Assembly: GCA_035652475.1 (NCBI GenBank)
Contig: DASRDR010000288.1
Coordinates: 1 to 47,917 of the forward strand
DNA: 47,917 bases
Direction: 5' to 3'
Source of the DNA: Candidatus Methylomirabilota bacterium
GTDB taxonomy: Bacteria; Methylomirabilota; Methylomirabilia; Rokubacteriales; DASRDR01
In this document: positions 1 through 47,917 of the stretch, in pieces
Layout of the letters: each line of letters begins with the position of its first letter
How positions within the stretch are numbered: the first letter of the stretch is position 1
Notes under the pieces: model-generated
What the model saw: only the letters and a program-made list of their open reading frames with translations
What the model was told of the DNA's origin: nothing
Database searches by the model: none
Made by a program: the position numbers and the translations under genes

Positions 1-264
1 GTCGAGGGCCGGGTCCAGGGCGTCGGGTACCGGAACTTCGCGCAGCGCCGTGCCCAGGAACGCCGGCTCACGGGGTACGCGGTCAATCTCGCCGACGGTC
101 GGGTGAAGATCCGGGCGGAGGGCACGCTGGGCGCGATTCAGGAGTTCGTGCGCGACCTGGAGCAGGGGCCGCCGCTCGCCCGCATCGACCGGGTGGAGGT
201 CTCCTCCGTGCCCTTCACGGGCAGCTACCGGGAGTTCGCGATCCGGTTCACGGATGGGCGCTGA
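1..264 (+). CDS. acyP: acylphosphatase (5' end outside window)
   Basis: Frame +1 from the window edge reads VEGRVQGVGYRNFAQRRAQERRLTGYAVNLADGRVKIRAEG...YREFAIRFTDGR*. This is the V-x-G-x-V-Q-G-V-x-[FY]-R acylphosphatase signature. Stop TGA at 262-264. Confidence 0.8.
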   Translation, partial: VEGRVQGVGYRNFAQRRAQERRLTGYAVNLADGRVKIRAEGTLGAIQEFVRDLEQGPPLARIDRVEVSSVPFTGSYREFAIRFTDGR

Positions 265-1088
265 GCCGCCGCGGGGCGCTCGCCCCGCCGCGCCGCCGGG
301 GCGAGGCACCGGGCGCCCCGCGGCGCTGGCCGCGCTGCTCGCCGGCGTGGTCGCGCTCGCGCCGGCGCTCGGGGCCGCCGGTCCGCGCGGCGCCGCCCGG
401 GACGCGCACCGGGGACGGCCCCGGGCCGCCCCCCGCGTCCCCGGGATCACCCACGTGGTCGCGCCCGGGGACACGCTGTGGGGGATCGCTCGGGAGCACG
501 GGGTGCCCCTTCCCGCGCTCCTCCGCGCCAACGGCCTGGCCCGGAACGCGCGGATCCGGGTCGGCCAGCGGCTCGCCATCCCCCTGACGGCGCTTCGGCC
601 GGGCAGCCAGGAGCCCCCGTCGCTCGCCGACATCGTGCTCGAGCCCCCGACGGCGGTCCCCGCGATCCGGCTGGTCCGCCCGGTGCCGGGGGCTCTGCTC
701 TCCCCGTTCGGGCCGCGCGGCGCCGCGTGGCACGGCGGGGTCGACCTCCAGGCCGACCGCGGGACCCCGATCCGCGTCGCGGCGGCCGGCACCGTGATCG
801 CGAGCGGCTGGGAGCGGGGATAACGGGCACGTCGTCAAGGTGTGGCACCGACACGATCTCGTCACGGTGTACGCGCATAACTTCGAGAATCTCGTGAAGG
901 TCGGGGCGTGGGTGGAGGCCGGCGAGGTGATCGCGACCGTGGGGAGCACCGGCCGGGCGACGGCGCCCCACCTCCATTTCGAGGTCCGCCTCGATGGACG
1001 GAAGTACGACCCGCTTCACTGGCTGCCGGCGGACGCGATCGCCCAGGCGGCCGTGGTGCCCCTCCGCGGCGCGGGCCCGATCCCGTGA
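254..1088 (+). pseudogene. NlpD-like LysM + M23 metallopeptidase, interrupted by a +1 frameshift near 821
   Basis: ORF 254-823 encodes a hydrophobic N-terminus, a LysM segment (HVVAPGDTLWGIAREHGVPLPALLRANGL) and the start of M23 (WHGGVDL). ORF 840-1088 in the next frame continues M23 (LVTVYAHN...[15 protein letters not shown]). Deleting one A at 821-822 (GGA TAA CGG to GGA TAC GGG) restores GWERGYGHVVKVWH, the canonical M23 core. Confidence 0.8.
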
Positions 1089-2110
1089 CCGAGAACGAGC
1101 GCCCCGCTCCAGCTCCGGACGAGGAGGCCACCGGGCGGGCCTCGCGTCCCCCGGAACCGGCCAGCGCCGGAGCGGGCGGCGGTTCCGCCGACGCGCTGGC
1201 GGACGACGACGCGGAAGAGGAGCCCGAGGAGGACGCGCCCGAGGCGATCGAGGCGGACGCCGGCGAGGATGCGGAGGAGGCCCCGAGCGGGCAGCCGCCG
1301 ATCGGGATCTACCTCCGGGAGATCTCGCACATCCCGCTCCTCACGCGGGAGGAGGAGCTCGAGCTCGCCAAGCGGGCGGCCGCCGGCGACCAGGCGGCGG
1401 CCCGGCGGATGGTCGAGGCGAACCTCCGGCTGGTCGTCATGATCGCCCGCCGCTACCGGAACCGCGGCCTGCCCCTCGCCGACCTGATCGCGGAGGGCAA
1501 CCTGGGGCTCATCCACGCAGTCGAGAAGTTCCGCTGGGACCGGGGCACGCGGTTCTCGACGTACGCCACGTGGTGGATCCGGCAGGCCATCGCGCGGGCG
1601 CTTGCGAACCAGGCGCGGCTGATCCGCCTCCCGGTCCACGTCGAGGCGCTTCTCGGCAAGTATCGCCGCGTCAAGGAGGCGCTGACGAACCGGCTGGGCC
1701 GCCCGCCCGACGTGGCGGAGGTCGCCGCCGAGCTCGGGGTCCCGGTCAAGGACGTGCAGGGCCTGGAGGAGATCGGCCGCGCACCGGTGTCGCTCGAGAC
1801 GCCCGTCGGCGAGGGGGAAGGGGTCCTCGCCGACCTGGTCGCCGACCAGATGGACCCGGGCGCCGCCGCGCTCGCCGCGATGCTGCGCGATCACGCCGAG
1901 CTGCGGGAGATCCTGGACACGCTCTCCCCGACCGAGCGGGCCATCGTGACCGATCGGTTCGGGCTGGCGAGCGCGACCCCGATGACGCTGGCCGCGATCG
2001 GCCGCCGGATGGGAGTCACCCGGGAGCGGGTGCGGCAGATCGAGGCGGGCGCGCTCCGGAAGCTCCGCGCGCTGCTCGAGGCGCGGGGCATCGACTGGCC
2101 GGGGCCGTGA
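1085..2110 (+). CDS. rpoS: sigma-70 family sigma factor, RpoS-like (group 2)
   Basis: Regions 2-4 are recognisable: [81 protein letters not shown]. The GTG at 1085 overlaps the peptidase stop (GTGA). The position directly after an NlpD-like gene mirrors nlpD-rpoS synteny. The symbol is tentative. Confidence 0.85.
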
Positions 2111-2254
2111 CGGCCGCGGTCCCGCGGCCCGTCGGCGGCCCCCGGCGGTGCCCGGGATCCCCTCCCTCGCGGGGCCTCACCCCCCGCGCAGCCCCCTCCG
2201 ATGGGCACCCGCGGCCGGGTGCTACAATCTCAGGGGTCCTGCGCCGTCCTGCGT

Positions 2255-2331
2255 GCCCCCGTAGCTCAGTCGGATAGAGCAAGGGTTTCCTAAACCCTGG
2301 GCCGGGTGTTCGATTCACCCCGGGGGCACCA
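2255..2331 (+). tRNA. tRNA-Arg (anticodon CCT)
   Basis: A 77-nt cloverleaf folded by hand: acceptor GCCCCCG/CGGGGGC, D arm GCTC-AGTCGGATA-GAGC, anticodon arm AGGGT-TTCCTAA-ACCCT, variable GGGCC, T arm GGGTG-TTCGATT-CACCC, discriminator A and an encoded CCA. Confidence 0.9.
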
Positions 2332-2413
2332 CCGACTGCGAGCCGTCGTCCACGACGGCGGAGAAGAGGCCGTCCGGGGCGAGAGCAGCCGTGATCTCGT
2401 CCCCAGCGGCTCC

Positions 2414-2423
2414 GGGGGGGGGG
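2414..2423. repeat. G10 homopolymer (C10 on the minus strand) inside a broken small ORF
   Basis: Ten consecutive G read directly at 2414-2423. On the minus strand two high-GC3 frames meet here: VERWRERLAENLERGPPGALPALAGAVTVPPP and GAAGDEITAALAPDGLFSAVVDDGSQS. Confidence 0.9.
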
Positions 2424-2587
2424 AACCGTGACCGCCCCGGCAAGAGCTGGGAGAGCGCCTGGCGGCCCCCGTTCGAGGTTCTCCGCCAGACGCTCCCGCC
2501 AGCGCTCCACACGCGCGGCTCACCGGAATCTCGACGCTCGTCCGACCGCGGTCCCCTCGGCCCGTCGTTCCGTCCGGCGCTCAGTCA

Positions 2588-2740
2588 TCACGCCGCCCGC
2601 TTCAGGATCTCCTGCCCGCACGTCGGGCATGCGTACCGCGTGATCTTTCGGCCCCCGTCGTGTCGACGGGCGCCGGCGCGCGGCATGGGCTTTCCCTTGT
2701 CGGGGCATTTCGAGGTGGGACACGTCGGTTGTTCTGTCAT
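2588..2740 (-). CDS. small zinc-ribbon protein (hypothetical, 50 aa)
   Basis: MTEQPTCPTSKCPDKGKPMPRAGARRHDGGRKITRYACPTCGQEILKRAA has two Cys pairs (CxxxxC ... CxxC) and good third-position GC. No family recognised. Confidence 0.45.
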   Translation of the reverse strand: MTEQPTCPTSKCPDKGKPMPRAGARRHDGGRKITRYACPTCGQEILKRAA

Positions 2741-2977
2741 GGCAACCCCCCGCTGTGGCACGGCTTCATGCCGGATCGGCGTTCGCGCACGCACGGTCGA
2801 AAGCGGTCATCCCTCCTCGCCCATCGGATCGGCGCAGTGCCAAGCCGAAGCCGGCTCGCGGTACCGTGCCCATCAGGACCGGGCGGCGTCGCGCGCCTCC
2901 CGCAGTGATTTCGTGATCCGCACCGTCGTCCTCGCAATCGAGCCTCGGACGCTCCCGGTCCCTCGAGGCCCCTCGGA

Positions 2978-3014
2978 TTGACATCGTACTACTGTACTAG
3001 TATATTCGTACAGC
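2978..3014 (+). promoter_or_regulatory. sigma-70-type promoter with 22-bp inverted-repeat operator (copy 1), leaderless arrangement
   Basis: TTGACA (2978-2983), 17-nt spacer, TATATT (3001-3006), then ATG at 3015, only 8 nt after the -10. The operator CTGTAC-N10-GTACAG (2992-3013) ends 1 nt before the ATG. It is a paralogue of the element at 5658-5697. Confidence 0.6.
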
Positions 3015-3317
3015 ATGACGATCTCACCGGATCTTCGGGTGGATGCCGGCTGGCCGATCCCGTCTCGCCGGCCAGCGGCAGCGCTCCGCACGGACCACGT
3101 CGAGCGGGCCGGTCTCCCCTGGGGTCCGGCGCGGCCGCGGGCGGGCGGCGGCGTCACGGCGAACGCGGCGGCGCGGGCGATCGAGGATCTTTGGGGGAGC
3201 GGGTACCGGCCGCTGCATTCGACGCTTGACCGCGCCGGAGTCCTCGTCGGATCCGGCGGGCGCGGGCGTCCCTCCCGGCGCGACCCGTCGTCGCGGCCGT
3301 CGCGGCGGCAGGCCTGA
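3015..3317 (+). CDS. degenerate GntR-like winged-helix paralogue (100 aa)
   Basis: MTISPDLRVDAGWPIP...GLPWGPARPRAGGGVTANAAARAIEDLWGSG aligns by eye to the N-terminus of the GntR gene at 5698 (MTTIPRGLRIDGHSPIP...PLPSIRELAGFLGINPNTVARAIEDLKQSG). The HTH residues are eroded, so it may be a remnant. Confidence 0.4.
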   Translation: MTISPDLRVDAGWPIPSRRPAAALRTDHVERAGLPWGPARPRAGGGVTANAAARAIEDLWGSGYRPLHSTLDRAGVLVGSGGRGRPSRRDPSSRPSRRQA

Positions 3318-3595
3318 TCGTCGCCCAGCGGAAGATCTGGCCCATCATCCGCAGTGGCAGCGCGGCCTGACCTGTCAGGCGTGCGGCTGAAGGCGGTCGT
3401 CGGTCGGCCGTTGAGTGACCTGCCAGTCGGATCCCCCACGAGCGGAGGAGGGAGGACAACGGGACTCCGACGGCGACTCATGCGGCGCGCCGGGGGCATC
3501 GGCCAGCGTCACGGACGGCATGGTGATGGAGCAACGCGCGAAGACCGCAGGCGCGGAGGCCAGCCCTGCGAGAGGATCGCACGAGAGGGTCGGCG

Positions 3596-3859
3596 ATGAA
3601 GTGGCGGATGCACTTCTACAACGAGCGGCGGGGCATCCTGGCGTCCTACGACATCGACGCTCCGCTGCCGGCGGAGGCTGTACAACTCGGCTGGAAGGCC
3701 GTGCTCGCGGAACATCCGTCGACTCCGCGAAGAAGCCCGCTGACCCTGTTCGAGCGGGCTCAGCGCATTGGCGGTCAGGACGCGAGCGGGTGGGTCCTCC
3801 ATCGGCTCGCGAGGGACAACGCGCACGACTCCCACGTCGCAGAGGCGCACGCGGCATAG
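3596..3859 (+). CDS. hypothetical protein (87 aa)
   Basis: The composition is not Arg/Pro/Gly-dominated (MKWRMHFYNERRGILASYDIDAPLPAEAVQLGWKAVLAEH...). GC3 is high and a GAGAGGG sits 6 nt before the ATG. Confidence 0.5.
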   Translation: MKWRMHFYNERRGILASYDIDAPLPAEAVQLGWKAVLAEHPSTPRRSPLTLFERAQRIGGQDASGWVLHRLARDNAHDSHVAEAHAA

Positions 3860-4202
3860 CTCCCATGCATTGAAGCGAAGGCGCGGGTGCGCGCGGGTGG
3901 TCTTCCCGCAAGTATCCGCATCGCGCGATCCTTCATCCACTTCCCGGCTCGACCAGAGGGCCCCGTCGTCGCGGCCTGACCGTCGAAACCGCTCGTCATT
4001 CTGGCGTTGTGATCGGAAAGGATGAGCGAGGCGTCGGCCTCGGTCGACGTCGCCGGCGGGGTGGTCGGCTCATCTGGGGCGCGGGCGGCGCGTCCAGGCC
4101 GGGGCGACGGCCCCGCCGGCGTCGCCCTGAGTCAGCGGAGGCATGAACGGACAACGTGCCAGCTGGCGCTTCGTGGCGGAGACGCTGCCGCTTTGAACAT
4201 CG

Positions 4203-4562
4203 TCAGGGCGACGAACGATCCACGTCTCGCGCCTTCTCCCGGGCCTCATCGAGCCGACGTTGCGCGGCGGCGAGCCGGGTGTCCGCGGCGTTCAGCCTCT
4301 CGAGGGCCGCATCCAGGGCGGCTTCGGCCGCATCGAAGTTCGCCCGAATCGGCGCCAGCACCGGCTCCAGCTCCCCGGCCTTCGCCCGACGGACCAGCGT
4401 CTCCCGGCCTCGTGTGATCGCCGCCCGCGCTCGCGCGACGCTGGCGCGACCCCTGGCGAGGTCCTCTCGGGCGCTTGCCTGCCGTGCTTCGGCGAGCTTC
4501 AACTCCTTCGTGGTGTACTGGGACGGGAGTGACCGCGAGCTCGAGCCCTTGGGTATGCGCAT
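4203..4562 (-). CDS. coiled-coil hypothetical protein (119 aa)
   Basis: Strong RBS (GAGGAGGAG, 6 nt before the ATG). The sequence is heptad-like and Ala/Arg/Glu/Leu-rich (ELKLAEARQASAREDLARGRASVARARAAI...LDAALERLNAADTRLAAAQRRLDEAREKA). Confidence 0.6.
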   Translation of the reverse strand: MRIPKGSSSRSLPSQYTTKELKLAEARQASAREDLARGRASVARARAAITRGRETLVRRAKAGELEPVLAPIRANFDAAEAALDAALERLNAADTRLAAAQRRLDEAREKARDVDRSSP

Positions 4563-4617
4563 GCCTGCTCCTCCTCACGGGTCCGGCAGCACCGGCCGTG
4601 CGTGGGGACGTCGTTCG

Positions 4618-4776
4618 TCAGCGTCGCCCGCGGGGCAGCATGACCCACTGGCGCGTCTTGTCATCGAACCGCCACACATCGCCGGACTCATCGAGGGCGT
4701 AGAGGAGGATCTCGCCACCGTGAACCGCCGAGGCGATCTGCACAAACTTGGCAACGCTCGCTCCCTTGTCGCTCAT
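4618..4776 (-). CDS. small hypothetical protein (52 aa)
   Basis: MSDKGASVAKFVQIASAVHGGEILLYALDESGDVWRFDDKTRQWVMLPRGRR, with GGAG 4-5 nt before the ATG. It lies 55 nt upstream of the coiled-coil gene on the same strand. Confidence 0.5.
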   Translation of the reverse strand: MSDKGASVAKFVQIASAVHGGEILLYALDESGDVWRFDDKTRQWVMLPRGRR

Positions 4777-5657
4777 TTCGCTCCACTCCGGCAGTGGCGT
4801 CACGGGCACGCCGAGCCGTCCGTCGCCCACCGTCTCGCGTCAGCAACCCCACGATGATGCCGGTCGGGAAGATCCCGTCGAAGGCGCCAGCTCCCCATGG
4901 AGACGATCGGTGCGCGGAGCGCCGCGGTGCTCGTGACGTCGACCAGGTCCGCGCCGATCGGCGCGCGCACCGACACCTGGGCCACCGGCGGGGCCCGGCG
5001 GAACCCGCGGGCGATGGCCACCGCGGCAGCCACGAGGGGAGGAATGGACGTGGGCCCGGCGATTCCCATCCCCCCGGATGACCCGGGCCAGGCGGTTGCC
5101 GGCCAGAGCGCCGACCACGGCCGCGTCGATCAGCATCGGGGCGGACGGGCGAGTCCGGATCGGCCGACACGCGCAGATCGACGAGCACGATGATGCCGAG
5201 GGGCGGGGCGGAGGAAGACCAGCAGGGGCAAACCGATGGCCGGATTGACCACGCGGCCGATTATACGGCTCCCGGCCCCGGATCGGGCCTCGGTGGACGG
5301 CACACCCGGCGGGACCCCGACGGCCGGCGTGGGTGAACGGCCGGCACCGGCCTCGCCCGACGGGCCGGGCAAACGCGGGAGGCCCAGCGCGGGATGTCGC
5401 GATGCCCGGTCAGGCGGCACGAGGCCACCGCGCAGTCGTCGTGCTCGGCCGGCGCCTGGGGTGATCGCGGACGGCGGCGGTGCAAACGGAGCGCGGGGAG
5501 GCGCTCCAGGGCTGGCGAGCTCGTGGTCGTGCGGAGGATCGCGCCTGGCCGCGGGCGCCGCGCGATCGGGGTTCGGCGCCGCCGGCACCCGCCCCTCCCG
5601 TGAGCCCGGGAGGGCCCGACGGGCGGCCCGGGGCGCCGCGCGCTCGGGGCCGACGGC

Positions 5658-5697
5658 TTGACGGAAGCGGACAACTGTACTACCGTACGAGTACAGC
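5658..5697 (+). promoter_or_regulatory. sigma-70-type promoter with 22-bp inverted-repeat operator (copy 2) of the GntR gene
   Basis: TTGACG (5658-5663), 17-nt spacer, TACCGT (5681-5686), then ATG at 5698. The operator CTGTACT-N8-AGTACAG (5675-5696) ends 1 nt before the ATG, exactly as in copy 1. Confidence 0.6.
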
Positions 5698-6792
5698 ATG
5701 ACGACCATCCCGAGGGGCCTCCGCATCGACGGGCACAGTCCGATCCCGATCCGCCGGCAGCTGACGGAGCAGCTCAAGCACGTCATCGAGGCAGGGGGGG
5801 TTCCCCGGGACCAGCCGCTGCCCAGCATCAGGGAGCTGGCGGGGTTCCTCGGCATCAATCCGAACACGGTCGCGCGCGCCATCGAGGATCTCAAGCAGAG
5901 CGGGCACGTGGAAGTGCGCCGGGGCACGGGAGTGTTCGTGGCGCCCGCGCCCCCGGCCCGCCCCTCTGTCCTTCTCCGCGAAGCGTTCCTGAAGGAGACG
6001 GCGATCCGCGCCGCCGCCCTCGGAATGACTCCGGACGAGGTGGCGGTCGGCGTCCTGAGCGTCGCCCGGGTCCGCCTCGCCGACGTCGGAGAGGTCATCG
6101 AGGTCCTCCTGGTCGAGTGCAGTCCCGCGGAGCTCGACTTCTTCGCCCGGGAACTCGAGGCTCAGCTCCCGGTCCGCCCGGACAAGGTGCTCCTCGGCGA
6201 CTTGGCGGCCACCATCCGGCGGAGGGCGCGGACCAGTCGGTGGGCCGCCGCGGTGACCAGTTTCGAGCACCTCCCGGACGTGGAGCGGCTGCTGGACGGC
6301 CGGGACGTGCCGGTCATCGCGCTGCTCGCCGAGGCGCAGCTGGAAACGCTGCACCGGCTGGCTCAGCTTCCGTCGGGGACACGGGTCGGCGTGGTCTCCA
6401 CCGAATCGGAGACCGCGCACACCCTGGCGCACTCGATCGCCAATGCCGCGCTCCCCAATCTCGCGCGGGTCGACGTCAGCCCCGCCGAGGGCGCCGCGCT
6501 GGGTCGCCTGGCCCGGCGCGTGGATGTCATCGTCTGTTCGACCTCGGCCGTCGAGCGGGTCCGGAAGGTCGTGGGCCCGGCCAAGCCGATGATCGTCGAT
6601 GACCGAGCCCTCAACCAGCGCGCGATCCAGATGTTGGGGGCGGTCCTCGCGCAGCACGAGGGTGATCGTCCCGGTACCCAGTCGGCCCCGACCCGGAGAC
6701 GACCCGATGCGCGTGGCGTCTCCCCGTCGGGGGATCGAGGGCGAAGCGGGGCCGGTGCCCCGAGAGCCCATGCCATGAAGGGAGCGACATGA
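5698..6792 (+). CDS. GntR-family transcriptional regulator with a long C-terminal domain
   Basis: The N-terminal wHTH (PIRRQLTEQLKHVIEAGGVPRDQPLPSIRELAGFLGINPNTVARAIEDLKQSGHVEVRRGTGVFV) is typical GntR. I did not recognise the roughly 270-aa C-terminal domain. The stop overlaps the next start (ATGA). Confidence 0.85.
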   Translation: MTTIPRGLRIDGHSPIPIRRQLTEQLKHVIEAGGVPRDQPLPSIRELAGFLGINPNTVARAIEDLKQSGHVEVRRGTGVFVAPAPPARPSVLLREAFLKETAIRAAALGMTPDEVAVGVLSVARVRLADVGEVIEVLLVECSPAELDFFARELEAQLPVRPDKVLLGDLAATIRRRARTSRWAAAVTSFEHLPDVERLLDGRDVPVIALLAEAQLETLHRLAQLPSGTRVGVVSTESETAHTLAHSIANAALPNLARVDVSPAEGAALGRLARRVDVIVCSTSAVERVRKVVGPAKPMIVDDRALNQRAIQMLGAVLAQHEGDRPGTQSAPTRRRPDARGVSPSGDRGRSGAGAPRAHAMKGAT

Positions 6793-7121
6793 ACATTGTG
6801 ATCTGGATCGTGGTTGCCCTCGTCGCTGGAGTGCTGGCCGGGTCGATGATGAGTCGGGGGGGTTACGGGCGGGCGTGGGACGTGGCCCTCGGGCTCACCG
6901 GGAGCATCGTGGTGAGCTGGCTGTTCGAGCTTGTCCGGTGGGATTCTCCGGAGCCGGGCTTGCTCGCGGTGGCGATCGTGGCGTCCCTGGGCGCGGGGAG
7001 CCTGATCGCCGCACAGCGCACCATCTTCCCCGCCCGCGGGTGGACGCCGCACATGGACCCCTCCTGGCGGGCGGATCCAGAGCGGCTTGGCGAACGTCAC
7101 GATCGTGAACGGAGGAGCTGA
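6789..7121 (+). CDS. GlsB/YeaQ/YmgE-family stress-response membrane protein
   Basis: MNIVIWIVVALVAGVLAGSMMSRGGYGRAWDVALGLTGSIVVSWLF...AVAIVASLGAGSLIAA shows the Gly-rich helices typical of the transglycosylase-associated family. AAGGGAG RBS. Confidence 0.75.
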   Translation: MNIVIWIVVALVAGVLAGSMMSRGGYGRAWDVALGLTGSIVVSWLFELVRWDSPEPGLLAVAIVASLGAGSLIAAQRTIFPARGWTPHMDPSWRADPERLGERHDRERRS

Positions 7122-7124
7122 CAC

Positions 7125-7517
7125 GTGGGAACGAATTGGCACGAGCTCAGCGTCGGGCAGCGGTGGAGTCAGTCGCGACCAACGAAGACGGTCCTGTTCT
7201 GGTCCTGCGTGGCATCGGCGGTCGCCACCATGATCATCGGCTTCAGCTGGGGCGGCTGGGTCACGGGCGGCACGGCCCGGCAGATGGCGGCGGTGATGGC
7301 CGAGGACGCCGTTGTCAAGCGCCTCGCGCCGATCTGCGTCCTGCAGGCCGCACGGGACCCTGCGAAGCCTGGCAAACTGGTCGCGCTGAAGGGGGAAAGC
7401 TCCTGGCAGCAGGCGGAGTACGTCAGCACCCAGGGCTGGGCGACGATGCCCGGGGAGCGGGAGCCCGATCGCAAGGTGGCCGAGGCCTGCGCGGCGCTGC
7501 TGCTGCCGACCAGCTAG
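7125..7517 (+). CDS. hypothetical single-pass membrane protein (130 aa)
   Basis: GTG start with GGAGGAG about 8 nt upstream. One hydrophobic helix (VLFWSCVASAVATMIIGFSWGGWV). The composition is plausible. Confidence 0.6.
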   Translation: MGTNWHELSVGQRWSQSRPTKTVLFWSCVASAVATMIIGFSWGGWVTGGTARQMAAVMAEDAVVKRLAPICVLQAARDPAKPGKLVALKGESSWQQAEYVSTQGWATMPGEREPDRKVAEACAALLLPTS

Positions 7518-7648
7518 GGCCGGCCGCGCCGATGCGGGAGCTGGGGTCGTCCTGGGACCAGCTCCCGCCTGCTCGAGCGGGATCTCCGGCTCTCGGGAAT
7601 CCCGCCATGACGTCGGAGGGTGTCTGCTTCACGCAGAACAGGAGCATC

Positions 7649-7966
7649 ATGCGAGCGATGATGGGGTTCAAGGCCCTCCGCGAACACTGCCGCGTCACGT
7701 GGATCGAACGCGAGCGCGGCTGGATCGGAATGCCCGAGGACGTCGTGACGGTGCTTGCGAACGAGGGCTTCACCGAATGCAAGCGAGAGACGACGACCAG
7801 CCGGCGCGATCGGCAGCCGGCCGGCGGGGTCTGGCAGGGCGTGGATGCCCGCACAGGATCTGTCGCATCGGCGGTCTGGATCAGCCATGCAGCATGGCCG
7901 CGCGCGCTCGTGTTCCTGGAGGTCGATGGAGAGGCGGTGACGGGCAGCGCATTGGGAGCCCCGTGA
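7649..7966 (+). CDS. hypothetical protein (105 aa)
   Basis: The ATG at 7649 is preceded by AGGAG with a 5-nt spacing. MRAMMGFKALREHCRVTWIERERGWIGMPEDVVTVLANEGFTECK...; no family recognised. Confidence 0.5.
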   Translation: MRAMMGFKALREHCRVTWIERERGWIGMPEDVVTVLANEGFTECKRETTTSRRDRQPAGGVWQGVDARTGSVASAVWISHAAWPRALVFLEVDGEAVTGSALGAP

Positions 7967-8115
7967 GAAGCCTACCCGGCACGCGGGACGCGGTCCCGCC
8001 CTCGGGGTGATTCGGCTCATGCCGGGCGAGGCCCGGGCCGACCCGCGCGCCCGGCCAGGCCCGCGGCAGAGACCAGGCGCGCGAGCGGGTCGTGGCGCTG
8101 CGGGTCCCGTAAGGG

Positions 8116-8484
8116 GTGACAACTGACATGAACGAGATCGTGCGGACCGGTCCTCCCGTGCCGATCGCGGTGCGAGGCGCGGAGTACGACCTGAGCGTCA
8201 CGCTCAACGCGACGCCGTCACCGGCGTGGCGACGGATGTTCGAGGCGCCCGCGGAGTGGAAGGAACCGTGTCACCCGAGTCGGATCACGGTGAAGCAGCG
8301 GATGCTGATCTTCACGAGCGAGGAAGCCCGGGTCCGGCTGTGGATCGAGCAGATCGATCAGTGGATGGCGGCGGCCAATCAGAAGTGCGCGGACCTCGCC
8401 CGATCCACCCAGGCGTCGGAGGGCGCTGGTGGCGACGACGAGCGGCGGCTCCAGGAGGTCACGGACCGGCTGAAGGACCTCTGA
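8116..8484 (+). CDS. hypothetical protein (start 8116 GTG or 8128 ATG)
   Basis: MNEIVRTGPPVPIAVRGAEYDLSVTLNATPSPAWRRMFEAPAEWKEPCHPSRITVKQRMLIFTSEEARVRLWIEQIDQWMAAANQK... has balanced composition and high GC3. Confidence 0.6.
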   Translation: MTTDMNEIVRTGPPVPIAVRGAEYDLSVTLNATPSPAWRRMFEAPAEWKEPCHPSRITVKQRMLIFTSEEARVRLWIEQIDQWMAAANQKCADLARSTQASEGAGGDDERRLQEVTDRLKDL

Positions 8485-8952
8485 CGCTCGCGGCGCCGGG
8501 GATGGCGCGCCCACGGGGATTCACAGGCGCGGAGCATCCGCCACCCCGGTCGCCGTTCCGGCCGGACGGAACACGATGTCGGCCATCCGGCGCGCCTCGC
8601 GCGTCGCCTGCCCGATAGCCAGGCTCGGCTGGTCCCCGGACCGCCCGCTGGGGTAGCGGGTGGGGAACCGCTGCTCCTCCTCGGGGCTCGTCGCGGCGAA
8701 GGCGGTGTGACAGGCGTCCCGGGGGCCTCGACGACCTCGAGGTCTACCTCGGATCGAACCTGCTCGTCCCGGCCACCCTGGGCGGACCGGGAAGGCGCCG
8801 GGGCGCTCGCGAATCGTTCGTCCGTGCTCTCACGGGCGACTGCCACGCGGCTCCCGGCGGGAAGGCAAGCGGACCTCCTGATGCCGGGCCACGCGTTGTC
8901 GCGCGCGACCGGCGCCTCCGGGCAGCCCCGTGACGCCCGTGGCCGGCCAAGG

Positions 8953-9426
8953 TCATGGTCGACCCTTGGCGGCCCGCCACTCCCACGGTGCGATCGGATG
9001 CGGGTCGGCCCACAGGCCGCGTCGGGACGCTCGCGCCTCGGCCTCCAGGGTTCCGAGCGCGCGGTCTTTCGAGTACTTGCGAAACCACCACGCCCATCCG
9101 GCCCGGACCAGCTCGCGATTGACGTTCCGGCCATCCGGCAGGATGAGCTCGGCCAGGCGTCGGCCGCTCCGATCCCGACCGTAATCGCGCACCAGAACGA
9201 TCTGTCGAGCCGTGAGCTCGACCAGCGCCTGCTTGGCCTCGCGACCGAAGGCCTGTCCCTCCTCGGGCGCGTCGATCCAGCGGAGCCGGACGACCACCTG
9301 CCGGGCGCCGTGAAGCACCCTGACGGTGTCGCCCTCCATGACGGCGACCACGCGGGCGGAGTAGGTCTCGGCCCCGGCAGACACGGCGAACAGGAGCGCC
9401 CCGACCAGGGCGGCGAGCTGCAGCAT
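8953..9426 (-). CDS. secreted thermonuclease (staphylococcal nuclease, SNase fold)
   Basis: A signal-like N-terminus (MLQLAALVGALLFAVSAGA) is followed by VVAVMEGDTVRV...VRLRWIDAPE...FGREAKQAL...RLAELILPDGRNVNRELVRAGWAW...LEAEARASRRGLW, the SNase pattern. Confidence 0.85.
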   Translation of the reverse strand: MLQLAALVGALLFAVSAGAETYSARVVAVMEGDTVRVLHGARQVVVRLRWIDAPEEGQAFGREAKQALVELTARQIVLVRDYGRDRSGRRLAELILPDGRNVNRELVRAGWAWWFRKYSKDRALGTLEAEARASRRGLWADPHPIAPWEWRAAKGRP

Positions 9427-9637
9427 GTCGTTCCCGTATACGGCGGGTCCGAGCCGGCGTCAACATGGGCCGTCCGGGCACGGGCGCGCGGCGTGGAACG
9501 CGATCAGGGACACCGGTGCGGGGGAGCCTCCACGGCTCCCCAAGAAAGACCGCCAGTCGGACCGGCTCGGGCGGCGACGCCCCGACGTCGGACGCCCCGT
9601 CCGGCCCCGGCGGCCTCCGGGGAGGTGGGCGAGTCCC

Positions 9638-11017
9638 TCAGCCGGCGGCAGGGTGCGCGCGTCCGGTCCCTCGTCCAGGGGAGCCGGGGCGAAGCGTCCA
9701 GCGGAGCCCGATCGGCGCGAGCAACGTCGTGACGACCACCATCAGGACCAGCGCGGAGAAGGCGGCATCCGAGAGCAGCGGCCGATCCTCGAGGGTGAGC
9801 GTCGCCCCGATTCCCGCGAAGATGAGGCCCACCTCGCCGCGCGGGACCATCCCGACGGCGACGGCGAGGCGGTTGATCCCCCGTCCGACCACGCCGGCGG
9901 CCGACGCGAGTTTGCCGAGGACGCCCACGATGACCAGGCCGAGGCCGAAGCCGAGGCTCGCGGGCGTCAACAGCGTCCCCACGTCAACCTGGATGCCCAT
10001 CAGCACGAAGAACAGGGGGACGAAGACGCTCGAGAGCGGATGCAGGAGCTCCGACAGCGTCGTCGACTCGTCGCGCGTGCGCACGCCCTCTCCGTACGGA
10101 TCCAGGAGCAATCCGGCCGCGAAGGCGCCGACGATGCCCGCCAGACCGATGCGCTCCGCGGCGAACGCGAGCGTGAAGCAGAGCGCCACGCCCAGCACGA
10201 GCAGAGTCCCGTGGTGGCCCGTGCGCCCGGCGAGCCGGACGATGGGTCCAGACACGCGAGGCGCCAGGCCGACCGTGATACCCAGAAAGAGGACGGCCTT
10301 CAGGACGATCGCCGCCACGGCGAACGCCGAGAGGCCGGGCCCGCCGGAGGACGCGGCGGTCACCAGGCCGGTGATGACGGCCAGCACCACCAGGCCGAGG
10401 ATGTCGTCCAGGACCGCGGCGGCGAGGATCACTTGCCCCTCGCGGCTCTGGAGCCCGCCGAGGTCCTTCAGGACCCGGGCGGTGATCCCGACGCTGGTGG
10501 CCGTCAGCGTCGCGCCGACGAAGACATGGGCGAGCGCGGGACCCTCCGGCAGGAGCCAGCGGGCGATCCCCCAGCCGAGCGCGAACGGCGCGATCACGCC
10601 GATGGCGGCCACCAGACCGGCGGAGGGCCCCACGCGGACCAGCGCCCGGAGGTCGGCCTCGAGCCCGACGTCGAAGAGCAGCAGCAACACCCCGAGCTCC
10701 GCGAGGACGTGCAGCGTGGGGTCCCCTCGCACGAAGGCGATTCCACGTTCGCCGAAGGCCAGGGGGAGCAGGTTCCCGGCGGCAATCCCCACCAGGAGCT
10801 CGCCCAGCACCGACGGCTGGCTCCAGCGCTCGGCGATGAGCCCGCCGACCTTGGCGCCGACGATCAGCAGCGCGAGCCCGAAGAGGACCGAGCCCGTCCG
10901 GGCCGGATGATCCGGCGTCGCGGCCCACGCGGCGACGGGAATCGTCAGCGGGAGGAAGGGGGCGACGCGCGGGCCGGGACGCCACCGGTGACGAGTCGCG
11001 AAGGCCCCGGGGTTCAT
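9638..11017 (-). CDS. cation:proton antiporter (CPA2 / Kef-type Na+/H+ exchanger family)
   Basis: Multi-pass membrane protein: PSVLGELLVGIAAGN, LAELGVLLLLFDVGLE, ATSVGITARVL, AAVLDDILGLVVLA, MVPRGEVGLIFA. Start taken at the ATG of MNPGAFATR. Confidence 0.85.
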   Translation of the reverse strand: MNPGAFATRHRWRPGPRVAPFLPLTIPVAAWAATPDHPARTGSVLFGLALLIVGAKVGGLIAERWSQPSVLGELLVGIAAGNLLPLAFGERGIAFVRGDPTLHVLAELGVLLLLFDVGLEADLRALVRVGPSAGLVAAIGVIAPFALGWGIARWLLPEGPALAHVFVGATLTATSVGITARVLKDLGGLQSREGQVILAAAVLDDILGLVVLAVITGLVTAASSGGPGLSAFAVAAIVLKAVLFLGITVGLAPRVSGPIVRLAGRTGHHGTLLVLGVALCFTLAFAAERIGLAGIVGAFAAGLLLDPYGEGVRTRDESTTLSELLHPLSSVFVPLFFVLMGIQVDVGTLLTPASLGFGLGLVIVGVLGKLASAAGVVGRGINRLAVAVGMVPRGEVGLIFAGIGATLTLEDRPLLSDAAFSALVLMVVVTTLLAPIGLRWTLRPGSPGRGTGRAHPAAG

Positions 11018-11177
11018 GCACCGGCCGCGATCGTGGCGGCGGACAGAGGGCAGGCGGCGGGCGCTCTCGTGTCCGGGCCGGCCGCACCCCGGCGGCATCC
11101 CGGACGATCCGCCGGCGATGGTGCAAGGGGCGGTGGATCGCGCCGCACTGCGGGGAGACACGCGGCCGCCTGCCGGA

Positions 11178-12110
11178 TCACGCGATGCCAGCCACGCAGT
11201 GCCTTCGCCGAGGCAGGACGGTGGAGTGGTATCGGATCGCTCCCGCCAGACCATTGCACGCGGCCGCGAGCCAGTACCCGGTCCGGCGATCCGGGGTGAG
11301 TGCGGGACAGAGGCGATGGGCGAGGTAGGCACGGAGCAGCGTGTCGTGTCGCTGCCGCACCGCCGGTTCCCAGCAGCCCAGGGACTGCAACCACGAGGCG
11401 ACATCCTCCAGGGGTGAGCCGATCCGGCAGCGGCTCCAGTCCAGCAGCACGCTGCGCATGCCATGCCGGTCCGACCGCACCAGCACGTTGCCGGGATGCA
11501 CGTCGCCGTGAATCACCCCGGTGCCGGCCCGGTGCAGGTACCGTCGGATGCCGGGCAGCGCGTCGGCGACCCGCCGGAGCTCCCCGGTGCCGCGCGGCCA
11601 GATCGCGCGTTGCGCCGCCGACCCCGCGGTGAATCCGGCGACGGCCCCGACCGTGGCTCACGCCGACCGACGCAGCTCGGCCTCGTAATCCCATCCGCGC
11701 GGGCACACGGACACCGGGCATCGCGTGTGCACCCGCACGAGCTCCCGGATCACCAGGCCGGCGAGCGCGGTGTCGCGCCATGGCCAGCGGCGCCACGGGC
11801 GCACGTACTCCAGGTACAGGTAGGAGCGGCCGCCATCGCTCTCCTGCGCGAGCAGCCGGGGTGCAGGCGCGTCCGCCTGCCCGGGGAGCACGTCGCGATA
11901 GACCCGCGACTCCCGCTGTCTCACACCCCGGAGTTCCTTGACGACCAGCGAGAATGTCCGGCCGGTCCCGTCCACGTCGGATAGGCGGACGTCCGCGCGC
12001 ATGATGGTCGCCTCGAGACCGCCTCGAAGCGGCACCAGGCGCACGCGGACCCGGTCCACCGGCACGTGCGACCACCCGGCGACGAAACGAGCAACCCTGA
12101 TGGCCGTCAC
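11178..12110 (-). pseudogene. aminoglycoside/choline-kinase-type phosphotransferase (APH fold) with an in-frame TGA at 11658-11660
   Basis: ORFs 11658-12110 and 11178-11516 share one frame (12110-11516 = 594). Reading through the TGA gives ...AELRRSA*ATVGAVAGFTAGSAAQRAIWPRGTGELRRVADALPGIRRYLHRAGTGVIHGDVHPGNVLV...LLDWS. HGDxHxxN plus a downstream D is the APH catalytic loop. Confidence 0.75.
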
Positions 12111-12250
12111 ACCGACATCTTACGGGGATCCCGGACCGCGGCGGGTGAATTCGCAAGCTCCCGCCCCGCAGAGGTGCCCGCCCGTCGCGGACGGAGGACG
12201 CCTCGGGCACCCGGCGACTGGGTCCGTGGCGGTCGGGGATATGGACGGCC

Positions 12251-12285
12251 CGGCACCGGCCTGACCGCTCCACGTAACATGCGGG
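12251..12285 (+). repeat. 35-bp direct repeat, copy 1
   Basis: CGGCACCGGCCTGACCGCTCCACGTAACATGCGGG. It differs at 3 positions from the copy at 12324-12358. Confidence 0.85.
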
Positions 12286-12323
12286 CCAAGGCGCTCGCTC
12301 ACGTCACGGCGTCCGCTCCCCGG

Positions 12324-12358
12324 CGGCACCGGCCTGACCGCTCCAGGTACAATGCGGG
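12324..12358 (+). repeat. 35-bp direct repeat, copy 2
   Basis: CGGCACCGGCCTGACCGCTCCAGGTACAATGCGGG. It contains the -10-like hexamer TACAAT (TAACAT in copy 1). Confidence 0.85.
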
Positions 12359-12781
12359 GGCGCGCAGTCATCCGTGCTGCTCCTGGTCCGTCATGCTCAC
12401 GCGCGTACCACGGGGCAGCTGGGCGGCCCCCAACCCCCTGGACCCGGAACCTGGCCCGGAGCGATGAGGCGCTCGCGGTCAGGCACGGGGTGGCCGGGCC
12501 GGGCTGGTGGCCCGCGCCGGGGCGATCTGTCAGCTCCGTGGCGGGATCGCCGGGACATTCCGCGACCGCGTGGGAGCCGGACCGGCCGGAGCCGGGGCCC
12601 GCCACCGAGCTGCCCTGGCGACCAGGGGACCGGCGTTCGGCCCTGCTCGTCCCACGCCGGCCGGCGAGGTCGTGCGGTCCCGGCCGGCGTGGCCGCGCGG
12701 TGATGGATGCCACAACGTCCGGCCACGGGCTTGCTCCATCATGAGGGGCAGCGCCACGACGCGAGAGCAGGGAGAGGCGAG

Positions 12782-13612
12782 ATGACGAACGGACGAGCGA
12801 TCGCCGACCACTGGGCCACCGGGGACGTCTACGACCGGATCGCCGCGGCCCTGACCAGGGCGGGGAAGCGATTGGACAGCGTGACGATCGAGGACCTGGC
12901 ACCGGTCGATCACGTGCACGCGGGCGGACTCCCGGCGACGGCGAAGCTCGCCGACCGCCTCGGGATCGAGCCGGGCCAGCGCGTCCTCGACATCGGGTGC
13001 GGGCTGGGCGGTCCCGCCCGCTACATCGCGGCGCGCTTCGGGTGCGCCGTGAGCGGCATCGACATCACGGGGCCGTTCGTCGACGCGGCGAACAAACTCA
13101 CCGCGCTTGTTCGGATGATCGGCCAGGTGAGGATCCAGCAGGGTGACGCCCTGCAGCTGCCGTACCCGGACGGGGAGTTCGACGCGGCGTACACGCAGCA
13201 CGTCACGATGAACGTCGCCGACCGGCCGCGGTTCTTCGCGGAGGCGTACCGGGTGCTGAAGCCGGGTGGCCGCTTCGGCCTCACCGAGCACGGACTGGGC
13301 GTCAGGGGCCACCCGCACCACCCCGTGCCGTGGTCGGTGGACGGCTCGGGTGCGTACCTGGTCACTCCGGCCGAGACGCGGGCGATCCTGGAGCGCACGG
13401 GCTTTCGCGACATCGTCGTCGAGGACACGGGGCCGGAGTACGTCGCGGCGTACCGGGGCGTGATCCAGAAGGCCGACAGCGGTACGCTGCCGCTCCTCGG
13501 GCTGCACGTCGTCCTCGGGGAGTCGCTGCTGGAGAAGACGCGGAACTCGGCCCGGAACATCGAGGAAGGCCGGACGCATCCCATCCAGGTGCTCTGCCGC
13601 AAGCCGCGCTGA
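12782..13612 (+). CDS. class I SAM-dependent methyltransferase
   Basis: Motif I VLDIGCGLGGPARYIA, then GDALQLPYPDGEFD and LKPGGRF. RBS AGGGAGAGG before the ATG at 12782. Confidence 0.85.
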   Translation: MTNGRAIADHWATGDVYDRIAAALTRAGKRLDSVTIEDLAPVDHVHAGGLPATAKLADRLGIEPGQRVLDIGCGLGGPARYIAARFGCAVSGIDITGPFVDAANKLTALVRMIGQVRIQQGDALQLPYPDGEFDAAYTQHVTMNVADRPRFFAEAYRVLKPGGRFGLTEHGLGVRGHPHHPVPWSVDGSGAYLVTPAETRAILERTGFRDIVVEDTGPEYVAAYRGVIQKADSGTLPLLGLHVVLGESLLEKTRNSARNIEEGRTHPIQVLCRKPR

Positions 13613-13767
13613 GGGCGAGCGGCGGTCCTCGCCGAAGCTCGTCCATCAACTCGGCAGCTCCGGCGGCGCCGGGGCCCGCGATCGGCCTCGCGGGTCGGTC
13701 CAGACGTCGCTGGCCGTCGGGGAGACGCGGCGCTCGAGGAAGATCCGCACAGGCCACGCGGCGGGTC

Positions 13768-16035
13768 TCATCGGCCCGTCTCGGGCGATTCCGCCGCGGT
13801 GGCCCCGCGGGGCGGCCGGGTCGCAGGCGGGTGCGGGGGCACGTCGCCCGGCATGGACAGCGTCGCCCGCGCGTCCACCGCGACGACGCCGGTCGGGGTG
13901 GCGATGAGCGGGTTCAGCTCGAGCTCTGCCAGCTCCGGGTGCTGCGCCACCAGGTCGCCGAAGCGGACGATCGTGGCGACCAGCGCCCGCCGGTCGACGG
14001 GGGGCTCCCCGCGCACCCCGTGGAGGAGCGGCGCCATCCGGAGCTCGTCGAGCATGCGCTCCGCCTCCGACGCGGACAGTGGCGCCAGCCGCGTCGCGGT
14101 GTCCCGCAGCACCTCGACGTAGATCCCGCCCAGTCCGACCACCACGACCGGCCCGAACTGGGGGTCCCGGACCGAGCCGAGCAGCAGCTCCTTGCCCCGG
14201 GGCGCCATCGCCTGCACGAGGAGACCCTGGATCCGGGCGTCGGGACGGTGCCGACGGACGCTCGCCATGATGGTCCGCGCCGCGGTCGCCACCGCCGCCG
14301 GAGAGGCCAGGTCGAGCGCCACGCCGCCGATCTCCGTCTTGTGGCTGATCTCGGCCGACGCGATCTTGAGCGCGACGGGGCCGCCGAGCCGTTCGGCGAT
14401 CGCGGCGGCCTCCTCGGGGGTCTCCGCCAGCGCGGGGAGGAGGACCGAGACGTCGTATGCGGCCAGGAGCGGCGCCAGCTCCGCCAGGCCCACGTGGCTG
14501 GCCCCCGCGGCCGACAGCGTGGCGCGCGCCGGCCCGGCCGCGGCTGGCGGGGCCGACGGGGGCGCCGGGGAGCCGGGCACGAGCTGCAGGAGCCGCTCCG
14601 CGATCCGGGGCCCGCCGGCGGCCCGCGCCGCCTCCCCGGCGCGGCGCCGCTCGCCCAGCAGCGCCATGCCCGCCAGGGCGGCCACCGCCGGCTCCGGGAA
14701 CGGATAGCAGGGGACGCCGCCCTCCTCGAGGGCGCGGGTCCCGGGCGCGATCCGCGCGCCGCCCACGAAGCTCGCGACCACGGGGATGGGCCACTCCCGG
14801 GTGGCACCGACGACGGCTCGCGCGATCCCGGCGGCGTCCGTCGCGGCCTGCGCGGTCGCGATCACCAGGACCGCGTCGGCGCCGCCCTCGGCGCCCACCG
14901 CCTGGAGCGTCCGTGCGTAGCGGCCGGCGTCCGCGTCGCCGACGAGGTCGATTGGGTTCACGACGCTCGCGGCCAGCGGGAGACTCCCGCGGACGCGCGC
15001 CTGGACCGTCTCCTCCAGCGGCCCCACCTCGAGCCCGGCGGCGCGGGCGGCGTCCGTCGCGACGATCCCGAGCCCGCCGCCATTGGTGACGACGAGGAGC
15101 CTGCGGCCGCGCGGCATCGGCTGCGAGGCGAGGCACCGCGCCAGGTCGAACAGCCCCTCCACGGTTCCGACGCGCACGGCGCCCGCCTGCCGCACCGCTG
15201 CGTCGAACGCCGCATCGGAGCCGGCCAGGGCCCCGGTGTGGGAGGCAACCGCCCGCGCCCCTTCCGCGGAGCGCCCGGCCTTCATGACGACGACGGGCGT
15301 GCGCGCCGCCATCGCCCGCAGCGTCTCGAAGAAGCGCCGACCGTCCGCCACGCCCTCGACGTACGCCGCCACGACACGCGTCTCGGGATCGTGGCCCAGG
15401 GCGGCCAGGACGTCGCTCTCGGTGAGGTCGGCCTGGTTCCCGAGACTGGCGAAGAGCGAGAATCCGAGCCGCCGGTCACGGGCCCAGTCGAGGATCGCCG
15501 TTGCCAGGGCGCCGGAGTGGGAGACGAACGCGATCCCACCGGGCAGCGGCATTCCCGGCGCGAAGGTCGCGTTCAGGCGGCTCGACGGGCGGATCCACCC
15601 GAGGCAGTTCGGTCCGAGAACGCGGATCGGCTGCCCGCGCACCCAGCTCCGGAGCGCCTCCTCGCGCGCCCGCCCGTCGGCGTCCGACTCCCGGAACCCG
15701 GCCGAGATGACGATCGCGCCGCCCACGCCTCGCGTGACGCAGTCCTGCAGCGCCGGCAGCACGGCCGGAGCCGGGACGGCGATCACCGCGAGATCGACGG
15801 AGCCGTCCACGGCCAGGAGGGAGGGCACGGCGGGGAGTCCCTGGACCGTGGTCGCGCGCGGATTGACGGGCACGATGCGGCCCTGGAATCCGCCGGCGAG
15901 CAGGTTCGCCAGCACGCTCCCGCCCACCTTCGAGGGGTCACGTGCCGCGCCGATGACCGCGACGCTGCCGGGCCGGAAGAACGCCGGGAGACCCGCCGCG
16001 CCGTCACCGGGTCCGGCGGGCTCGAGCACCCTCAC
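13768..16035 (-). CDS. ADP-forming acetyl-CoA synthetase family protein (fused CoA-binding/ligase-CoA + ATP-grasp)
   Basis: FFRPGSVAVIGAARDPSKVGGSVLANL, RVLGPNCLGW, IAFVSHSGAL, HTGALAGSD, plus a C-terminal ATP-grasp (PVALKIASAEISHKTEIGGVALDL). 755 aa with no GNAT domain attached. Confidence 0.9.
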   Translation of the reverse strand: MRVLEPAGPGDGAAGLPAFFRPGSVAVIGAARDPSKVGGSVLANLLAGGFQGRIVPVNPRATTVQGLPAVPSLLAVDGSVDLAVIAVPAPAVLPALQDCVTRGVGGAIVISAGFRESDADGRAREEALRSWVRGQPIRVLGPNCLGWIRPSSRLNATFAPGMPLPGGIAFVSHSGALATAILDWARDRRLGFSLFASLGNQADLTESDVLAALGHDPETRVVAAYVEGVADGRRFFETLRAMAARTPVVVMKAGRSAEGARAVASHTGALAGSDAAFDAAVRQAGAVRVGTVEGLFDLARCLASQPMPRGRRLLVVTNGGGLGIVATDAARAAGLEVGPLEETVQARVRGSLPLAASVVNPIDLVGDADAGRYARTLQAVGAEGGADAVLVIATAQAATDAAGIARAVVGATREWPIPVVASFVGGARIAPGTRALEEGGVPCYPFPEPAVAALAGMALLGERRRAGEAARAAGGPRIAERLLQLVPGSPAPPSAPPAAAGPARATLSAAGASHVGLAELAPLLAAYDVSVLLPALAETPEEAAAIAERLGGPVALKIASAEISHKTEIGGVALDLASPAAVATAARTIMASVRRHRPDARIQGLLVQAMAPRGKELLLGSVRDPQFGPVVVVGLGGIYVEVLRDTATRLAPLSASEAERMLDELRMAPLLHGVRGEPPVDRRALVATIVRFGDLVAQHPELAELELNPLIATPTGVVAVDARATLSMPGDVPPHPPATRPPRGATAAESPETGR

Positions 16036-16144
16036 GGCTCAGCGCTCCGCCGCGGCGTCGCGGCCGCCGCGGCGCGCCGAAAGAAGCAGGGTGACGATCG
16101 GATCGCGCGCGAGGGATGCCACGGGCGACGCCGGGTCGTCGCGC

Positions 16145-16612
16145 TCAAGCCCTCCCGGATCGCGCTCGAGCGGTGAGGACGGGGCACGAGGCGGTGGCGA
16201 CCACGCGCGTCGCCACGCTCCCGAGCACGACCCGCGTGACGCCCGTGCGGCCGTGGGTGCCCATGACGATCAGGTCCGCGCGGAGGGCCCGGGCCGCCCG
16301 GACGATCCGGTCGGCGACCGGCGCCCCCTCGATCAGCCGCTTGGAGACCCGGGCGCCGGCCTGCTTGGCCTGCTGGGCCACGCGGTCGAGGTGCCGCTGG
16401 GCGGCCGCTCGCGCGCTCCGCTCGAGCTCGTCGTACGTGGCCGGCGGGAGGTACACCTCCCCGGCGAGGACCGGGACGACCACGGGCGAGAGCACGTGGA
16501 CGACGACCAGCTCGCCGCGGAGCGCCTTCGCGAGGTCGATCGCCGTGCGGAGGGCGGGACGGGACGCGGGCGAGTAATCGGTCGCATGCAGGATACGTCG
16601 GATCGCAGCCAT
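16145..16612 (-). CDS. universal stress protein (single UspA domain)
   Basis: MAAIRRILHATDYSPASRPAL...ELVVVHVL...ADLIVMGTHGRTGVTRVVLGSVATRVVATASCPVL. AGGAGG RBS. Confidence 0.85.
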   Translation of the reverse strand: MAAIRRILHATDYSPASRPALRTAIDLAKALRGELVVVHVLSPVVVPVLAGEVYLPPATYDELERSARAAAQRHLDRVAQQAKQAGARVSKRLIEGAPVADRIVRAARALRADLIVMGTHGRTGVTRVVLGSVATRVVATASCPVLTARARSGRA

Positions 16613-16802
16613 CGGGGCCCTCCTGGATCGGGGCGTGCGCCGCATCGCGGAGATCGATCCGGACGATCTCCGCGGGACGACGGTACCATCTTGGCGTGCG
16701 CGCGGGAATCGGTGGTGCGCGGCTCCGGCGGCGCGCCCGGGGAGGTCCGTGCCCGCCGCGGCCGGACACTCCGGCCCGCCCGGGGCGGGCACGACGGATG
16801 GC

Positions 16803-18059
16803 TCAGCGCATGTTGCCGGTGTGCCCGAGCGAGTAACGGCCGGGCTGCGGCCAGACGGTCAGCCCGTGGGGCTCCCTGCCGACGGGGATCGAGGCCACCT
16901 CGCCGGTCCGGGTATCGAACGCATAGACCACGTCGTCGTACCGGCCGCTCAGCCAGAGCGTGCGACCGTCGGCGCTCACGTTGCCCATGTCGGGGCTGCC
17001 GCCGCCGGGAACGGGCCAGGTGGCCTCGACCCGCCGGGTGGCGAAGCCGATGACCGAGACGCCGCCCGGCCCCCGGGGGCGCCCGTGGATCATGCGGGAG
17101 CCGCGGTTCGCGACGTAGAGCTTCGTGCCGTCCCGGCTGGGATAGAGGCCGTGCGCGCCCACCCCGGTGGGGATGAAGCCGACCTCGGCGAGGTGGGCGC
17201 CGTCGACCAGGTGCACACCGCCGGCCAGCATGTCGGCGACGTAGAAGATCTGGCCGTCCGGCGAGACGCGCACGTCCTGCGGCATCCCGCCGCCGGACAG
17301 TCGCAGGTACCCGACGACGGTGCGGTCGACCAGGTCGACCTTCACGACGCTGCCCTGGAACTCGCAGGTGGCGATCAGGTACCGGCCGTCGATCGCGAAG
17401 TCGATGTGGTTGACGCCGGCGCAGTTCGGCACCGGGACGGCGAACTGGAGGACGAAGGTGCGGGGGTCGCGGAAGTCCAGGCGCTTCAGCGCCTCGGCGA
17501 CCACGATCGCCGAGCGACCGTCCGGGGTGAAGTACATGTTGTACGGATCGTCGACCGCGATCGGCCGCCCGGGCTTGCCGGTCGCCGGATCGACGGGCGT
17601 GAGGCTCCCATCCGTGCGCCCCTCCGCGTTGTTGGTGACCCAGAGCGTCCGCAGGTCGTAGGAGGGGACGACGTGCTGCGGATTGACGCCGACTGGGAAC
17701 TCGTCGACGACGGTCCGGGTCGCGGGATCGATCACCGTCACGCTGTTGGACCGGAGGTTCGGGACGTAGACGCGGGGGAGTGCGGCCGCGACGGCCTGGC
17801 TCAGCCTCCCCGGGCCGGCCTCGCTGTAGAGGTTCCGCGGGTCCACGACGGGGGGCATCCCGGGGAGGGCGGGCGCCACGCCGGGGCCCGCGGCTCTGGG
17901 CGGCGCCTGAGCGCGCGCGTGGCGGCGCAGGGCGGCGAGCCCGCCTGCGCCCGCCACGGCCGCCAGGAGGAGCGCGAGAACCGCCCCGCGCCGCTGCCAG
18001 CGCTCGCTGGCGGGCGATCGCCGGGCCGCGCGGCCTGGCCGGCGCCGCGCGACGGTCAC
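16803..18059 (-). CDS. YncE/YVTN-type beta-propeller repeat protein with N-terminal membrane anchor or signal
   Basis: Repeats such as VYVPNLRSNSVTVIDPATRTVV, LWVTNNAEG, IFYVADMLAGGVHLVD and LYVANRGS. The GTG at 18059 overlaps the upstream stop (GTGA). Hydrophobic segment GAVLALLLAAVAGAGGLAAL. Confidence 0.75.
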   Translation of the reverse strand: MTVARRRPGRAARRSPASERWQRRGAVLALLLAAVAGAGGLAALRRHARAQAPPRAAGPGVAPALPGMPPVVDPRNLYSEAGPGRLSQAVAAALPRVYVPNLRSNSVTVIDPATRTVVDEFPVGVNPQHVVPSYDLRTLWVTNNAEGRTDGSLTPVDPATGKPGRPIAVDDPYNMYFTPDGRSAIVVAEALKRLDFRDPRTFVLQFAVPVPNCAGVNHIDFAIDGRYLIATCEFQGSVVKVDLVDRTVVGYLRLSGGGMPQDVRVSPDGQIFYVADMLAGGVHLVDGAHLAEVGFIPTGVGAHGLYPSRDGTKLYVANRGSRMIHGRPRGPGGVSVIGFATRRVEATWPVPGGGSPDMGNVSADGRTLWLSGRYDDVVYAFDTRTGEVASIPVGREPHGLTVWPQPGRYSLGHTGNMR

Positions 18060-18892
18060 GACTGCGGCCTGGCCGGCGGCGCGCCCCGCTGGGCGATCGA
18101 CTGCCGGATCGCGTCGACGGTCTCGGCCACGATGAACTGGACGACGGCCTGCCCCACCTCCGCGGTGGCGCGGCTCGGATCCCCGTCGGCCCCCGGCCAG
18201 CCCGTGCCGCCGGCCGCCGGCTGGAGGCGGTCCCGGCGGACCAGGCTCGGGTCGATCGCGAGCATGAGCGAGGTGTCGAGGGCCCCGGCGTGCGCCCCGA
18301 TCTCCGCATCGCGGTACCCCCGCGTCCGCAGGATCCGGCGCGCGCCGTCCGTGCTCGCGCGATAGTACGCGTCGATCGCGTGCGCCCGGGCCGCGGCCGC
18401 GGCCCACGCGCGGTTGAGCCGGCGGGCGACCGCGCGCTGCCCGGCCTGGTTGTCGCCGCTGTCGCCCAGGAACACGATGTCGCGGAACCCGTGGAGCGCC
18501 AGGCTCCGGGCGGCGAACTCGAGCACGGCCTCGAAGTACGGCTCGGGGAGCGTGAGCGTCCCCGGGTAGCGCATGTGGCCGGTGGGCGGCGCGACCCCGC
18601 CTTCCGGCACGTACGCCAGCACCGGCGACACCAGCGTGTGGCCGAGCGCGCGCGCGATCGCCTCGGCGAGGACCTGCACGCGCACGTTGTGCTTCCCGAG
18701 CGCCAGGTGCGGCCCGTTCTGCTCGGTGCCGCCCGTCGGCACGATGACCGTCGTGGTCCCGGTCCGGACCAGCTCACGGACCTCCGTCCAGGTCAGCCGG
18801 TCGAGCCACACGGTGTCCGGGGTCGCGGCCCGGGCCGGCGACGTCGCCACGACGAGCGCGACCAGCACGAGCGGAACGATGCTGCGTGTCAT
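18056..18892 (-). CDS. creatininase-family amidohydrolase with a predicted signal peptide
   Basis: MTRSIVPLVLVALVVATSPARAATP is followed by VIVPTGGTEQNGPHLALGKHN, FLGDSGDN and GAHAGALDTS, the creatininase family pattern. GGAGG RBS. Confidence 0.8.
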   Translation of the reverse strand: MTRSIVPLVLVALVVATSPARAATPDTVWLDRLTWTEVRELVRTGTTTVIVPTGGTEQNGPHLALGKHNVRVQVLAEAIARALGHTLVSPVLAYVPEGGVAPPTGHMRYPGTLTLPEPYFEAVLEFAARSLALHGFRDIVFLGDSGDNQAGQRAVARRLNRAWAAAAARAHAIDAYYRASTDGARRILRTRGYRDAEIGAHAGALDTSLMLAIDPSLVRRDRLQPAAGGTGWPGADGDPSRATAEVGQAVVQFIVAETVDAIRQSIAQRGAPPARPQS

Positions 18893-19160
18893 GGAGCCTC
18901 CGTCGATCGCACCGGGTCGCGCCGGGCTTGGCCACCCTCGCCCCGGCCGCGTCGACGCTCTAGTGTACGTGGTCGGCCGGCGTACGGGCCGTTTCTTCCG
19001 AGGGCGGGCGAACGCGCCCGCCGGCGGCCACGGTGGGAAGCGACCCGACCGCTCCGCTCCGGCCTGGCGTGCCTCGAGGCGAACGCCGCCGGAGCGGCGG
19101 ATCGGGCATACTGCCCTCGAGCGAGCCGGCGGACATGCGGAGGAGGCCGCAGGGCGGGCC

Positions 19161-19814
19161 ATGACCCTGGAGGAGTACGTGACGTGGGCGGCGACGGTCG
19201 GCCTGGAGCCGGGACCGGACGCCCGGTCGGAGCGCGGCCTGACGGCGCTCGGGCTCGGGCTCGCCAGCGAGGTCGGCGCCGGCGTCCTGGTCCGGTGGCT
19301 TCGGGGCGAGGCGCGCGACCGCGGGGAGCTGGCCGACGAGCTTGGGGACGTGGCCTACTGGTGGGCCCGGCTCTGCGCCGCGACCGGGGTCGGCGCGTCC
19401 ACCCTGCTCGCCCGCAGCCGGGCGCACGTCGAGTGGCGCCGTGCCGGCCGCCTGCCGGACGGACCCGCGTCGGCGGACGCCCCGGCCTCGCTCGAGGACT
19501 TCGCGGCGTGGGTCCGCGGCACGGACGGCGCGCCGGAGGACGAGGCCGCGCTCGGCGATGCGGGGCTCGCGCTGGCCGGGGACGCCGGCGAGGTCGTCGA
19601 GTGCCTGCGCAAGCTCGGGGCGGGGGAGGAGGCTCGGCGGGCGCAGCTCGCGGGCGAGCTCGGGGATGTGTGGCGGCACTGGACGCGCCTCGTCGCGGCC
19701 ACCGGGGTCGCACCCGCCGACCTGCTGGACCGGAGCCGGACGAAGATCGAGGCGCGTCGAGCGCAGGTCCTTGCCAACGAGGGGGATGCCGGCGCCGCGC
19801 GGGAGCGCCGGTGA
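19161..19814 (+). CDS. tandem MazG-like nucleotide pyrophosphohydrolase-domain protein
   Basis: Two internal repeats: GLASEVGAGVLVRWLRGEARDRGELADELGDVAYWWARLCAATGVGASTLLARSRAHVEWR and ALAGDAGEVVECLRKLGAGEEARRAQLAGELGDVWRHWTRLVAATGVAPADLLDRSRTKIEAR. The E-x-x-E...ELGD pattern is MazG-like. Confidence 0.7.
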   Translation: MTLEEYVTWAATVGLEPGPDARSERGLTALGLGLASEVGAGVLVRWLRGEARDRGELADELGDVAYWWARLCAATGVGASTLLARSRAHVEWRRAGRLPDGPASADAPASLEDFAAWVRGTDGAPEDEAALGDAGLALAGDAGEVVECLRKLGAGEEARRAQLAGELGDVWRHWTRLVAATGVAPADLLDRSRTKIEARRAQVLANEGDAGAARERR

Positions 19815-20205
19815 GGCCGGCGGGGGTTCCCGGCGCGAGGCCGCGCGTCAGCGGGACGTCGTCCCGGCCGCGCTCCCAGACCTGCTGGAGCGCCCACCGC
19901 GGGCCACCGTGGCCTTTGTCGAGGCCGGCCACGTCGATCTCCTTCCCGTGCACGCGCGGTTCGAGGGTGGCTCGTACCCGATCGGGGTCGACCCGGCCGT
20001 GGCGCCTGCCCTGGATGGCCGCGAGGTCGCGCTCGTGATCGACGATGGCGCGTACTGGTTCGAGCTGCGCGGGATCTCCGCGCGGGGGCGGGCGCGGCGG
20101 CTCGAGCCCGCGCGGCCGGACGCGGAGGGTCCCTTCGCGTGGTATGCCCTCGAGCCCTCCCGCGTCCTGGCGTGGGACTACGGGACCCCCCGGAGCTCCC
20201 GTTGA
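19786..20205 (+). CDS. pyridoxamine 5'-phosphate oxidase (PPOX)-family split-barrel protein
   Basis: ...LLERPPRATVAFVEAGHVDLLPVHARFEGGSYPIGV...EVALVIDDGAYWFELRGISARGRA. The ATG at 19786 is the only canonical in-frame start and overlaps the end of the MazG gene. Confidence 0.6.
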   Translation: MPAPRGSAGEAGGGSRREAARQRDVVPAALPDLLERPPRATVAFVEAGHVDLLPVHARFEGGSYPIGVDPAVAPALDGREVALVIDDGAYWFELRGISARGRARRLEPARPDAEGPFAWYALEPSRVLAWDYGTPRSSR

Positions 20206-20674
20206 CGGCCCCCGTCTGCGACCCGGAGGTCCGCGCCATCCTGCGGCGGGCTACGGGTCGCTCGGGTCGCCACGCAAACGGCGAGCGGGCGGCCCTTCCT
20301 GACCCCGCTCTGGTTCATGGTCGACGGGGACGCGCTGGTGATCGCGACGGGGGCCGGGAGCGGGACGAGCCGGAACGCCGTGCGCAACCCGCAGATCGTG
20401 CTCCTGCTGGGAGGCGAAGGCCGCGGCGGCGCCGGTCGGCTGCTGGGGGTGCGGGGCACGGCGACGGTCCGGAGAGGGATGCCGCCTTGCCGGGTGCTTT
20501 CTGAGGGTGGCCTTCAAGTACTTCCTCAGCCCCCGCGCGCTGGTCGTCGAACTCCGGCACGTTCGGCTCTGGCGGCTGCGGCGGCACTACCAGGGGCAGG
20601 CGCGGGGCGGTCCCGCGCATCTCCGCGTCGTGCCCGACCCTCTCGAGTTCGTGACCGCGACGGCCCGCGGCTGA
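20202..20674 (+). pseudogene. second PPOX-family gene, apparently broken by at least two frameshifts
   Basis: The homologous signal is spread over three frames. Frame 0: (TTG) TAPVCDPEVRAILRR. Frame 1: LRVARVATQTASGRPFLTPLWFMVDGDALVIATGAGSGTSRNAVRNPQIVLLLGGE...GVRGTATV. Frame 2: FLRVAFKYFLSPRALVVELRHVRLWRLRRHYQGQARGGPAHLRVVPDPLEFV*, with very high GC3 and a stop at 20672-20674. The shifts lie near 20245-20250 (G run) and about 20470-20500. Confidence 0.45.
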
Positions 20675-20780
20675 GGCCGGCGCCCCGAGGCCCGCCCGCG
20701 GCCGCCCGGGGCGCCGGTCACACGGAAGGGCGCCTCGCCCGCGCGCGGGGAGCGCGGAGGCGCCCATCGGTCCGCCAGGC

Positions 20781-21650
20781 TCAGGGGCTTGGCGAGGGGG
20801 CCGCGGGGCCGGCCTCGGGGCGGCGGGCGTGGTCCTCGCGGAAGAAGCCGTTGAGCTCGGGCATCGGCGTGGCCTCGGCGAATGCCTCGAACCGGCCCTC
20901 GGTGGCGAGCTGCCGGGCCGCCCGGATGAACCCGCTCCAGGCCGTGCGCGCGAGCGCACCGCCCACGCTGATGCGGCGGACCCCGAGGGCGGCCGCATCC
21001 GCCACCGTGAGACCGACCGGGGCGCCGACCAGGAGGTTGACCGGCCTCGGCGCCACCGCGCGGACCACGGCCTGGATCTGCTCCCGCGTGCGGATCCCGG
21101 GCGCGTAGAGGCAATCGGCGCCGGCCTCCGCGTACGCCGTGAGCCGCCGGATGGTCTCGTCCATGTCGCGCACCCCCACCAGGAAGCACTCCGCGCGGCC
21201 GGTGAGGACCACGTCGCCGCCCGCCTGGTCGATCGCCCTCCGGGCGGCCCGGATCCGCGCTGCCGCGTGGTCCAGATCGTAGAGCGGGCGCCGCCGGTCC
21301 CCGGTCGAGTCCTCGATCGACAGGCCGGCGACCCCCGTCTCGACGCACCGGCGGACGTTCTCGGCGACCCCTGCCGGGTCGTCCGCGTAGCCGCCCTCGA
21401 AGTCGGCGTTCACCGGCACGTCGACCGCGGCCACGATCTCCCGGAGATGCCGGAGCATCGTGTCGCGCGGCACCGCGTTGTCGGGCAGGCCGCATGAGAA
21501 CGCGTAGCCGGCGCTCGTCGTCGCGAGCGCCTTGAAGCCGAGCCCCTGGAGATACCGCGCCGTCCCGACGTCCCAGGGGTTCGGGAGGACGAAGCACCCC
21601 TCCCGGTGAAGCTCCCGGAACGCGCGCCGCCGCTCGGCGAGGTGGGCCAT
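20781..21650 (-). CDS. isocitrate lyase/PEP mutase superfamily enzyme (2-methylisocitrate lyase / carboxyvinyl-carboxyphosphonate phosphorylmutase-like)
   Basis: FVLPNPWDVGTARYLQGLGFKALATTSAGYAFS, NADFEGGY, GLSIEDS, LTGRAECF, EAGADCLYAPG. It starts 9 nt after the RND permease stop. Confidence 0.85.
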   Translation of the reverse strand: MAHLAERRRAFRELHREGCFVLPNPWDVGTARYLQGLGFKALATTSAGYAFSCGLPDNAVPRDTMLRHLREIVAAVDVPVNADFEGGYADDPAGVAENVRRCVETGVAGLSIEDSTGDRRRPLYDLDHAAARIRAARRAIDQAGGDVVLTGRAECFLVGVRDMDETIRRLTAYAEAGADCLYAPGIRTREQIQAVVRAVAPRPVNLLVGAPVGLTVADAAALGVRRISVGGALARTAWSGFIRAARQLATEGRFEAFAEATPMPELNGFFREDHARRPEAGPAAPSPSP

Positions 21651-21659
21651 GCGCCGGCG

Positions 21660-24600
21660 CTAGCGGGGCGGCATCCGGCCGGGGGTTTCCCCCGAGTCCG
21701 CCCCTCCGCTCTCCCCCCGCTCGTCCGCCGAGCCGCCGGCGAGCGCCGGTGCGGGGCGCGGGGTGGGCCGGCCGTCGGCCACCTGTCCGGCAAGGCGGTG
21801 GCTCGCGCGCAGGAACGGCACCCGGTCCAGCACGCGCCGCTGGAACTGCTCCATGTAGAGGTAGATGACGGGGGTGACGAAGAGCGTGAGGAGCTGGGAC
21901 ACGACCAGTCCGCCCACGATGACCAGCCCGAGGGGCCGCCGGGCCGCGCCGTCCGCCCCGAACCCGACGGCGATCGGGACCGCGCCGATCACGGCGGCCA
22001 GCGTGGTCATGAGGATCGGCCGGAATCGATCCAGGCTCGCGTCATGGATCGCCGCCGCCGGCCCCTGGCCGCCCTCGACCCGGTGGCGTGCGAAGTCGAC
22101 GATCATGATCCCGTTCTTCTTGACGATGCCCATCAGCATGAACATGCCGACGAACGCATAGAGCGTGGCCTGCTCGCGGAACAGCACCAGGGTGGCCAGC
22201 CCGCCGACCAGCGCGGTCGGCAGGGTCGAGAGCACCGTCAGGGGGTGGACGTAGCTCTCGTACAGGATCGCCAGGATCACGTACATGACGAAGACCGCGA
22301 GCCCCATCAGGATCGTGAGCTGCCGGACCGTGTCCTGGAACGTCCGCGCCTCGCCCTGGAGCTCGGCCCGGAGCGCGGGCGGCACCACGCCGGCAGCGGT
22401 GCGGGTGATGAAGTCGGTCGCCTCGCCGATCGGCACCCCGGGCTTCAGGTTGAAGAAGAGCGTGACGCTGGTGAACTGGTTCAGGTGGTTCACGGCCTGC
22501 GGGCCCAGGACCGGCTTCCAGCTGACCAGGGCGCGGAGCGGGACCAGGTTCTTGCCGTCGTCGGAGCGGATGTAGAGGAGCGACAGGTCCTCGGGGTGCT
22601 CGCGTGCCGTGTCCTCGATCTCCAGGATCACCTGGTACTGATCCTGCGGCTTCTTGATCAGGTAGAGGTAGTTCTGCGAGTACGCGTTCCTCAGCATCGC
22701 CAGGATCCGGGCCTCCGAGACGCCGTACATCCGGGCCTGGTCCCGGCGGAGGTCGATCTCCAGGCTGGGCGTGTTCCGGAAGAGGTCCGACGAGAGCGAC
22801 GCGAACCCCGGATACCCCTGGAGGCGCTCCATCAGGCGGCCGGCGGCCTCGTAGACCTGGTCCGGGTTCACGCCCGACACGGAGAAGGCGTACTGGCCCT
22901 GGTTCTGGCTGGTCGCCCCGGTGCTGATCTCGAGGACCGGATAGGGGCGCAGGAACGCGAACATCCCGGGGGTCGCCCCCATCTTCGCCATCAGCTCGCC
23001 GGCCACCACGGGGATCGGCGGCCGCTCGCCCGGGGGGCGGAGGAACGTGAACGTGATGCCCTGGTTCGAGGACAGGAACTGGCTGTTGCCGGTCATCGTG
23101 AACGCGGTGATGACGTTCGGGTCCGAGTGGAGGATTTCGTCGGCCCGGTCCTGGAGCGCGCGCATCTGGTCCGGCGACGACCCCTCCCGGCCCAGGAACA
23201 CCCCGAACACGACGCTGCTGTCCCCGACCGGCAGGAATGCCTTGGGGACGAGGAGGAACAGCCAGGCGGTCCCGGCCAGGCACGCGGCCCACACGAGCGC
23301 CGAGACCCAGCGTCGGCGGAGGAACCACCAGAGCGACCGGCCGTAGGCGGCCAGCACCCGGCGCTCGACGCCGCCGATGACGCGCTCCATCCAGGTGCGG
23401 GCGGTGCCGGAGCCGCGGTCGGCGAGCAGGCGCGCGCACATGAGCGGCGTCAGCGTGAGCGACACCAGCCCCGAGGCGAAGATCGCGACCACGATCGTGA
23501 TCGCGAACTCCCGGAAGATGCGGCCCACCAACCCGGGCATGAACACGAGCGGCAGGAAGACCGCGGCCAGGGACACGGTCATGGAGACGATGGTGAAGCT
23601 GATCTCCCGCGCGCTGTGGAGCGTCGCGGCCAGGGCGCCCTCGCCGTGCTCCATCCGGCGCACGGTGTTCTCGAGGAACACGATGGCGTCGTCGACCAGG
23701 AACCCGATGGCGAGCGTCAGCGCCATCAGCGACAGGTTGTCGAGGCTGTAGCCCAGGAGCCGCATGACGACGAAGGTGAGGAGGAGCGAGAGCGGAAGCG
23801 CCACCGCCGGGATGAGGGTGTCGGTGGCCCGGCCCAGGAACAGGAAGATGACGGCCACGACCAGGACGAACGCCAGCGCCAGCGTGATCTGGACGTCGTG
23901 GACCGAGTTCACGATGGTCCGAGACCGGTCGTAGATCGGCGTGACCCGGACCGATCCCGGGAGCTCGGCGTTGATGAGCGGCGCCAGCTCGCGGATCCGG
24001 TTCGCGACCTCGACCGCGTTGGCGCCCGCCTGCCGGTACACGGCGGCCACCACCGTCGCGGACGGGACGGTGTAGCCGCGGGCCCAGAACCGCATGGTGA
24101 CGCGCTCGTCCTGCACGGACTCTCGCGCCCGGGCCACGTCGCGGAGGTAGACCGGCGCTCCGTCGCGGGAGCCGACGATGAGCGAGTTGTACGCCTCGGC
24201 CGTCTCCAGCTGCCCCCGCGGCTGGAGCAGCGCGGTGCCGGTCGGGGCGTCGAGCTGGCCGGCGCCCGTCGAGCTGGTCCCGTTCCGGATGGCCTCCGCG
24301 AGGTCGTCGATGGAGATGCCGCGCGCCCACATCGCGGCCGGGTCGGCCTTGATGCGGACCGCCGACTTCGCGCCGAAGACCGCGACCCGGCTCACCCCGG
24401 GCAGGATGCTGAGCCGCTGGCCGACCTGGGTGTTCGCGTAGTCGTAGAGCTGGCCCGAGGTGACCGAGTCGCTCGTGAGCGCGATGTACATGATCGGCTG
24501 ATCGTTCGGGTTCGTCTTGGAGAAGCTCGGCGGCGACGGCAGGTCGACCGGGAGGCTCCCGGTCGCCTTCGAGATCGCCGTCTGCACGTCGGTCGCCGCC

Positions 24601-24908
24601 GCGTCGATGCTCTTGTCGAGCGCGAACTGGAGGGTGAGGGTGACGTGCCCCTGCGTGCTCTTCGACGTGACCAGCTCGAGGCCGTTGATCTGCATGAACT
24701 GCCGCTCGAGCGGGGTGGCGATGTTGTTGGCCACGGTCTCCGGACTCGCGCCCGGGTAGTCCGCCTGGACCTGGATCACCGGGTAGTCGACCGCCGGCAG
24801 GTCGTTCACCGGAAGCTGGCGGTAGCTCAGCGCTCCGAACAGCATGACGGCGACCGTGAGGACCGCCGTCATGACCGGACGGCGGATGAACGGCTCGGAG
24901 AGGTTCAG
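21660..24908 (-). CDS. RND efflux transporter permease (AcrB/HAE family)
   Basis: (L)NLSEPFIRRPVMTAVLTVAVMLFG at the N-terminus, and 12-TM/large-loop architecture throughout (for example AIGFLVDDAIVFLEN and GIVKKNGIMIVDFA). No ATG/GTG/TTG is available upstream of the conserved N-terminus. The CTG at 24908 overlaps the adaptor stop (CTGA). Confidence 0.9.
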   Translation of the reverse strand: MNLSEPFIRRPVMTAVLTVAVMLFGALSYRQLPVNDLPAVDYPVIQVQADYPGASPETVANNIATPLERQFMQINGLELVTSKSTQGHVTLTLQFALDKSIDAAATDVQTAISKATGSLPVDLPSPPSFSKTNPNDQPIMYIALTSDSVTSGQLYDYANTQVGQRLSILPGVSRVAVFGAKSAVRIKADPAAMWARGISIDDLAEAIRNGTSSTGAGQLDAPTGTALLQPRGQLETAEAYNSLIVGSRDGAPVYLRDVARARESVQDERVTMRFWARGYTVPSATVVAAVYRQAGANAVEVANRIRELAPLINAELPGSVRVTPIYDRSRTIVNSVHDVQITLALAFVLVVAVIFLFLGRATDTLIPAVALPLSLLLTFVVMRLLGYSLDNLSLMALTLAIGFLVDDAIVFLENTVRRMEHGEGALAATLHSAREISFTIVSMTVSLAAVFLPLVFMPGLVGRIFREFAITIVVAIFASGLVSLTLTPLMCARLLADRGSGTARTWMERVIGGVERRVLAAYGRSLWWFLRRRWVSALVWAACLAGTAWLFLLVPKAFLPVGDSSVVFGVFLGREGSSPDQMRALQDRADEILHSDPNVITAFTMTGNSQFLSSNQGITFTFLRPPGERPPIPVVAGELMAKMGATPGMFAFLRPYPVLEISTGATSQNQGQYAFSVSGVNPDQVYEAAGRLMERLQGYPGFASLSSDLFRNTPSLEIDLRRDQARMYGVSEARILAMLRNAYSQNYLYLIKKPQDQYQVILEIEDTAREHPEDLSLLYIRSDDGKNLVPLRALVSWKPVLGPQAVNHLNQFTSVTLFFNLKPGVPIGEATDFITRTAAGVVPPALRAELQGEARTFQDTVRQLTILMGLAVFVMYVILAILYESYVHPLTVLSTLPTALVGGLATLVLFREQATLYAFVGMFMLMGIVKKNGIMIVDFARHRVEGGQGPAAAIHDASLDRFRPILMTTLAAVIGAVPIAVGFGADGAARRPLGLVIVGGLVVSQLLTLFVTPVIYLYMEQFQRRVLDRVPFLRASHRLAGQVADGRPTPRPAPALAGGSADERGESGGADSGETPGRMPPR

Positions 24909-26332
24909 GACGAGCCCCCGGGCTTCGGAGCGGGCTGCGGGGCGCCGGTCCCGCCGCTCTCCTGGACGCGCACCTTGCCGCCCGGCGCCACCGCCAGGTG
25001 GCCCGTCGTCACCACCTGCTCTCCGGCGGCGAGCCCCTTGGCCACCACCACCAGGTCGTCGTGGCGCTGGCCGAGCGTCACCGGACGCAGCTCGGCGGTC
25101 GAGTCCGGCCGCACCACGTAGACGAACGGTCCGGTCGCCGAGACCTGGGGGGCCGCGGCCGGCACCAGGACCGCTCCCGGCAGGCGGCTCAGGATCAGGC
25201 GGACCTTCACCAGCCGCCCCGGCCACAACCGGCGGCTCGGGTTGGGGAGGGTGGCCCGGAGCTTCACGGTCCCGGTCCCGTCCTGGACAGCAGTGTCGAG
25301 GAAGGTGACCGTGCCGTTCACCGGCGCGTCGGGCTCGTCGGGCAGCCGCACCTCGACGGTGGGCGTGCCGTGGGCCAGGTGCTGCTGTACCGCCGTCAGG
25401 TCGTTCTCGGTCACCGTGAAGTCGGCGTAGATGGGATCGAGCCGCTGGATCGTGAGCAGCGAGCCGGTGTTCGCAGTGACGACATTCCCCAGGTCGACCA
25501 GGCGCTGCCCGGCCCGGCCCGCGATGGGCGCGCGGATCTCCGTGTACGCGAGCTGGAGGCGCGCGCTCTCCACGGCGGCCTGGTCGGCCCGGACCGCGGC
25601 TCGCGCGTTCTCGATCGCGGCCTGCCCGGCGAGCACGGCAGCCCGGGCCTGGGCGAGCTGCGCCTCGGCGGCGGTGATCGCGGCCTGGGCGTTGTCGACC
25701 ATCGCGGTGCTGGCCCGGACGGTCGCCCGGGCGGCCTCGAGGGCGGTGTGGATCTGGTCGTACTGCTCGCGGGCCACGAGCTCCTTCCGGACCAGCTCGG
25801 CGTAGCGGGCGTCCTGCACCCGCGCGTTCTCCAGCTGGGCCGCGTCCCGGGCCAGGTTGGCCTGGGCCTGCTGGAGCTGCGCCCGGGCCTGGCCGAGGCT
25901 CGCCTCCGCCTGCTGGGCCAGCGCCCGATCCCGCGCGGCGTTCGCCTCGGCCTGGCGGGCCTGGGCCAGGTCGCGGCCCACGTTCGCCTCGGCCTGCTCG
26001 AGTGCCGCCTGGAGGGGCCGCGGATCGATGGTGAACAGCCGGTCACCCTGCGCCACCTCGGCGCCATCCTTGAAGTGGATGGCCGTGATGCGGCCCGAGA
26101 CCTGCGGCTGCACCGAGACGACCTCGCGGGCGACCAGCTTCCCGATCGCGTCGAGGTAGACCGGGACGTCCCGGGTGACGGCCGTCGCGACGACGACGGC
26201 AGCGGGGGGGCGCTCGACCGCGCCGGGGGCCTTCTGCTCGCAGCCGCCCAGGGCGAGCGCCCAGAGCCCGGCCCCGACCGGCACGGTCGCGAGCCACCCC
26301 CGGGGTGTCCGAAGAGATGCGCGCGTCATCAT
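24905..26332 (-). CDS. RND efflux periplasmic adaptor (HlyD/MFP family) lipoprotein with a long coiled-coil hairpin
   Basis: Lipobox ALALGGC; VSVQPQVSGRITAIHFKDGAEVAQGDRLFTIDP; a long Ala/Gln/Arg coiled coil; LAYTEIRAPIAGRAG; C-terminal beta-barrel. Confidence 0.9.
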   Translation of the reverse strand: MMTRASLRTPRGWLATVPVGAGLWALALGGCEQKAPGAVERPPAAVVVATAVTRDVPVYLDAIGKLVAREVVSVQPQVSGRITAIHFKDGAEVAQGDRLFTIDPRPLQAALEQAEANVGRDLAQARQAEANAARDRALAQQAEASLGQARAQLQQAQANLARDAAQLENARVQDARYAELVRKELVAREQYDQIHTALEAARATVRASTAMVDNAQAAITAAEAQLAQARAAVLAGQAAIENARAAVRADQAAVESARLQLAYTEIRAPIAGRAGQRLVDLGNVVTANTGSLLTIQRLDPIYADFTVTENDLTAVQQHLAHGTPTVEVRLPDEPDAPVNGTVTFLDTAVQDGTGTVKLRATLPNPSRRLWPGRLVKVRLILSRLPGAVLVPAAAPQVSATGPFVYVVRPDSTAELRPVTLGQRHDDLVVVAKGLAAGEQVVTTGHLAVAPGGKVRVQESGGTGAPQPAPKPGGSS

Positions 26333-26542
26333 GCCCCGTCCATGCTACCAGACGATCCATGGGGGAGGAGGGATGCGCCGGTTCGCGGTCCGGTCGGCGC
26401 CCGGGCCTCGAGGGCCGTCGCCGAGGCCCGCCGCCTCGGCTCCCCGCCCCGGGCATCCAGGTGGGTCCGCGTCAGCGAGACGGGAGAGAGCGGTCGCGCG
26501 TCCCGGCGCCGCGCCCGGCGCGGCGCTTGAGGTTCGCGAACG

Positions 26543-26746
26543 TCAGCGCTTCGGGACCTTGGGCTTGCCGCGGCCCCAGGCGACCCGCACCCCTTCCGAG
26601 GCCTCGAACGCGGTCGTGTCCTTCCGGACGGCCACGTGGGCCGTCTTCTGACGCCGGCGGACCCGCGCCGGCGCGGCCGGGGCCTCCCGCGGAATGCCGG
26701 CCTTCGGGGATCGCGGGACGGGAACGGGCGGCGGTCGTCGAGGCAT
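26543..26746 (-). CDS. small basic hypothetical protein (67 aa)
   Basis: Strong RBS (GGAGGAGGG, about 5 nt before the ATG) and high GC3. MPRRPPPVPVPRSPKAGIPREAPAAPARVRRRQKTAHVAVRKDTTAFEASEGVRVAWGRGKPKVPKR. The N-terminal half is low complexity, so this is uncertain. Confidence 0.4.
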   Translation of the reverse strand: MPRRPPPVPVPRSPKAGIPREAPAAPARVRRRQKTAHVAVRKDTTAFEASEGVRVAWGRGKPKVPKR

Positions 26747-26927
26747 GGAGCCCTCCTCCGATCGGTGCGCGGCGGCGAAGGCGACGACCGCGACGGCGCG
26801 GTCGTCACGGCACATGACGTTCAGATCGTGGGAATCGCGACCCGCGGTGCCCGGGATGGGGATCCGCTGCCGGAAGGCGGAGATGCGGCCAGGCGTCGGA
26901 TCGCGATCGCGCCCGAGCGACTGGAGG

Positions 26928-27362
26928 TCAGGCCGGACGGTCACGGTCGATCGGCGCGCCCGGCCCGAGGGCCCGGGCGACGGCAAGGCGGAGCTCGTCG
27001 AGGAAGAAGGGCTTCGCGAGGTAGCCTGCCGCTCCGATCTCCGTGGCTTCTCGCCGGGCGTGATCGGATGAGTACGCGCTGCACACGGCAACGGGGACCG
27101 GTGGCCGCTGTTCTCGCGCGTGCCGGGCGACGGCGAACCCGTCGGCCGGGCCCGGGCAGCCGGAGGTCCGCGAGGACGAGATCCGGCTGCGCGGCCGTGA
27201 TCGCCGCGAGCGCCGCCGTGCCGGTGTGCGTGATCCGCAGGGAGTACCCCAACCCGCCGAGGTAGCGAGCGCAGGTGTCCGCGAGATCGGCCTCGTCCTC
27301 CACGATCAGGATGCGCGCCGGCGACGCGCGGTGCGCGCCGGACTCCCTGCGCTCGTTCCCAT
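26928..27362 (-). pseudogene. stand-alone CheY-like receiver (paralogue of 31894-32286), disrupted by frameshifts
   Basis: ARILIVEDEADLADTCARYLGGLGYSLRITHTGTAALAAITAAQPDLVLADLRLPG is in one frame. DGFAVARHAREQRPPVPVAVCSAYSSDHARREATEIGAAGYLAKPFFLDELRLAVARAL (stop 26928-26930) is in another. The junction CTGCCCGGGCCCGGCCGACGGG has 4 extra nt relative to the LPGADG of the paralogue. The only ATG (27362) is also 1 nt out of frame (ATGGGAAC versus the expected ATGGGGAAC). Confidence 0.6.
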
Positions 27363-27386
27363 GCTCGGTCCTCTGCTGGACTCGGG

Positions 27387-27402
27387 TGCAGCCTCGGTGC
27401 CA
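27387..27402 (-). promoter_or_regulatory. sigma-54 promoter P2 (TGGCACcgaggCTGCA)
   Basis: The minus strand reads TGGCAC-N5-CTGCA with the canonical GG-N10-GC spacing, 24 nt upstream of the receiver ATG at 27362. Confidence 0.55.
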
Positions 27403-27529
27403 GGCCGGACCGCCGCACCGCCTCTCGCACCGCGGGCGTCCGGACGATCGGCAGGCCCGGTGGGCTGCCGGGACCCCAGTTGGGACCGCCGTGACCGGGC
27501 GGTCCGAGCGGCCGGGAGGCCGCGCCCGA

Positions 27530-28657
27530 TCACAGCGCGAACCGCACCCGGGCGCCGATGCCCCCCGCCCGCGCGAGCCCGGGGTGCGAATCGACCAGCC
27601 ACACGCCGCCGCCCGCCGCGATGGTCGCCGTGACGACGGCCTCACCGAGCTCGACCGCGATGGTCCCGTGGCGGCACTGCCGGCAGAGCGCCGCGGTGCC
27701 GGGCTGGAGGCCGCCGCAGGCGGAGCACCGCCGGCCGGACTCCCGGAAGGCGCGCAGCAGGTAGAGCTGGTCGACCGCGCCCCGCTGGGCCGCTTCGAGG
27801 ACGGCGTCCAGGCTCGCCACGGCCCGCCCATCCTTGGCCGCCTCGGTGAGGACGGTGTCCACCGCGCGCGCGAGCGCGGCGCGCTCGCCCGTCGCGAGCG
27901 CGGTCAGCGCCCGGTCGACGACGGCCGCCGGGGTCTCGTGCCGCGCGGCCGGTACCGCGCCGGCCACCCGGCTCGCGAGGGGCTCCGGCAGCCGTCGCCG
28001 GAGTGCCGCGACGACCTCGGCCGGCCCCGCGAGCACGATGCGCCCCGCGTCGTGCTCGTCGTCCAGCCGGCCCAGGGCCGCGGCTACCGCCTCGAGATGC
28101 TGGCCGCGATGCTCGGCGATGTGCCGCTGGTATCGCGACTGGGCGAGCTGCGCCCAGCCGCCCCGGCGGTGGCGACCGGGCACGTCGCTCTCCAGGCGAA
28201 CCGTGGCGCCCGCCCCACCGATGGAGACTGGCGTGAGCCACGCGCTCTCCGCGTCCACGAACGCGACCACGGTCTCCGGACTCTCGGTCAGGAGCGCGGC
28301 CAGGGGACGCAGGACCGGCGCGGGCGCGACGACGAACGTCGGCTCGAACGGGATCCGCGCCGGCAACAGCTCGCGCAGGGTCTCGTCGCCGCCAGCGAAG
28401 AGCGCCACGCCGTGCGCCTCCGGATGGCGCGCCTGGCCGATCAGCGCCTCGCCCTGGCCCTCGATCCAGTCGAGGGCCGCGGCGAGGCGCGGCGCTGGAT
28501 CCGCGGCCCGGGCGTTCCGGACCTCGCGCCGTAGGAAGACGCGCGTCCGCTCACGCTGGTGCTCGTCCCGCCAGTCCGTGTTCAGGTACACGCTCACGAC
28601 CGGCGTGCGGCCCCCGGTCAGCCTGGCCAGCCGGGGGAGCTGCTCGGTGATGCTCAT
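27530..28657 (-). CDS. bacterial eRF1-like (baeRF / Vms1-like release-factor fold) protein with a C-terminal zinc ribbon
   Basis: 375 aa: MSITEQLPRLARLTGGRTPVVSVYLNTDWRDEHQRERTRVFL..., a central GRHRRGGWAQLAQSRYQRHIAEH (the G-G-x-x-Q...RYQR block I associate with bacterial aeRF1-type families), and a C-terminal CSACGG...CRQCRHG. GAGGAG RBS. The family assignment is from memory of motifs, not a search. Confidence 0.65.
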   Translation of the reverse strand: MSITEQLPRLARLTGGRTPVVSVYLNTDWRDEHQRERTRVFLRREVRNARAADPAPRLAAALDWIEGQGEALIGQARHPEAHGVALFAGGDETLRELLPARIPFEPTFVVAPAPVLRPLAALLTESPETVVAFVDAESAWLTPVSIGGAGATVRLESDVPGRHRRGGWAQLAQSRYQRHIAEHRGQHLEAVAAALGRLDDEHDAGRIVLAGPAEVVAALRRRLPEPLASRVAGAVPAARHETPAAVVDRALTALATGERAALARAVDTVLTEAAKDGRAVASLDAVLEAAQRGAVDQLYLLRAFRESGRRCSACGGLQPGTAALCRQCRHGTIAVELGEAVVTATIAAGGGVWLVDSHPGLARAGGIGARVRFAL

Positions 28658-28820
28658 CGTGGGATCTCCTCGGCAGGCGCCCGCCGCCGCGGCGGCCCGC
28701 GCGTGCCGCGCGGCGGCCCTCGTAGGCGTCATCTGGCCCACGGGAGGTGGCCCGGCCGCGCTCCCCGGACGGGATCCGGGATCGGCGAGGTCGGCGACCA
28801 CCCCCGTCCGCGGGGCCGGA

Positions 28821-29255
28821 CTAGGCCGCCTTGATCGGGATCGCGGTGCCCTTCGCGCCCGCCGCCTTGGGCAGCGTCACCGAGAGGAGGCCGTTCTTGA
28901 AGGTCGCGGTGACCTTGCTTCCCTCGACCGCCGCCGGGAGGCGGATGGCCCGGGTGAAAGCGCCGTAGGACCGCTCGGTCCGATAGTAATGCTCGTCCTT
29001 GTCCTCCTTCTCCTGCTTCTTCTCGCCCTTGAGCACCAGCACCTGGTCCTCGAGGGAGAGCTGGATGTCCTTGGCGTCCATGCCCGGGACCTCGGCCTTC
29101 ACCACGACCGCGTCCTTCGTCTCGGAGACGTCGAGGGCCGGCGCCCACTCCCCGATCGCCGGGAACTGGAAGTCCCCCTCCCAGAAGCGATCGAAGAGGC
29201 GATCCATCTCCTTCTTCATCGTCGACACGCCGGTCCACGGTGACAATGCTCGCAT
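28821..29255 (-). CDS. Hsp20/alpha-crystallin small heat-shock protein
   Basis: WAPALDVSETKDAVVVKAEVPGMDAKDIQLSLEDQVLVLKGEKK...ERSYGAFTRAIRLPAAVEGSKVTATFKNGLLSVTLPK is the classic ACD. GGGAGGA RBS. Confidence 0.9.
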   Translation of the reverse strand: MRALSPWTGVSTMKKEMDRLFDRFWEGDFQFPAIGEWAPALDVSETKDAVVVKAEVPGMDAKDIQLSLEDQVLVLKGEKKQEKEDKDEHYYRTERSYGAFTRAIRLPAAVEGSKVTATFKNGLLSVTLPKAAGAKGTAIPIKAA

Positions 29256-29301
29256 GTCCGGTCCTCCCTCTTCGGTGATTTAATCGGTTCGCAGAACAGG
29301 G

Positions 29302-29317
29302 AGCAACGACGATGCCA
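29302..29317 (-). promoter_or_regulatory. sigma-54 promoter P1 (TGGCATcgtcgTTGCT)
   Basis: The minus strand reads TGGCAT-N5-TTGCT with exact GG-N10-GC spacing, 46 nt upstream of the hsp20 ATG (29255). It overlaps the ATG of the divergent GNAT ORF. Confidence 0.7.
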
Positions 29318-29956
29318 TGCGGGAAGGGTCGCGGGGACGCTCGATTACCTCGGCCCGGCCCTGGCGGTCTGGGGCAGGGGCCCCTCGGCTGGGGCGCTGA
29401 CGCCCCAGGGAAGACGGCCCGCCTGACTGATGGCTCCGAGGTCTCCATCCGGCCGATCCGGCCGGAAGACGCGCCCGCGCTGACGGCACTCTACGACCGG
29501 CTGAGCCCCCACACGGCGTACCAGCGGTTCTTCACCGTGATGCGCCGGCTGCCGCCGGAGTGGGCCCGCGTCCTCGCCAACGTCGACTATGACCGCCGGA
29601 TGGCATTCGTTGCCCTGACGCCCGACGACGGGGTGATCGGGGTGGCCCGCTACCCGTCGGAAGCCGGCGCCGACGAGGCGGAGATCGCGGTCGTGGTCCA
29701 GGACGGGTGGCAGGGTCGGGGTCTCGGGACGAGGCTGGTCACCGAGCTGATCGAGTACGCGCGGGGGAAGGGGATCCGGGAGTTCCGCGCCTACGTGCTG
29801 GCCGACAACGCGCGCATGCTCGCCCTGCTCGGGCGCGTCGCGACCGTGCTCGATCGCCGGACCGAGTCCGGCATCGTCTCCCTGCGGCTCGGGCCGCCGG
29901 CCGCGTCCGCGACGGTCCGGCCCCCCGCGACGCGGCGCGACCGGCCGCACTCGTGA
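29312..29956 (+). CDS. GNAT-family N-acetyltransferase (Pat C-terminal-domain-like)
   Basis: VSIRPIRPEDAPALTALYDRLSPHTAYQRFF...AFVAL...IGVARY...AEIAVVVQDGWQGRGLGTRLVTELIEYARGKGIREFRAYVLADNARM. The only canonical start is the ATG at 29312, which gives a roughly 38-aa low-complexity extension. Confidence 0.8.
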   Translation: MPCGKGRGDARLPRPGPGGLGQGPLGWGADAPGKTARLTDGSEVSIRPIRPEDAPALTALYDRLSPHTAYQRFFTVMRRLPPEWARVLANVDYDRRMAFVALTPDDGVIGVARYPSEAGADEAEIAVVVQDGWQGRGLGTRLVTELIEYARGKGIREFRAYVLADNARMLALLGRVATVLDRRTESGIVSLRLGPPAASATVRPPATRRDRPHS

Positions 29957-29976
29957 CCGCGGGTGCGCGGGCAGCG

Positions 29977-31671
29977 TCAGGCCGGGGCGATCGCCGGGAA
30001 CGACAGCGTGAAGGTCGCCCCCTTGCCCGGTGAGGATTCGACTTCGATCGTCCCCCCGTGATCCTGCACGATGCCGTAGCTCACCGCCAGCCCGAGGCCC
30101 GTGCCGGACGCCTTCGTCGTGTAGAAGGGCTCGAAGAGGTGCGGCAGGTCGCGGGGGGCGATCCCGGGGCCCGTGTCCGCGATGACGAGGCGGACCCATC
30201 GCGGGCGCCCGGGGACGGGGCCGGTCGACACGCGGATCTCGCCGCCCGTGGTCATGGCCTCCCGCGCGTTGGTGAGCAGGTTCAGGACGACCTGCTGGAG
30301 CGCGTTGCCGTCGCCCAGGAGCGGCGGGAGGTCGGGATCGAGCGCGGTGATGACGCGGACGTTGTCCGTGCTCAAGGGCTTCCCGGCCAGGAGCAGGGTC
30401 TCCTCGACCACCTTGTTCAGGGTCACCGGCTGCCGCTCGCCCGGGGAGTGCCGGGCGAAGGAGCGGAGCGCCTTGGCCACCCCGGCGACGCGGAGCACGT
30501 TTCGGTGGACGACGCTGAGGTCCTCGAGGTGCTGGGCCGGGAGCGCCTGGCCCTGGGCGTCCGCCAGCATGAGCTCGATCCGCGAGGAGATGATCCCGAG
30601 GGGGTTATTCATCTCGTGAGCCACACCCGCCACGAGCCGGCCCAGGGCCGCCAGCTTCTCGCTCTGGTACAGGATCTCCCGCTGCCGCCGGAGCTCCTCC
30701 TCGGTGCGCCGGTGCTCGAGGTGCTGGCCGATGCGGCTCCCGATGTCGCTCAGCATCGTGAGCAGCGCGTGATCCCGTGGCGCAACCTCGCGCCGGAGGA
30801 GCACCATGATGCCGATCATGCGCTGGTCGCTCCGGACCGGGAACGCGCACCCGGATCGGAGCTCGAGGCGCGCCGCGGCCGCCGCGCGGACGAACCCGAC
30901 CTCCTGCGCGACGTCCTCGGCCCAGAGCGCCTCGCCCGTCGCCCACACCCGGCCGGGGATGCCCATCCCCCGCGCGAGAGGGACCTGACGGCCGAGCGTG
31001 GCGAACTCTTCGGCGTCCAGGGTCTCCCGGTACCAGATCGCGTCGGATCGGAGGACGTCCTCGTCCACGCGCCAGAACTCGCCCAGGTCCCAGTCCAGGC
31101 TCTCGCAGAGCGCCAGGAGGAGGCGGGGGGCGAGGCCCTCCATCGGGCCGGATTCGGCGAACACGCGCGTCACCGCGAATTCCGCCTGCAGGCGCCGCTC
31201 GGCCTCCCGGCGCGGGGTGACGTCCGTGATGAAGCTGAGCGCGAAGAGCCCCTCGTCGGTCTCGATGAAGCTCAGGCTGATCTCCACCGGGAAGGTTCGG
31301 CCGTCCTTGCGCCGGGCGACCAGGTCGAGGCCCAGTCCCATCGGGCGGACTCGCGGATGGTCGAAGAAGCTGGCACGGTGGGCCAAGTGGGCGCCGCGGA
31401 GGTGCTCGGGCAGGAGGAGCTCGACGGCGAGCCCGCCGAGCTCGTCGCGCGCGTAGCCGAACATCTCCTCCGCGCGCTGGTTCGCCCAGACGATCCGGCC
31501 GGTGCGGTCGCTCATCAGGATGCCGAGCGGCGAGGTTTCCAGGACCTTCTCGGCCCTGGCCACCGACCCAAGGAGCAACGGGTTCGGCAGCCGACCGGAG
31601 CCGCCGGCGACCCCTGGTCGCGGCCGCTGCCTCGCCGCCGCGCCTCGCTTCCCCCGTGGCATGTCGCCCAC
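29977..31671 (-). CDS. cytoplasmic PAS-GAF sensor histidine kinase
   Basis: PAS (ILMSDRTGRIVWANQRAEEMFGYARDEL...RKDGRTFPVEISLS), GAF (LDWDLGEFWRVD...GMGIPGRVWATGEALW), HisKA (LAALGRLVAGVAHEMNNPL) and HATPase (NLLTNAREAM...DTGPGI...GTGLGLAVSYGIVQDHGG). No TM segment. Start at GTG 31671 or ATG 31662. Confidence 0.9.
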   Translation of the reverse strand: MGDMPRGKRGAAARQRPRPGVAGGSGRLPNPLLLGSVARAEKVLETSPLGILMSDRTGRIVWANQRAEEMFGYARDELGGLAVELLLPEHLRGAHLAHRASFFDHPRVRPMGLGLDLVARRKDGRTFPVEISLSFIETDEGLFALSFITDVTPRREAERRLQAEFAVTRVFAESGPMEGLAPRLLLALCESLDWDLGEFWRVDEDVLRSDAIWYRETLDAEEFATLGRQVPLARGMGIPGRVWATGEALWAEDVAQEVGFVRAAAAARLELRSGCAFPVRSDQRMIGIMVLLRREVAPRDHALLTMLSDIGSRIGQHLEHRRTEEELRRQREILYQSEKLAALGRLVAGVAHEMNNPLGIISSRIELMLADAQGQALPAQHLEDLSVVHRNVLRVAGVAKALRSFARHSPGERQPVTLNKVVEETLLLAGKPLSTDNVRVITALDPDLPPLLGDGNALQQVVLNLLTNAREAMTTGGEIRVSTGPVPGRPRWVRLVIADTGPGIAPRDLPHLFEPFYTTKASGTGLGLAVSYGIVQDHGGTIEVESSPGKGATFTLSFPAIAPA

Positions 31672-31862
31672 GCATTCTTCGCCCCACCGCGAGAGCCGTC
31701 AAGCACGGCCCTGGCCGAGTCGCGCCCGCTCCTCGATGGGCTGCTCCGGCATTCGGGGATAGGGCGGTCGCGCCTCACCCGCGGAGCCGCCGCCCCATCC
31801 GGAGCGCTTGCCCCGGGGAAGCGGGGCGTCGAAATCCTCGCCGCTGGTCGCGTGGATGCGCC

Positions 31863-31878
31863 TGGCACCCCGATTGCG
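31863..31878 (+). promoter_or_regulatory. sigma-54 promoter P3 (TGGCACcccgaTTGCG)
   Basis: The plus strand reads TGGCAC-N5-TTGCG with exact spacing, ending 15 nt before the receiver ATG at 31894. This implies a very short leader. Confidence 0.65.
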
Positions 31879-31893
31879 TCTCCTCCGGAGACC

Positions 31894-32286
31894 ATGGCGC
31901 GAACCGTTCTCCTGGTGGACGACGAGCCCGATCTGGTGGCGAACTGCCAGCGGCTGCTCCGGCCGCTGGGATACATCTGCCTGACCGCCGACACCGGGCT
32001 CGCCGCCCTCGAGCTGATCGAGAGCCGGAGCCCCGACCTGGTCGTCACGGACCTCCGCCTTCCCGGTGCCGACGGACTGGCGGTCACGCGAGCCGCGCGC
32101 GCGCACGGACCGGCGATCCCGGTGCTCCTCATGAGCGCGCACGATTCGTCCGATGGGCGGCGCGCAGCGGCTGAGGCCGGCGCGGCCGTGTACCTGGCGA
32201 AGCCGTTCACCAACGCGACGTTCGTCGCGGCGGTCCGCCGGCTCCTGAGCGATGGAGCGACGGTGGCCGAGGCGACGCCGTCGTAG
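31894..32286 (+). CDS. stand-alone CheY-like response-regulator receiver
   Basis: MARTVLLVDDEPDLVANCQRLLRPLGYICLTADTGLAALELIESRSPDLVVTDLRLPGADGLAV...VLLMSAH...YLAKPF. No output domain. Confidence 0.85.
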   Translation: MARTVLLVDDEPDLVANCQRLLRPLGYICLTADTGLAALELIESRSPDLVVTDLRLPGADGLAVTRAARAHGPAIPVLLMSAHDSSDGRRAAAEAGAAVYLAKPFTNATFVAAVRRLLSDGATVAEATPS

Positions 32287-32310
32287 AGGGACGCGCCGGG
32301 GCAACCCGGT

Positions 32311-34755
32311 TCAGGCCGCTCCCGCGTGTCCCGGCGGCGTCTCGCCGCGCGGAGCTGTCCGCCCCGCCTGGGCCTCGGCGGCGGCAATGACCTCGAGTCC
32401 TCGCAACAGGGCGTCGGGATTCAGCGAGATGCTGGTGATCCCGCGCTCGACCAGGAAGCGTGTGAACTCCGGGTAGTCGCTCGGCGCCTGGCCGCAGATG
32501 CCGATCCGCCGGCCGGCCGCCCGGGCCGCCTCGATGACCGCGCCCACCATCGCCAGGACCGCCGGGTTCCGCTCGTCGAAGATCGGCGCCACGAGCTCGG
32601 AATCGCGGTCGACGCCCAGGACGAGCTGGGTCAGGTCGTTCGAGCCGATCGAGAACCCATCGAACACCTGGGCGAACTCCCGGGCGAGGATCACGTTCGA
32701 CGGGATCTCGCACATCACGTAGACCTCCAGGCCGCGCTCGCCGCGGCGGAGGCCGTGCTCGGCCATGAGCGTCACCACCCGCTGTCCCTCCTCCGGCGTC
32801 CGGCAGAAGGGGATCATGAGCTTCACGTTGGTGAGCCCCATGTCGTCGCGGACTCGTCGCATCGCCCGGCACTCCAGCGCGAACCCCTCGCGATACCTGG
32901 GATGGGCGTACCGGGAGGCGCCCCGGAACCCGAGCATCGGGTTGGCCTCGGCCGGCTCGAACTCTCGCCCGCCGATCAGCCCCGCGTACTCGTTCGACTT
33001 GAAGTCCGAAAGCCGCACGATCACGTCCCTCGGGTAGAACGCGGCCGCGATCGTCGCGACCCCCTCGGCCAGCCGGTCGACGAAGTACCCGGCGCGGTCC
33101 GCGTAGCCGTCGGTCAGCGCGTCGATCGCCGAGCGGGTGGCCGGATCCGTCACCCGCTCCGGGTGGAGGAGCGCCAGTGGGTGCGCCTTCACGACGCTGG
33201 CGATGATGAACTCGATCCGGGCCAGGCCGACCCCGTCCGCCGGCAAGGTTCCCAGCCGGAACGCCTCTCCGGGGTTCCCGACGTTCAGCATGACCCCGGT
33301 GATCGGCCGGGGGAGGGTGCCCAGGTCCACGATCCGGCGCTGGAAGGGCACCGCGCCGCGGAAGACGGCCCCGTCCTCGCCCTCGGCGCAGCTCACGGTG
33401 ACGGTCGCGCCCTCCGGGATGGTCTCCGTGCCCCGCTCGGTCCCCACGATGCACGGGACCCCGAGCTCTCGGCTGACGATGGCGGCATGGCAGGTGCGGC
33501 CGCCACGATCCGTGACGATCGCCGCCGCCCGCTTCATGATGGGTTCCCAGTCGGGATCGGTCATGGGCGCCACCAGAACCTCGCCGGGCTCCAGGCGACC
33601 CAGGTCGCGGGGATCCCGGAGGCGCCGGGCGCGGCCGACCCCGATCCGGTCCCCGATCGCGCGACCGGTCGCGAGCCGCTCGAAGCCGTCCACCGGCCCG
33701 AGGGTGAACACCTCGATCTGGGGCCGGCGTTCGGCGCGGTGCACCGTCTCCGGGCGCGCCTGCAGGATGTAGAGCCGCTCGTCCTCCCCGTCGCGCGCCC
33801 ACTCGATGTCCATCGGGACCGCGCGGCCGACCTTCGCGGAGTAGTGCGCCTCGATGGCGAGGGCCAGGCGCGCCAGCTCCAGCACCTCGGGATCGCTGAG
33901 GCTCGGCCGGAGCCGTGCGCCGGCCGGGACCTCGAGCCGGACGGGGGCGCCCTCCGGGTCCAGGCCGAGCTTCCAGATCTTCTGCCGGACGGCGCGCTGC
34001 AGGATCGCCTGCTGTCCCGCGCGGAGGGCCGGCTTGAACACGCGGAACTCGTCCGGGTCCAGCTCGCCCTTCACGATCGGCTCGCCGAGCCCGTAGGCCG
34101 CGTTGATGACGACCACGTCCGGCGAGCCGCTGTCGGGGTCGATCGTGAACATGACCCCGGCGGCGCCGGTGTCGGCCCGGACCATTCGCTGGACCGCGAC
34201 CGAGAGGCGGACGGCCAGGTGATCGAATCCGTGCTCCACGCGGTACACGATCGCGCGATCGGTGAACAGGGACGCGAAGCAGCGCCGGCAGGCCTCCAGC
34301 AGCCGCTCGGGCCCGCGCACCCCCAGGAACGTCTCCTGCTGGCCAGCGAAGCTCGCCTCCGGGAGGTCCTCGGCGGTGGCGCTGGACCGGACTGCGACCG
34401 CGGGCTCGACGCCGGTCTCGCCCTGCATGGTCGCGTACGCGTCGCGGATCTCCTGGTCGAGGCCGGCCGGCCACGGCGCCTCCAGGAGGAGCGCGCGGGC
34501 AGCCATCCCGGCCCGGGCCAGGGCCGTCACGTCCTCGCCGGAGATCCCGCGCACGAGCGACTCGAGGCGAGCCCGAACCCCCGCGCCGTCGAGGAGGGCT
34601 GCGTAGGCCTCCGCGGTGACGGCGAACCCGTTCGGGACCCGGACGCCGGCCGCCGCCAGCTCGCCGTAGAGCTCCCCGAGGGAGGCGGTCTTGCCCCCGA
34701 CGAGCGGGAGATCGCGAAGGCGGATGTCCCGGAACCAGCGGATGTACCGCGGCAC
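32311..34755 (-). CDS. ppsA: phosphoenolpyruvate synthase (pyruvate, water dikinase)
   Basis: IRWFRDIRLRDLPLVGGKTASLGELY, the phosphohistidine region GGRTCHAAIVSRELGVPCIVG, and a C-terminal PEP-utilising TIM barrel (FSIGSNDLTQL). 814 aa, GTG start. Confidence 0.95.
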   Translation of the reverse strand: MPRYIRWFRDIRLRDLPLVGGKTASLGELYGELAAAGVRVPNGFAVTAEAYAALLDGAGVRARLESLVRGISGEDVTALARAGMAARALLLEAPWPAGLDQEIRDAYATMQGETGVEPAVAVRSSATAEDLPEASFAGQQETFLGVRGPERLLEACRRCFASLFTDRAIVYRVEHGFDHLAVRLSVAVQRMVRADTGAAGVMFTIDPDSGSPDVVVINAAYGLGEPIVKGELDPDEFRVFKPALRAGQQAILQRAVRQKIWKLGLDPEGAPVRLEVPAGARLRPSLSDPEVLELARLALAIEAHYSAKVGRAVPMDIEWARDGEDERLYILQARPETVHRAERRPQIEVFTLGPVDGFERLATGRAIGDRIGVGRARRLRDPRDLGRLEPGEVLVAPMTDPDWEPIMKRAAAIVTDRGGRTCHAAIVSRELGVPCIVGTERGTETIPEGATVTVSCAEGEDGAVFRGAVPFQRRIVDLGTLPRPITGVMLNVGNPGEAFRLGTLPADGVGLARIEFIIASVVKAHPLALLHPERVTDPATRSAIDALTDGYADRAGYFVDRLAEGVATIAAAFYPRDVIVRLSDFKSNEYAGLIGGREFEPAEANPMLGFRGASRYAHPRYREGFALECRAMRRVRDDMGLTNVKLMIPFCRTPEEGQRVVTLMAEHGLRRGERGLEVYVMCEIPSNVILAREFAQVFDGFSIGSNDLTQLVLGVDRDSELVAPIFDERNPAVLAMVGAVIEAARAAGRRIGICGQAPSDYPEFTRFLVERGITSISLNPDALLRGLEVIAAAEAQAGRTAPRGETPPGHAGAA

Positions 34756-34851
34756 TCAGGGTCTCCGCGCGTAGATCCACACCGCCGTCCCCACGACCAG
34801 CGCGACCACCGCCGCCACGATCGCCCACTGGTCCTGGATCGCCTGGACCAT
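34756..34851 (-). CDS. 31-aa hydrophobic peptide immediately upstream of ppsA
   Basis: MVQAIQDQWAIVAAVVALVVGTAVWIYARRP, with GAGGAGG 7 nt before the ATG. Its TGA abuts the ppsA GTG (TGAGTG). Confidence 0.4.
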   Translation of the reverse strand: MVQAIQDQWAIVAAVVALVVGTAVWIYARRP

Positions 34852-35138
34852 CGCCGCACCTCCTCGGCGCCGAGGATCCCCGAGCCCCGGGCCTTCGTGC
34901 TTCGTGAACGTCAGTCCCCGGGGGTCGCCGCGCGCCGGTCGTTCCGGCCCGTGCCGACCCCGCCTCCCCGCCGGCAGCGGACCCCCGCCGGGCGGTCGTG
35001 GAGCGGTCCGGCCCGGACGCTCGGACCCGGCGACTCCGCGGTCGTCAGCGCCGTCGCCACGGCGGCGACGAGGGCGGACGGAGATGCCGGGCGCGAGGGC
35101 CCGGGGACGCTGCCGCCGGTGCGTCACCCGGCGGGTGC

Positions 35139-35498
35139 TCAGCTCGATGGATCGTCGCCCGCCGCGTCGCGTGCCAGATGCCAGTAGTGCCGGTCACGGT
35201 CCCGCAGGATCTCCCCGGACGTCCGCACCTCGGCGTCGGCGGCCTGCGGGACGCCGAGCGCCTCCCCGATCTCGTCCACGACGTCCTGGTCGGGCGTCGC
35301 CACGCTGCCGCCGACCGCTTCCTCCCCCGAGGCGGCCGCCCGCTCCCAGTCGGCATCGGGATCGCCGCCGGTCAGGCGACACGCCGGCGCGGCCGGGAGC
35401 TCGGCATCGCCCGCGAACTCGTCGGCCCGGGGACTCATGATGGGGGGCAACCGCTGCGGGACGTCGGGCCGTCGGGCACGGCGGGCCTTCTTCTCCAT
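35139..35498 (-). CDS. acidic conserved-hypothetical protein (DUF6335-like by recollection)
   Basis: ...LTGGDPDADWERAAASGEEAVGGSVATPDQDVVDEIGEALGVPQAADAEVRTSGEILRDRDRHYWHL. GGAGGA RBS. It lies 24 nt after the tandem-USP stop. Confidence 0.6.
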   Translation of the reverse strand: MEKKARRARRPDVPQRLPPIMSPRADEFAGDAELPAAPACRLTGGDPDADWERAAASGEEAVGGSVATPDQDVVDEIGEALGVPQAADAEVRTSGEILRDRDRHYWHLARDAAGDDPSS

Positions 35499-35522
35499 GG
35501 CTGATCCTCCGCTCGCGCGTGC

Positions 35523-36356
35523 TCAGTGCGACATGAGAACCGGAACCGTCATGTGCTGGAGCAGGTGGCGGGTCACTCCGCCGAGCACCATCTCCCGCAC
35601 CCGGGAGTGCCCGTAGGCGCCCATGACGATGAGATCGGCGCTCCGATCCGCGGCCGCCGAGAGGAGCACGTCGCCGACCGAGATGTCGATCGCGTGCGTC
35701 ACCGATGCCTCCGCCTGGATGCCATGGCGGGCGAGGTGGAGGGCGATGTCCGCCCCGGGCAGCCGGCCGGCCCGGCCGTCGTCCGGGGGGTCGATCGAGA
35801 GCACGGTCACGGTCTTGGCGCCGGCCAGGAGCGGCATCGCGTCGTGCACGGCCCGGGTGGCCTCCCGGCTGCCGTTCCAGGCGATCAGGACGCGCTCGCC
35901 GACCGTTTCGAAGGTGCCGTAGCGTGGCATCACCAGGACGGGCCGCCCCACTCCCAGCGCCAGCTCCTCGGGGAGGAACGCGAGCTCGCCCGGCCCGTCG
36001 GCCAGGTCGACCCCCTGGCCCACGATCGTGAGGTCCGCGTAACGGGCATGGAGCTTCACGGTCGAGATCAGGCTGCCCTCGGCCACCCGCCACTCGTGGC
36101 GGACGCCCTCCCGCTGCGCGTGCTCGCGGAACCGAGCCTCGGCACTTCGCGCGCGCTCCGCCAGCTGCCGCTCCTGCTCGGCGTAGAACGCGGGCGGGAG
36201 CTCCGCCTCCAGGTAGCCGGGGAGCGGGGAGGGCACCATGACGTGGAGCCCCGCGAGGTGGGCCTCCCGGCTCGCGGCGAGCGCGACGGCGATCTGGAGT
36301 CGCGACGCGCAGGCCGGATCGTTGTCCACGTACACCAGCAGGTCCTTGAGGCTCAT
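35523..36356 (-). CDS. tandem-domain universal stress protein
   Basis: Two UspA halves: MSLKDLLVYVDNDPACASRL...ADLTIVGQ... and RVLIAWNGSREATRAVHDAM...ADLIVMGAYGHSRVREMVLGGVTRHLLQHMTVPVLMSH. Confidence 0.85.
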   Translation of the reverse strand: MSLKDLLVYVDNDPACASRLQIAVALAASREAHLAGLHVMVPSPLPGYLEAELPPAFYAEQERQLAERARSAEARFREHAQREGVRHEWRVAEGSLISTVKLHARYADLTIVGQGVDLADGPGELAFLPEELALGVGRPVLVMPRYGTFETVGERVLIAWNGSREATRAVHDAMPLLAGAKTVTVLSIDPPDDGRAGRLPGADIALHLARHGIQAEASVTHAIDISVGDVLLSAAADRSADLIVMGAYGHSRVREMVLGGVTRHLLQHMTVPVLMSH

Positions 36357-36418
36357 CGCTCGTCGTCCTCCCTCGCGTTCTTCGGATCCGCGGGCAGGTG
36401 CGTGACCATGGCGGACCG

Positions 36419-36434
36419 TGCAACGGGGGTGCCA
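36419..36434 (-). promoter_or_regulatory. sigma-54 promoter P4 (TGGCACccccgTTGCA)
   Basis: The minus strand gives a perfect consensus TGGCAC-N5-TTGCA, 62 nt upstream of the tandem-USP ATG (36356). Confidence 0.7.
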
Positions 36435-36584
36435 CCGAGGTGCTGGCCTGTCGCCGGGCCGGCTGCCGGCGGTCGCCGGCACAGGTATCCCGTCGTCGCC
36501 CCACGTGGGGCACTCGAGCCGCTCGGGTGAGAGAGCCCGGGCGCGGGACTCCCGGTCCCGCGGGAGTCGCCGACGCGCCGGGCG

Positions 36585-36600
36585 TGGCATCGCGGTTGCT
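36585..36600 (+). promoter_or_regulatory. sigma-54 promoter P5 (TGGCATcgcggTTGCT)
   Basis: The plus strand reads TGGCAT-N5-TTGCT with exact spacing, ending 16 nt before the ATG at 36617. It is divergent from P4, about 150 bp away. Confidence 0.65.
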
Positions 36601-36616
36601 CCGTTCCCACGCGGAC

Positions 36617-37582
36617 ATGAACGCGCCGTGCGGCGGCGACGCGTGGGCGATGATCCTCGCGGGAGGGGAGGGAGTTCGCCTGCGCCCTCTGACCCGACGG
36701 ATTGCCGGCGACGACCGCCCGAAGCAGTTCTGCCCGCTCCTCGGGGGCGAGACCCTGCTCGCCCGGACGCGTCGGCGCGCGGCCCTGGCCGTGAGCCCCC
36801 GGCGGACGGTGTTCCTTCTCACCGAGAGCCATGAGCCCTTCTACGCGCCCCTCCTGGCCGACGTCCCACCGGAGCGCCTGGTGGTGCAGCCCTCCGGTCG
36901 CGGGACCGCGCCCGCGATCCTCTACGGTCTGCTCCGGATCGCCGAACGTGGGGGCGACGATCCCGTCGCCATGCTGCCGTCCGACCACTACGTCTCGGAC
37001 GACGCCCGGTTCATGGAGCACGTGGAGGCGGCCTTCGCCGCGGTGCGCCTCCGGCCGGAGCTGATCATCCTGCTCGGGATCCAGGCGGACCGGCCGGAGC
37101 CTCAGTACGGCTGGATCGAGCCGGCCGGCCGGCCGCTGCTGGAGTGCGGCGGCCACCCTGTCCATCGCGTGCGCCGTTTCTGGGAGAAGCCGCCCCCCGC
37201 CCTCGCCGAGCGCCTCCTCGATCGCGCGTGCCTGTGGAACAGCTTCGTGGTCGTGGGGCGCGTCCCCGCGCTGCTCGCGCTCATCCGGGCGAGCGCCCCC
37301 GCGCTGGAGGGCGCCTTCGCGGCGGCCTGGCGGCGCCGGGCGGTGGACGGGGCAGGCGATGCAGTGCGGCAGCTCTACCGCGAGCTGGCGCCGGCGGACT
37401 TCTCGGCGGACGTGCTCGCCGCCAGGCCAGCGAGCCTCGCGGTCCTCGCCGTGCGCGGCGTGGACTGGTGCGACTGGGGCGAGCCTGGCCGGGTCCGGCG
37501 GACCCTGGCGCGGCTCGGAGGCAGACGCGCGTCGCCGGAGCCGCGCGCCGCCGCGGCGGCGCGCACGGACCGGTCCGCATGA
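36617..37582 (+). CDS. NDP-sugar pyrophosphorylase (mannose-1-phosphate guanylyltransferase-like nucleotidyltransferase)
   Basis: WAMILAGGEGVRLRPLTRRIAGDDRPKQFCPLLGGETLL...LVVQPSGRGTAPAILYGL...MLPSDHYV...GWIE...FWEKP...WNSFVVVG. Confidence 0.8.
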   Translation: MNAPCGGDAWAMILAGGEGVRLRPLTRRIAGDDRPKQFCPLLGGETLLARTRRRAALAVSPRRTVFLLTESHEPFYAPLLADVPPERLVVQPSGRGTAPAILYGLLRIAERGGDDPVAMLPSDHYVSDDARFMEHVEAAFAAVRLRPELIILLGIQADRPEPQYGWIEPAGRPLLECGGHPVHRVRRFWEKPPPALAERLLDRACLWNSFVVVGRVPALLALIRASAPALEGAFAAAWRRRAVDGAGDAVRQLYRELAPADFSADVLAARPASLAVLAVRGVDWCDWGEPGRVRRTLARLGGRRASPEPRAAAAARTDRSA

Positions 37583-38844
37583 TGCCGCGCCGAAGCGGGG
37601 CGGGGGGCGATCGGCTCGCGCCGGATCTGTCGCCCGGGTGGCCGCGAGCGGGGACCGTCGGGATCGCGCTGGCGGCGATGGCCATGGCCGCGGGTCTCGC
37701 GGGGCTCGGGGCGAGCCTCCGCGCCACCAGCCGGGCGATCGCGGAGCTGACCGCGGGCATCGAGCGCGAGCGGCTCGGACGCGAGGCCCTGGCCCGCGAG
37801 ATGCTCGCGGACCGGACCCGTCTGGCCGCGTACCAGGCCGACGTCCGGAACCTGATCGCGGCCGGACGGGCTGAGGTCACCGCCGTGGAACGGACGGTGC
37901 AGGCGCTCGAGGCGGAGCGCCTCGCGGGCGAGCGGATCATCCGGGCCTACGGCCCCGGGGTGGCCCTCCTGCAGGGCACGCTGGTCTACGAGGACCGCGA
38001 GGGGCGGCCGCTCCGGTACTCCACGGACGCGGCTCACCGGCGTCGCGGGGAGCCGCCGGCCGGTCCACGGATCAGCCTGGACGGGCGCGGCGACGTGGTC
38101 GAGTCGACCTTCCTCGGGACCGGCTTCCTGGCCAGCCGCGACGGCGCGGTGCTGACGAACCGCCACATCGCGTATCCGTGGGAGCGGGACGACGAGCTGG
38201 GCGACCTGCTGGAGCAAGAGGGGCTCACCCCGCGGGTGGTGCAGCTCCGCGCCCTCTTCCCGGGGGTACCGGAGCCCGTCGCGCTGAGCGTCGTGCGCGC
38301 CTCCCGGGACGCTGACGTCGTGGTCCTGCGAGGTCGCGTACCGACGTCGGTCCCGGTCCTTCCGCTGGAGCGCACCGGGCAGCTGGCGATCCCAGGACGC
38401 TCGGTCATTGTCCTGGGGCATCCCGGGGGCCTCGAGCTTCTGCTGGCCCGGGTTGACCCGGCGGTCCTGCGCGCGCTGATCGGACCCGACGCAACCGCGC
38501 TCGGCGACACGACCGTCCCCGTTCCGGCGCTGCTCGAGCGCCTGAACCGTCTCGGCCAGATCCGCGCGTACGCGACGTGGGGCCACCTGGCGGACACGCG
38601 GCCGCACCAGCTCGCCCACGACGCCGCCACGAGCATCGGCGGCAGCGGCGGCCCGATCTTCGCGACCTCGGGGCGCGTGATCGGCATCAGCACGGCCGTC
38701 GTCACCGGCCTCGACGGGGCCGCGCTCGGGACGCCGATCCGATCCGCGCTGGCCCTCCTGGACTCGGCCCGCCGCCCGGCGGCGCGGCGGCCGGGACCGT
38801 CGGGCGCTTCGACGCCGTCACTCGCGCCGGGTCCGAGCCGATAG
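37579..38844 (+). CDS. membrane-anchored trypsin-like (S1) serine protease with a coiled-coil linker
   Basis: The ATG overlaps the upstream stop (ATGA). TM segment VGIALAAMAMAAGLAGLG. Triad contexts: LTNRHIAYPW (His), DADVVVLRG (Asp), IGGSGGPIF (Ser). Confidence 0.7.
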   Translation: MMPRRSGAGGDRLAPDLSPGWPRAGTVGIALAAMAMAAGLAGLGASLRATSRAIAELTAGIERERLGREALAREMLADRTRLAAYQADVRNLIAAGRAEVTAVERTVQALEAERLAGERIIRAYGPGVALLQGTLVYEDREGRPLRYSTDAAHRRRGEPPAGPRISLDGRGDVVESTFLGTGFLASRDGAVLTNRHIAYPWERDDELGDLLEQEGLTPRVVQLRALFPGVPEPVALSVVRASRDADVVVLRGRVPTSVPVLPLERTGQLAIPGRSVIVLGHPGGLELLLARVDPAVLRALIGPDATALGDTTVPVPALLERLNRLGQIRAYATWGHLADTRPHQLAHDAATSIGGSGGPIFATSGRVIGISTAVVTGLDGAALGTPIRSALALLDSARRPAARRPGPSGASTPSLAPGPSR

Positions 38845-38989
38845 GCGCGCCGGAGGGCGAGGCGTCGCGCCTCCGGCTGCGAAGATCGCACATGGAGCCG
38901 GCGCGGCGCCCGTGGCTCGTGACATCGCGGCCTGGCGGGGAGGGCCGGGGCGGGGGGCCGCGGCCGGCGCATCCCGCGCGGCGGCCGAC

Positions 38990-39751
38990 ATGAGCCCCTG
39001 GAGCGCCAGCGTACTGAGCGTGGTCGTCGTGAGTTTGGTCTCGCTCGTCGGACTCGCCACCATGCCCCTCACCGAGGCGGCCATCCGGCGGGTGGCGGGG
39101 CTCCTGGTCAGCTTCGCCGTCGGCGCGCTGCTCGGCGATGCCTTCATCCATCTCATCCCGCAGTCGTTCCACCCGGGCGAGCCGACCCTCTCGGCGTCGC
39201 TCCTGGTCCTGGGCGGGATCCTGCTGTTCTTCGTCGCGGAGAAGCTCCTCCGACACGAGCACGGGCCCCTCCACCGGCACCACCATCCCGCTGCGTCGAC
39301 CCGACCCGAGCTGGCCGCGATCAACGTCCTCGGCGACGCGATCCACAACTTCATCGACGGCATGCTGATCGCCGCCAGCTACCTGGCGAGCCCGACCCTC
39401 GGCGTCGCCACGACGGTCGCGGTGCTCTTCCACGAGATCCCGCAGGAGCTCGGGGATTTCGGGATCCTGCTCCACAGCGGCCTCACCGTCCGGCAGGCGG
39501 TCCTCGTCAACCTGGGGTCGGGCAGCGTCGCGGTCCTCGGGACGGTCGGCGTGCTGGTGGCCGGGGGGGTCTCGGTGGCCGCCGTCACCACGGTCCTGGT
39601 GCCGATCGCGGCGGGGGGGTTCGTGTACATCGCCGCAGCCGACCTGATCCCGGAGCTCCAGCACGAGCGGAGCCTGCGCGGCCTGCTCGCGCAGGCGACC
39701 CTGATCTTGCTCGGAATCGGGGTCATGGGGGCGCTGACCAGCCTCGAGTGA
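38990..39751 (+). CDS. ZIP-family divalent metal transporter (ZupT-like)
   Basis: VGALLGDAFIHLIP, a His-rich loop HEHGPLHRHHHP, NVLGDAIHNFIDGMLIAASY, LFHEIPQELGDFGILL, GGFVYIAAADLIPEL. Confidence 0.85.
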   Translation: MSPWSASVLSVVVVSLVSLVGLATMPLTEAAIRRVAGLLVSFAVGALLGDAFIHLIPQSFHPGEPTLSASLLVLGGILLFFVAEKLLRHEHGPLHRHHHPAASTRPELAAINVLGDAIHNFIDGMLIAASYLASPTLGVATTVAVLFHEIPQELGDFGILLHSGLTVRQAVLVNLGSGSVAVLGTVGVLVAGGVSVAAVTTVLVPIAAGGFVYIAAADLIPELQHERSLRGLLAQATLILLGIGVMGALTSLE

Positions 39752-39884
39752 TCCCGCGGCCCGGGCGGCTTCGGGGCCGCGGCGGGCCGTCGGAAGAGGG
39801 GCCGGACCGCGCCGGGGCGACGGCCGGGGGCCCCGTGCCGGCGCGTGGCGTCATGCTACAGTCTGGAGGGCGGAATGCGCGGGC

Positions 39885-41321
39885 GTGCCGCCAGGGCCAG
39901 CGATGCGGCGCGGCGGCGACGCTCCACCCGCGGCGGAGGTGAGCGCGACGGTGCGCGTGTTGATCGTCGACGACGAACCGGATGTGGTCGCGAACTGGGC
40001 GCGGGTGCTGCAGCGCGACGGGCACACATGCGTGGCGACCACCGACGGCGAGCGGGCGCTGGGGCTGCTCGAGAGCGAGCGGCCGGAGATCGTGCTCACC
40101 GACCTCAAGATGCCTGGCGTCGACGGGATGCAGGTCCTGACCCGCGCGATCGACCTGGATCCGGACGCCGTGGTGATCGTGATCACCGGGCACGGGACGG
40201 TCGAGTCCGCGGTGCAGGCCATGCGGGCCGGCGCATTCGATTACCTCCTGAAGCCGCTGCCCTCCAATGACGTGCTCAGCCTCGCGGTCGAGCGGGCGCG
40301 CGAGCGGCGGCGCCTCGTCGAGGAGAATCGCCGGCTCCGCGAGCCCCTGGCCTCGCGCGCCGGCTTCGACGACATCGTGGGCAAGGGCCCGGCGATGGAG
40401 GCGGTCTTCGATCTCGTCCAGCGGGCAGCCCGATCCGACGCCAACATCCTGATCCAGGGCGAGTCGGGCACGGGCAAGGAGCTGATCGCACGGGCGATTC
40501 ACGCCAACAGTCCCCGCGCGGCCGAGATCTTCGTCCCGGTCGACTGCGCCGCGCTCCCGGACGCCCTGCTGGAGTCGGAGCTGTTCGGCCACGAGCGCGG
40601 CGCATTCACCGGCGCCGACCGCGCGAAGCCCGGGATGATCGAGGTGGCGGATCGCGGCACGCTCTTCCTGGACGAGATCGGGGAGCTCCCGCTCGCGCTG
40701 CAGCCGAAGCTGCTCCGCGCGCTCCAGGAGCGGCAGATCCGACGCGTCGGCTCCACGCGGTTCCTGAGCGTGGACGTCCGGCTGGTCGCCGCCACGAACC
40801 GCGACATCGGGGCGCTGGTGCGGAAGGGCGAGTTCCGCGAGGAGCTCTTCTATCGCGTCAACGTCATCACGATCGCGCTCCCGCCGCTCCGGGAGCGGGC
40901 GGGGGACGTGAAGCTCCTGGCCCATCACTTCTTGCGTCGGTACGGTCGGAACCGGGAGCGCCCGCTGGAGGGGTTCGAGCCCGAGGTGCTCGGTCTGCTG
41001 CAGGCGTACTCGTGGCCCGGCAACGTCCGCGAGCTGCAGAACGTGGTCGAGCGAGCCTGTGCCCTGGCCGACGGGCCGGTCATCCGCGCCCGTGACCTGC
41101 CCGAGCACGTCCGGGGCCGCGGCCGGCCAGCGCCCGCGACCCCCGGCAAGGACCTCCCGCTGGCGGAAGCCCGCGAGATCTGGCTCCGCGGCTTCGCCCA
41201 GGAGTACCTGACCGATCTCCTGCGGCGCCACGGCGGGAACGTCTCCCAGGCGGCCAAGACCGCCGGGGTGGACCGGAAGACCCTCCACCGCCTGCTGGCC
41301 CGGCACGGGATCCGTGGCTGA
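39885..41321 (+). CDS. sigma-54-dependent response regulator (REC-AAA+-Fis HTH; NtrC family)
   Basis: REC (VLIVDDEPD...VLTDLKMPGVDG...DYLLKP), AAA+ (ILIQGESGTGKELIARAIH, GAFTGA, LFLDEIGELP, RLVAATN, ELFYRVN) and C-terminal HTH (GNVSQAAKTAGVDRKTLHRLL). The exact start is uncertain (39885-39951). Confidence 0.9.
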   Translation: MPPGPAMRRGGDAPPAAEVSATVRVLIVDDEPDVVANWARVLQRDGHTCVATTDGERALGLLESERPEIVLTDLKMPGVDGMQVLTRAIDLDPDAVVIVITGHGTVESAVQAMRAGAFDYLLKPLPSNDVLSLAVERARERRRLVEENRRLREPLASRAGFDDIVGKGPAMEAVFDLVQRAARSDANILIQGESGTGKELIARAIHANSPRAAEIFVPVDCAALPDALLESELFGHERGAFTGADRAKPGMIEVADRGTLFLDEIGELPLALQPKLLRALQERQIRRVGSTRFLSVDVRLVAATNRDIGALVRKGEFREELFYRVNVITIALPPLRERAGDVKLLAHHFLRRYGRNRERPLEGFEPEVLGLLQAYSWPGNVRELQNVVERACALADGPVIRARDLPEHVRGRGRPAPATPGKDLPLAEAREIWLRGFAQEYLTDLLRRHGGNVSQAAKTAGVDRKTLHRLLARHGIRG

Positions 41322-41421
41322 TGCCCGCCCGCCGCCCGATCCGCCGGGGCACGCCTCGGCCCTGGCGGGTGCCGCCGACCGCTTCGTGCCGGCGCCGAGG
41401 CCCCCGGAGCTCAGCCGGCGG

Positions 41422-41787
41422 TCATGCGAGCGGCGCGGCGCCGGTCGCCAGCAGCCGGCGCGCCGCGTAGTACTTCTTCGGCCGCCGCCGGCTCTCCCGG
41501 AGCCGGTCCCGCTCCTGCGCGAGCTCGCGCTCGAGGACCGTCACGGCCTCGTCGAACGCCCGTCGCGCGGCGGTGGCGGTCTGCTCGACGCGCAGATCGG
41601 CCCGCCCGGGGCGTCGGACCGTGAGCGCGCAGCGCATGGCGCGACCGCCCTTCGGGCCGTTGTCGTCGAAGAACGTCGCCAGGGCCGTCACGGGAGCGGG
41701 CAGGCCCTGGACCGCCGCCGCCAGCTTCGTCGCGACGCGGGTACGCAGGGCGCCGTCGACCGGGATCCCGCGGATCTCGAGCTTCAT
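41422..41787 (-). CDS. HPF/RaiA-family ribosome-associated (hibernation-factor-like) protein
   Basis: MKLEIRGIPVDGALRTRVATKLAAAVQGL...RCALTVRRPGRADLRVEQTATAARRAFDEAVTVLERELAQERDRLRE follows the M-x-[LI]-x-I-x-G-x-x-[VI]-x-x-x-x-L-R...K-L...L-E-R-x-L pattern of sigma-54 modulation protein/HPF. GAGGAG RBS. Confidence 0.6.
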   Translation of the reverse strand: MKLEIRGIPVDGALRTRVATKLAAAVQGLPAPVTALATFFDDNGPKGGRAMRCALTVRRPGRADLRVEQTATAARRAFDEAVTVLERELAQERDRLRESRRRPKKYYAARRLLATGAAPLA

Positions 41788-41843
41788 CGCATGCTCCTCG
41801 CTTGAGGGTGCCCGCGACCCGGGTCGGACCGGGTCGCGCGTCG

Positions 41844-42854
41844 TCACGCCCCGGGATCCACCGCGAGGATCGCGGTTCCCCGGATCAGATCCCGCCGGAG
41901 CTGGACCAGGGCGTCATTGGCCTCCTCCAGCCGGAACGCTGTGGTCTCCGGCCGGATGGGGATCGCGGCGGCCTCGCGGAAGAGCTCCTCGCCGTCCCTC
42001 CGCGTGTTGGCCTCGACGCTGGTCAGGACCTTCTCGTGGAACAGGCACTCCGCGTAGGCCATGGTCGGGACCGGGCTCAGATGGATGCCGGCGATCGCGA
42101 CGGTGCCGCCCTTGCGCACCGCCCGGAGCGCGACAGGCACGAGCTCGCCGGCGGGAGCGAAGAGGATCGCGGCATCGAGCGGCTCCGGCATCGCCTGGGC
42201 GGCCTGGCCGACCCACTCGGCCCCCAGTTGGCGGGCCAGGGCCCGATGGCTCGCCCCGCGCGTGGCGACGAAGACGCGGCAGCCACGGTGGCGGGCGATC
42301 TGGATCACGATGTGAGCCGAGGATCCGAAGCCGTACAGGCCCAGCCGGCCGCCGGGCGGCACCGCGCTCCGCCGGAGCGCCCGGTACCCGATGATCCCCG
42401 CGCACAGGAGCGGGGCGGCCTCCCGGTCGGAGAAGACGGGCGGGATCGGGTAGGCGAACGCCTCCGGCACGAGGGCGAGCTCGGAGTACCCGCCGTCGGC
42501 GTGGTAGCCGGTGTAGCGCGAACGCTCGCAGAGGTTCTCCTGGCCCGCCCGGCAGAACTCGCACGTCCCGCACGTCCAGCGGAGCCAGGCGATGCCGATC
42601 CGATCGCCGATCCGGAATCGCTGGCAGCCGGGCCCGAGGGCGTCCACCGTGCCGACGACCTGATGCCCGGGGATGAGCGGCATGCACCGCGGCGGGAGGT
42701 CTCCCTCGATGACGTGGAGATCCGTGCGGCAGATCGCGGAGGTGCGCACACGGACCCGGACCTCGCCCGCGGCCGGCGCCGGATCCGGGACCTCCTCCAG
42801 GCGGAGGGGATGGGTGTCGATGAGGGCCTGGCCGTGGAGCCGCATGGCCCTCAT
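41844..42854 (-). CDS. zinc-dependent alcohol dehydrogenase (MDR family)
   Basis: ICRTDLHVIEGDL...PLIPGHQVVGTV, the structural-zinc loop CGTCEFCRAGQENLC, and the GLYGFGSSAH Rossmann motif. AGGAGG RBS. Confidence 0.9.
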   Translation of the reverse strand: MRAMRLHGQALIDTHPLRLEEVPDPAPAAGEVRVRVRTSAICRTDLHVIEGDLPPRCMPLIPGHQVVGTVDALGPGCQRFRIGDRIGIAWLRWTCGTCEFCRAGQENLCERSRYTGYHADGGYSELALVPEAFAYPIPPVFSDREAAPLLCAGIIGYRALRRSAVPPGGRLGLYGFGSSAHIVIQIARHRGCRVFVATRGASHRALARQLGAEWVGQAAQAMPEPLDAAILFAPAGELVPVALRAVRKGGTVAIAGIHLSPVPTMAYAECLFHEKVLTSVEANTRRDGEELFREAAAIPIRPETTAFRLEEANDALVQLRRDLIRGTAILAVDPGA

Positions 42855-42997
42855 GCCGGCCTCCTGCGCGCCATCCTTCGCCCGGCCCGGGCTGCCGGCG
42901 CGGACACCGGGTGCGGTCGCTCTTCCGTCGAGCCGAAACCCGGGCCGCGGGGATCGCACTCGGCGCGAAGCTTCTCCGCGAGGAGCGCGCGCATCAT
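42851..42997 (-). CDS. possible 48-aa upstream ORF translationally coupled to the ADH gene
   Basis: MMRALLAEKLRAECDPRGPGFGSTEERPHPVSAPAARAGRRMARRRPA. It has high GC3 and its TGA overlaps the ADH ATG (ATGA). It lies inside the roughly 210-nt leader predicted from promoter P6. Confidence 0.25.
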   Translation of the reverse strand: MMRALLAEKLRAECDPRGPGFGSTEERPHPVSAPAARAGRRMARRRPA

Positions 42998-43075
42998 CGC
43001 CCCCCGCAGTCTGACCTCGGATGCGACTGGGTCATGCTCCTCCGCGCGCCCGGTTGCCGGCGCGCCGCTCGGAGG

Positions 43076-43091
43076 TGCAACGCGGGTGCCA
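43076..43091 (-). promoter_or_regulatory. sigma-54 promoter P6 (TGGCACccgcgTTGCA)
   Basis: The minus strand gives a perfect consensus TGGCAC-N5-TTGCA, 241 nt downstream of the rtcB stop and about 220 nt upstream of the ADH ATG. Confidence 0.65.
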
Positions 43092-43331
43092 CTGGTGGGA
43101 CCAAGGCAGGCCCGTTCGAGGCCCCGGGCCCGCGCCCCTGGCCCCTTCGATCGCTTCCCCGGAGTGCCCCGGCCGCACCCCACCTGTGACACGCTCGCCT
43201 CAGCGAACCAGCCGGCGGCATGCACGCTCGCCCTCCCGGAAGCTGCGAGTTATCGCCGCGGTGCTGCCGGCCCCGGCAGGTTGCGCTCCCCGAACAGCCG
43301 GTACGCTCCCTCGAATACCCGGGAGCCACGC

Positions 43332-44777
43332 TCAGCCCTTGATGTTCCCGATCGGGGTCAGGCTCACGACGGGGCGCGACAGGTCGAGGCGTGCCAGGAC
43401 GTCGACGACGGCGCCCAGGTCCTTGTAGGCGAGGCCCGCCTCCTCGGCGACCCCCGCCGCGGACGCCGCCCGGACGATGATGCCGCGCCCGGCCATCTCG
43501 CGGAGCAGGGTCTCCCCGCGGACGCGCTTCTTCGCCTGGGCCCGTGACATCGTACGGCCCGCCCCGTGTGCCGTCGACCCGAAGGTCTCGGCCATCGCGC
43601 GCGCCGTCCCCACCAGGAGCGCCGACCCGGTCTCCATCGACCCGCCAATGATGACCGGCTGACCCACGGCGCGGTAGTCCTCCGGCACGTCGGGGGCTCC
43701 GGGACCGAAGGCCCGCGTGGCGCCCTTGCGGTGCACCAGGAGATCCACCGGCCGGCCGTCGACCTCGTGGCGCTCGAGCTTCGCGGTGTTGTGGCAGACG
43801 TCGTAGACGACCTCCAGGCCGAGCTCGTGCGGGGACCGGCCGAACACGGTCGCGAACACCTCCCGGACCCGATGCGTGATGACCTGGCGATTCGCGAAGG
43901 CGGCATTGGCCGCGGCGGCCATCGCGGCGAAGTAGGCCTGTCCCTCCGGCGAGCGGAACGGCGCGCAGGCCAGCTCGCGGTCGCGCACCGTGATGCCGTA
44001 CCGGGCCATCGCTCCGTCGAACTGCCGGAGGTAGTCGGACCCGATCTGGTGCCCGAAGCCGCGCGACCCGCAGTGGAGCATGATGCACACCTGGCCGACC
44101 CGCTCGATGCCCAGCACGCGCGCGGTCCCCGGATCGTGGAGGCCGGTGGGGGGGACCACCTGCACCTCGAGGTAGTGGTTCCCCGCGCCCAGCGTGCCGA
44201 GCTGGTTGAGCCCTCGCTCGACCGCCCGTGGGCTGACCGCCGCGGGGTCGGCGCCGGGAAGACAGCCGCCGCCCTCGATGTGTGCCAGGTCCTCGGGCTC
44301 GCCGTAGCCCCGGCGGACACACCACCGCGCGCCCTCGCGCATCACCTCGCCGAACTCGGACTCCCGCAGGCGGACGAACCCGTGGGCGCCGACCCCGGTC
44401 GGGATCGCCGCGAACAGGGCGTCGACCAGGGCACGCAGCCGCGGCTGGACCTCGTCCTCGGTGAGGCTCGTCCGGATGAGCCGCATCCCGCAATTGATGT
44501 CGAACCCGATGCCGCCCGGCGAGATCACACCCTGATCCTCACAGAACGCGGCCACTCCGCCGATCGGGAACCCGTACCCCCAGTGGCCGTCGGGCATGCA
44601 CAGCGCCGCGCGGACGATGCCGGGCAGGCAGGCCACGTTCGTGATCTGCTCGAAGACACCCTGGTCCATCGCCCGCAGGAGGGGCTCGGAGGCGTAGATG
44701 CGCGCCGGCACCCGCATGCCCGGCTTCGTCTGCGTCGGGATCTCCCACACGCCGTCGGCCACCCGCACGATGTCCAT
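43332..44777 (-). CDS. rtcB: RNA 3'-phosphate ligase RtcB
   Basis: ACLPGIVRAALCMPDGHWGYGFPIGGVAAF, GGIGFDINCGMR, GTLGAGNHYLEVQ, MLHCGSRGFGHQ, CHNTA, HRKGATRAF, GSMETGS, TAHGAGR. The ATG at 44777 is preferred (GAGGAC RBS); an upstream TTG at 44795 is possible. Confidence 0.95.
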   Translation of the reverse strand: MDIVRVADGVWEIPTQTKPGMRVPARIYASEPLLRAMDQGVFEQITNVACLPGIVRAALCMPDGHWGYGFPIGGVAAFCEDQGVISPGGIGFDINCGMRLIRTSLTEDEVQPRLRALVDALFAAIPTGVGAHGFVRLRESEFGEVMREGARWCVRRGYGEPEDLAHIEGGGCLPGADPAAVSPRAVERGLNQLGTLGAGNHYLEVQVVPPTGLHDPGTARVLGIERVGQVCIMLHCGSRGFGHQIGSDYLRQFDGAMARYGITVRDRELACAPFRSPEGQAYFAAMAAAANAAFANRQVITHRVREVFATVFGRSPHELGLEVVYDVCHNTAKLERHEVDGRPVDLLVHRKGATRAFGPGAPDVPEDYRAVGQPVIIGGSMETGSALLVGTARAMAETFGSTAHGAGRTMSRAQAKKRVRGETLLREMAGRGIIVRAASAAGVAEEAGLAYKDLGAVVDVLARLDLSRPVVSLTPIGNIKG

Positions 44778-44789
44778 GTCCGTCCTCTG

Positions 44790-44819
44790 GCTCAAATGTC
44801 GATTCGCTCAAATGTCGAT
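44790..44819. repeat. tandem direct duplication (14-nt core GCTCAAATGTCGAT, 16-nt period) at the archease stop / rtcB leader
   Basis: The plus strand reads GCTCAAATGTCGAT-TC-GCTCAAATGTCGAT. On the coding (minus) strand this is ATCGACATTTGAGC twice. The 44806-44819 copy holds the last three archease codons plus its TGA. Confidence 0.9.
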
Positions 44820-45236
44820 GACGACCCGCGCTCGCCATCCGGTCTCGTCGGCGGTGACCCGGAGCTGGTGGAGCGTGACCGCCTTCGGGTCGGCCCGGCG
44901 CTCGGTGCCGGCGGGGTCGATCACGCCGCCGCGGACGGAGGCCGCGAGGCGAACCGGCCCGTCGCCGCTGATCCGCACGCGCGCCTCCGGGAACACCTCG
45001 CGGTCGCGGTCCTTCCGGAAGATGAGCTCCCCCAGCCAGTCGAACAGGAGGAGGTCCACCTGGGCCGCCTCGAGCTCGATCGTCCGCTCGACGGTCACGG
45101 GGAGCGTCCCGGGATCGATCATGAGCTCCGCGAGGGCCCGGGCCGCCGTCTCGAACAGATCGCCGGCGTCGCGGCCCTCGATGTCCATCGCGCAGTCCGC
45201 CAGCGCGACGTCCTCGACGACCGTGTAGCGTCCCAT
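44808..45236 (-). CDS. archease (RtcB activator)
   Basis: MGRYTVVEDVALADCAMDIEGRDAGDLFETAARALAELMIDPG...LLLFDWLGELIFRKDRD...KAVTLHQLRV. The ATG shares one base with the upstream stop (TGATG). Confidence 0.9.
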   Translation of the reverse strand: MGRYTVVEDVALADCAMDIEGRDAGDLFETAARALAELMIDPGTLPVTVERTIELEAAQVDLLLFDWLGELIFRKDRDREVFPEARVRISGDGPVRLAASVRGGVIDPAGTERRADPKAVTLHQLRVTADETGWRARVVIDI

Positions 45237-47917
45237 CAGCGGGTCGGGCTCGTCCGGGGCCGGGCCGCCGGCGCGTCGGGAACCGGCCGGCCCAGGGCAG
45301 CAACCGCCTGGTGGAGGCCGTCCGCGATCTGCCGGGCGGCGGCGTCGGGCGGGGTGCCGGGGGCCGCCAGCCGCGCGGGGTCGAGCGGGGGTCCGACGCG
45401 CACCGTGATCCGTCGGAACCGCGGCCAGAGGGCGCCTCTCGAGAGCGCTTCGAACGTCCCGCCGAGGTGCACCGGGACGACCGGTCGCGGGAACCGGTGG
45501 AGCAGGAACCCGACGCCGGCCCGGAACGGCAGCAGCACCCCGGTCCGCGAGCGCTCCCCCTCGGGGAACCAGATGAGGGAGTGCCCGCGCGCCAGGGCCG
45601 CGGCCGCCAGCGCGAGGCTCGGCGTCGCCCCGCGCTGCTGGTACACGGGGAGCACCCGCCAGAGGCGGCTCAGGGCGCGCATCGGCGCGTTGGCGAAGGC
45701 GACCCCGGTCCACCCTCCCCAGTAGGTTCCCTCGAGGCGGCGATGGCCGAGGGCAGCCGACAGGGCCAGCGGGTCCAGGAAGCTCACGTGGTTGGCGACC
45801 AGCACCCACGGCGGGTCGGGCACGTGCTCGAGCCCGACCGTGCGGAGACCGAAGAGCCCGCGCACGAGCCACCCGTTCAGGCGCATCAGCGCGCGGGACA
45901 GGACCTGCTGGCCCGGGCCGAGCGGCGAGAGCCACCGGGTGTCGGCCGCCGAGAGCACCCGCTCGGGGGCGTCCCACCACGTCGCGGGCGACGCGCCGCG
46001 GGACCCCGGCGCGGTCGCGACCTCGTGGAGGAGGTCGCGCACCGTCGCGATCCGGCCGACGGCTGCCTGGTCGAGCTCGACGCCTGCCTGTCGCTCGATC
46101 TCGAGGCCGAGGTTCACCCACGCCAGCGAATCGATCCCCAGGTCCAGTCCGAGGCTCACGTCCATGGTGAGCCGGCGGTCCGGATAGCGGCGCGCCAGCC
46201 ACGTCCAGACCGCCGCGGCAGCCGGGTGGTCCAGCACGGCGCGGTCCGCCTCCCCCATGGCCTCGACCGGAATCGCCCCGCCGTCGTCGTCGCTCTTCTG
46301 GATGCAGGCGCGTGCGTAGAGCGGGGGGAGCGCCCGCCGCGTGAGCTTGCCCAGGCGCGTTCGGGGCAGGGGATCGCGTGTGATTGCGACGTCGACCACC
46401 CGCTGGTACGACGGGAGCCGCAGGTTGACGGCAGCCACTGCCTCCCGCACCGCTGCCACGACGTCGGCGCGTCCCGCCTGCTCGATCCGCGCGAGGTCCG
46501 GCAGGGCGAGCCCGACCAGCCGTCCGTCCTCCTGCAGCAGCGCAAACTCCCGGAGGAACGGATGGCGCTGGAACGCCGCCTCGACGCTCTCCGGCTCGAC
46601 GTTCTCGCCGCCGCCGGTCACCAGCATCTCGTCGATGCGCCCGGTGATGTACAGGAACCCGGCCGGGTCCACGTGGCCAAGATCCCCCGTCCGGAACCAG
46701 CCGTCGGGGGTGAACGCCGCGCGCGTTCGCTCGGGGAGGTTCAGATACCCGTTGAAAACGCCCGGACCACGGGCCTGGATCTCTCCCTGCGGGGCCGGCA
46801 CGCCCGACACGGGGGCGACGCGGAGCGCCGTTCCGGGCACGGGCCTGCCCGCGCTCGTCGGCCGTCCGCTCCCGGGCAGGTTCACGCTCAGCAGGGGCGA
46901 GGTCTCCGTGAGCCCGTAGCCGCTCGCGACGTCCCAGCCCAGGACCATCAGCTTCCGGGCGACCACCGGCTCCAGCGCCGCCCCGCCGGAGGTCAGGAGC
47001 CTGAGGCGCGACCCCAGCCGCGCGCGGAGCGGCCGGAACAGGGCCCGTCCCGTCCGAACGCCGACCGCCGGCGGCACCGCCATCAGGCCCCGGACACCGG
47101 CGCGGAACACCGCGGCCGGCCCGGGTCCCCGCGCGGCCAGCTGGGTGTCGATCGCCGCCAGGAGCGCCCCGAACAGCCGGGGCACGCCCACCACCACGGT
47201 GACGTCACCCTCGTGGAGGGCACGCAGGATCTGCGGCCCGGTCAGGGCGGCCGGCAGCACGAGCGGCAGCCCGAGCGCCAGCGGCGTGAGCGCGCCGACG
47301 ACGAAGGGGTACACGTGGTGGAGCGGGAGCGGCAGGCACACCCGGTCGTCGGGAGCGACCAGGCCGATCGCCTCCAGGGTGACGACCTGGTACGCGAGGC
47401 TCCCGTGAGTCAGCGGCACGCCCTTCGGAGGCCCGGTGGTCCCGGAGGTGTAGAAGATCGCCGCCGGGTCCGTGGACTCGCGGCCCGGCAGGGGAGTCGC
47501 CGACCGCGGCGTTCCTTCGGCAGCGTCCTCGTCCGGGTCCGCCGCCTCCGGCCGGAGCAGCCGGAGGCCGGGGACGAGCCGCGCGACCCGCATGGCGCGG
47601 TCATCCGCGCTGAAGGCCAGGCGCGCCGCGCTGTCGACGAGCGCGTGGGCGAGCGGCTCGTCGGTGAACTGCGCGTCGAGCGGCACCAGGACGCCGCCTG
47701 CCCGGATCACCGCCAAGGCCGCGATCAGCCACTCGGGGCCATCCGGCGCGAAGAGCGCCACGGGGTCGCCGGGGGCCAGCCCCTCCGCGATGAGCGTCCG
47801 CGCCCGCGCCTCGACCACGCGGGCGAGCTCGCGGTAGCTCCACTCGCGGCGGTTGGACGCGCCGAACGCCACGAGAGCGGGGCGGCCCCCGAACCCGGCG
47901 AGGCGAGCGACGATCGC
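45236..47917 (-). CDS. acyl-AMP/CoA ligase - acyl carrier domain - PlsC-type acyltransferase fusion (N-terminus outside window)
   Basis: AMP-binding motifs (IFYTSGTTGPPKGVPLTHG, SGYGLTETS, GWFRTGDLG), a phosphopantetheine site (LGLDLGIDSLAWVNL) and the PlsC H-x4-D box (VANHVSFLDP) plus FPEGERS. The frame stays open to the window edge. Confidence 0.85.
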   Translation of the reverse strand, partial: AIVARLAGFGGRPALVAFGASNRREWSYRELARVVEARARTLIAEGLAPGDPVALFAPDGPEWLIAALAVIRAGGVLVPLDAQFTDEPLAHALVDSAARLAFSADDRAMRVARLVPGLRLLRPEAADPDEDAAEGTPRSATPLPGRESTDPAAIFYTSGTTGPPKGVPLTHGSLAYQVVTLEAIGLVAPDDRVCLPLPLHHVYPFVVGALTPLALGLPLVLPAALTGPQILRALHEGDVTVVVGVPRLFGALLAAIDTQLAARGPGPAAVFRAGVRGLMAVPPAVGVRTGRALFRPLRARLGSRLRLLTSGGAALEPVVARKLMVLGWDVASGYGLTETSPLLSVNLPGSGRPTSAGRPVPGTALRVAPVSGVPAPQGEIQARGPGVFNGYLNLPERTRAAFTPDGWFRTGDLGHVDPAGFLYITGRIDEMLVTGGGENVEPESVEAAFQRHPFLREFALLQEDGRLVGLALPDLARIEQAGRADVVAAVREAVAAVNLRLPSYQRVVDVAITRDPLPRTRLGKLTRRALPPLYARACIQKSDDDGGAIPVEAMGEADRAVLDHPAAAAVWTWLARRYPDRRLTMDVSLGLDLGIDSLAWVNLGLEIERQAGVELDQAAVGRIATVRDLLHEVATAPGSRGASPATWWDAPERVLSAADTRWLSPLGPGQQVLSRALMRLNGWLVRGLFGLRTVGLEHVPDPPWVLVANHVSFLDPLALSAALGHRRLEGTYWGGWTGVAFANAPMRALSRLWRVLPVYQQRGATPSLALAAAALARGHSLIWFPEGERSRTGVLLPFRAGVGFLLHRFPRPVVPVHLGGTFEALSRGALWPRFRRITVRVGPPLDPARLAAPGTPPDAAARQIADGLHQAVAALGRPVPDAPAARPRTSPTR

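Follow-up and report, generated by a model that had tools for sequence, protein, structure and literature searches.

Analysis of the window (the whole 47,917-nucleotide stretch of DNA) leads us to regard the region between the first and the last of six sigma-54 sites as probably the core of a stress and ribosome-hibernation regulon of an uncultured, Rokubacteria/Methylomirabilota-like soil bacterium, controlled by a canonical two-component system of the NtrC type. The sites are the best matches to a sigma-54 promoter in the window, they are kept in related genomes, many of them there are paired with an upstream dyad at a constant distance, and a sensor kinase and an enhancer-binding protein (EBP) are encoded among them.

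Sigma-54 promoters

All six TGGCAY-N5-YTGC sites that had been reported in a preliminary description were found at the given coordinates and strands (Table 1). The 48-kb window has five exact matches to TGGCAYN5YTGCW against 0.10 expected from dinucleotide shuffles, and none of 100 such shuffles reached at least five; allowing up to one mismatch to TGGCAYN5TTGC returns the six sites and no others. The position scan that had been proposed as a check, applied here to the window on either strand with weighted -24/-12 elements (maximum score 21.2), likewise places the six far above chance: they rank as the top six, with scores of 19.5–20.5, the runners-up score 18.7 and lie within coding sequence, and the scan gave no site in the first 27 kb. 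As claimed, all six are intergenic and each faces the adjacent gene. For P1–P5 the 3' end of the site is 15–62 nt from a same-strand start codon, while P6 lies 78 nt 5' of a doubtful 48-codon ORF and 222 nt 5' of the ADH start. At P3 and P5 the first in-frame ATG is only 15–16 nt away, which would leave a leader of ∼5 nt for RR2 and also for the NTP transferase, unless an internal ATG is the real start of the latter. With the conservation and the upstream dyad described below, the six are very probably real promoters.

Table 1. Promoters, candidate upstream elements and genes in the window. UAS distances run from the T of TGGCA.
Feature	Position	Strand	Description
P1	29302..29317	-	TGGCATCGTCGTTGCT; putative sigma-54 promoter 5' of Hsp20–Balon
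P2	27387..27402	-	TGGCACCGAGGCTGCA; putative sigma-54 promoter 5' of receiver gene RR1
P3	31863..31878	+	TGGCACCCCGATTGCG; putative sigma-54 promoter 5' of RR2
P4	36419..36434	-	TGGCACCCCCGTTGCA; putative sigma-54 promoter 5' of tandem USP–DUF6335, possibly PpsA
P5	36585..36600	+	TGGCATCGCGGTTGCT; putative sigma-54 promoter 5' of NTP transferase and protease
P6	43076..43091	-	TGGCACCCGCGTTGCA; putative sigma-54 promoter 5' of (small ORF)–Zn-ADH–HPF
P1 UAS	29390..29407		TGGGGCGCTGACGCCCCA; perfect dyad, 5' end at -90
P2 UAS-like dyad	27461..27478		TGGGCTGCCGGGACCCCA; at -76, 1 mismatch
P3 candidate UAS	31780..31797		CGCGGAGCCGCCGCCCCA; at -83, 1 mismatch to TGSGG-N8-CCSCA
P4/P5 UAS	36506..36523		TGGGGCACTCGAGCCGCT; common to divergent P4 (-89) and P5 (-79)
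P6 half-site	43165..43182	-	TGGGGTGCGGCCGGGGCA; canonical position, -91 upstream of P6
67-aa basic protein	26543..26746	-	Conserved, 3' of RR1; 51% identity to L162 ORFs
RR1	26928..27362	-	Single-domain receiver, disrupted; two frame changes, without in-frame start
Balon-family (aeRF1-like) hibernation factor homologue	27530..28657	-	Pfam baeRF_family10, 85 bits
Hsp20 (alpha-crystallin)	28821..29255	-	First gene of P1 operon; Pfam HSP20, 84.5 bits
Sensor kinase, presumed input	29977..31578	-	Cytoplasmic; Pfam PAS-GAF-HisKA-HATPase
RR2	31894..32286	+	Single-domain receiver; Pfam Response_reg, 94.7 bits, full length
PEP synthase PpsA	32311..34755	-	Pfam; downstream of P4 operon, same strand
DUF6335 acidic protein	35139..35498	-	Pfam DUF6335, 80 bits
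Tandem universal stress protein (USP)	35523..36356	-	Pfam Usp, two domains
NTP transferase	36617..37582	+	Mannose-1-phosphate guanylyltransferase-like; Pfam NTP_transferase
Serine protease	37579..38844	+	Trypsin-like (S1); Pfam Trypsin_2
ZIP metal transporter	38990..39751	+	Pfam Zip, 153 bits
NtrC-type EBP, presumed activator	39939..41321	+	Pfam REC, Sigma54_activat, HTH_8
HPF/RaiA-like hibernation protein	41422..41787	-	Short; Pfam Ribosomal_S30AE, 31.5 bits, exceeds cut-off
Zn-dependent alcohol dehydrogenase (ADH)	41844..42854	-	Pfam ADH_N and ADH_zinc_N

Conservation in related loci

Orthologous loci were compared from Rokubacteria/Methylomirabilota genomes and from soil metagenomes. These relatives retain sigma-54 sites 5' of Hsp20–Balon, the receiver genes, USP/NTP transferase and HPF, and orthologous sites are kept although the surrounding intergenic DNA has diverged; many of the sites also have the 18-bp dyad described below. 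The P1 orthologues in loci L162 (TGGCATTGCGGTTGCT) and L163, which share with the window the layout receiver/kinase/GNAT/Hsp20–Balon/EBP, have the spacing to the Hsp20 start codon that P1 has here. The P2 orthologue in L161 (TGGCACCGAGCGTGCA) precedes an intact receiver gene of 144 aa, and sites lie 5' of the RR2 orthologues in L001 (2287), L002 (4077) and L162 (6850). NTP-transferase orthologues are preceded by sigma-54 sites in L001, L002 and ∼12 high-GC metagenome loci. The layout of L001 and L002 runs from the kinase to a receiver gene with its sigma-54 site and from an NTP transferase, also behind a site, to the EBP, with additional sites preceding Hsp20, USP and GAPDH. Divergent pairs of sites separate USP2 from NTP transferase and protease (in that order) in L083, and HPF from NTP transferase in L082, where one site is directly 5' of the HPF orthologue.

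Upstream dyad

The candidate upstream element is an 18-bp dyad, TGSGG-N8-CCSCA, present at five of the six promoters in the window and centred ∼93–107 bp upstream of the inferred start. Using a weight matrix built from other loci only, the P1 dyad ranked first of 47,900 window positions, the P4/P5 dyad ninth and the P2 dyad tenth. The P1 orthologues have perfect dyads (at -91 in L162 and -94 in L163), and divergent promoter pairs in L082, L083, L105 and L163 have an element of the P4/P5 type between them. In L161 the P2 dyad is conserved only in part. The P3 and P4/P5 dyads have one mismatch each, even to the degenerate consensus; the P3 candidate is a weak site, and its L162 orthologue carries CGGGGTGGCGATGCCCCA at -80. 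Read from the sequence, the P6 half-site has a perfect left half and a non-matching right half, and the weight-matrix scan of the window gave no match there.

TGGGG-N8-CCCCA (up to one mismatch) occurs upstream of 19 of 35 sigma-54 sites, at -76 to -145, against a background of 0.05 per 260 nt, and the spacer is 8 in every case. The pairing of dyad and promoter is lineage-specific, being present at 19 of the 50 sites from this lineage and at 1 of the 104 from 78 EBP loci unrelated to it, and in several genomes the dyad precedes Hsp20, USP, HPF, NTP-transferase, receiver and CBS promoters at a constant distance. Counted over the whole window, dyad matches do not exceed chance. The case rests on where they lie and on the other genomes: of the 15 window matches to the degenerate consensus, four are located -76 to -90 from a promoter, against an expectation of ∼0.08 for these zones.

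An 11-mer, CCGGGGAAGCG, had previously been suggested as part of an enhancer site. It occurs at 31813–31823 (+) and 43152–43162 (-), with 0.24 occurrences expected in the window and a count of two reached in 2 of 100 shuffles. An enhancer role is not supported for it: the 11-mer is not conserved and lies at unequal distances from P3 and P6, and what is conserved upstream is a different sequence, the dyad.

Kinase, activator and cargo genes

By Pfam analysis, too, the cluster encloses genes for a cytoplasmic PAS-GAF kinase and a REC-AAA+-HTH activator, as first described. Among solved structures, the kinase PAS domain comes closest to two haem oxygen sensors, FixL and DosP (E values of 1e-11 to 1e-9), with the proximal histidine, the haem ligand, aligned; in L001, L002 and L162 a kinase orthologue adjoins the receiver gene. 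The activator carries an intact GAFTGA motif as well as GESGTGKE and the receiver Asp. Its orthologues in the same three loci are 77–86% identical, and the HTH segment (GNVSQAAK..DRKTLH) is kept among orthologues and differs in outgroups. The best named match of the activator is AtoC, at 470 bits versus a cut-off of 714 bits; it is thus the equivalog of no named EBP, and site specificity is not transferable from a known protein. The gap of 130–190 bp 5' of the activator gene holds a conserved TACGGT/TACAGT-like block, and the gene may have a promoter of its own.

Pfam also bears out the cargo as first described: HSP20, baeRF_family10, two receivers, tandem Usp, DUF6335, NTP_transferase, Trypsin_2 and ZIP, together with S30AE/HPF, Zn-ADH and PpsA. 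The Hsp20 gene starts at the ATG at 29255, behind the ribosome-binding site GAGGGAGGA. Profile comparison identifies the eRF1-like gene as a homologue of Balon/Rv2629, with full-length matches to the solved Balon MSMEG_1130 (E = 2e-18) and to Rv2629 (E = 1e-8). Genes for RtcB and archease adjoin. The Zn-ADH exceeds the cut-off for NCBIfam adh_fam_2 (393 bits), and the match of the NTP transferase to GMP_PMI covers its N-terminal half and is under the cut-off. The reach of P5 possibly extends to the ZIP and EBP genes.

Three parts of the preliminary description stand in amended form. P2 does lie in front of RR1, although RR1 is frameshifted here: the Response_reg match spans just half the profile and the remaining domain is in another frame. 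The small basic ORF after RR1 exists, but probably only as its conserved C-terminal 67 codons; its counterparts in L162 are unannotated 67-aa ORFs downstream of USP genes, and a Pfam search gave no match. PpsA and an ADP-forming acetyl-CoA synthetase (13768–16035) are both present, but a sigma-54 site of its own was detected for neither. PpsA may be co-transcribed with the P4 operon, and L163 has a sigma-54 site upstream of USP–PpsA.

Proposed regulon and alternatives

We propose that the kinase senses its signal, probably O2, redox state or a diatomic gas, through the FixL/DosP-like PAS and GAF domains and phosphorylates the activator. The activator would then bind the dyad and, with ATP, open the closed complexes of sigma-54 RNA polymerase at P1–P5 and probably P6. 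P1 would turn on Hsp20 and Balon, P6 HPF/RaiA and Zn-ADH, P4 the tandem USP and DUF6335 and perhaps PpsA, and P5 the NDP-sugar transferase and protease and perhaps ZIP and the activator gene itself. P2 and P3 would turn on the two single-domain receivers, which may feed back as phosphate sinks or connectors. The earlier view of a cluster of sigma-54 promoters driving stress and dormancy operons is supported by site numbers above chance, by conservation in relatives and by the GAFTGA-bearing activator.

The most serious alternative, possible though clearly less likely, keeps the regulon and changes the signal from hypoxia or redox to starvation, heat/protein damage or metal stress, by analogy with ZraSR/AtoSC-like envelope or metabolic responses. 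The catalytic half of the kinase and the activator do score highest against AtoS/AtoC and ZraS/ZraR models, but every named-family score is far under its cut-off. A ZIP transporter in the P5 gene string, a P-type cation ATPase downstream of the L001 receiver gene and the Hsp20, LonC-like protease and BON-domain genes that follow such promoters in relatives are consistent with this signal, whereas the kinship of the PAS domain, including its aligned haem-ligand histidine, to FixL and DosP and the overlap of the cargo with the hypoxia-induced DosR set (PMC10901736) argue for oxygen or redox.

It is rather unlikely that the promoters are real and form no single regulon, being served by separate EBPs encoded elsewhere, with the local activator controlling some or none of them. 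Genomes of this kind usually have many EBPs, most dyad-bearing metagenome loci show no nearby EBP gene, the dyad is weak at P3 and absent at P6, and the NTP-transferase promoters of relatives have a distinct TGGCAG/TGGCTC variant. Against this, one dyad, its 8-bp spacer and its distance both fixed, recurs at functionally varied promoters in several genomes, and the EBP orthologue, HTH included, is found in the same neighbourhood in L001, L002, L162 and L163.

We consider it improbable that some other regulator, such as a Crp/Fnr-type protein or a repressor, recognises the dyad and that the EBP binds elsewhere. A Crp/Fnr-family gene adjoins Balon in one related contig, yet the dyad is unlike the FNR/CRP box (TTGAT-N4-ATCAA), is at the classical enhancer distance from the -24 element, is common to divergent sigma-54 pairs and is nearly absent at sigma-54 sites of other lineages. 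Finally, the window yielded no match to the RpoN box and no rpoN gene, but chance matches, or a repeated element without promoter function, would hardly give five exact matches for 0.10 expected, six of six sites intergenic and correctly oriented, orthologous positions kept amid diverged intergenic DNA and a GAFTGA-bearing activator in the same cluster.

Comparison with the DosR regulon

The mechanism of the proposed two-component sigma-54 regulon is ordinary; what is new is its cargo. Balon/Rv2629 is a ribosome hibernation factor of the mycobacterial DosR regulon, and Balon genes are reported to adjoin Hsp20, RaiA and RtcB and, in mycobacteria, to be induced by hypoxia (PMC10901736). A link with HPF is described for baeRF-1 genes (PMC6514570). 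The likeness to DosR that had been pointed out is stronger than was claimed, given the Balon/Rv2629 homologue, the adjoining RtcB and archease genes and the FixL/DosP-like PAS domain. The hypoxia-induced DosR set overlaps the cargo here in Hsp20, tandem USP, Balon and HPF (PMC10901736). The gene set thus mirrors that dormancy regulon, as a functional analogue and not as a member of it.

The sigma-54 sites of the window

The six candidate sigma-54 sites, P1-P6, stand out clearly from a window with a G+C content of 74%. The pattern TGGCAYN5YTGCW matched five times against 0.10 expected, and five or more matches were obtained in none of 100 dinucleotide-preserving shuffles of the window; a search with TGGCAYN5TTGC and one mismatch allowed returned exactly P1-P6 and nothing else. 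A weighted -24/-12 scan of both strands gave the six sites scores of 19.5-20.5 (maximum 21.2), with the next-best matches at 18.7, inside coding sequence, and the first 27 kb without any. The -24 GG and the -12 GC are separated by exactly 10 nt at all six sites, in a TGGCAY-N5-YTGC context, and all six are intergenic and on the same strand as the neighbouring gene. The preliminary description had named these six sites, had them oriented towards the adjacent genes from intergenic gaps and had called the other matches in the window inferior; it is borne out in each respect. A search for the RpoN box in the window and in all of the compared loci found just one rpoN, which is myxobacterial, and no RpoN-box ORF in the window.

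Genes were called by third-position G+C and named with Pfam. Downstream of P1-P5, 15-62 nt separate the 3' end of the site from the first in-frame start codon; for P6 the distance is 78 nt to a doubtful 48-codon ORF and 222 nt to the start of the alcohol dehydrogenase (ADH) gene. The genes behind P1 and P4 have strong ribosome-binding sites (GAGGGAGGA). At P3 and P5 the 3' ends of the sites are just 15-16 nt before the first ATG. The leader of the receiver gene RR2 from P3 would measure about 5 nt, and for the NTP-transferase behind P5 a plausible true start is an internal ATG right before the ILAGGEG motif.

Scans for sigma-70 promoters and terminators gave matches that were not above chance, and Rfam identified a tRNA but none of its RNA families in the leaders. 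The stretch from P1 to the Hsp20 ribosome-binding site contains an AT-rich leader motif, AACCGATTAAATCACC, kept as ACCGATTAGAACACC in two related loci (L162 and L163) despite diverged surroundings and without an Rfam match; it could mark the region where transcription starts or be a post-transcriptional control element.

Features of the window, with coordinates and strand
Feature	Coordinates	Strand	Description
P1	29302-29317	-	Site before Hsp20-Balon (eRF1-like)
P2	27387-27402	-	Site before RR1
P3	31863-31878	+	Site before RR2
P4	36419-36434	-	Site before tandem USP-DUF6335
P5	36585-36600	+	Site before NTP-transferase-protease
P6	43076-43091	-	Site before (small ORF)-Zn-ADH-HPF
Dyad of P1	29390-29407		At -90
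Dyad between P4 and P5	36506-36523		At -89/-79
Dyad of P2	27461-27478		At -76
Leader motif	29274-29289	-	AACCGATTAAATCACC
Activator (EBP)	39939-41321	+	REC, Sigma54_activat, AAA_lid, HTH_8 (Pfam)
Kinase	29977-31578	-	PAS-GAF-HisKA-HATPase (Pfam)
RR1	26928-27362	-	Single-domain receiver
Basic protein	26543-26746	-	67 aa, no Pfam family
GNAT ORF	29312-29956	+	Longest ORF, overlaps P1
Short ORF	34756-34851	-	31 codons
USP-acetyl-CoA synthetase	13768-16612	-	Single-domain USP gene, then ADP-forming acetyl-CoA synthetase gene
LysM/M23 peptidase-sigma factor-tRNA-Arg	254-2331	+	nlpD-rpoS-like; RpoS/RpoD-like sigma-70-family gene second
tRNA-Arg(CCT)	2255-2331
Stretch after tRNA-Arg	2331-5650		About 3.3 kb
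AMP-binding gene-RtcB-archease	43332-47872	-	AMP-binding/PP-binding/acyltransferase gene, then RtcB RNA ligase and archease

Conservation of the probable promoters in relatives

Among species-representative genomes the activator is closest to its counterparts in two Candidatus Rokuibacteriota/Methylomirabilota MAGs (77% identity), the next match being at 50%; homologues of the eRF1-like protein that have a source name come from Rokubacteria, Methylomirabilis or Methylomirabilota. The 790-kb ENA contig L162 (ERZ25039555 contig_4588) has orthologues of the activator (80-86%), the kinase (65%), Hsp20 (84%) and PpsA (81%).

At P1, L162 and L163 have TGGCATTGC(G/A)GTTGCT at an unchanged distance from the Hsp20 start, and in the alignment with L162 the -24/-12 block, the upstream dyad, the leader motif and the ribosome-binding site are kept while the intervening DNA has diverged. 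In the locus L161 the counterpart of P2, TGGCACCGAGCGTGCA, is flanked by a Balon gene with 81% identity and by a receiver gene of 144 aa that is intact, and sites are found upstream of the RR2 orthologues, as at P3, in the Rokubacteria MAG loci L001 and L002 and in L162. The divergent pair P4/P5 recurs in the locus L083, with USP2 on one side and NTP-transferase-protease on the other, and in L082 with the same layout and HPF as the left-hand gene; back-to-back sites are also retained in L090, L096, L105, L002 and L163. Upstream of the NTP-transferase orthologue a site is found in about 12 metagenome loci of high G+C, and in lower-GC lineages with the same NTP-transferase no sigma-54 site was found before the gene. 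For P6 the sole support for conservation is the site ahead of the HPF gene in L082. Direct alignment of the intergenic DNA with that of L001 and L002 was uninformative owing to divergence.

Promoters of this type are found before further genes of the relatives: USP, USP-PpsA, GAPDH, CBS/BON and BON-domain genes, genes for a YbaK-like editing domain, a LonC-like protease and a sigma-70-family sigma factor, and a receiver-kinase-EBP operon. L001 (at 8811 and 19582) and L002 (at 8818 and 17232) have another kind of promoter as well, TGGCTC-N5-CTTGCT, with a conserved GAGGCAAGGAGG leader behind it; in both Rokubacteria MAGs it precedes NTP-transferase-EBP genes and a TTHB210-like/cupredoxin pair.

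A dyad upstream of the promoters

Comparison of the NTP-transferase upstream regions of many loci, with dyad enumeration, gave TGGGG-N8-CCCCA as a candidate enhancer. With up to one mismatch and spacers of 7-9 permitted, the spacer was 8 in every match. The dyad lies upstream of 19 of 35 sigma-54 sites, at -76 to -145 (mostly -76 to -104), over a background of 0.05 per 260 nt. It accompanies two of the six sigma-54 sites in this window, three of 12 in L001/L002 and 14 of 32 in the high-GC metagenome loci; the corresponding counts are one of 104 in 78 unrelated EBP loci (1.23 Mb) and none of five in low-GC NTP-transferase loci. The pairing of dyad and promoter is lineage specific.

When a weight matrix trained on non-window dyads alone was used to rank 47,900 window positions, the dyad of P1 came first, that between P4 and P5 ninth and that of P2 tenth. 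The degenerate form TGSGG-N8-CCSCA, with up to one mismatch, has 15 matches in the window, a total not above chance, and four of these, against an expected number of about 0.08, have their 5' ends between -76 and -90 at P1, P2, P3 and P4/P5. The P3 orthologue in L162 has a dyad with one mismatch at -80. At P6 a full dyad was not found; there is a perfect left half-site alone, at -91. Measured from the inferred transcription starts, the dyad centres are about 93-107 bp upstream, which for this putative element is the classical position of an NtrC-type activator. TGSGG-N8-CCSCA is not known to match NtrC or AtoC sites.

Other candidates for a shared element were rejected. A tight palindrome, CCCC-N2-6-GGGG, matched P1 and P4/P5 alone, and the six upstream regions shared no exact or near-exact k-mers beyond GC-rich noise. 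An 11-mer had been proposed as part of an enhancer upstream of P3 and P6. Its two copies exist, but they lie at -50 and -71, an inconsistent position, and are not conserved: 160 loci contain five dispersed matches, and a sigma-54 site adjoins none of them. The proposal was dropped.

The activator, the kinase and the receivers

The activator keeps the GAFTGA motif, a Walker A motif (GESGTGKE) and the receiver Asp in TDLKMPG. The GAFTGA motif points indirectly to a sigma-54 gene (rpoN) in the genome. Against the NCBIfam models it is no equivalog of AtoC, NtrC, ZraR, GlrR or others, the best score being 470 bits for AtoC with a cut-off of 714. Its HTH segment is conserved in the orthologues that share the dyad and is different in outgroups. 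The gene is on the strand of P5 and downstream of it, in the order NTP-transferase, protease, ZIP, EBP; in L001 and L002 the EBP gene comes immediately after the NTP-transferase gene, and in L162 and L163 it is the last of a receiver-AAA_33-EBP string behind a sigma-54 site. Because the gene is downstream of P5 here and behind sigma-54 sites in these four loci, it is likely to be autoregulated. A conserved TACGGT-like block in the gap upstream of the EBP gene could be a separate promoter.

Orthologues of the kinase are found near the EBP gene in L001, L002 and L162. The nearest solved relatives of its PAS domain are the haem domains of FixL (E 1e-11) and DosP (E 1e-9). The 'GAH' of this domain aligns with the 'SRH' of FixL, whose histidine is the haem ligand; the PAS domain is the probable haem sensor of the kinase.

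The single-domain receiver genes RR1 and RR2 have one sigma-54 promoter each, which suggests feedback through competition for phosphoryl groups. RR1 is split over two reading frames, with the change near 27150 and no in-frame start; its sole ATG, at 27362, and the domain start RILIVEDE are in different frames. The L161 orthologue is intact, and L162 and L163 show split genes too, so that indel errors in the assembly are as likely an explanation as a pseudogene.

Predicted target genes and their neighbours

P1 is followed by Hsp20 and then by the eRF1-like gene, P6 by Zn-ADH and then by an HPF/RaiA-like gene, and P4 by a tandem USP gene. The eRF1-like protein matches Pfam baeRF_family10 with 85 bits. 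Its matches to the NCBIfam models for Rv2629 (63 bits, cut-off 320) and MSMEG_1130 (58 bits, cut-off 480) are full-length and sub-threshold. As a single sequence it found no match in the PDB and a homologue profile was needed: a profile of 25 homologues matched PDB entries 8v9j_z (MSMEG_1130 from Mycobacterium smegmatis; E 2e-18), 8v9k_z (Rv2629 from M. tuberculosis; E 1e-8) and 8rd8_B (from Psychrobacter; E 7e-4). The homology to the MSMEG_1130 and Rv2629 structures extends over the full length, and the protein represents a distinct subfamily of the Balon family. Balon genes are reported to adjoin Hsp20, RaiA and RtcB and to be hypoxia-induced in mycobacteria (PMC10901736), and baeRF-1 genes are linked to HPF (PMC6514570). 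The HPF-like protein gave marginal IF3 matches only in the PDB.

The AMP-binding gene, RtcB and archease adjoin P6. A sigma-54 site for RtcB/archease was not found within the window, the start of the operon lying past the window end. A similar AMP-binding/acyltransferase gene adjoins Balon in the locus L164.

Several other genes and stretches were noted. The 67-aa basic protein is 51% identical to its L162 orthologue, and the orthologous genes (L162 16944-17147; L163 16717-16920) follow USP genes in a similar cluster. The P1 dyad falls within codons 1-30 of the GNAT ORF, on the strand opposite to it; the Pfam match of this ORF begins at residue 45, so the true start is probably further downstream. 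The gene order kinase, GNAT, Hsp20-Balon is kept in L162 and L163. The 31-codon ORF has high third-position G+C and encodes a hydrophobic peptide, MVQAIQDQWAIVAAVVALVVGTAVWIYARRP, and its end is the exact PpsA start. The USP-acetyl-CoA synthetase pair, a stress/energy pair, has no sigma-54 site and is therefore outside the predicted regulon. In the stretch that follows the tRNA-Arg gene, in contrast to the remainder of the window, third-position G+C bias is weak and convincing ORFs are absent; this may be decayed or foreign DNA beside a tRNA gene.

Significance

The mechanism is canonical; the composition of the regulon and its dyad would be new, as would its conservation throughout an uncultured phylum and its convergence with DosR. 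We consider it possible, if somewhat short of probable, that these elements make up a dormancy programme found throughout the Rokubacteria/Methylomirabilota, with a haem-PAS kinase and an NtrC-type activator that act through sigma-54 and one dyad enhancer on both classes of ribosome hibernation factor, Balon and HPF/RaiA, and on Hsp20, USPs and metabolic genes; the actinobacterial DosR regulon would then have been re-invented independently and convergently on other transcription machinery. The proposed circuit consists of a sensor kinase, an activator, a candidate 18-bp binding site and six promoters; through Hsp20, Balon, HPF and USPs it would govern how the cell enters a protected state of low translation. 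The signs of co-regulation would tie Balon to HPF and Hsp20.

Rokubacteria-like bacteria are abundant in soil and uncultured, and because they have never been cultured nothing is known of their gene regulation; a literature search on sigma-54 or rpoN in Rokubacteria, Methylomirabilis or Methylomirabilota found nothing relevant. If the proposal is true, this uncultured phylum would gain its first described regulon, and Balon its first regulatory circuit to be defined in any group but mycobacteria. The gene set of the mycobacterial DosR regulon recurs here in an unrelated phylum with a completely different promoter type, which argues that the set is a functional module by itself. The parts are of a size that would allow reconstitution in Escherichia coli.

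Comparison with known systems

The cluster shares with NtrBC, AtoSC, ZraSR and DctBD a histidine kinase with a REC-AAA+(GAFTGA)-HTH_8 activator, -24 GG/-12 GC promoters, a dyad about 100 bp from the start that is common to divergent promoters, and probable autoregulation. It differs from them in its sensor, which is cytoplasmic and combines a FixL-like PAS domain with a GAF domain, and in its cargo: genes for chaperones, ribosome hibernation and USPs instead of those for nitrogen, short-chain fatty acid or metal functions. FixLJ is similar in that the kinase PAS domain is closest to the FixL haem domain, with the proximal His aligned, and in that the rhizobial input leads to a low-oxygen programme; FixJ, however, is LuxR-type and acts at sigma-70 promoters, whereas here there is an AAA+ sigma-54 activator and a kinase with an extra GAF domain.

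E. coli ibpB has a sigma-54 promoter. Genes for IbpA-type chaperones and COG0589 USPs are predicted sigma-54 targets in several classes, in a survey that did not include this phylum (PMC12316311). These known sHSP and USP cases are single genes or statistical enrichments, whereas the set described here is co-localized, with one promoter type and one dyad, and, unlike them, includes both ribosome hibernation factors.

With DosRST (DevRS) there is a striking likeness in the cargo: Hsp20, a tandem USP, Balon (Rv2629 family), HPF/RaiA (Rv0079-like) and the adjacent RtcB/archease. Hsp20 here is HspX-like and the tandem USP Rv2623-like, and RtcB and archease parallel Rv2631 and Rv2630 of that regulon; a P-type ATPase and a ferritin in the relatives are reminiscent of ctpF and bfrB. 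Rv2629, Rv0079 and RtcB are members of the DosR regulon (PMC10901736). The kinase here has a GAF domain and a probable haem sensor, but its haem-sensor-like domain is the PAS domain, where DosS and DosT are haem-GAF kinases. DosR itself is a NarL/LuxR-type regulator of sigma-70-type promoters with DosR boxes, in another phylum, and Pfam found no GerE/LuxR-type regulator in the cluster. The overlap in cargo is real but the wiring differs, with an NtrC-type activator and -24/-12 promoters, and the cluster is best regarded as a functional analogue of the DosR regulon and not as a member of it.

What the first reader, a model, noticed from the sequence alone, without database searches (positions are those of the whole stretch)
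27530..29317. Sigma-54-driven Hsp20 + eRF1-like (baeRF) operon: candidate uncharacterised ribosome-rescue/translation-arrest module
A small heat-shock protein gene is followed 163 nt later, on the same strand, by a 375-aa protein. That protein has a central GRHRRGGWAQLAQSRYQRHIAEH block and overall layout matching what I recall of bacterial archaeo-eukaryotic release-factor-like families (eRF1/Vms1 fold). The GGxxQ-type loop would sit where the GGQ peptidyl-tRNA hydrolysis loop does. It also carries a C-terminal CxxC...CxxC zinc ribbon.

To my knowledge these bacterial families have only been described computationally and have no assigned physiological role. In this window the gene shares a predicted sigma-54 regulon with an HPF/RaiA-like ribosome-hibernation protein (41422-41787). 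It also lies about 15 kb from an archease-RtcB RNA-repair pair. That points to a stress programme acting on ribosomes, tRNA or nascent chains: the chaperone would handle released or aggregating peptides while the release-factor homologue resolves stalled complexes. The functional link is inference.
Basis: partly seen in the sequence, partly recalled or inferred. Interest (0 to 1): 0.75.

Follow-up and report, generated by a model that had tools for sequence, protein, structure and literature searches.

The report
Sigma-54 Hsp20 plus Balon-like operon
A stress-controlled two-gene unit encodes a small heat-shock chaperone and a bacterial relative of the archaeal/eukaryotic release factor eRF1; since 2024 that protein's superfamily is known to contain ribosome "hibernation" factors (Balon), so this is a new member of a known kind, although its subfamily keeps a release-factor-like loop that nobody has tested.

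Summary
A sigma-54 -24/-12 element (29302-29317) precedes hsp20 (28821-29255). After a 163-nt gap comes a 375-aa protein (27530-28657).

That protein is a clear Pfam baeRF_family10 member (85 bits against a cut-off of 27). Its closest solved relatives by sequence and by fold are the ribosome hibernation factors Msmeg1130, Rv2629 and Balon, followed by eRF1/aRF1. The GGWAQ loop aligns on the eRF1 GGQ loop. It is conserved from Methylomirabilota to Syntrophaceae, as is the CxxC...CxxC zinc ribbon.

The sigma-54 element is invariant in orthologues. It is retained in two lineages where hsp20 has been deleted, which argues for co-transcription.

The hsp20 pairing itself is narrow: 3 of 56 informative related loci. 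The usual partner is HPF (32 of 56), often with USP and CBS genes and mostly behind a sigma-54 motif.

Balon homologues next to Hsp20, RaiA and RtcB were published in 2024.

Most likely this is a Balon-superfamily A-site factor in a sigma-54 dormancy regulon. Whether its conserved Gln loop also releases nascent chains remains open. Interest is moderate.

The parts
29302..29317 (-). sigma-54 type -24/-12 promoter element TGGCATCGTCGTTGCT (GG-N10-GC)
   Evidence: strongly enriched in the window. TGGCAT-N4-GTTGCTCC is invariant in the orthologous loci L001, L008 and L009; it is retained in L017 and L044 after hsp20 was deleted.
29256..29301 (-). hsp20 5' leader with Shine-Dalgarno GGGAGGA; contains a conserved block CGATTA-A-CAC
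   Evidence: No convincing conserved RNA structure: consensus fold -2.68 kcal/mol.
28821..29255 (-). hsp20 (alpha-crystallin small heat-shock protein), 144 aa
   Evidence: Pfam HSP20 84.2 bits against a cut-off of 20.8. Orthologues are 81-84% identical in L001, L008 and L009.
28658..28820 (-). 163-nt intergenic spacer, poorly conserved, with no recognisable promoter or intrinsic terminator
   Evidence: 0 sigma-70-like sites and 0 terminator-like sites; fold z-score -0.69; low conservation.
27530..28657 (-). baeRF-1 family 10 protein (Balon/aeRF1 superfamily), 375 aa, three domains
   Evidence: Pfam PF18854 85.3 bits against 27.1. AF2 model pLDDT 82.6. Foldseek best hits are Msmeg1130/Balon at E=3e-20, then eRF1/aRF1. 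Profile against PDB sequences: Msmeg1130 7e-19.
28121..28180 (-). Middle-domain loop and helix start, residues 160-179: PGRHRRGGWAQLAQSRYQRH, the counterpart of the eRF1 GGQ loop
   Evidence: Aligns without gaps on eRF1 PKKHGRGGQSAL. H163, G166, G167, W168 and A169 are invariant in 26 sequences. Family consensus is PGRHKQGGWSQxRYQRH. Syntrophaceae homologues, 33% identical overall, keep VPGRHDQGGW[AS]Q.R[YF]QRH.
27674..27727 (-). Zinc ribbon C311-x2-C314-x10-C325-x2-C328, inserted in the C-terminal (eRF1_3/Pelota-like) domain
   Evidence: Four Cys invariant in 26/26 sequences and in 99-100 of 106 diverse sequences. Weak resemblance to L40e-type ribbons.
27387..27402 (-). Second sigma-54-like element (TGGCACCGAGGCTGCA, one mismatch) downstream of the baeRF stop, in front of a single-domain response regulator; marks the likely end of the operon
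   Evidence: GG/GC are kept at the same place in the 81%-identical relative L081.
41422..41787 (-). Short HPF/RaiA-type hibernation factor, second gene of a sigma-54-preceded Zn-ADH-HPF pair (motif at 43076-43091); homologue of the HPF that sits directly upstream of family-10 genes in other genomes
   Evidence: The HPFs upstream of family-10 genes in 32 related loci are 45-66% identical to it.
39885..41321 (+). NtrC-type sigma-54 enhancer-binding response regulator (receiver-AAA+-HTH_8), candidate activator of the regulon
   Evidence: Pfam Sigma54_activat 3.4e-69. An orthologue (80-86% identity) is syntenic with the family-10 gene in L001, L008, L009, L017 and L044.
29977..31671 (-). PAS-GAF-HisKA-HATPase sensor kinase, syntenic neighbour (HK-GNAT-hsp20-baeRF)
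   Evidence: Synteny in L001, L008, L009, L017 and L044.

Best explanation
This is a sigma-54-dependent stress operon on the minus strand: promoter 29302-29317, hsp20, then a 375-aa baeRF-1 family 10 protein.

The family-10 protein belongs to the bacterial aeRF1-derived superfamily. The characterised members of that superfamily (Balon, Msmeg1130, Rv2629) are ribosome hibernation factors that sit in the A site.

Proposed mechanism, with the basis of each step:
1. An NtrC-type activator (39885-41321), probably fed by the adjacent PAS-GAF kinase, opens the sigma-54 promoter under a dormancy-type stress (inferred).
2. hsp20 and the family-10 gene are made from one transcript (supported by comparative evidence).
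3. The protein binds the ribosomal A site without reading a codon. Its N domain is Balon-like and has no NIKS motif (inferred from homology).
4. Its middle-domain loop HRRGGWAQ points at the peptidyl-transferase centre. Its zinc-ribbon-bearing C domain faces EF-Tu, as Balon's beta-hairpin does (inferred).
5. It acts together with the separately encoded, also sigma-54-preceded HPF to silence and protect ribosomes (inferred from the conserved HPF-USP-CBS-baeRF10 operons in relatives).

The loop has eRF1 length, an invariant GG and a conserved Gln. I therefore put roughly 40% on the protein also hydrolysing the peptidyl-tRNA it meets, which Balon does not do.

Hsp20 is a co-regulated stress partner, not an obligate one.
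For: - Family and fold: Pfam baeRF_family10 at 85 bits. End-to-end, though sub-threshold, alignments to the NCBIfam Rv2629 and MSMEG_1130 'ribosome hibernation factor' models. The best PDB sequence hit (7e-19) and best Foldseek hit (3e-20) are Msmeg1130/Balon on the ribosome.
- Regulation: the sigma-54 motif is invariant in orthologues. It is kept directly in front of the family-10 gene where hsp20 has been internally deleted, leaving 5' and 3' remnants (L017, L044). No promoter or terminator is detected in the 163-nt spacer.
- Regulon: six sigma-54-type sites lie in the window in front of hsp20, two response regulators, USP, an NTP-transferase and ADH-HPF, with an enhancer-binding protein present.
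- Context in 56 informative Methylomirabilota-type loci: HPF sits directly upstream in 16, and 12 of those have the exact sigma-54 motif just before HPF. HPF lies within 0.5-2.5 kb upstream in 16 more, with USP and CBS genes in between.
- Published precedent: Balon genes lie next to RaiA, Hsp20 and RtcB and inhibit translation (PMC10901736). The same gene families make up the M. tuberculosis DosR dormancy regulon: Rv2623 USP, Rv2626c, Rv2629, Rv2631 RtcB, Rv2031c alpha-crystallin and Rv0079 RafH (PMC5309233).
Against: - No experiment exists for family 10.
- Scores against the curated hibernation-factor models are far below their cut-offs: 63 against 320, and 58 against 480.
- Unlike Balon, the loop is highly conserved and keeps GG plus a Gln, which fits catalysis better than simple steric blocking (PMC6514570).
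- In Syntrophaceae the family-10 gene sits in a housekeeping cluster (glmM-pdxJ-acpS-nnr-X-BFN-tsaE) with no HPF, no hsp20 and no sigma-54 motif. Hibernation is therefore not the only context for the family.
- Co-transcription and sigma-54 dependence have not been measured.
Confidence: 0.55

Rival explanations
1. The protein is primarily a catalytically active, codon-independent peptidyl-tRNA hydrolase, or a Vms1-like tRNA 3'-end nuclease. It would rescue stalled ribosomes or 50S-peptidyl-tRNA complexes, and hibernation would be at most a by-product.
For: - The loop aligns without gaps on the eRF1 GGQ loop.
- The family consensus P-G-R-H-x-x-G-G-W-[SA]-Q-x-R-[YF]-Q-R-H is kept at 33% overall identity.
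- 119 of the 120 closest homologues have GGW, and all 119 keep a Gln at +2 and/or +5.
- GGxSQ is the motif Burroughs & Aravind report for aVLRF-1 and acVLRF-1, and they name family 10 as a possible active hydrolase.
- Pfam acVLRF1 also scores above its cut-off: 35.0 against 27.1.
- The Syntrophaceae copies sit in a housekeeping context next to tsaE.
Against: - The canonical Gln position is an invariant Trp.
- The Gln at +2 is Leu in 21 of 119 close homologues, and across diverse representatives the Gln column is Gln in only 76 of 106 sequences.
- The nearest characterised relatives are non-catalytic.
- In this clade the gene travels with HPF, USP and CBS under sigma-54, which is a dormancy signature rather than a quality-control one.
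- The invariant aromatic residue plus Arg/His could simply grip rRNA, as Balon's lasso loop grips A2602.
Confidence: 0.3
2. Hsp20 and the family-10 protein have no functional coupling. They merely share a stress promoter through a recent, lineage-specific gene juxtaposition.
For: - Direct hsp20 adjacency is found in only 3 of 56 informative loci, plus the near-identical contigs L081-L084.
- hsp20 was deleted in L017 and L044 while the promoter and the family-10 gene stayed.
- Elsewhere the partner is HPF.
Against: - L002 links sigma-54, hsp20, HPF, a CBS gene and baeRF10 in one co-oriented cluster, and L042 has hsp20 4 kb upstream.
- The Balon paper lists Hsp20 among recurrent neighbours in other phyla.
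Confidence: 0.5
3. The protein is a conflict or defence component, or has a non-ribosomal role.
For: Burroughs & Aravind argue that baeRF-1 diversification was driven by biological conflicts and lateral transfer.
Against: - No PADLOC hit for either protein or for the neighbouring GNAT.
- No mobile-element or toxin genes adjoin it.
- Stable synteny with a kinase, GNAT and enhancer-binding protein.
- All three domains match ribosome-bound structures.
Confidence: 0.05

Closest known systems
Balon / Msmeg1130 / Rv2629 ribosome hibernation factors (Helena-Bueno et al., Nature 2024; PDB 8rd8, 8rdv, 8rdw, 8v9j, 8v9k, 8v9l)
   Same: - Same aeRF1-derived three-domain fold; they are the best sequence and structure matches in the PDB.
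- Balon-like N domain without NIKS.
- Stress-operon context with Hsp20, RaiA/HPF and RtcB nearby.
   Different: - About 22% identity, and far below the NCBIfam equivalog cut-offs.
- Keeps an eRF1-length loop with invariant GG-W and a conserved Gln, where Balon has a lasso loop and bL27 trap with no GGQ.
- Carries a four-Cys zinc ribbon where Balon has an EF-Tu-binding beta-hairpin.
- Controlled by sigma-54.
Pfam PF18854 baeRF_family10 (Burroughs & Aravind 2019)
   Same: A direct member at 85 bits. It has the conserved Gln and the full three-domain layout described for this family.
   Different: Nothing structural. The paper did not describe sigma-54 control or the hsp20 pairing. The Methylomirabilota clade has a 3-residue insertion after GGWAQ.
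eRF1/aRF1 class-I release factors
   Same: Middle and C domains are homologous. The loop P-x-[KR]-H-x-x-G-G aligns without gaps on the GGQ loop. Classical aeRF-1 is described as carrying a zinc ribbon at this insertion site in the C domain.
   Different: GGQ is GGW. There is no NIKS and no eRF1_1 domain hit. TIGR03676 scores 31 against a cut-off of 235.
Vms1/ANKZF1 and the bacterial/archaeal VLRF1 families
   Same: A GGxxQ-type loop, reported as GGxSQ in aVLRF-1 and acVLRF-1. Pfam acVLRF1 scores above its cut-off. NCBI names one homologue 'Vms1/Ankzf1 family peptidyl-tRNA hydrolase' (P0100).
   Different: Scores much better as baeRF_family10. The full-length alignment is to Balon-type proteins, including the N domain. 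None of the VLRF1-specific N-terminal extensions was detected.
M. tuberculosis DosR dormancy regulon (Rv2623-Rv2631, Rv2031c, Rv0079)
   Same: The same set of gene families: USP, CBS (Hrp1), a Balon homologue, RtcB, alpha-crystallin, an HPF-type factor and a GAF-containing sensor kinase.
   Different: Here the wiring is sigma-54 plus an NtrC-type activator rather than a DosR (NarL-type) regulator. The phylum is different, and so is the Balon subfamily.

Membership tests
Pfam PF18854 baeRF_family10 | HMM score above the gathering threshold | tested here: met
   85.3 bits against 27.1, residues 114-253 on profile positions 1-141 of 143. A Syntrophaceae homologue scores 106 bits.
Pfam PF18854 baeRF_family10 | Well-conserved Gln in the catalytic-loop region (Burroughs & Aravind 2019) | tested here: met
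   GGWAQ. Of the 120 closest homologues, 119 have GGW and all 119 keep a Gln at +2 and/or +5. The Syntrophaceae copies have invariant GGW[AS]Q. The Gln column is Gln in 76 of 106 diverse sequences.
Pfam PF18854 baeRF_family10 | Full aeRF1-like three-domain architecture with an insert in the C domain | tested here: met
   AF2 model pLDDT 82.6. Full-length Foldseek matches to Balon and eRF1. Four invariant Cys form the insert.
Balon-type ribosome hibernation factors (NCBIfam NF052287, NF052288, NF052289) | Score above the curated equivalog cut-off | tested here: not met
   63.2 against 320, 57.6 against 480, and 11.4 against 330. It is a homologue, not an equivalog.
Balon-type ribosome hibernation factors | aeRF1-like fold closest to ribosome-bound Balon structures | tested here: met
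   8v9l_z E=3.1e-20, 8rdw_B E=1.3e-15 and 8v9k_z E=5e-15 rank at or above eRF1.
Balon-type ribosome hibernation factors | No NIKS stop-codon motif | tested here: met
   No NIKS in residues 1-113 by reading the sequence. No Pfam eRF1_1 hit at E<=1. The N domain aligns to the Msmeg1130 N domain.
Balon-type ribosome hibernation factors | No GGQ-type loop; a lasso loop and bL27 trap instead | tested here: inconclusive
   The GGQ tripeptide is absent (GGW). However, an eRF1-length loop with invariant GG and a Gln two residues later is conserved, and Msmeg1130 has no such motif at the aligned place. The bL27 trap could not be assessed.
Balon-type ribosome hibernation factors | Beta-hairpin insertion in the C domain that contacts EF-Tu | tested here: inconclusive
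   A four-Cys zinc ribbon is present (E307-311, E317-319, E331-336). Burroughs & Aravind suggest the two-strand insert of other families is a degenerate ribbon at the same site. EF-Tu contact was not tested.
Balon-type ribosome hibernation factors | Binds the ribosomal A site and inhibits translation | not testable with these tools
   Needs biochemistry or cryo-EM.
Balon-type ribosome hibernation factors | Genomic association with RaiA/HPF, Hsp20 and RtcB | tested here: met
   hsp20 is adjacent here. HPF lies upstream in 32 of 56 related loci. HPF and archease-RtcB are in the window.
eRF1/aRF1 class-I release factor | GGQ tripeptide, NIKS motif, and TIGR03676 above its cut-off | tested here: not met
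   GGW instead of GGQ; no NIKS; 31.1 bits against 234.7.
VLRF1 (Vms1-like) families | GGxSQ / GxxQ loop | tested here: met
   GGWAQ here, GGW[SA]Q across the family. Pfam acVLRF1 scores 35.0 against 27.1.
VLRF1 (Vms1-like) families | Clade-specific N-terminal extension, or loss of the stop-codon domain | tested here: not met
   The protein has a full Balon-like N domain that aligns to Msmeg1130 from residue 17. The best-scoring family is baeRF_family10, not a VLRF1 family.
Sigma-54-dependent promoter | -24 GG / -12 GC consensus TGGCAC-N5-TTGCW, correctly oriented upstream of the gene | tested here: met
   TGGCATCGTCGTTGCT, with one mismatch, lies 47 nt before the hsp20 ATG. Six such sites against 0.34 expected.
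Sigma-54-dependent promoter | Conservation in orthologues and presence of an enhancer-binding activator | tested here: met
   Invariant in four orthologues and kept after hsp20 deletion. An enhancer-binding protein is at 39885-41321 and is syntenic in relatives. No shared upstream activator site could be identified.
Sigma-54-dependent promoter | Transcription depends on RpoN and the activator in vivo | not testable with these tools
   rpoN is not in the window and no expression data are available.
Hsp20/alpha-crystallin | Alpha-crystallin domain HMM above its cut-off | tested here: met
   84.2 bits against 20.8.

The most novel reading that the evidence does not exclude
Family 10 would be a 'Balon with teeth': a codon-independent A-site factor that, unlike Balon, uses its conserved GGW[SA]Q loop to release the nascent chain. 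It would do this either by hydrolysing the peptidyl-tRNA or by cutting its 3' end as Vms1 does, as cells enter a sigma-54-controlled dormancy. The vacant ribosome would then go to HPF and the unfinished peptides to Hsp20. That would be the first bacterial aeRF1-type protein with release activity.
Probability: 0.3. Interest if true: 0.7.

Novelty: new member of a known kind. Interest (0 to 1): 0.4.

Why it matters
Balon-type factors are a recently recognised third class of bacterial ribosome hibernation factors. Only Gln-less members have been studied.

This locus, and the roughly 100 relatives examined here, show that one large subfamily keeps three things: an eRF1-like GG..Q loop, the zinc ribbon that Burroughs & Aravind describe for classical aeRF-1, and (in Methylomirabilota) a sigma-54 dormancy regulon with HPF, USP, CBS and Hsp20.

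That gives a defined test case for an old question: has any bacterial aeRF1 homologue retained peptide-release chemistry? It also shows the same dormancy gene set as the mycobacterial DosR regulon, wired through a different regulator.

The practical value is modest until someone does the biochemistry.

Tried and rejected
1. The 423-aa extended ORF (GTG at 28801). Rejected: homologues start at MSITEQ-equivalent positions.
2. An intrinsic terminator or sigma-70 promoter in or around the 163-nt spacer. None was found.
3. A structured RNA in the spacer. The fold is no better than shuffles, z=-0.69, and the spacer is poorly conserved.
4. An RNA thermometer in the hsp20 leader. The consensus fold is -2.68 kcal/mol with essentially no covariation.
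5. A shared upstream activator site among the six sigma-54 promoters. Only GC-rich k-mers and unrelated dyads turned up; this is inconclusive.
6. Defence-system membership. No PADLOC hits.
7. Membership of eRF1/aRF1 or pelota. Scores are far below the cut-offs.
8. A check of whether the Balon paper's data set includes this clade. The supplementary files held as text contain no such names.
9. Literature on family-10 experiments, or on sigma-54 together with Balon. Nothing found.
Full report
**1. The observation**

- hsp20 occupies 28821-29255 (144 aa; Pfam HSP20 E=7.5e-24).
- After a 163-nt gap (28658-28820) comes a 375-aa ORF at 27530-28657. It has a GAGGAG Shine-Dalgarno sequence.
- The mechanically longest ORF (423 aa) is not the gene. 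Nearly all listed full-length homologues are 369-385 aa and align from residue 1.
- The block GRHRRGGWAQLAQSRYQRHIAEH (residues 161-183) and the C311-x2-C314-x10-C325-x2-C328 motif are there.
- TGGCATCGTCGTTGC lies at 29303-29317(-), 47 nt before the hsp20 ATG.
- The pattern TGGCA-N6-TTGC occurs five times in the window against 0.07 expected. With the fuller consensus and one mismatch there are six sites against 0.34 expected.

**2. What the 375-aa protein is**

Family and fold:
- Pfam places it firmly in baeRF_family10 (85.3 bits, cut-off 27.1). Weaker hits go to baeRF_family2, acVLRF1, Host_attach and eRF1_2.
- NCBIfam gives end-to-end but far sub-threshold alignments to the 'Rv2629 family' and 'MSMEG_1130 family ribosome hibernation factor' models: 63 against 320 bits, and 58 against 480.
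- A profile of 26 homologues finds Msmeg1130 (Balon) as the best PDB sequence (7e-19), then Rv2629 (1e-8), then eRF1 (about 1e-7).
- An AlphaFold2 model has mean pLDDT 82.6, with only the loop 158-166 below 50. Its best Foldseek hits are ribosome-bound Msmeg1130 (E=3e-20), P. urativorans Balon (1e-15) and Rv2629 (5e-15), interleaved with eRF1 and aRF1.

So the fold assignment is right, and the nearest characterised relatives are hibernation factors.

**3. The loop and the zinc ribbon**

- HMMER aligns 'VPGRHRRGGWAQL' on eRF1 'LPKKHGRGGQSAL' without a gap. GG falls on GG, the canonical Gln is a Trp, and the Gln lies two residues later.
- In 26 close homologues H163, G166, G167, W168, A169 and all four Cys are invariant.
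- Across 105 full-length representatives of 50%-identity clusters the consensus is P-G-R-H-K-Q-G-G-W-S-Q-x-R-Y-Q-R-H. Counts out of the 106 aligned sequences (the window protein included): G167 98, W168 87, the Gln 76, each Cys 99-100.
- Syntrophaceae/Thermodesulfobacteriota homologues are only 31-35% identical overall. They still read VPGRHDQGGW[AS]Q.R[YF]QRH and keep both CxxC pairs.
- The Methylomirabilota clade carries a 3-residue insertion that duplicates 'AQ' (GGWAQ-LAQ-SRYQRH). Among the 120 closest homologues, 119 have GGW. Of those, 67 have Gln at both +2 and +5, 31 only at +2, 21 only at +5, and none lacks both.

It has the GGxSQ form that Burroughs & Aravind report for archaeal and actinobacterial VLRF-1. 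[quoted passage not shown]

**4. Regulation and operon structure**

- In the orthologous loci L001, L008 and L009 (HK-GNAT-hsp20-baeRF synteny) the element TGGCAT-N4-GTTGCTCC is invariant. The 163-190-nt spacer is poorly conserved.
- In L017 and L044 the same synteny holds, but hsp20 has been internally deleted. Short 5' and 3' remnants of its coding sequence remain, and the sigma-54 element now sits 224-302 nt before the family-10 start.
- That is the best available evidence that this promoter serves the family-10 gene, and that Hsp20 is dispensable for it.
- No sigma-70-like promoter or intrinsic terminator is detected in 26800-29500. The spacer folds no better than shuffles.
- A further sigma-54-like site at 27387-27402 precedes a downstream single-domain response regulator. 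The operon probably ends at 27530.

**5. Is the gene pairing conserved?**

Only narrowly. Of 80 species-representative loci:
- 4 lack upstream sequence.
- 20 are the Syntrophaceae type.
- 56 are informative Methylomirabilota-type loci.

Among those 56:
- hsp20 is directly upstream in 3, with two more showing remnants.
- HPF is directly upstream (gap below 70 nt, once overlapping) in 16. Twelve of those have the exact sigma-54 motif just before HPF.
- HPF lies 0.5-2.5 kb upstream on the same strand in 16 more, separated by USP and CBS-domain genes.
- An exact motif lies within 3.5 kb upstream on the same strand in 34 of the 56. It is found in 0 of the 20 Syntrophaceae loci.

L002 strings sigma-54, hsp20, HPF, CBS and baeRF10 together. 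Near-identical contigs from three independent metagenomes, and an 81% relative, repeat the hsp20-baeRF arrangement.

In Syntrophaceae the gene sits instead in a housekeeping cluster: folP-glmM-pdxJ-acpS-nnr-X-BFN nuclease-tsaE.

**6. The window as a whole**

Sigma-54-type sites precede six units:
- hsp20-baeRF
- two single-domain response regulators
- a tandem USP (followed by DUF6335)
- an NTP-transferase
- a Zn-ADH-HPF pair

An NtrC-type activator (39885-41321) and a PAS-GAF histidine kinase (29977-31671) are present. Archease-RtcB lies at 43332-45236.

The gene families (alpha-crystallin, Balon homologue, USP, CBS in relatives, HPF, RtcB, GAF kinase) match those of the M. tuberculosis DosR dormancy regulon: Rv2031c, Rv2629, Rv2623, Rv2626c, Rv0079 and Rv2631 (PMC5309233; PMC10901736).

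**7. What is already known**

Helena-Bueno et al. (Nature 2024) showed the following:
- Balon and its mycobacterial homologues bind the A site, with EF-Tu, on vacant or translating ribosomes.
- They inhibit translation about as well as RaiA.
- They aid recovery from long stationary phase.
- Their genes lie typically next to RaiA and commonly next to Hsp20, RtcB and other stress genes.

Those proteins lack NIKS and GGQ. They have a lasso loop, a bL27 trap and a beta-hairpin.

I found no paper on family 10 itself, or on sigma-54 control of Balon genes.

**8. Most likely mechanism**

I commit to the following, with a confidence of about 0.55. This is a sigma-54 dormancy-type operon. Its second product is a Balon-superfamily A-site factor that cooperates with HPF to silence and protect ribosomes. 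Hsp20 is a co-regulated partner, not an obligate one.
- Shown: family, fold, loop and ribbon conservation, promoter conservation, HPF linkage.
- Inferred: A-site binding, EF-Tu contact through the ribbon, activation by the nearby enhancer-binding protein and kinase.

The main rival (about 0.3) is that the conserved GG..Q loop makes it an active, codon-independent releasing enzyme.
- For this rival: the extreme loop conservation, the eRF1-like loop length, and the housekeeping context in Syntrophaceae.
- Against it: the Trp at the canonical Gln site, incomplete Gln conservation in diverse representatives, the non-catalytic nearest relatives, and the HPF/USP/CBS company.

The two readings can combine: release first, then hibernation.

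**9. Verdict**

This is a real, well-defined feature and a new member of a known kind (Pfam baeRF_family10 within the Balon/baeRF-1 superfamily). Its sigma-54 wiring and its intact release-factor-like loop are untested. Interest is moderate, at 0.4.

Noticed in passing
window 26928-27330 (-), frameshift near 27140-27155: The single-domain response regulator downstream of the family-10 gene is broken by a +1 frameshift in the run CCCGGGCCCGGCC. With one base removed it scores Pfam Response_reg 2.4e-22. The identical frameshift segment occurs in three contigs from independent metagenomes (L082-L084). The 81%-identical relative L081 has an intact 144-aa gene. It is therefore probably a real pseudogene, not an assembly error.
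   Followed up: partly
L017:5777-6000 and L044:5699-6000: In two syntenic orthologous loci hsp20 has been internally deleted. Recognisable 5' (ATGCG.GC.CT...) and 3' (...ATCAAGGCCGAG) remnants sit between the retained sigma-54 element and the family-10 gene.
   Followed up: yes
L059-L079 (except L068), e.g. L073:340-11284: Syntrophaceae/Thermodesulfobacteriota family-10 genes sit in a strictly conserved housekeeping cluster: folP-like, glmM, pdxJ, acpS, nnr (YjeF), baeRF10, BFN-domain nuclease, tsaE, aspartokinase, and a LeuA/citramalate synthase-like gene. No HPF, hsp20 or sigma-54 motif is present. This is a very different context from the Methylomirabilota copies.
   Followed up: partly
window 36419-36434 (-) and 36585-36600 (+): Two back-to-back sigma-54 elements about 150 bp apart drive divergent genes. 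One is a tandem-USP gene followed by DUF6335; the other is an NTP-transferase. Both upstream regions share the dyads GCCCCACGTGGGGC and TGCCGGCG(A/G)(C/T)CGCCGGCA, because each lies in the other's upstream region.
   Followed up: no
window-wide, plus related loci L002, L003, L012, L013: The sigma-54-linked gene set (Hsp20, Balon homologue, USP, CBS protein, short HPF, RtcB/archease, GAF-containing kinase) mirrors the gene families of the M. tuberculosis DosR dormancy regulon, but with a different regulator type.
   Followed up: partly
window 28139-28147 (-), residues 171-173 of the 375-aa protein: There is a clade-specific 3-residue insertion right after GGWAQ that duplicates 'AQ'. Homologues lose the Gln at +2 or at +5 but never both: 0 of 119, where about 5 would be expected if the losses were independent. 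This looks like compensatory retention of one Gln.
   Followed up: partly
window 29256-29301 (-) and orthologues (alignment A2, columns 40-70): A short block, GA(C/A)CGATTA-A-CAC, is conserved in the hsp20 leader between the -12 element and the Shine-Dalgarno sequence in four orthologues. No conserved secondary structure is predicted and its function is unknown. It could simply mark the transcription start region.
   Followed up: partly
window 29312-29956 (+): The longest ORF of the divergent GNAT acetyltransferase starts inside the sigma-54 element of hsp20. Its Pfam domain begins only at residue 45, so the true start is probably further downstream. HK-GNAT-(hsp20)-baeRF synteny is conserved in L001, L008, L009, L017 and L044.
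   Followed up: no
window 908-2110 (+) and 8953-9426 (-): A full-length sigma-70 family factor (regions 1.2, 2, 3 and 4) and a staphylococcal-nuclease homologue lie in the left part of the window. Neither was examined further.
   Followed up: no
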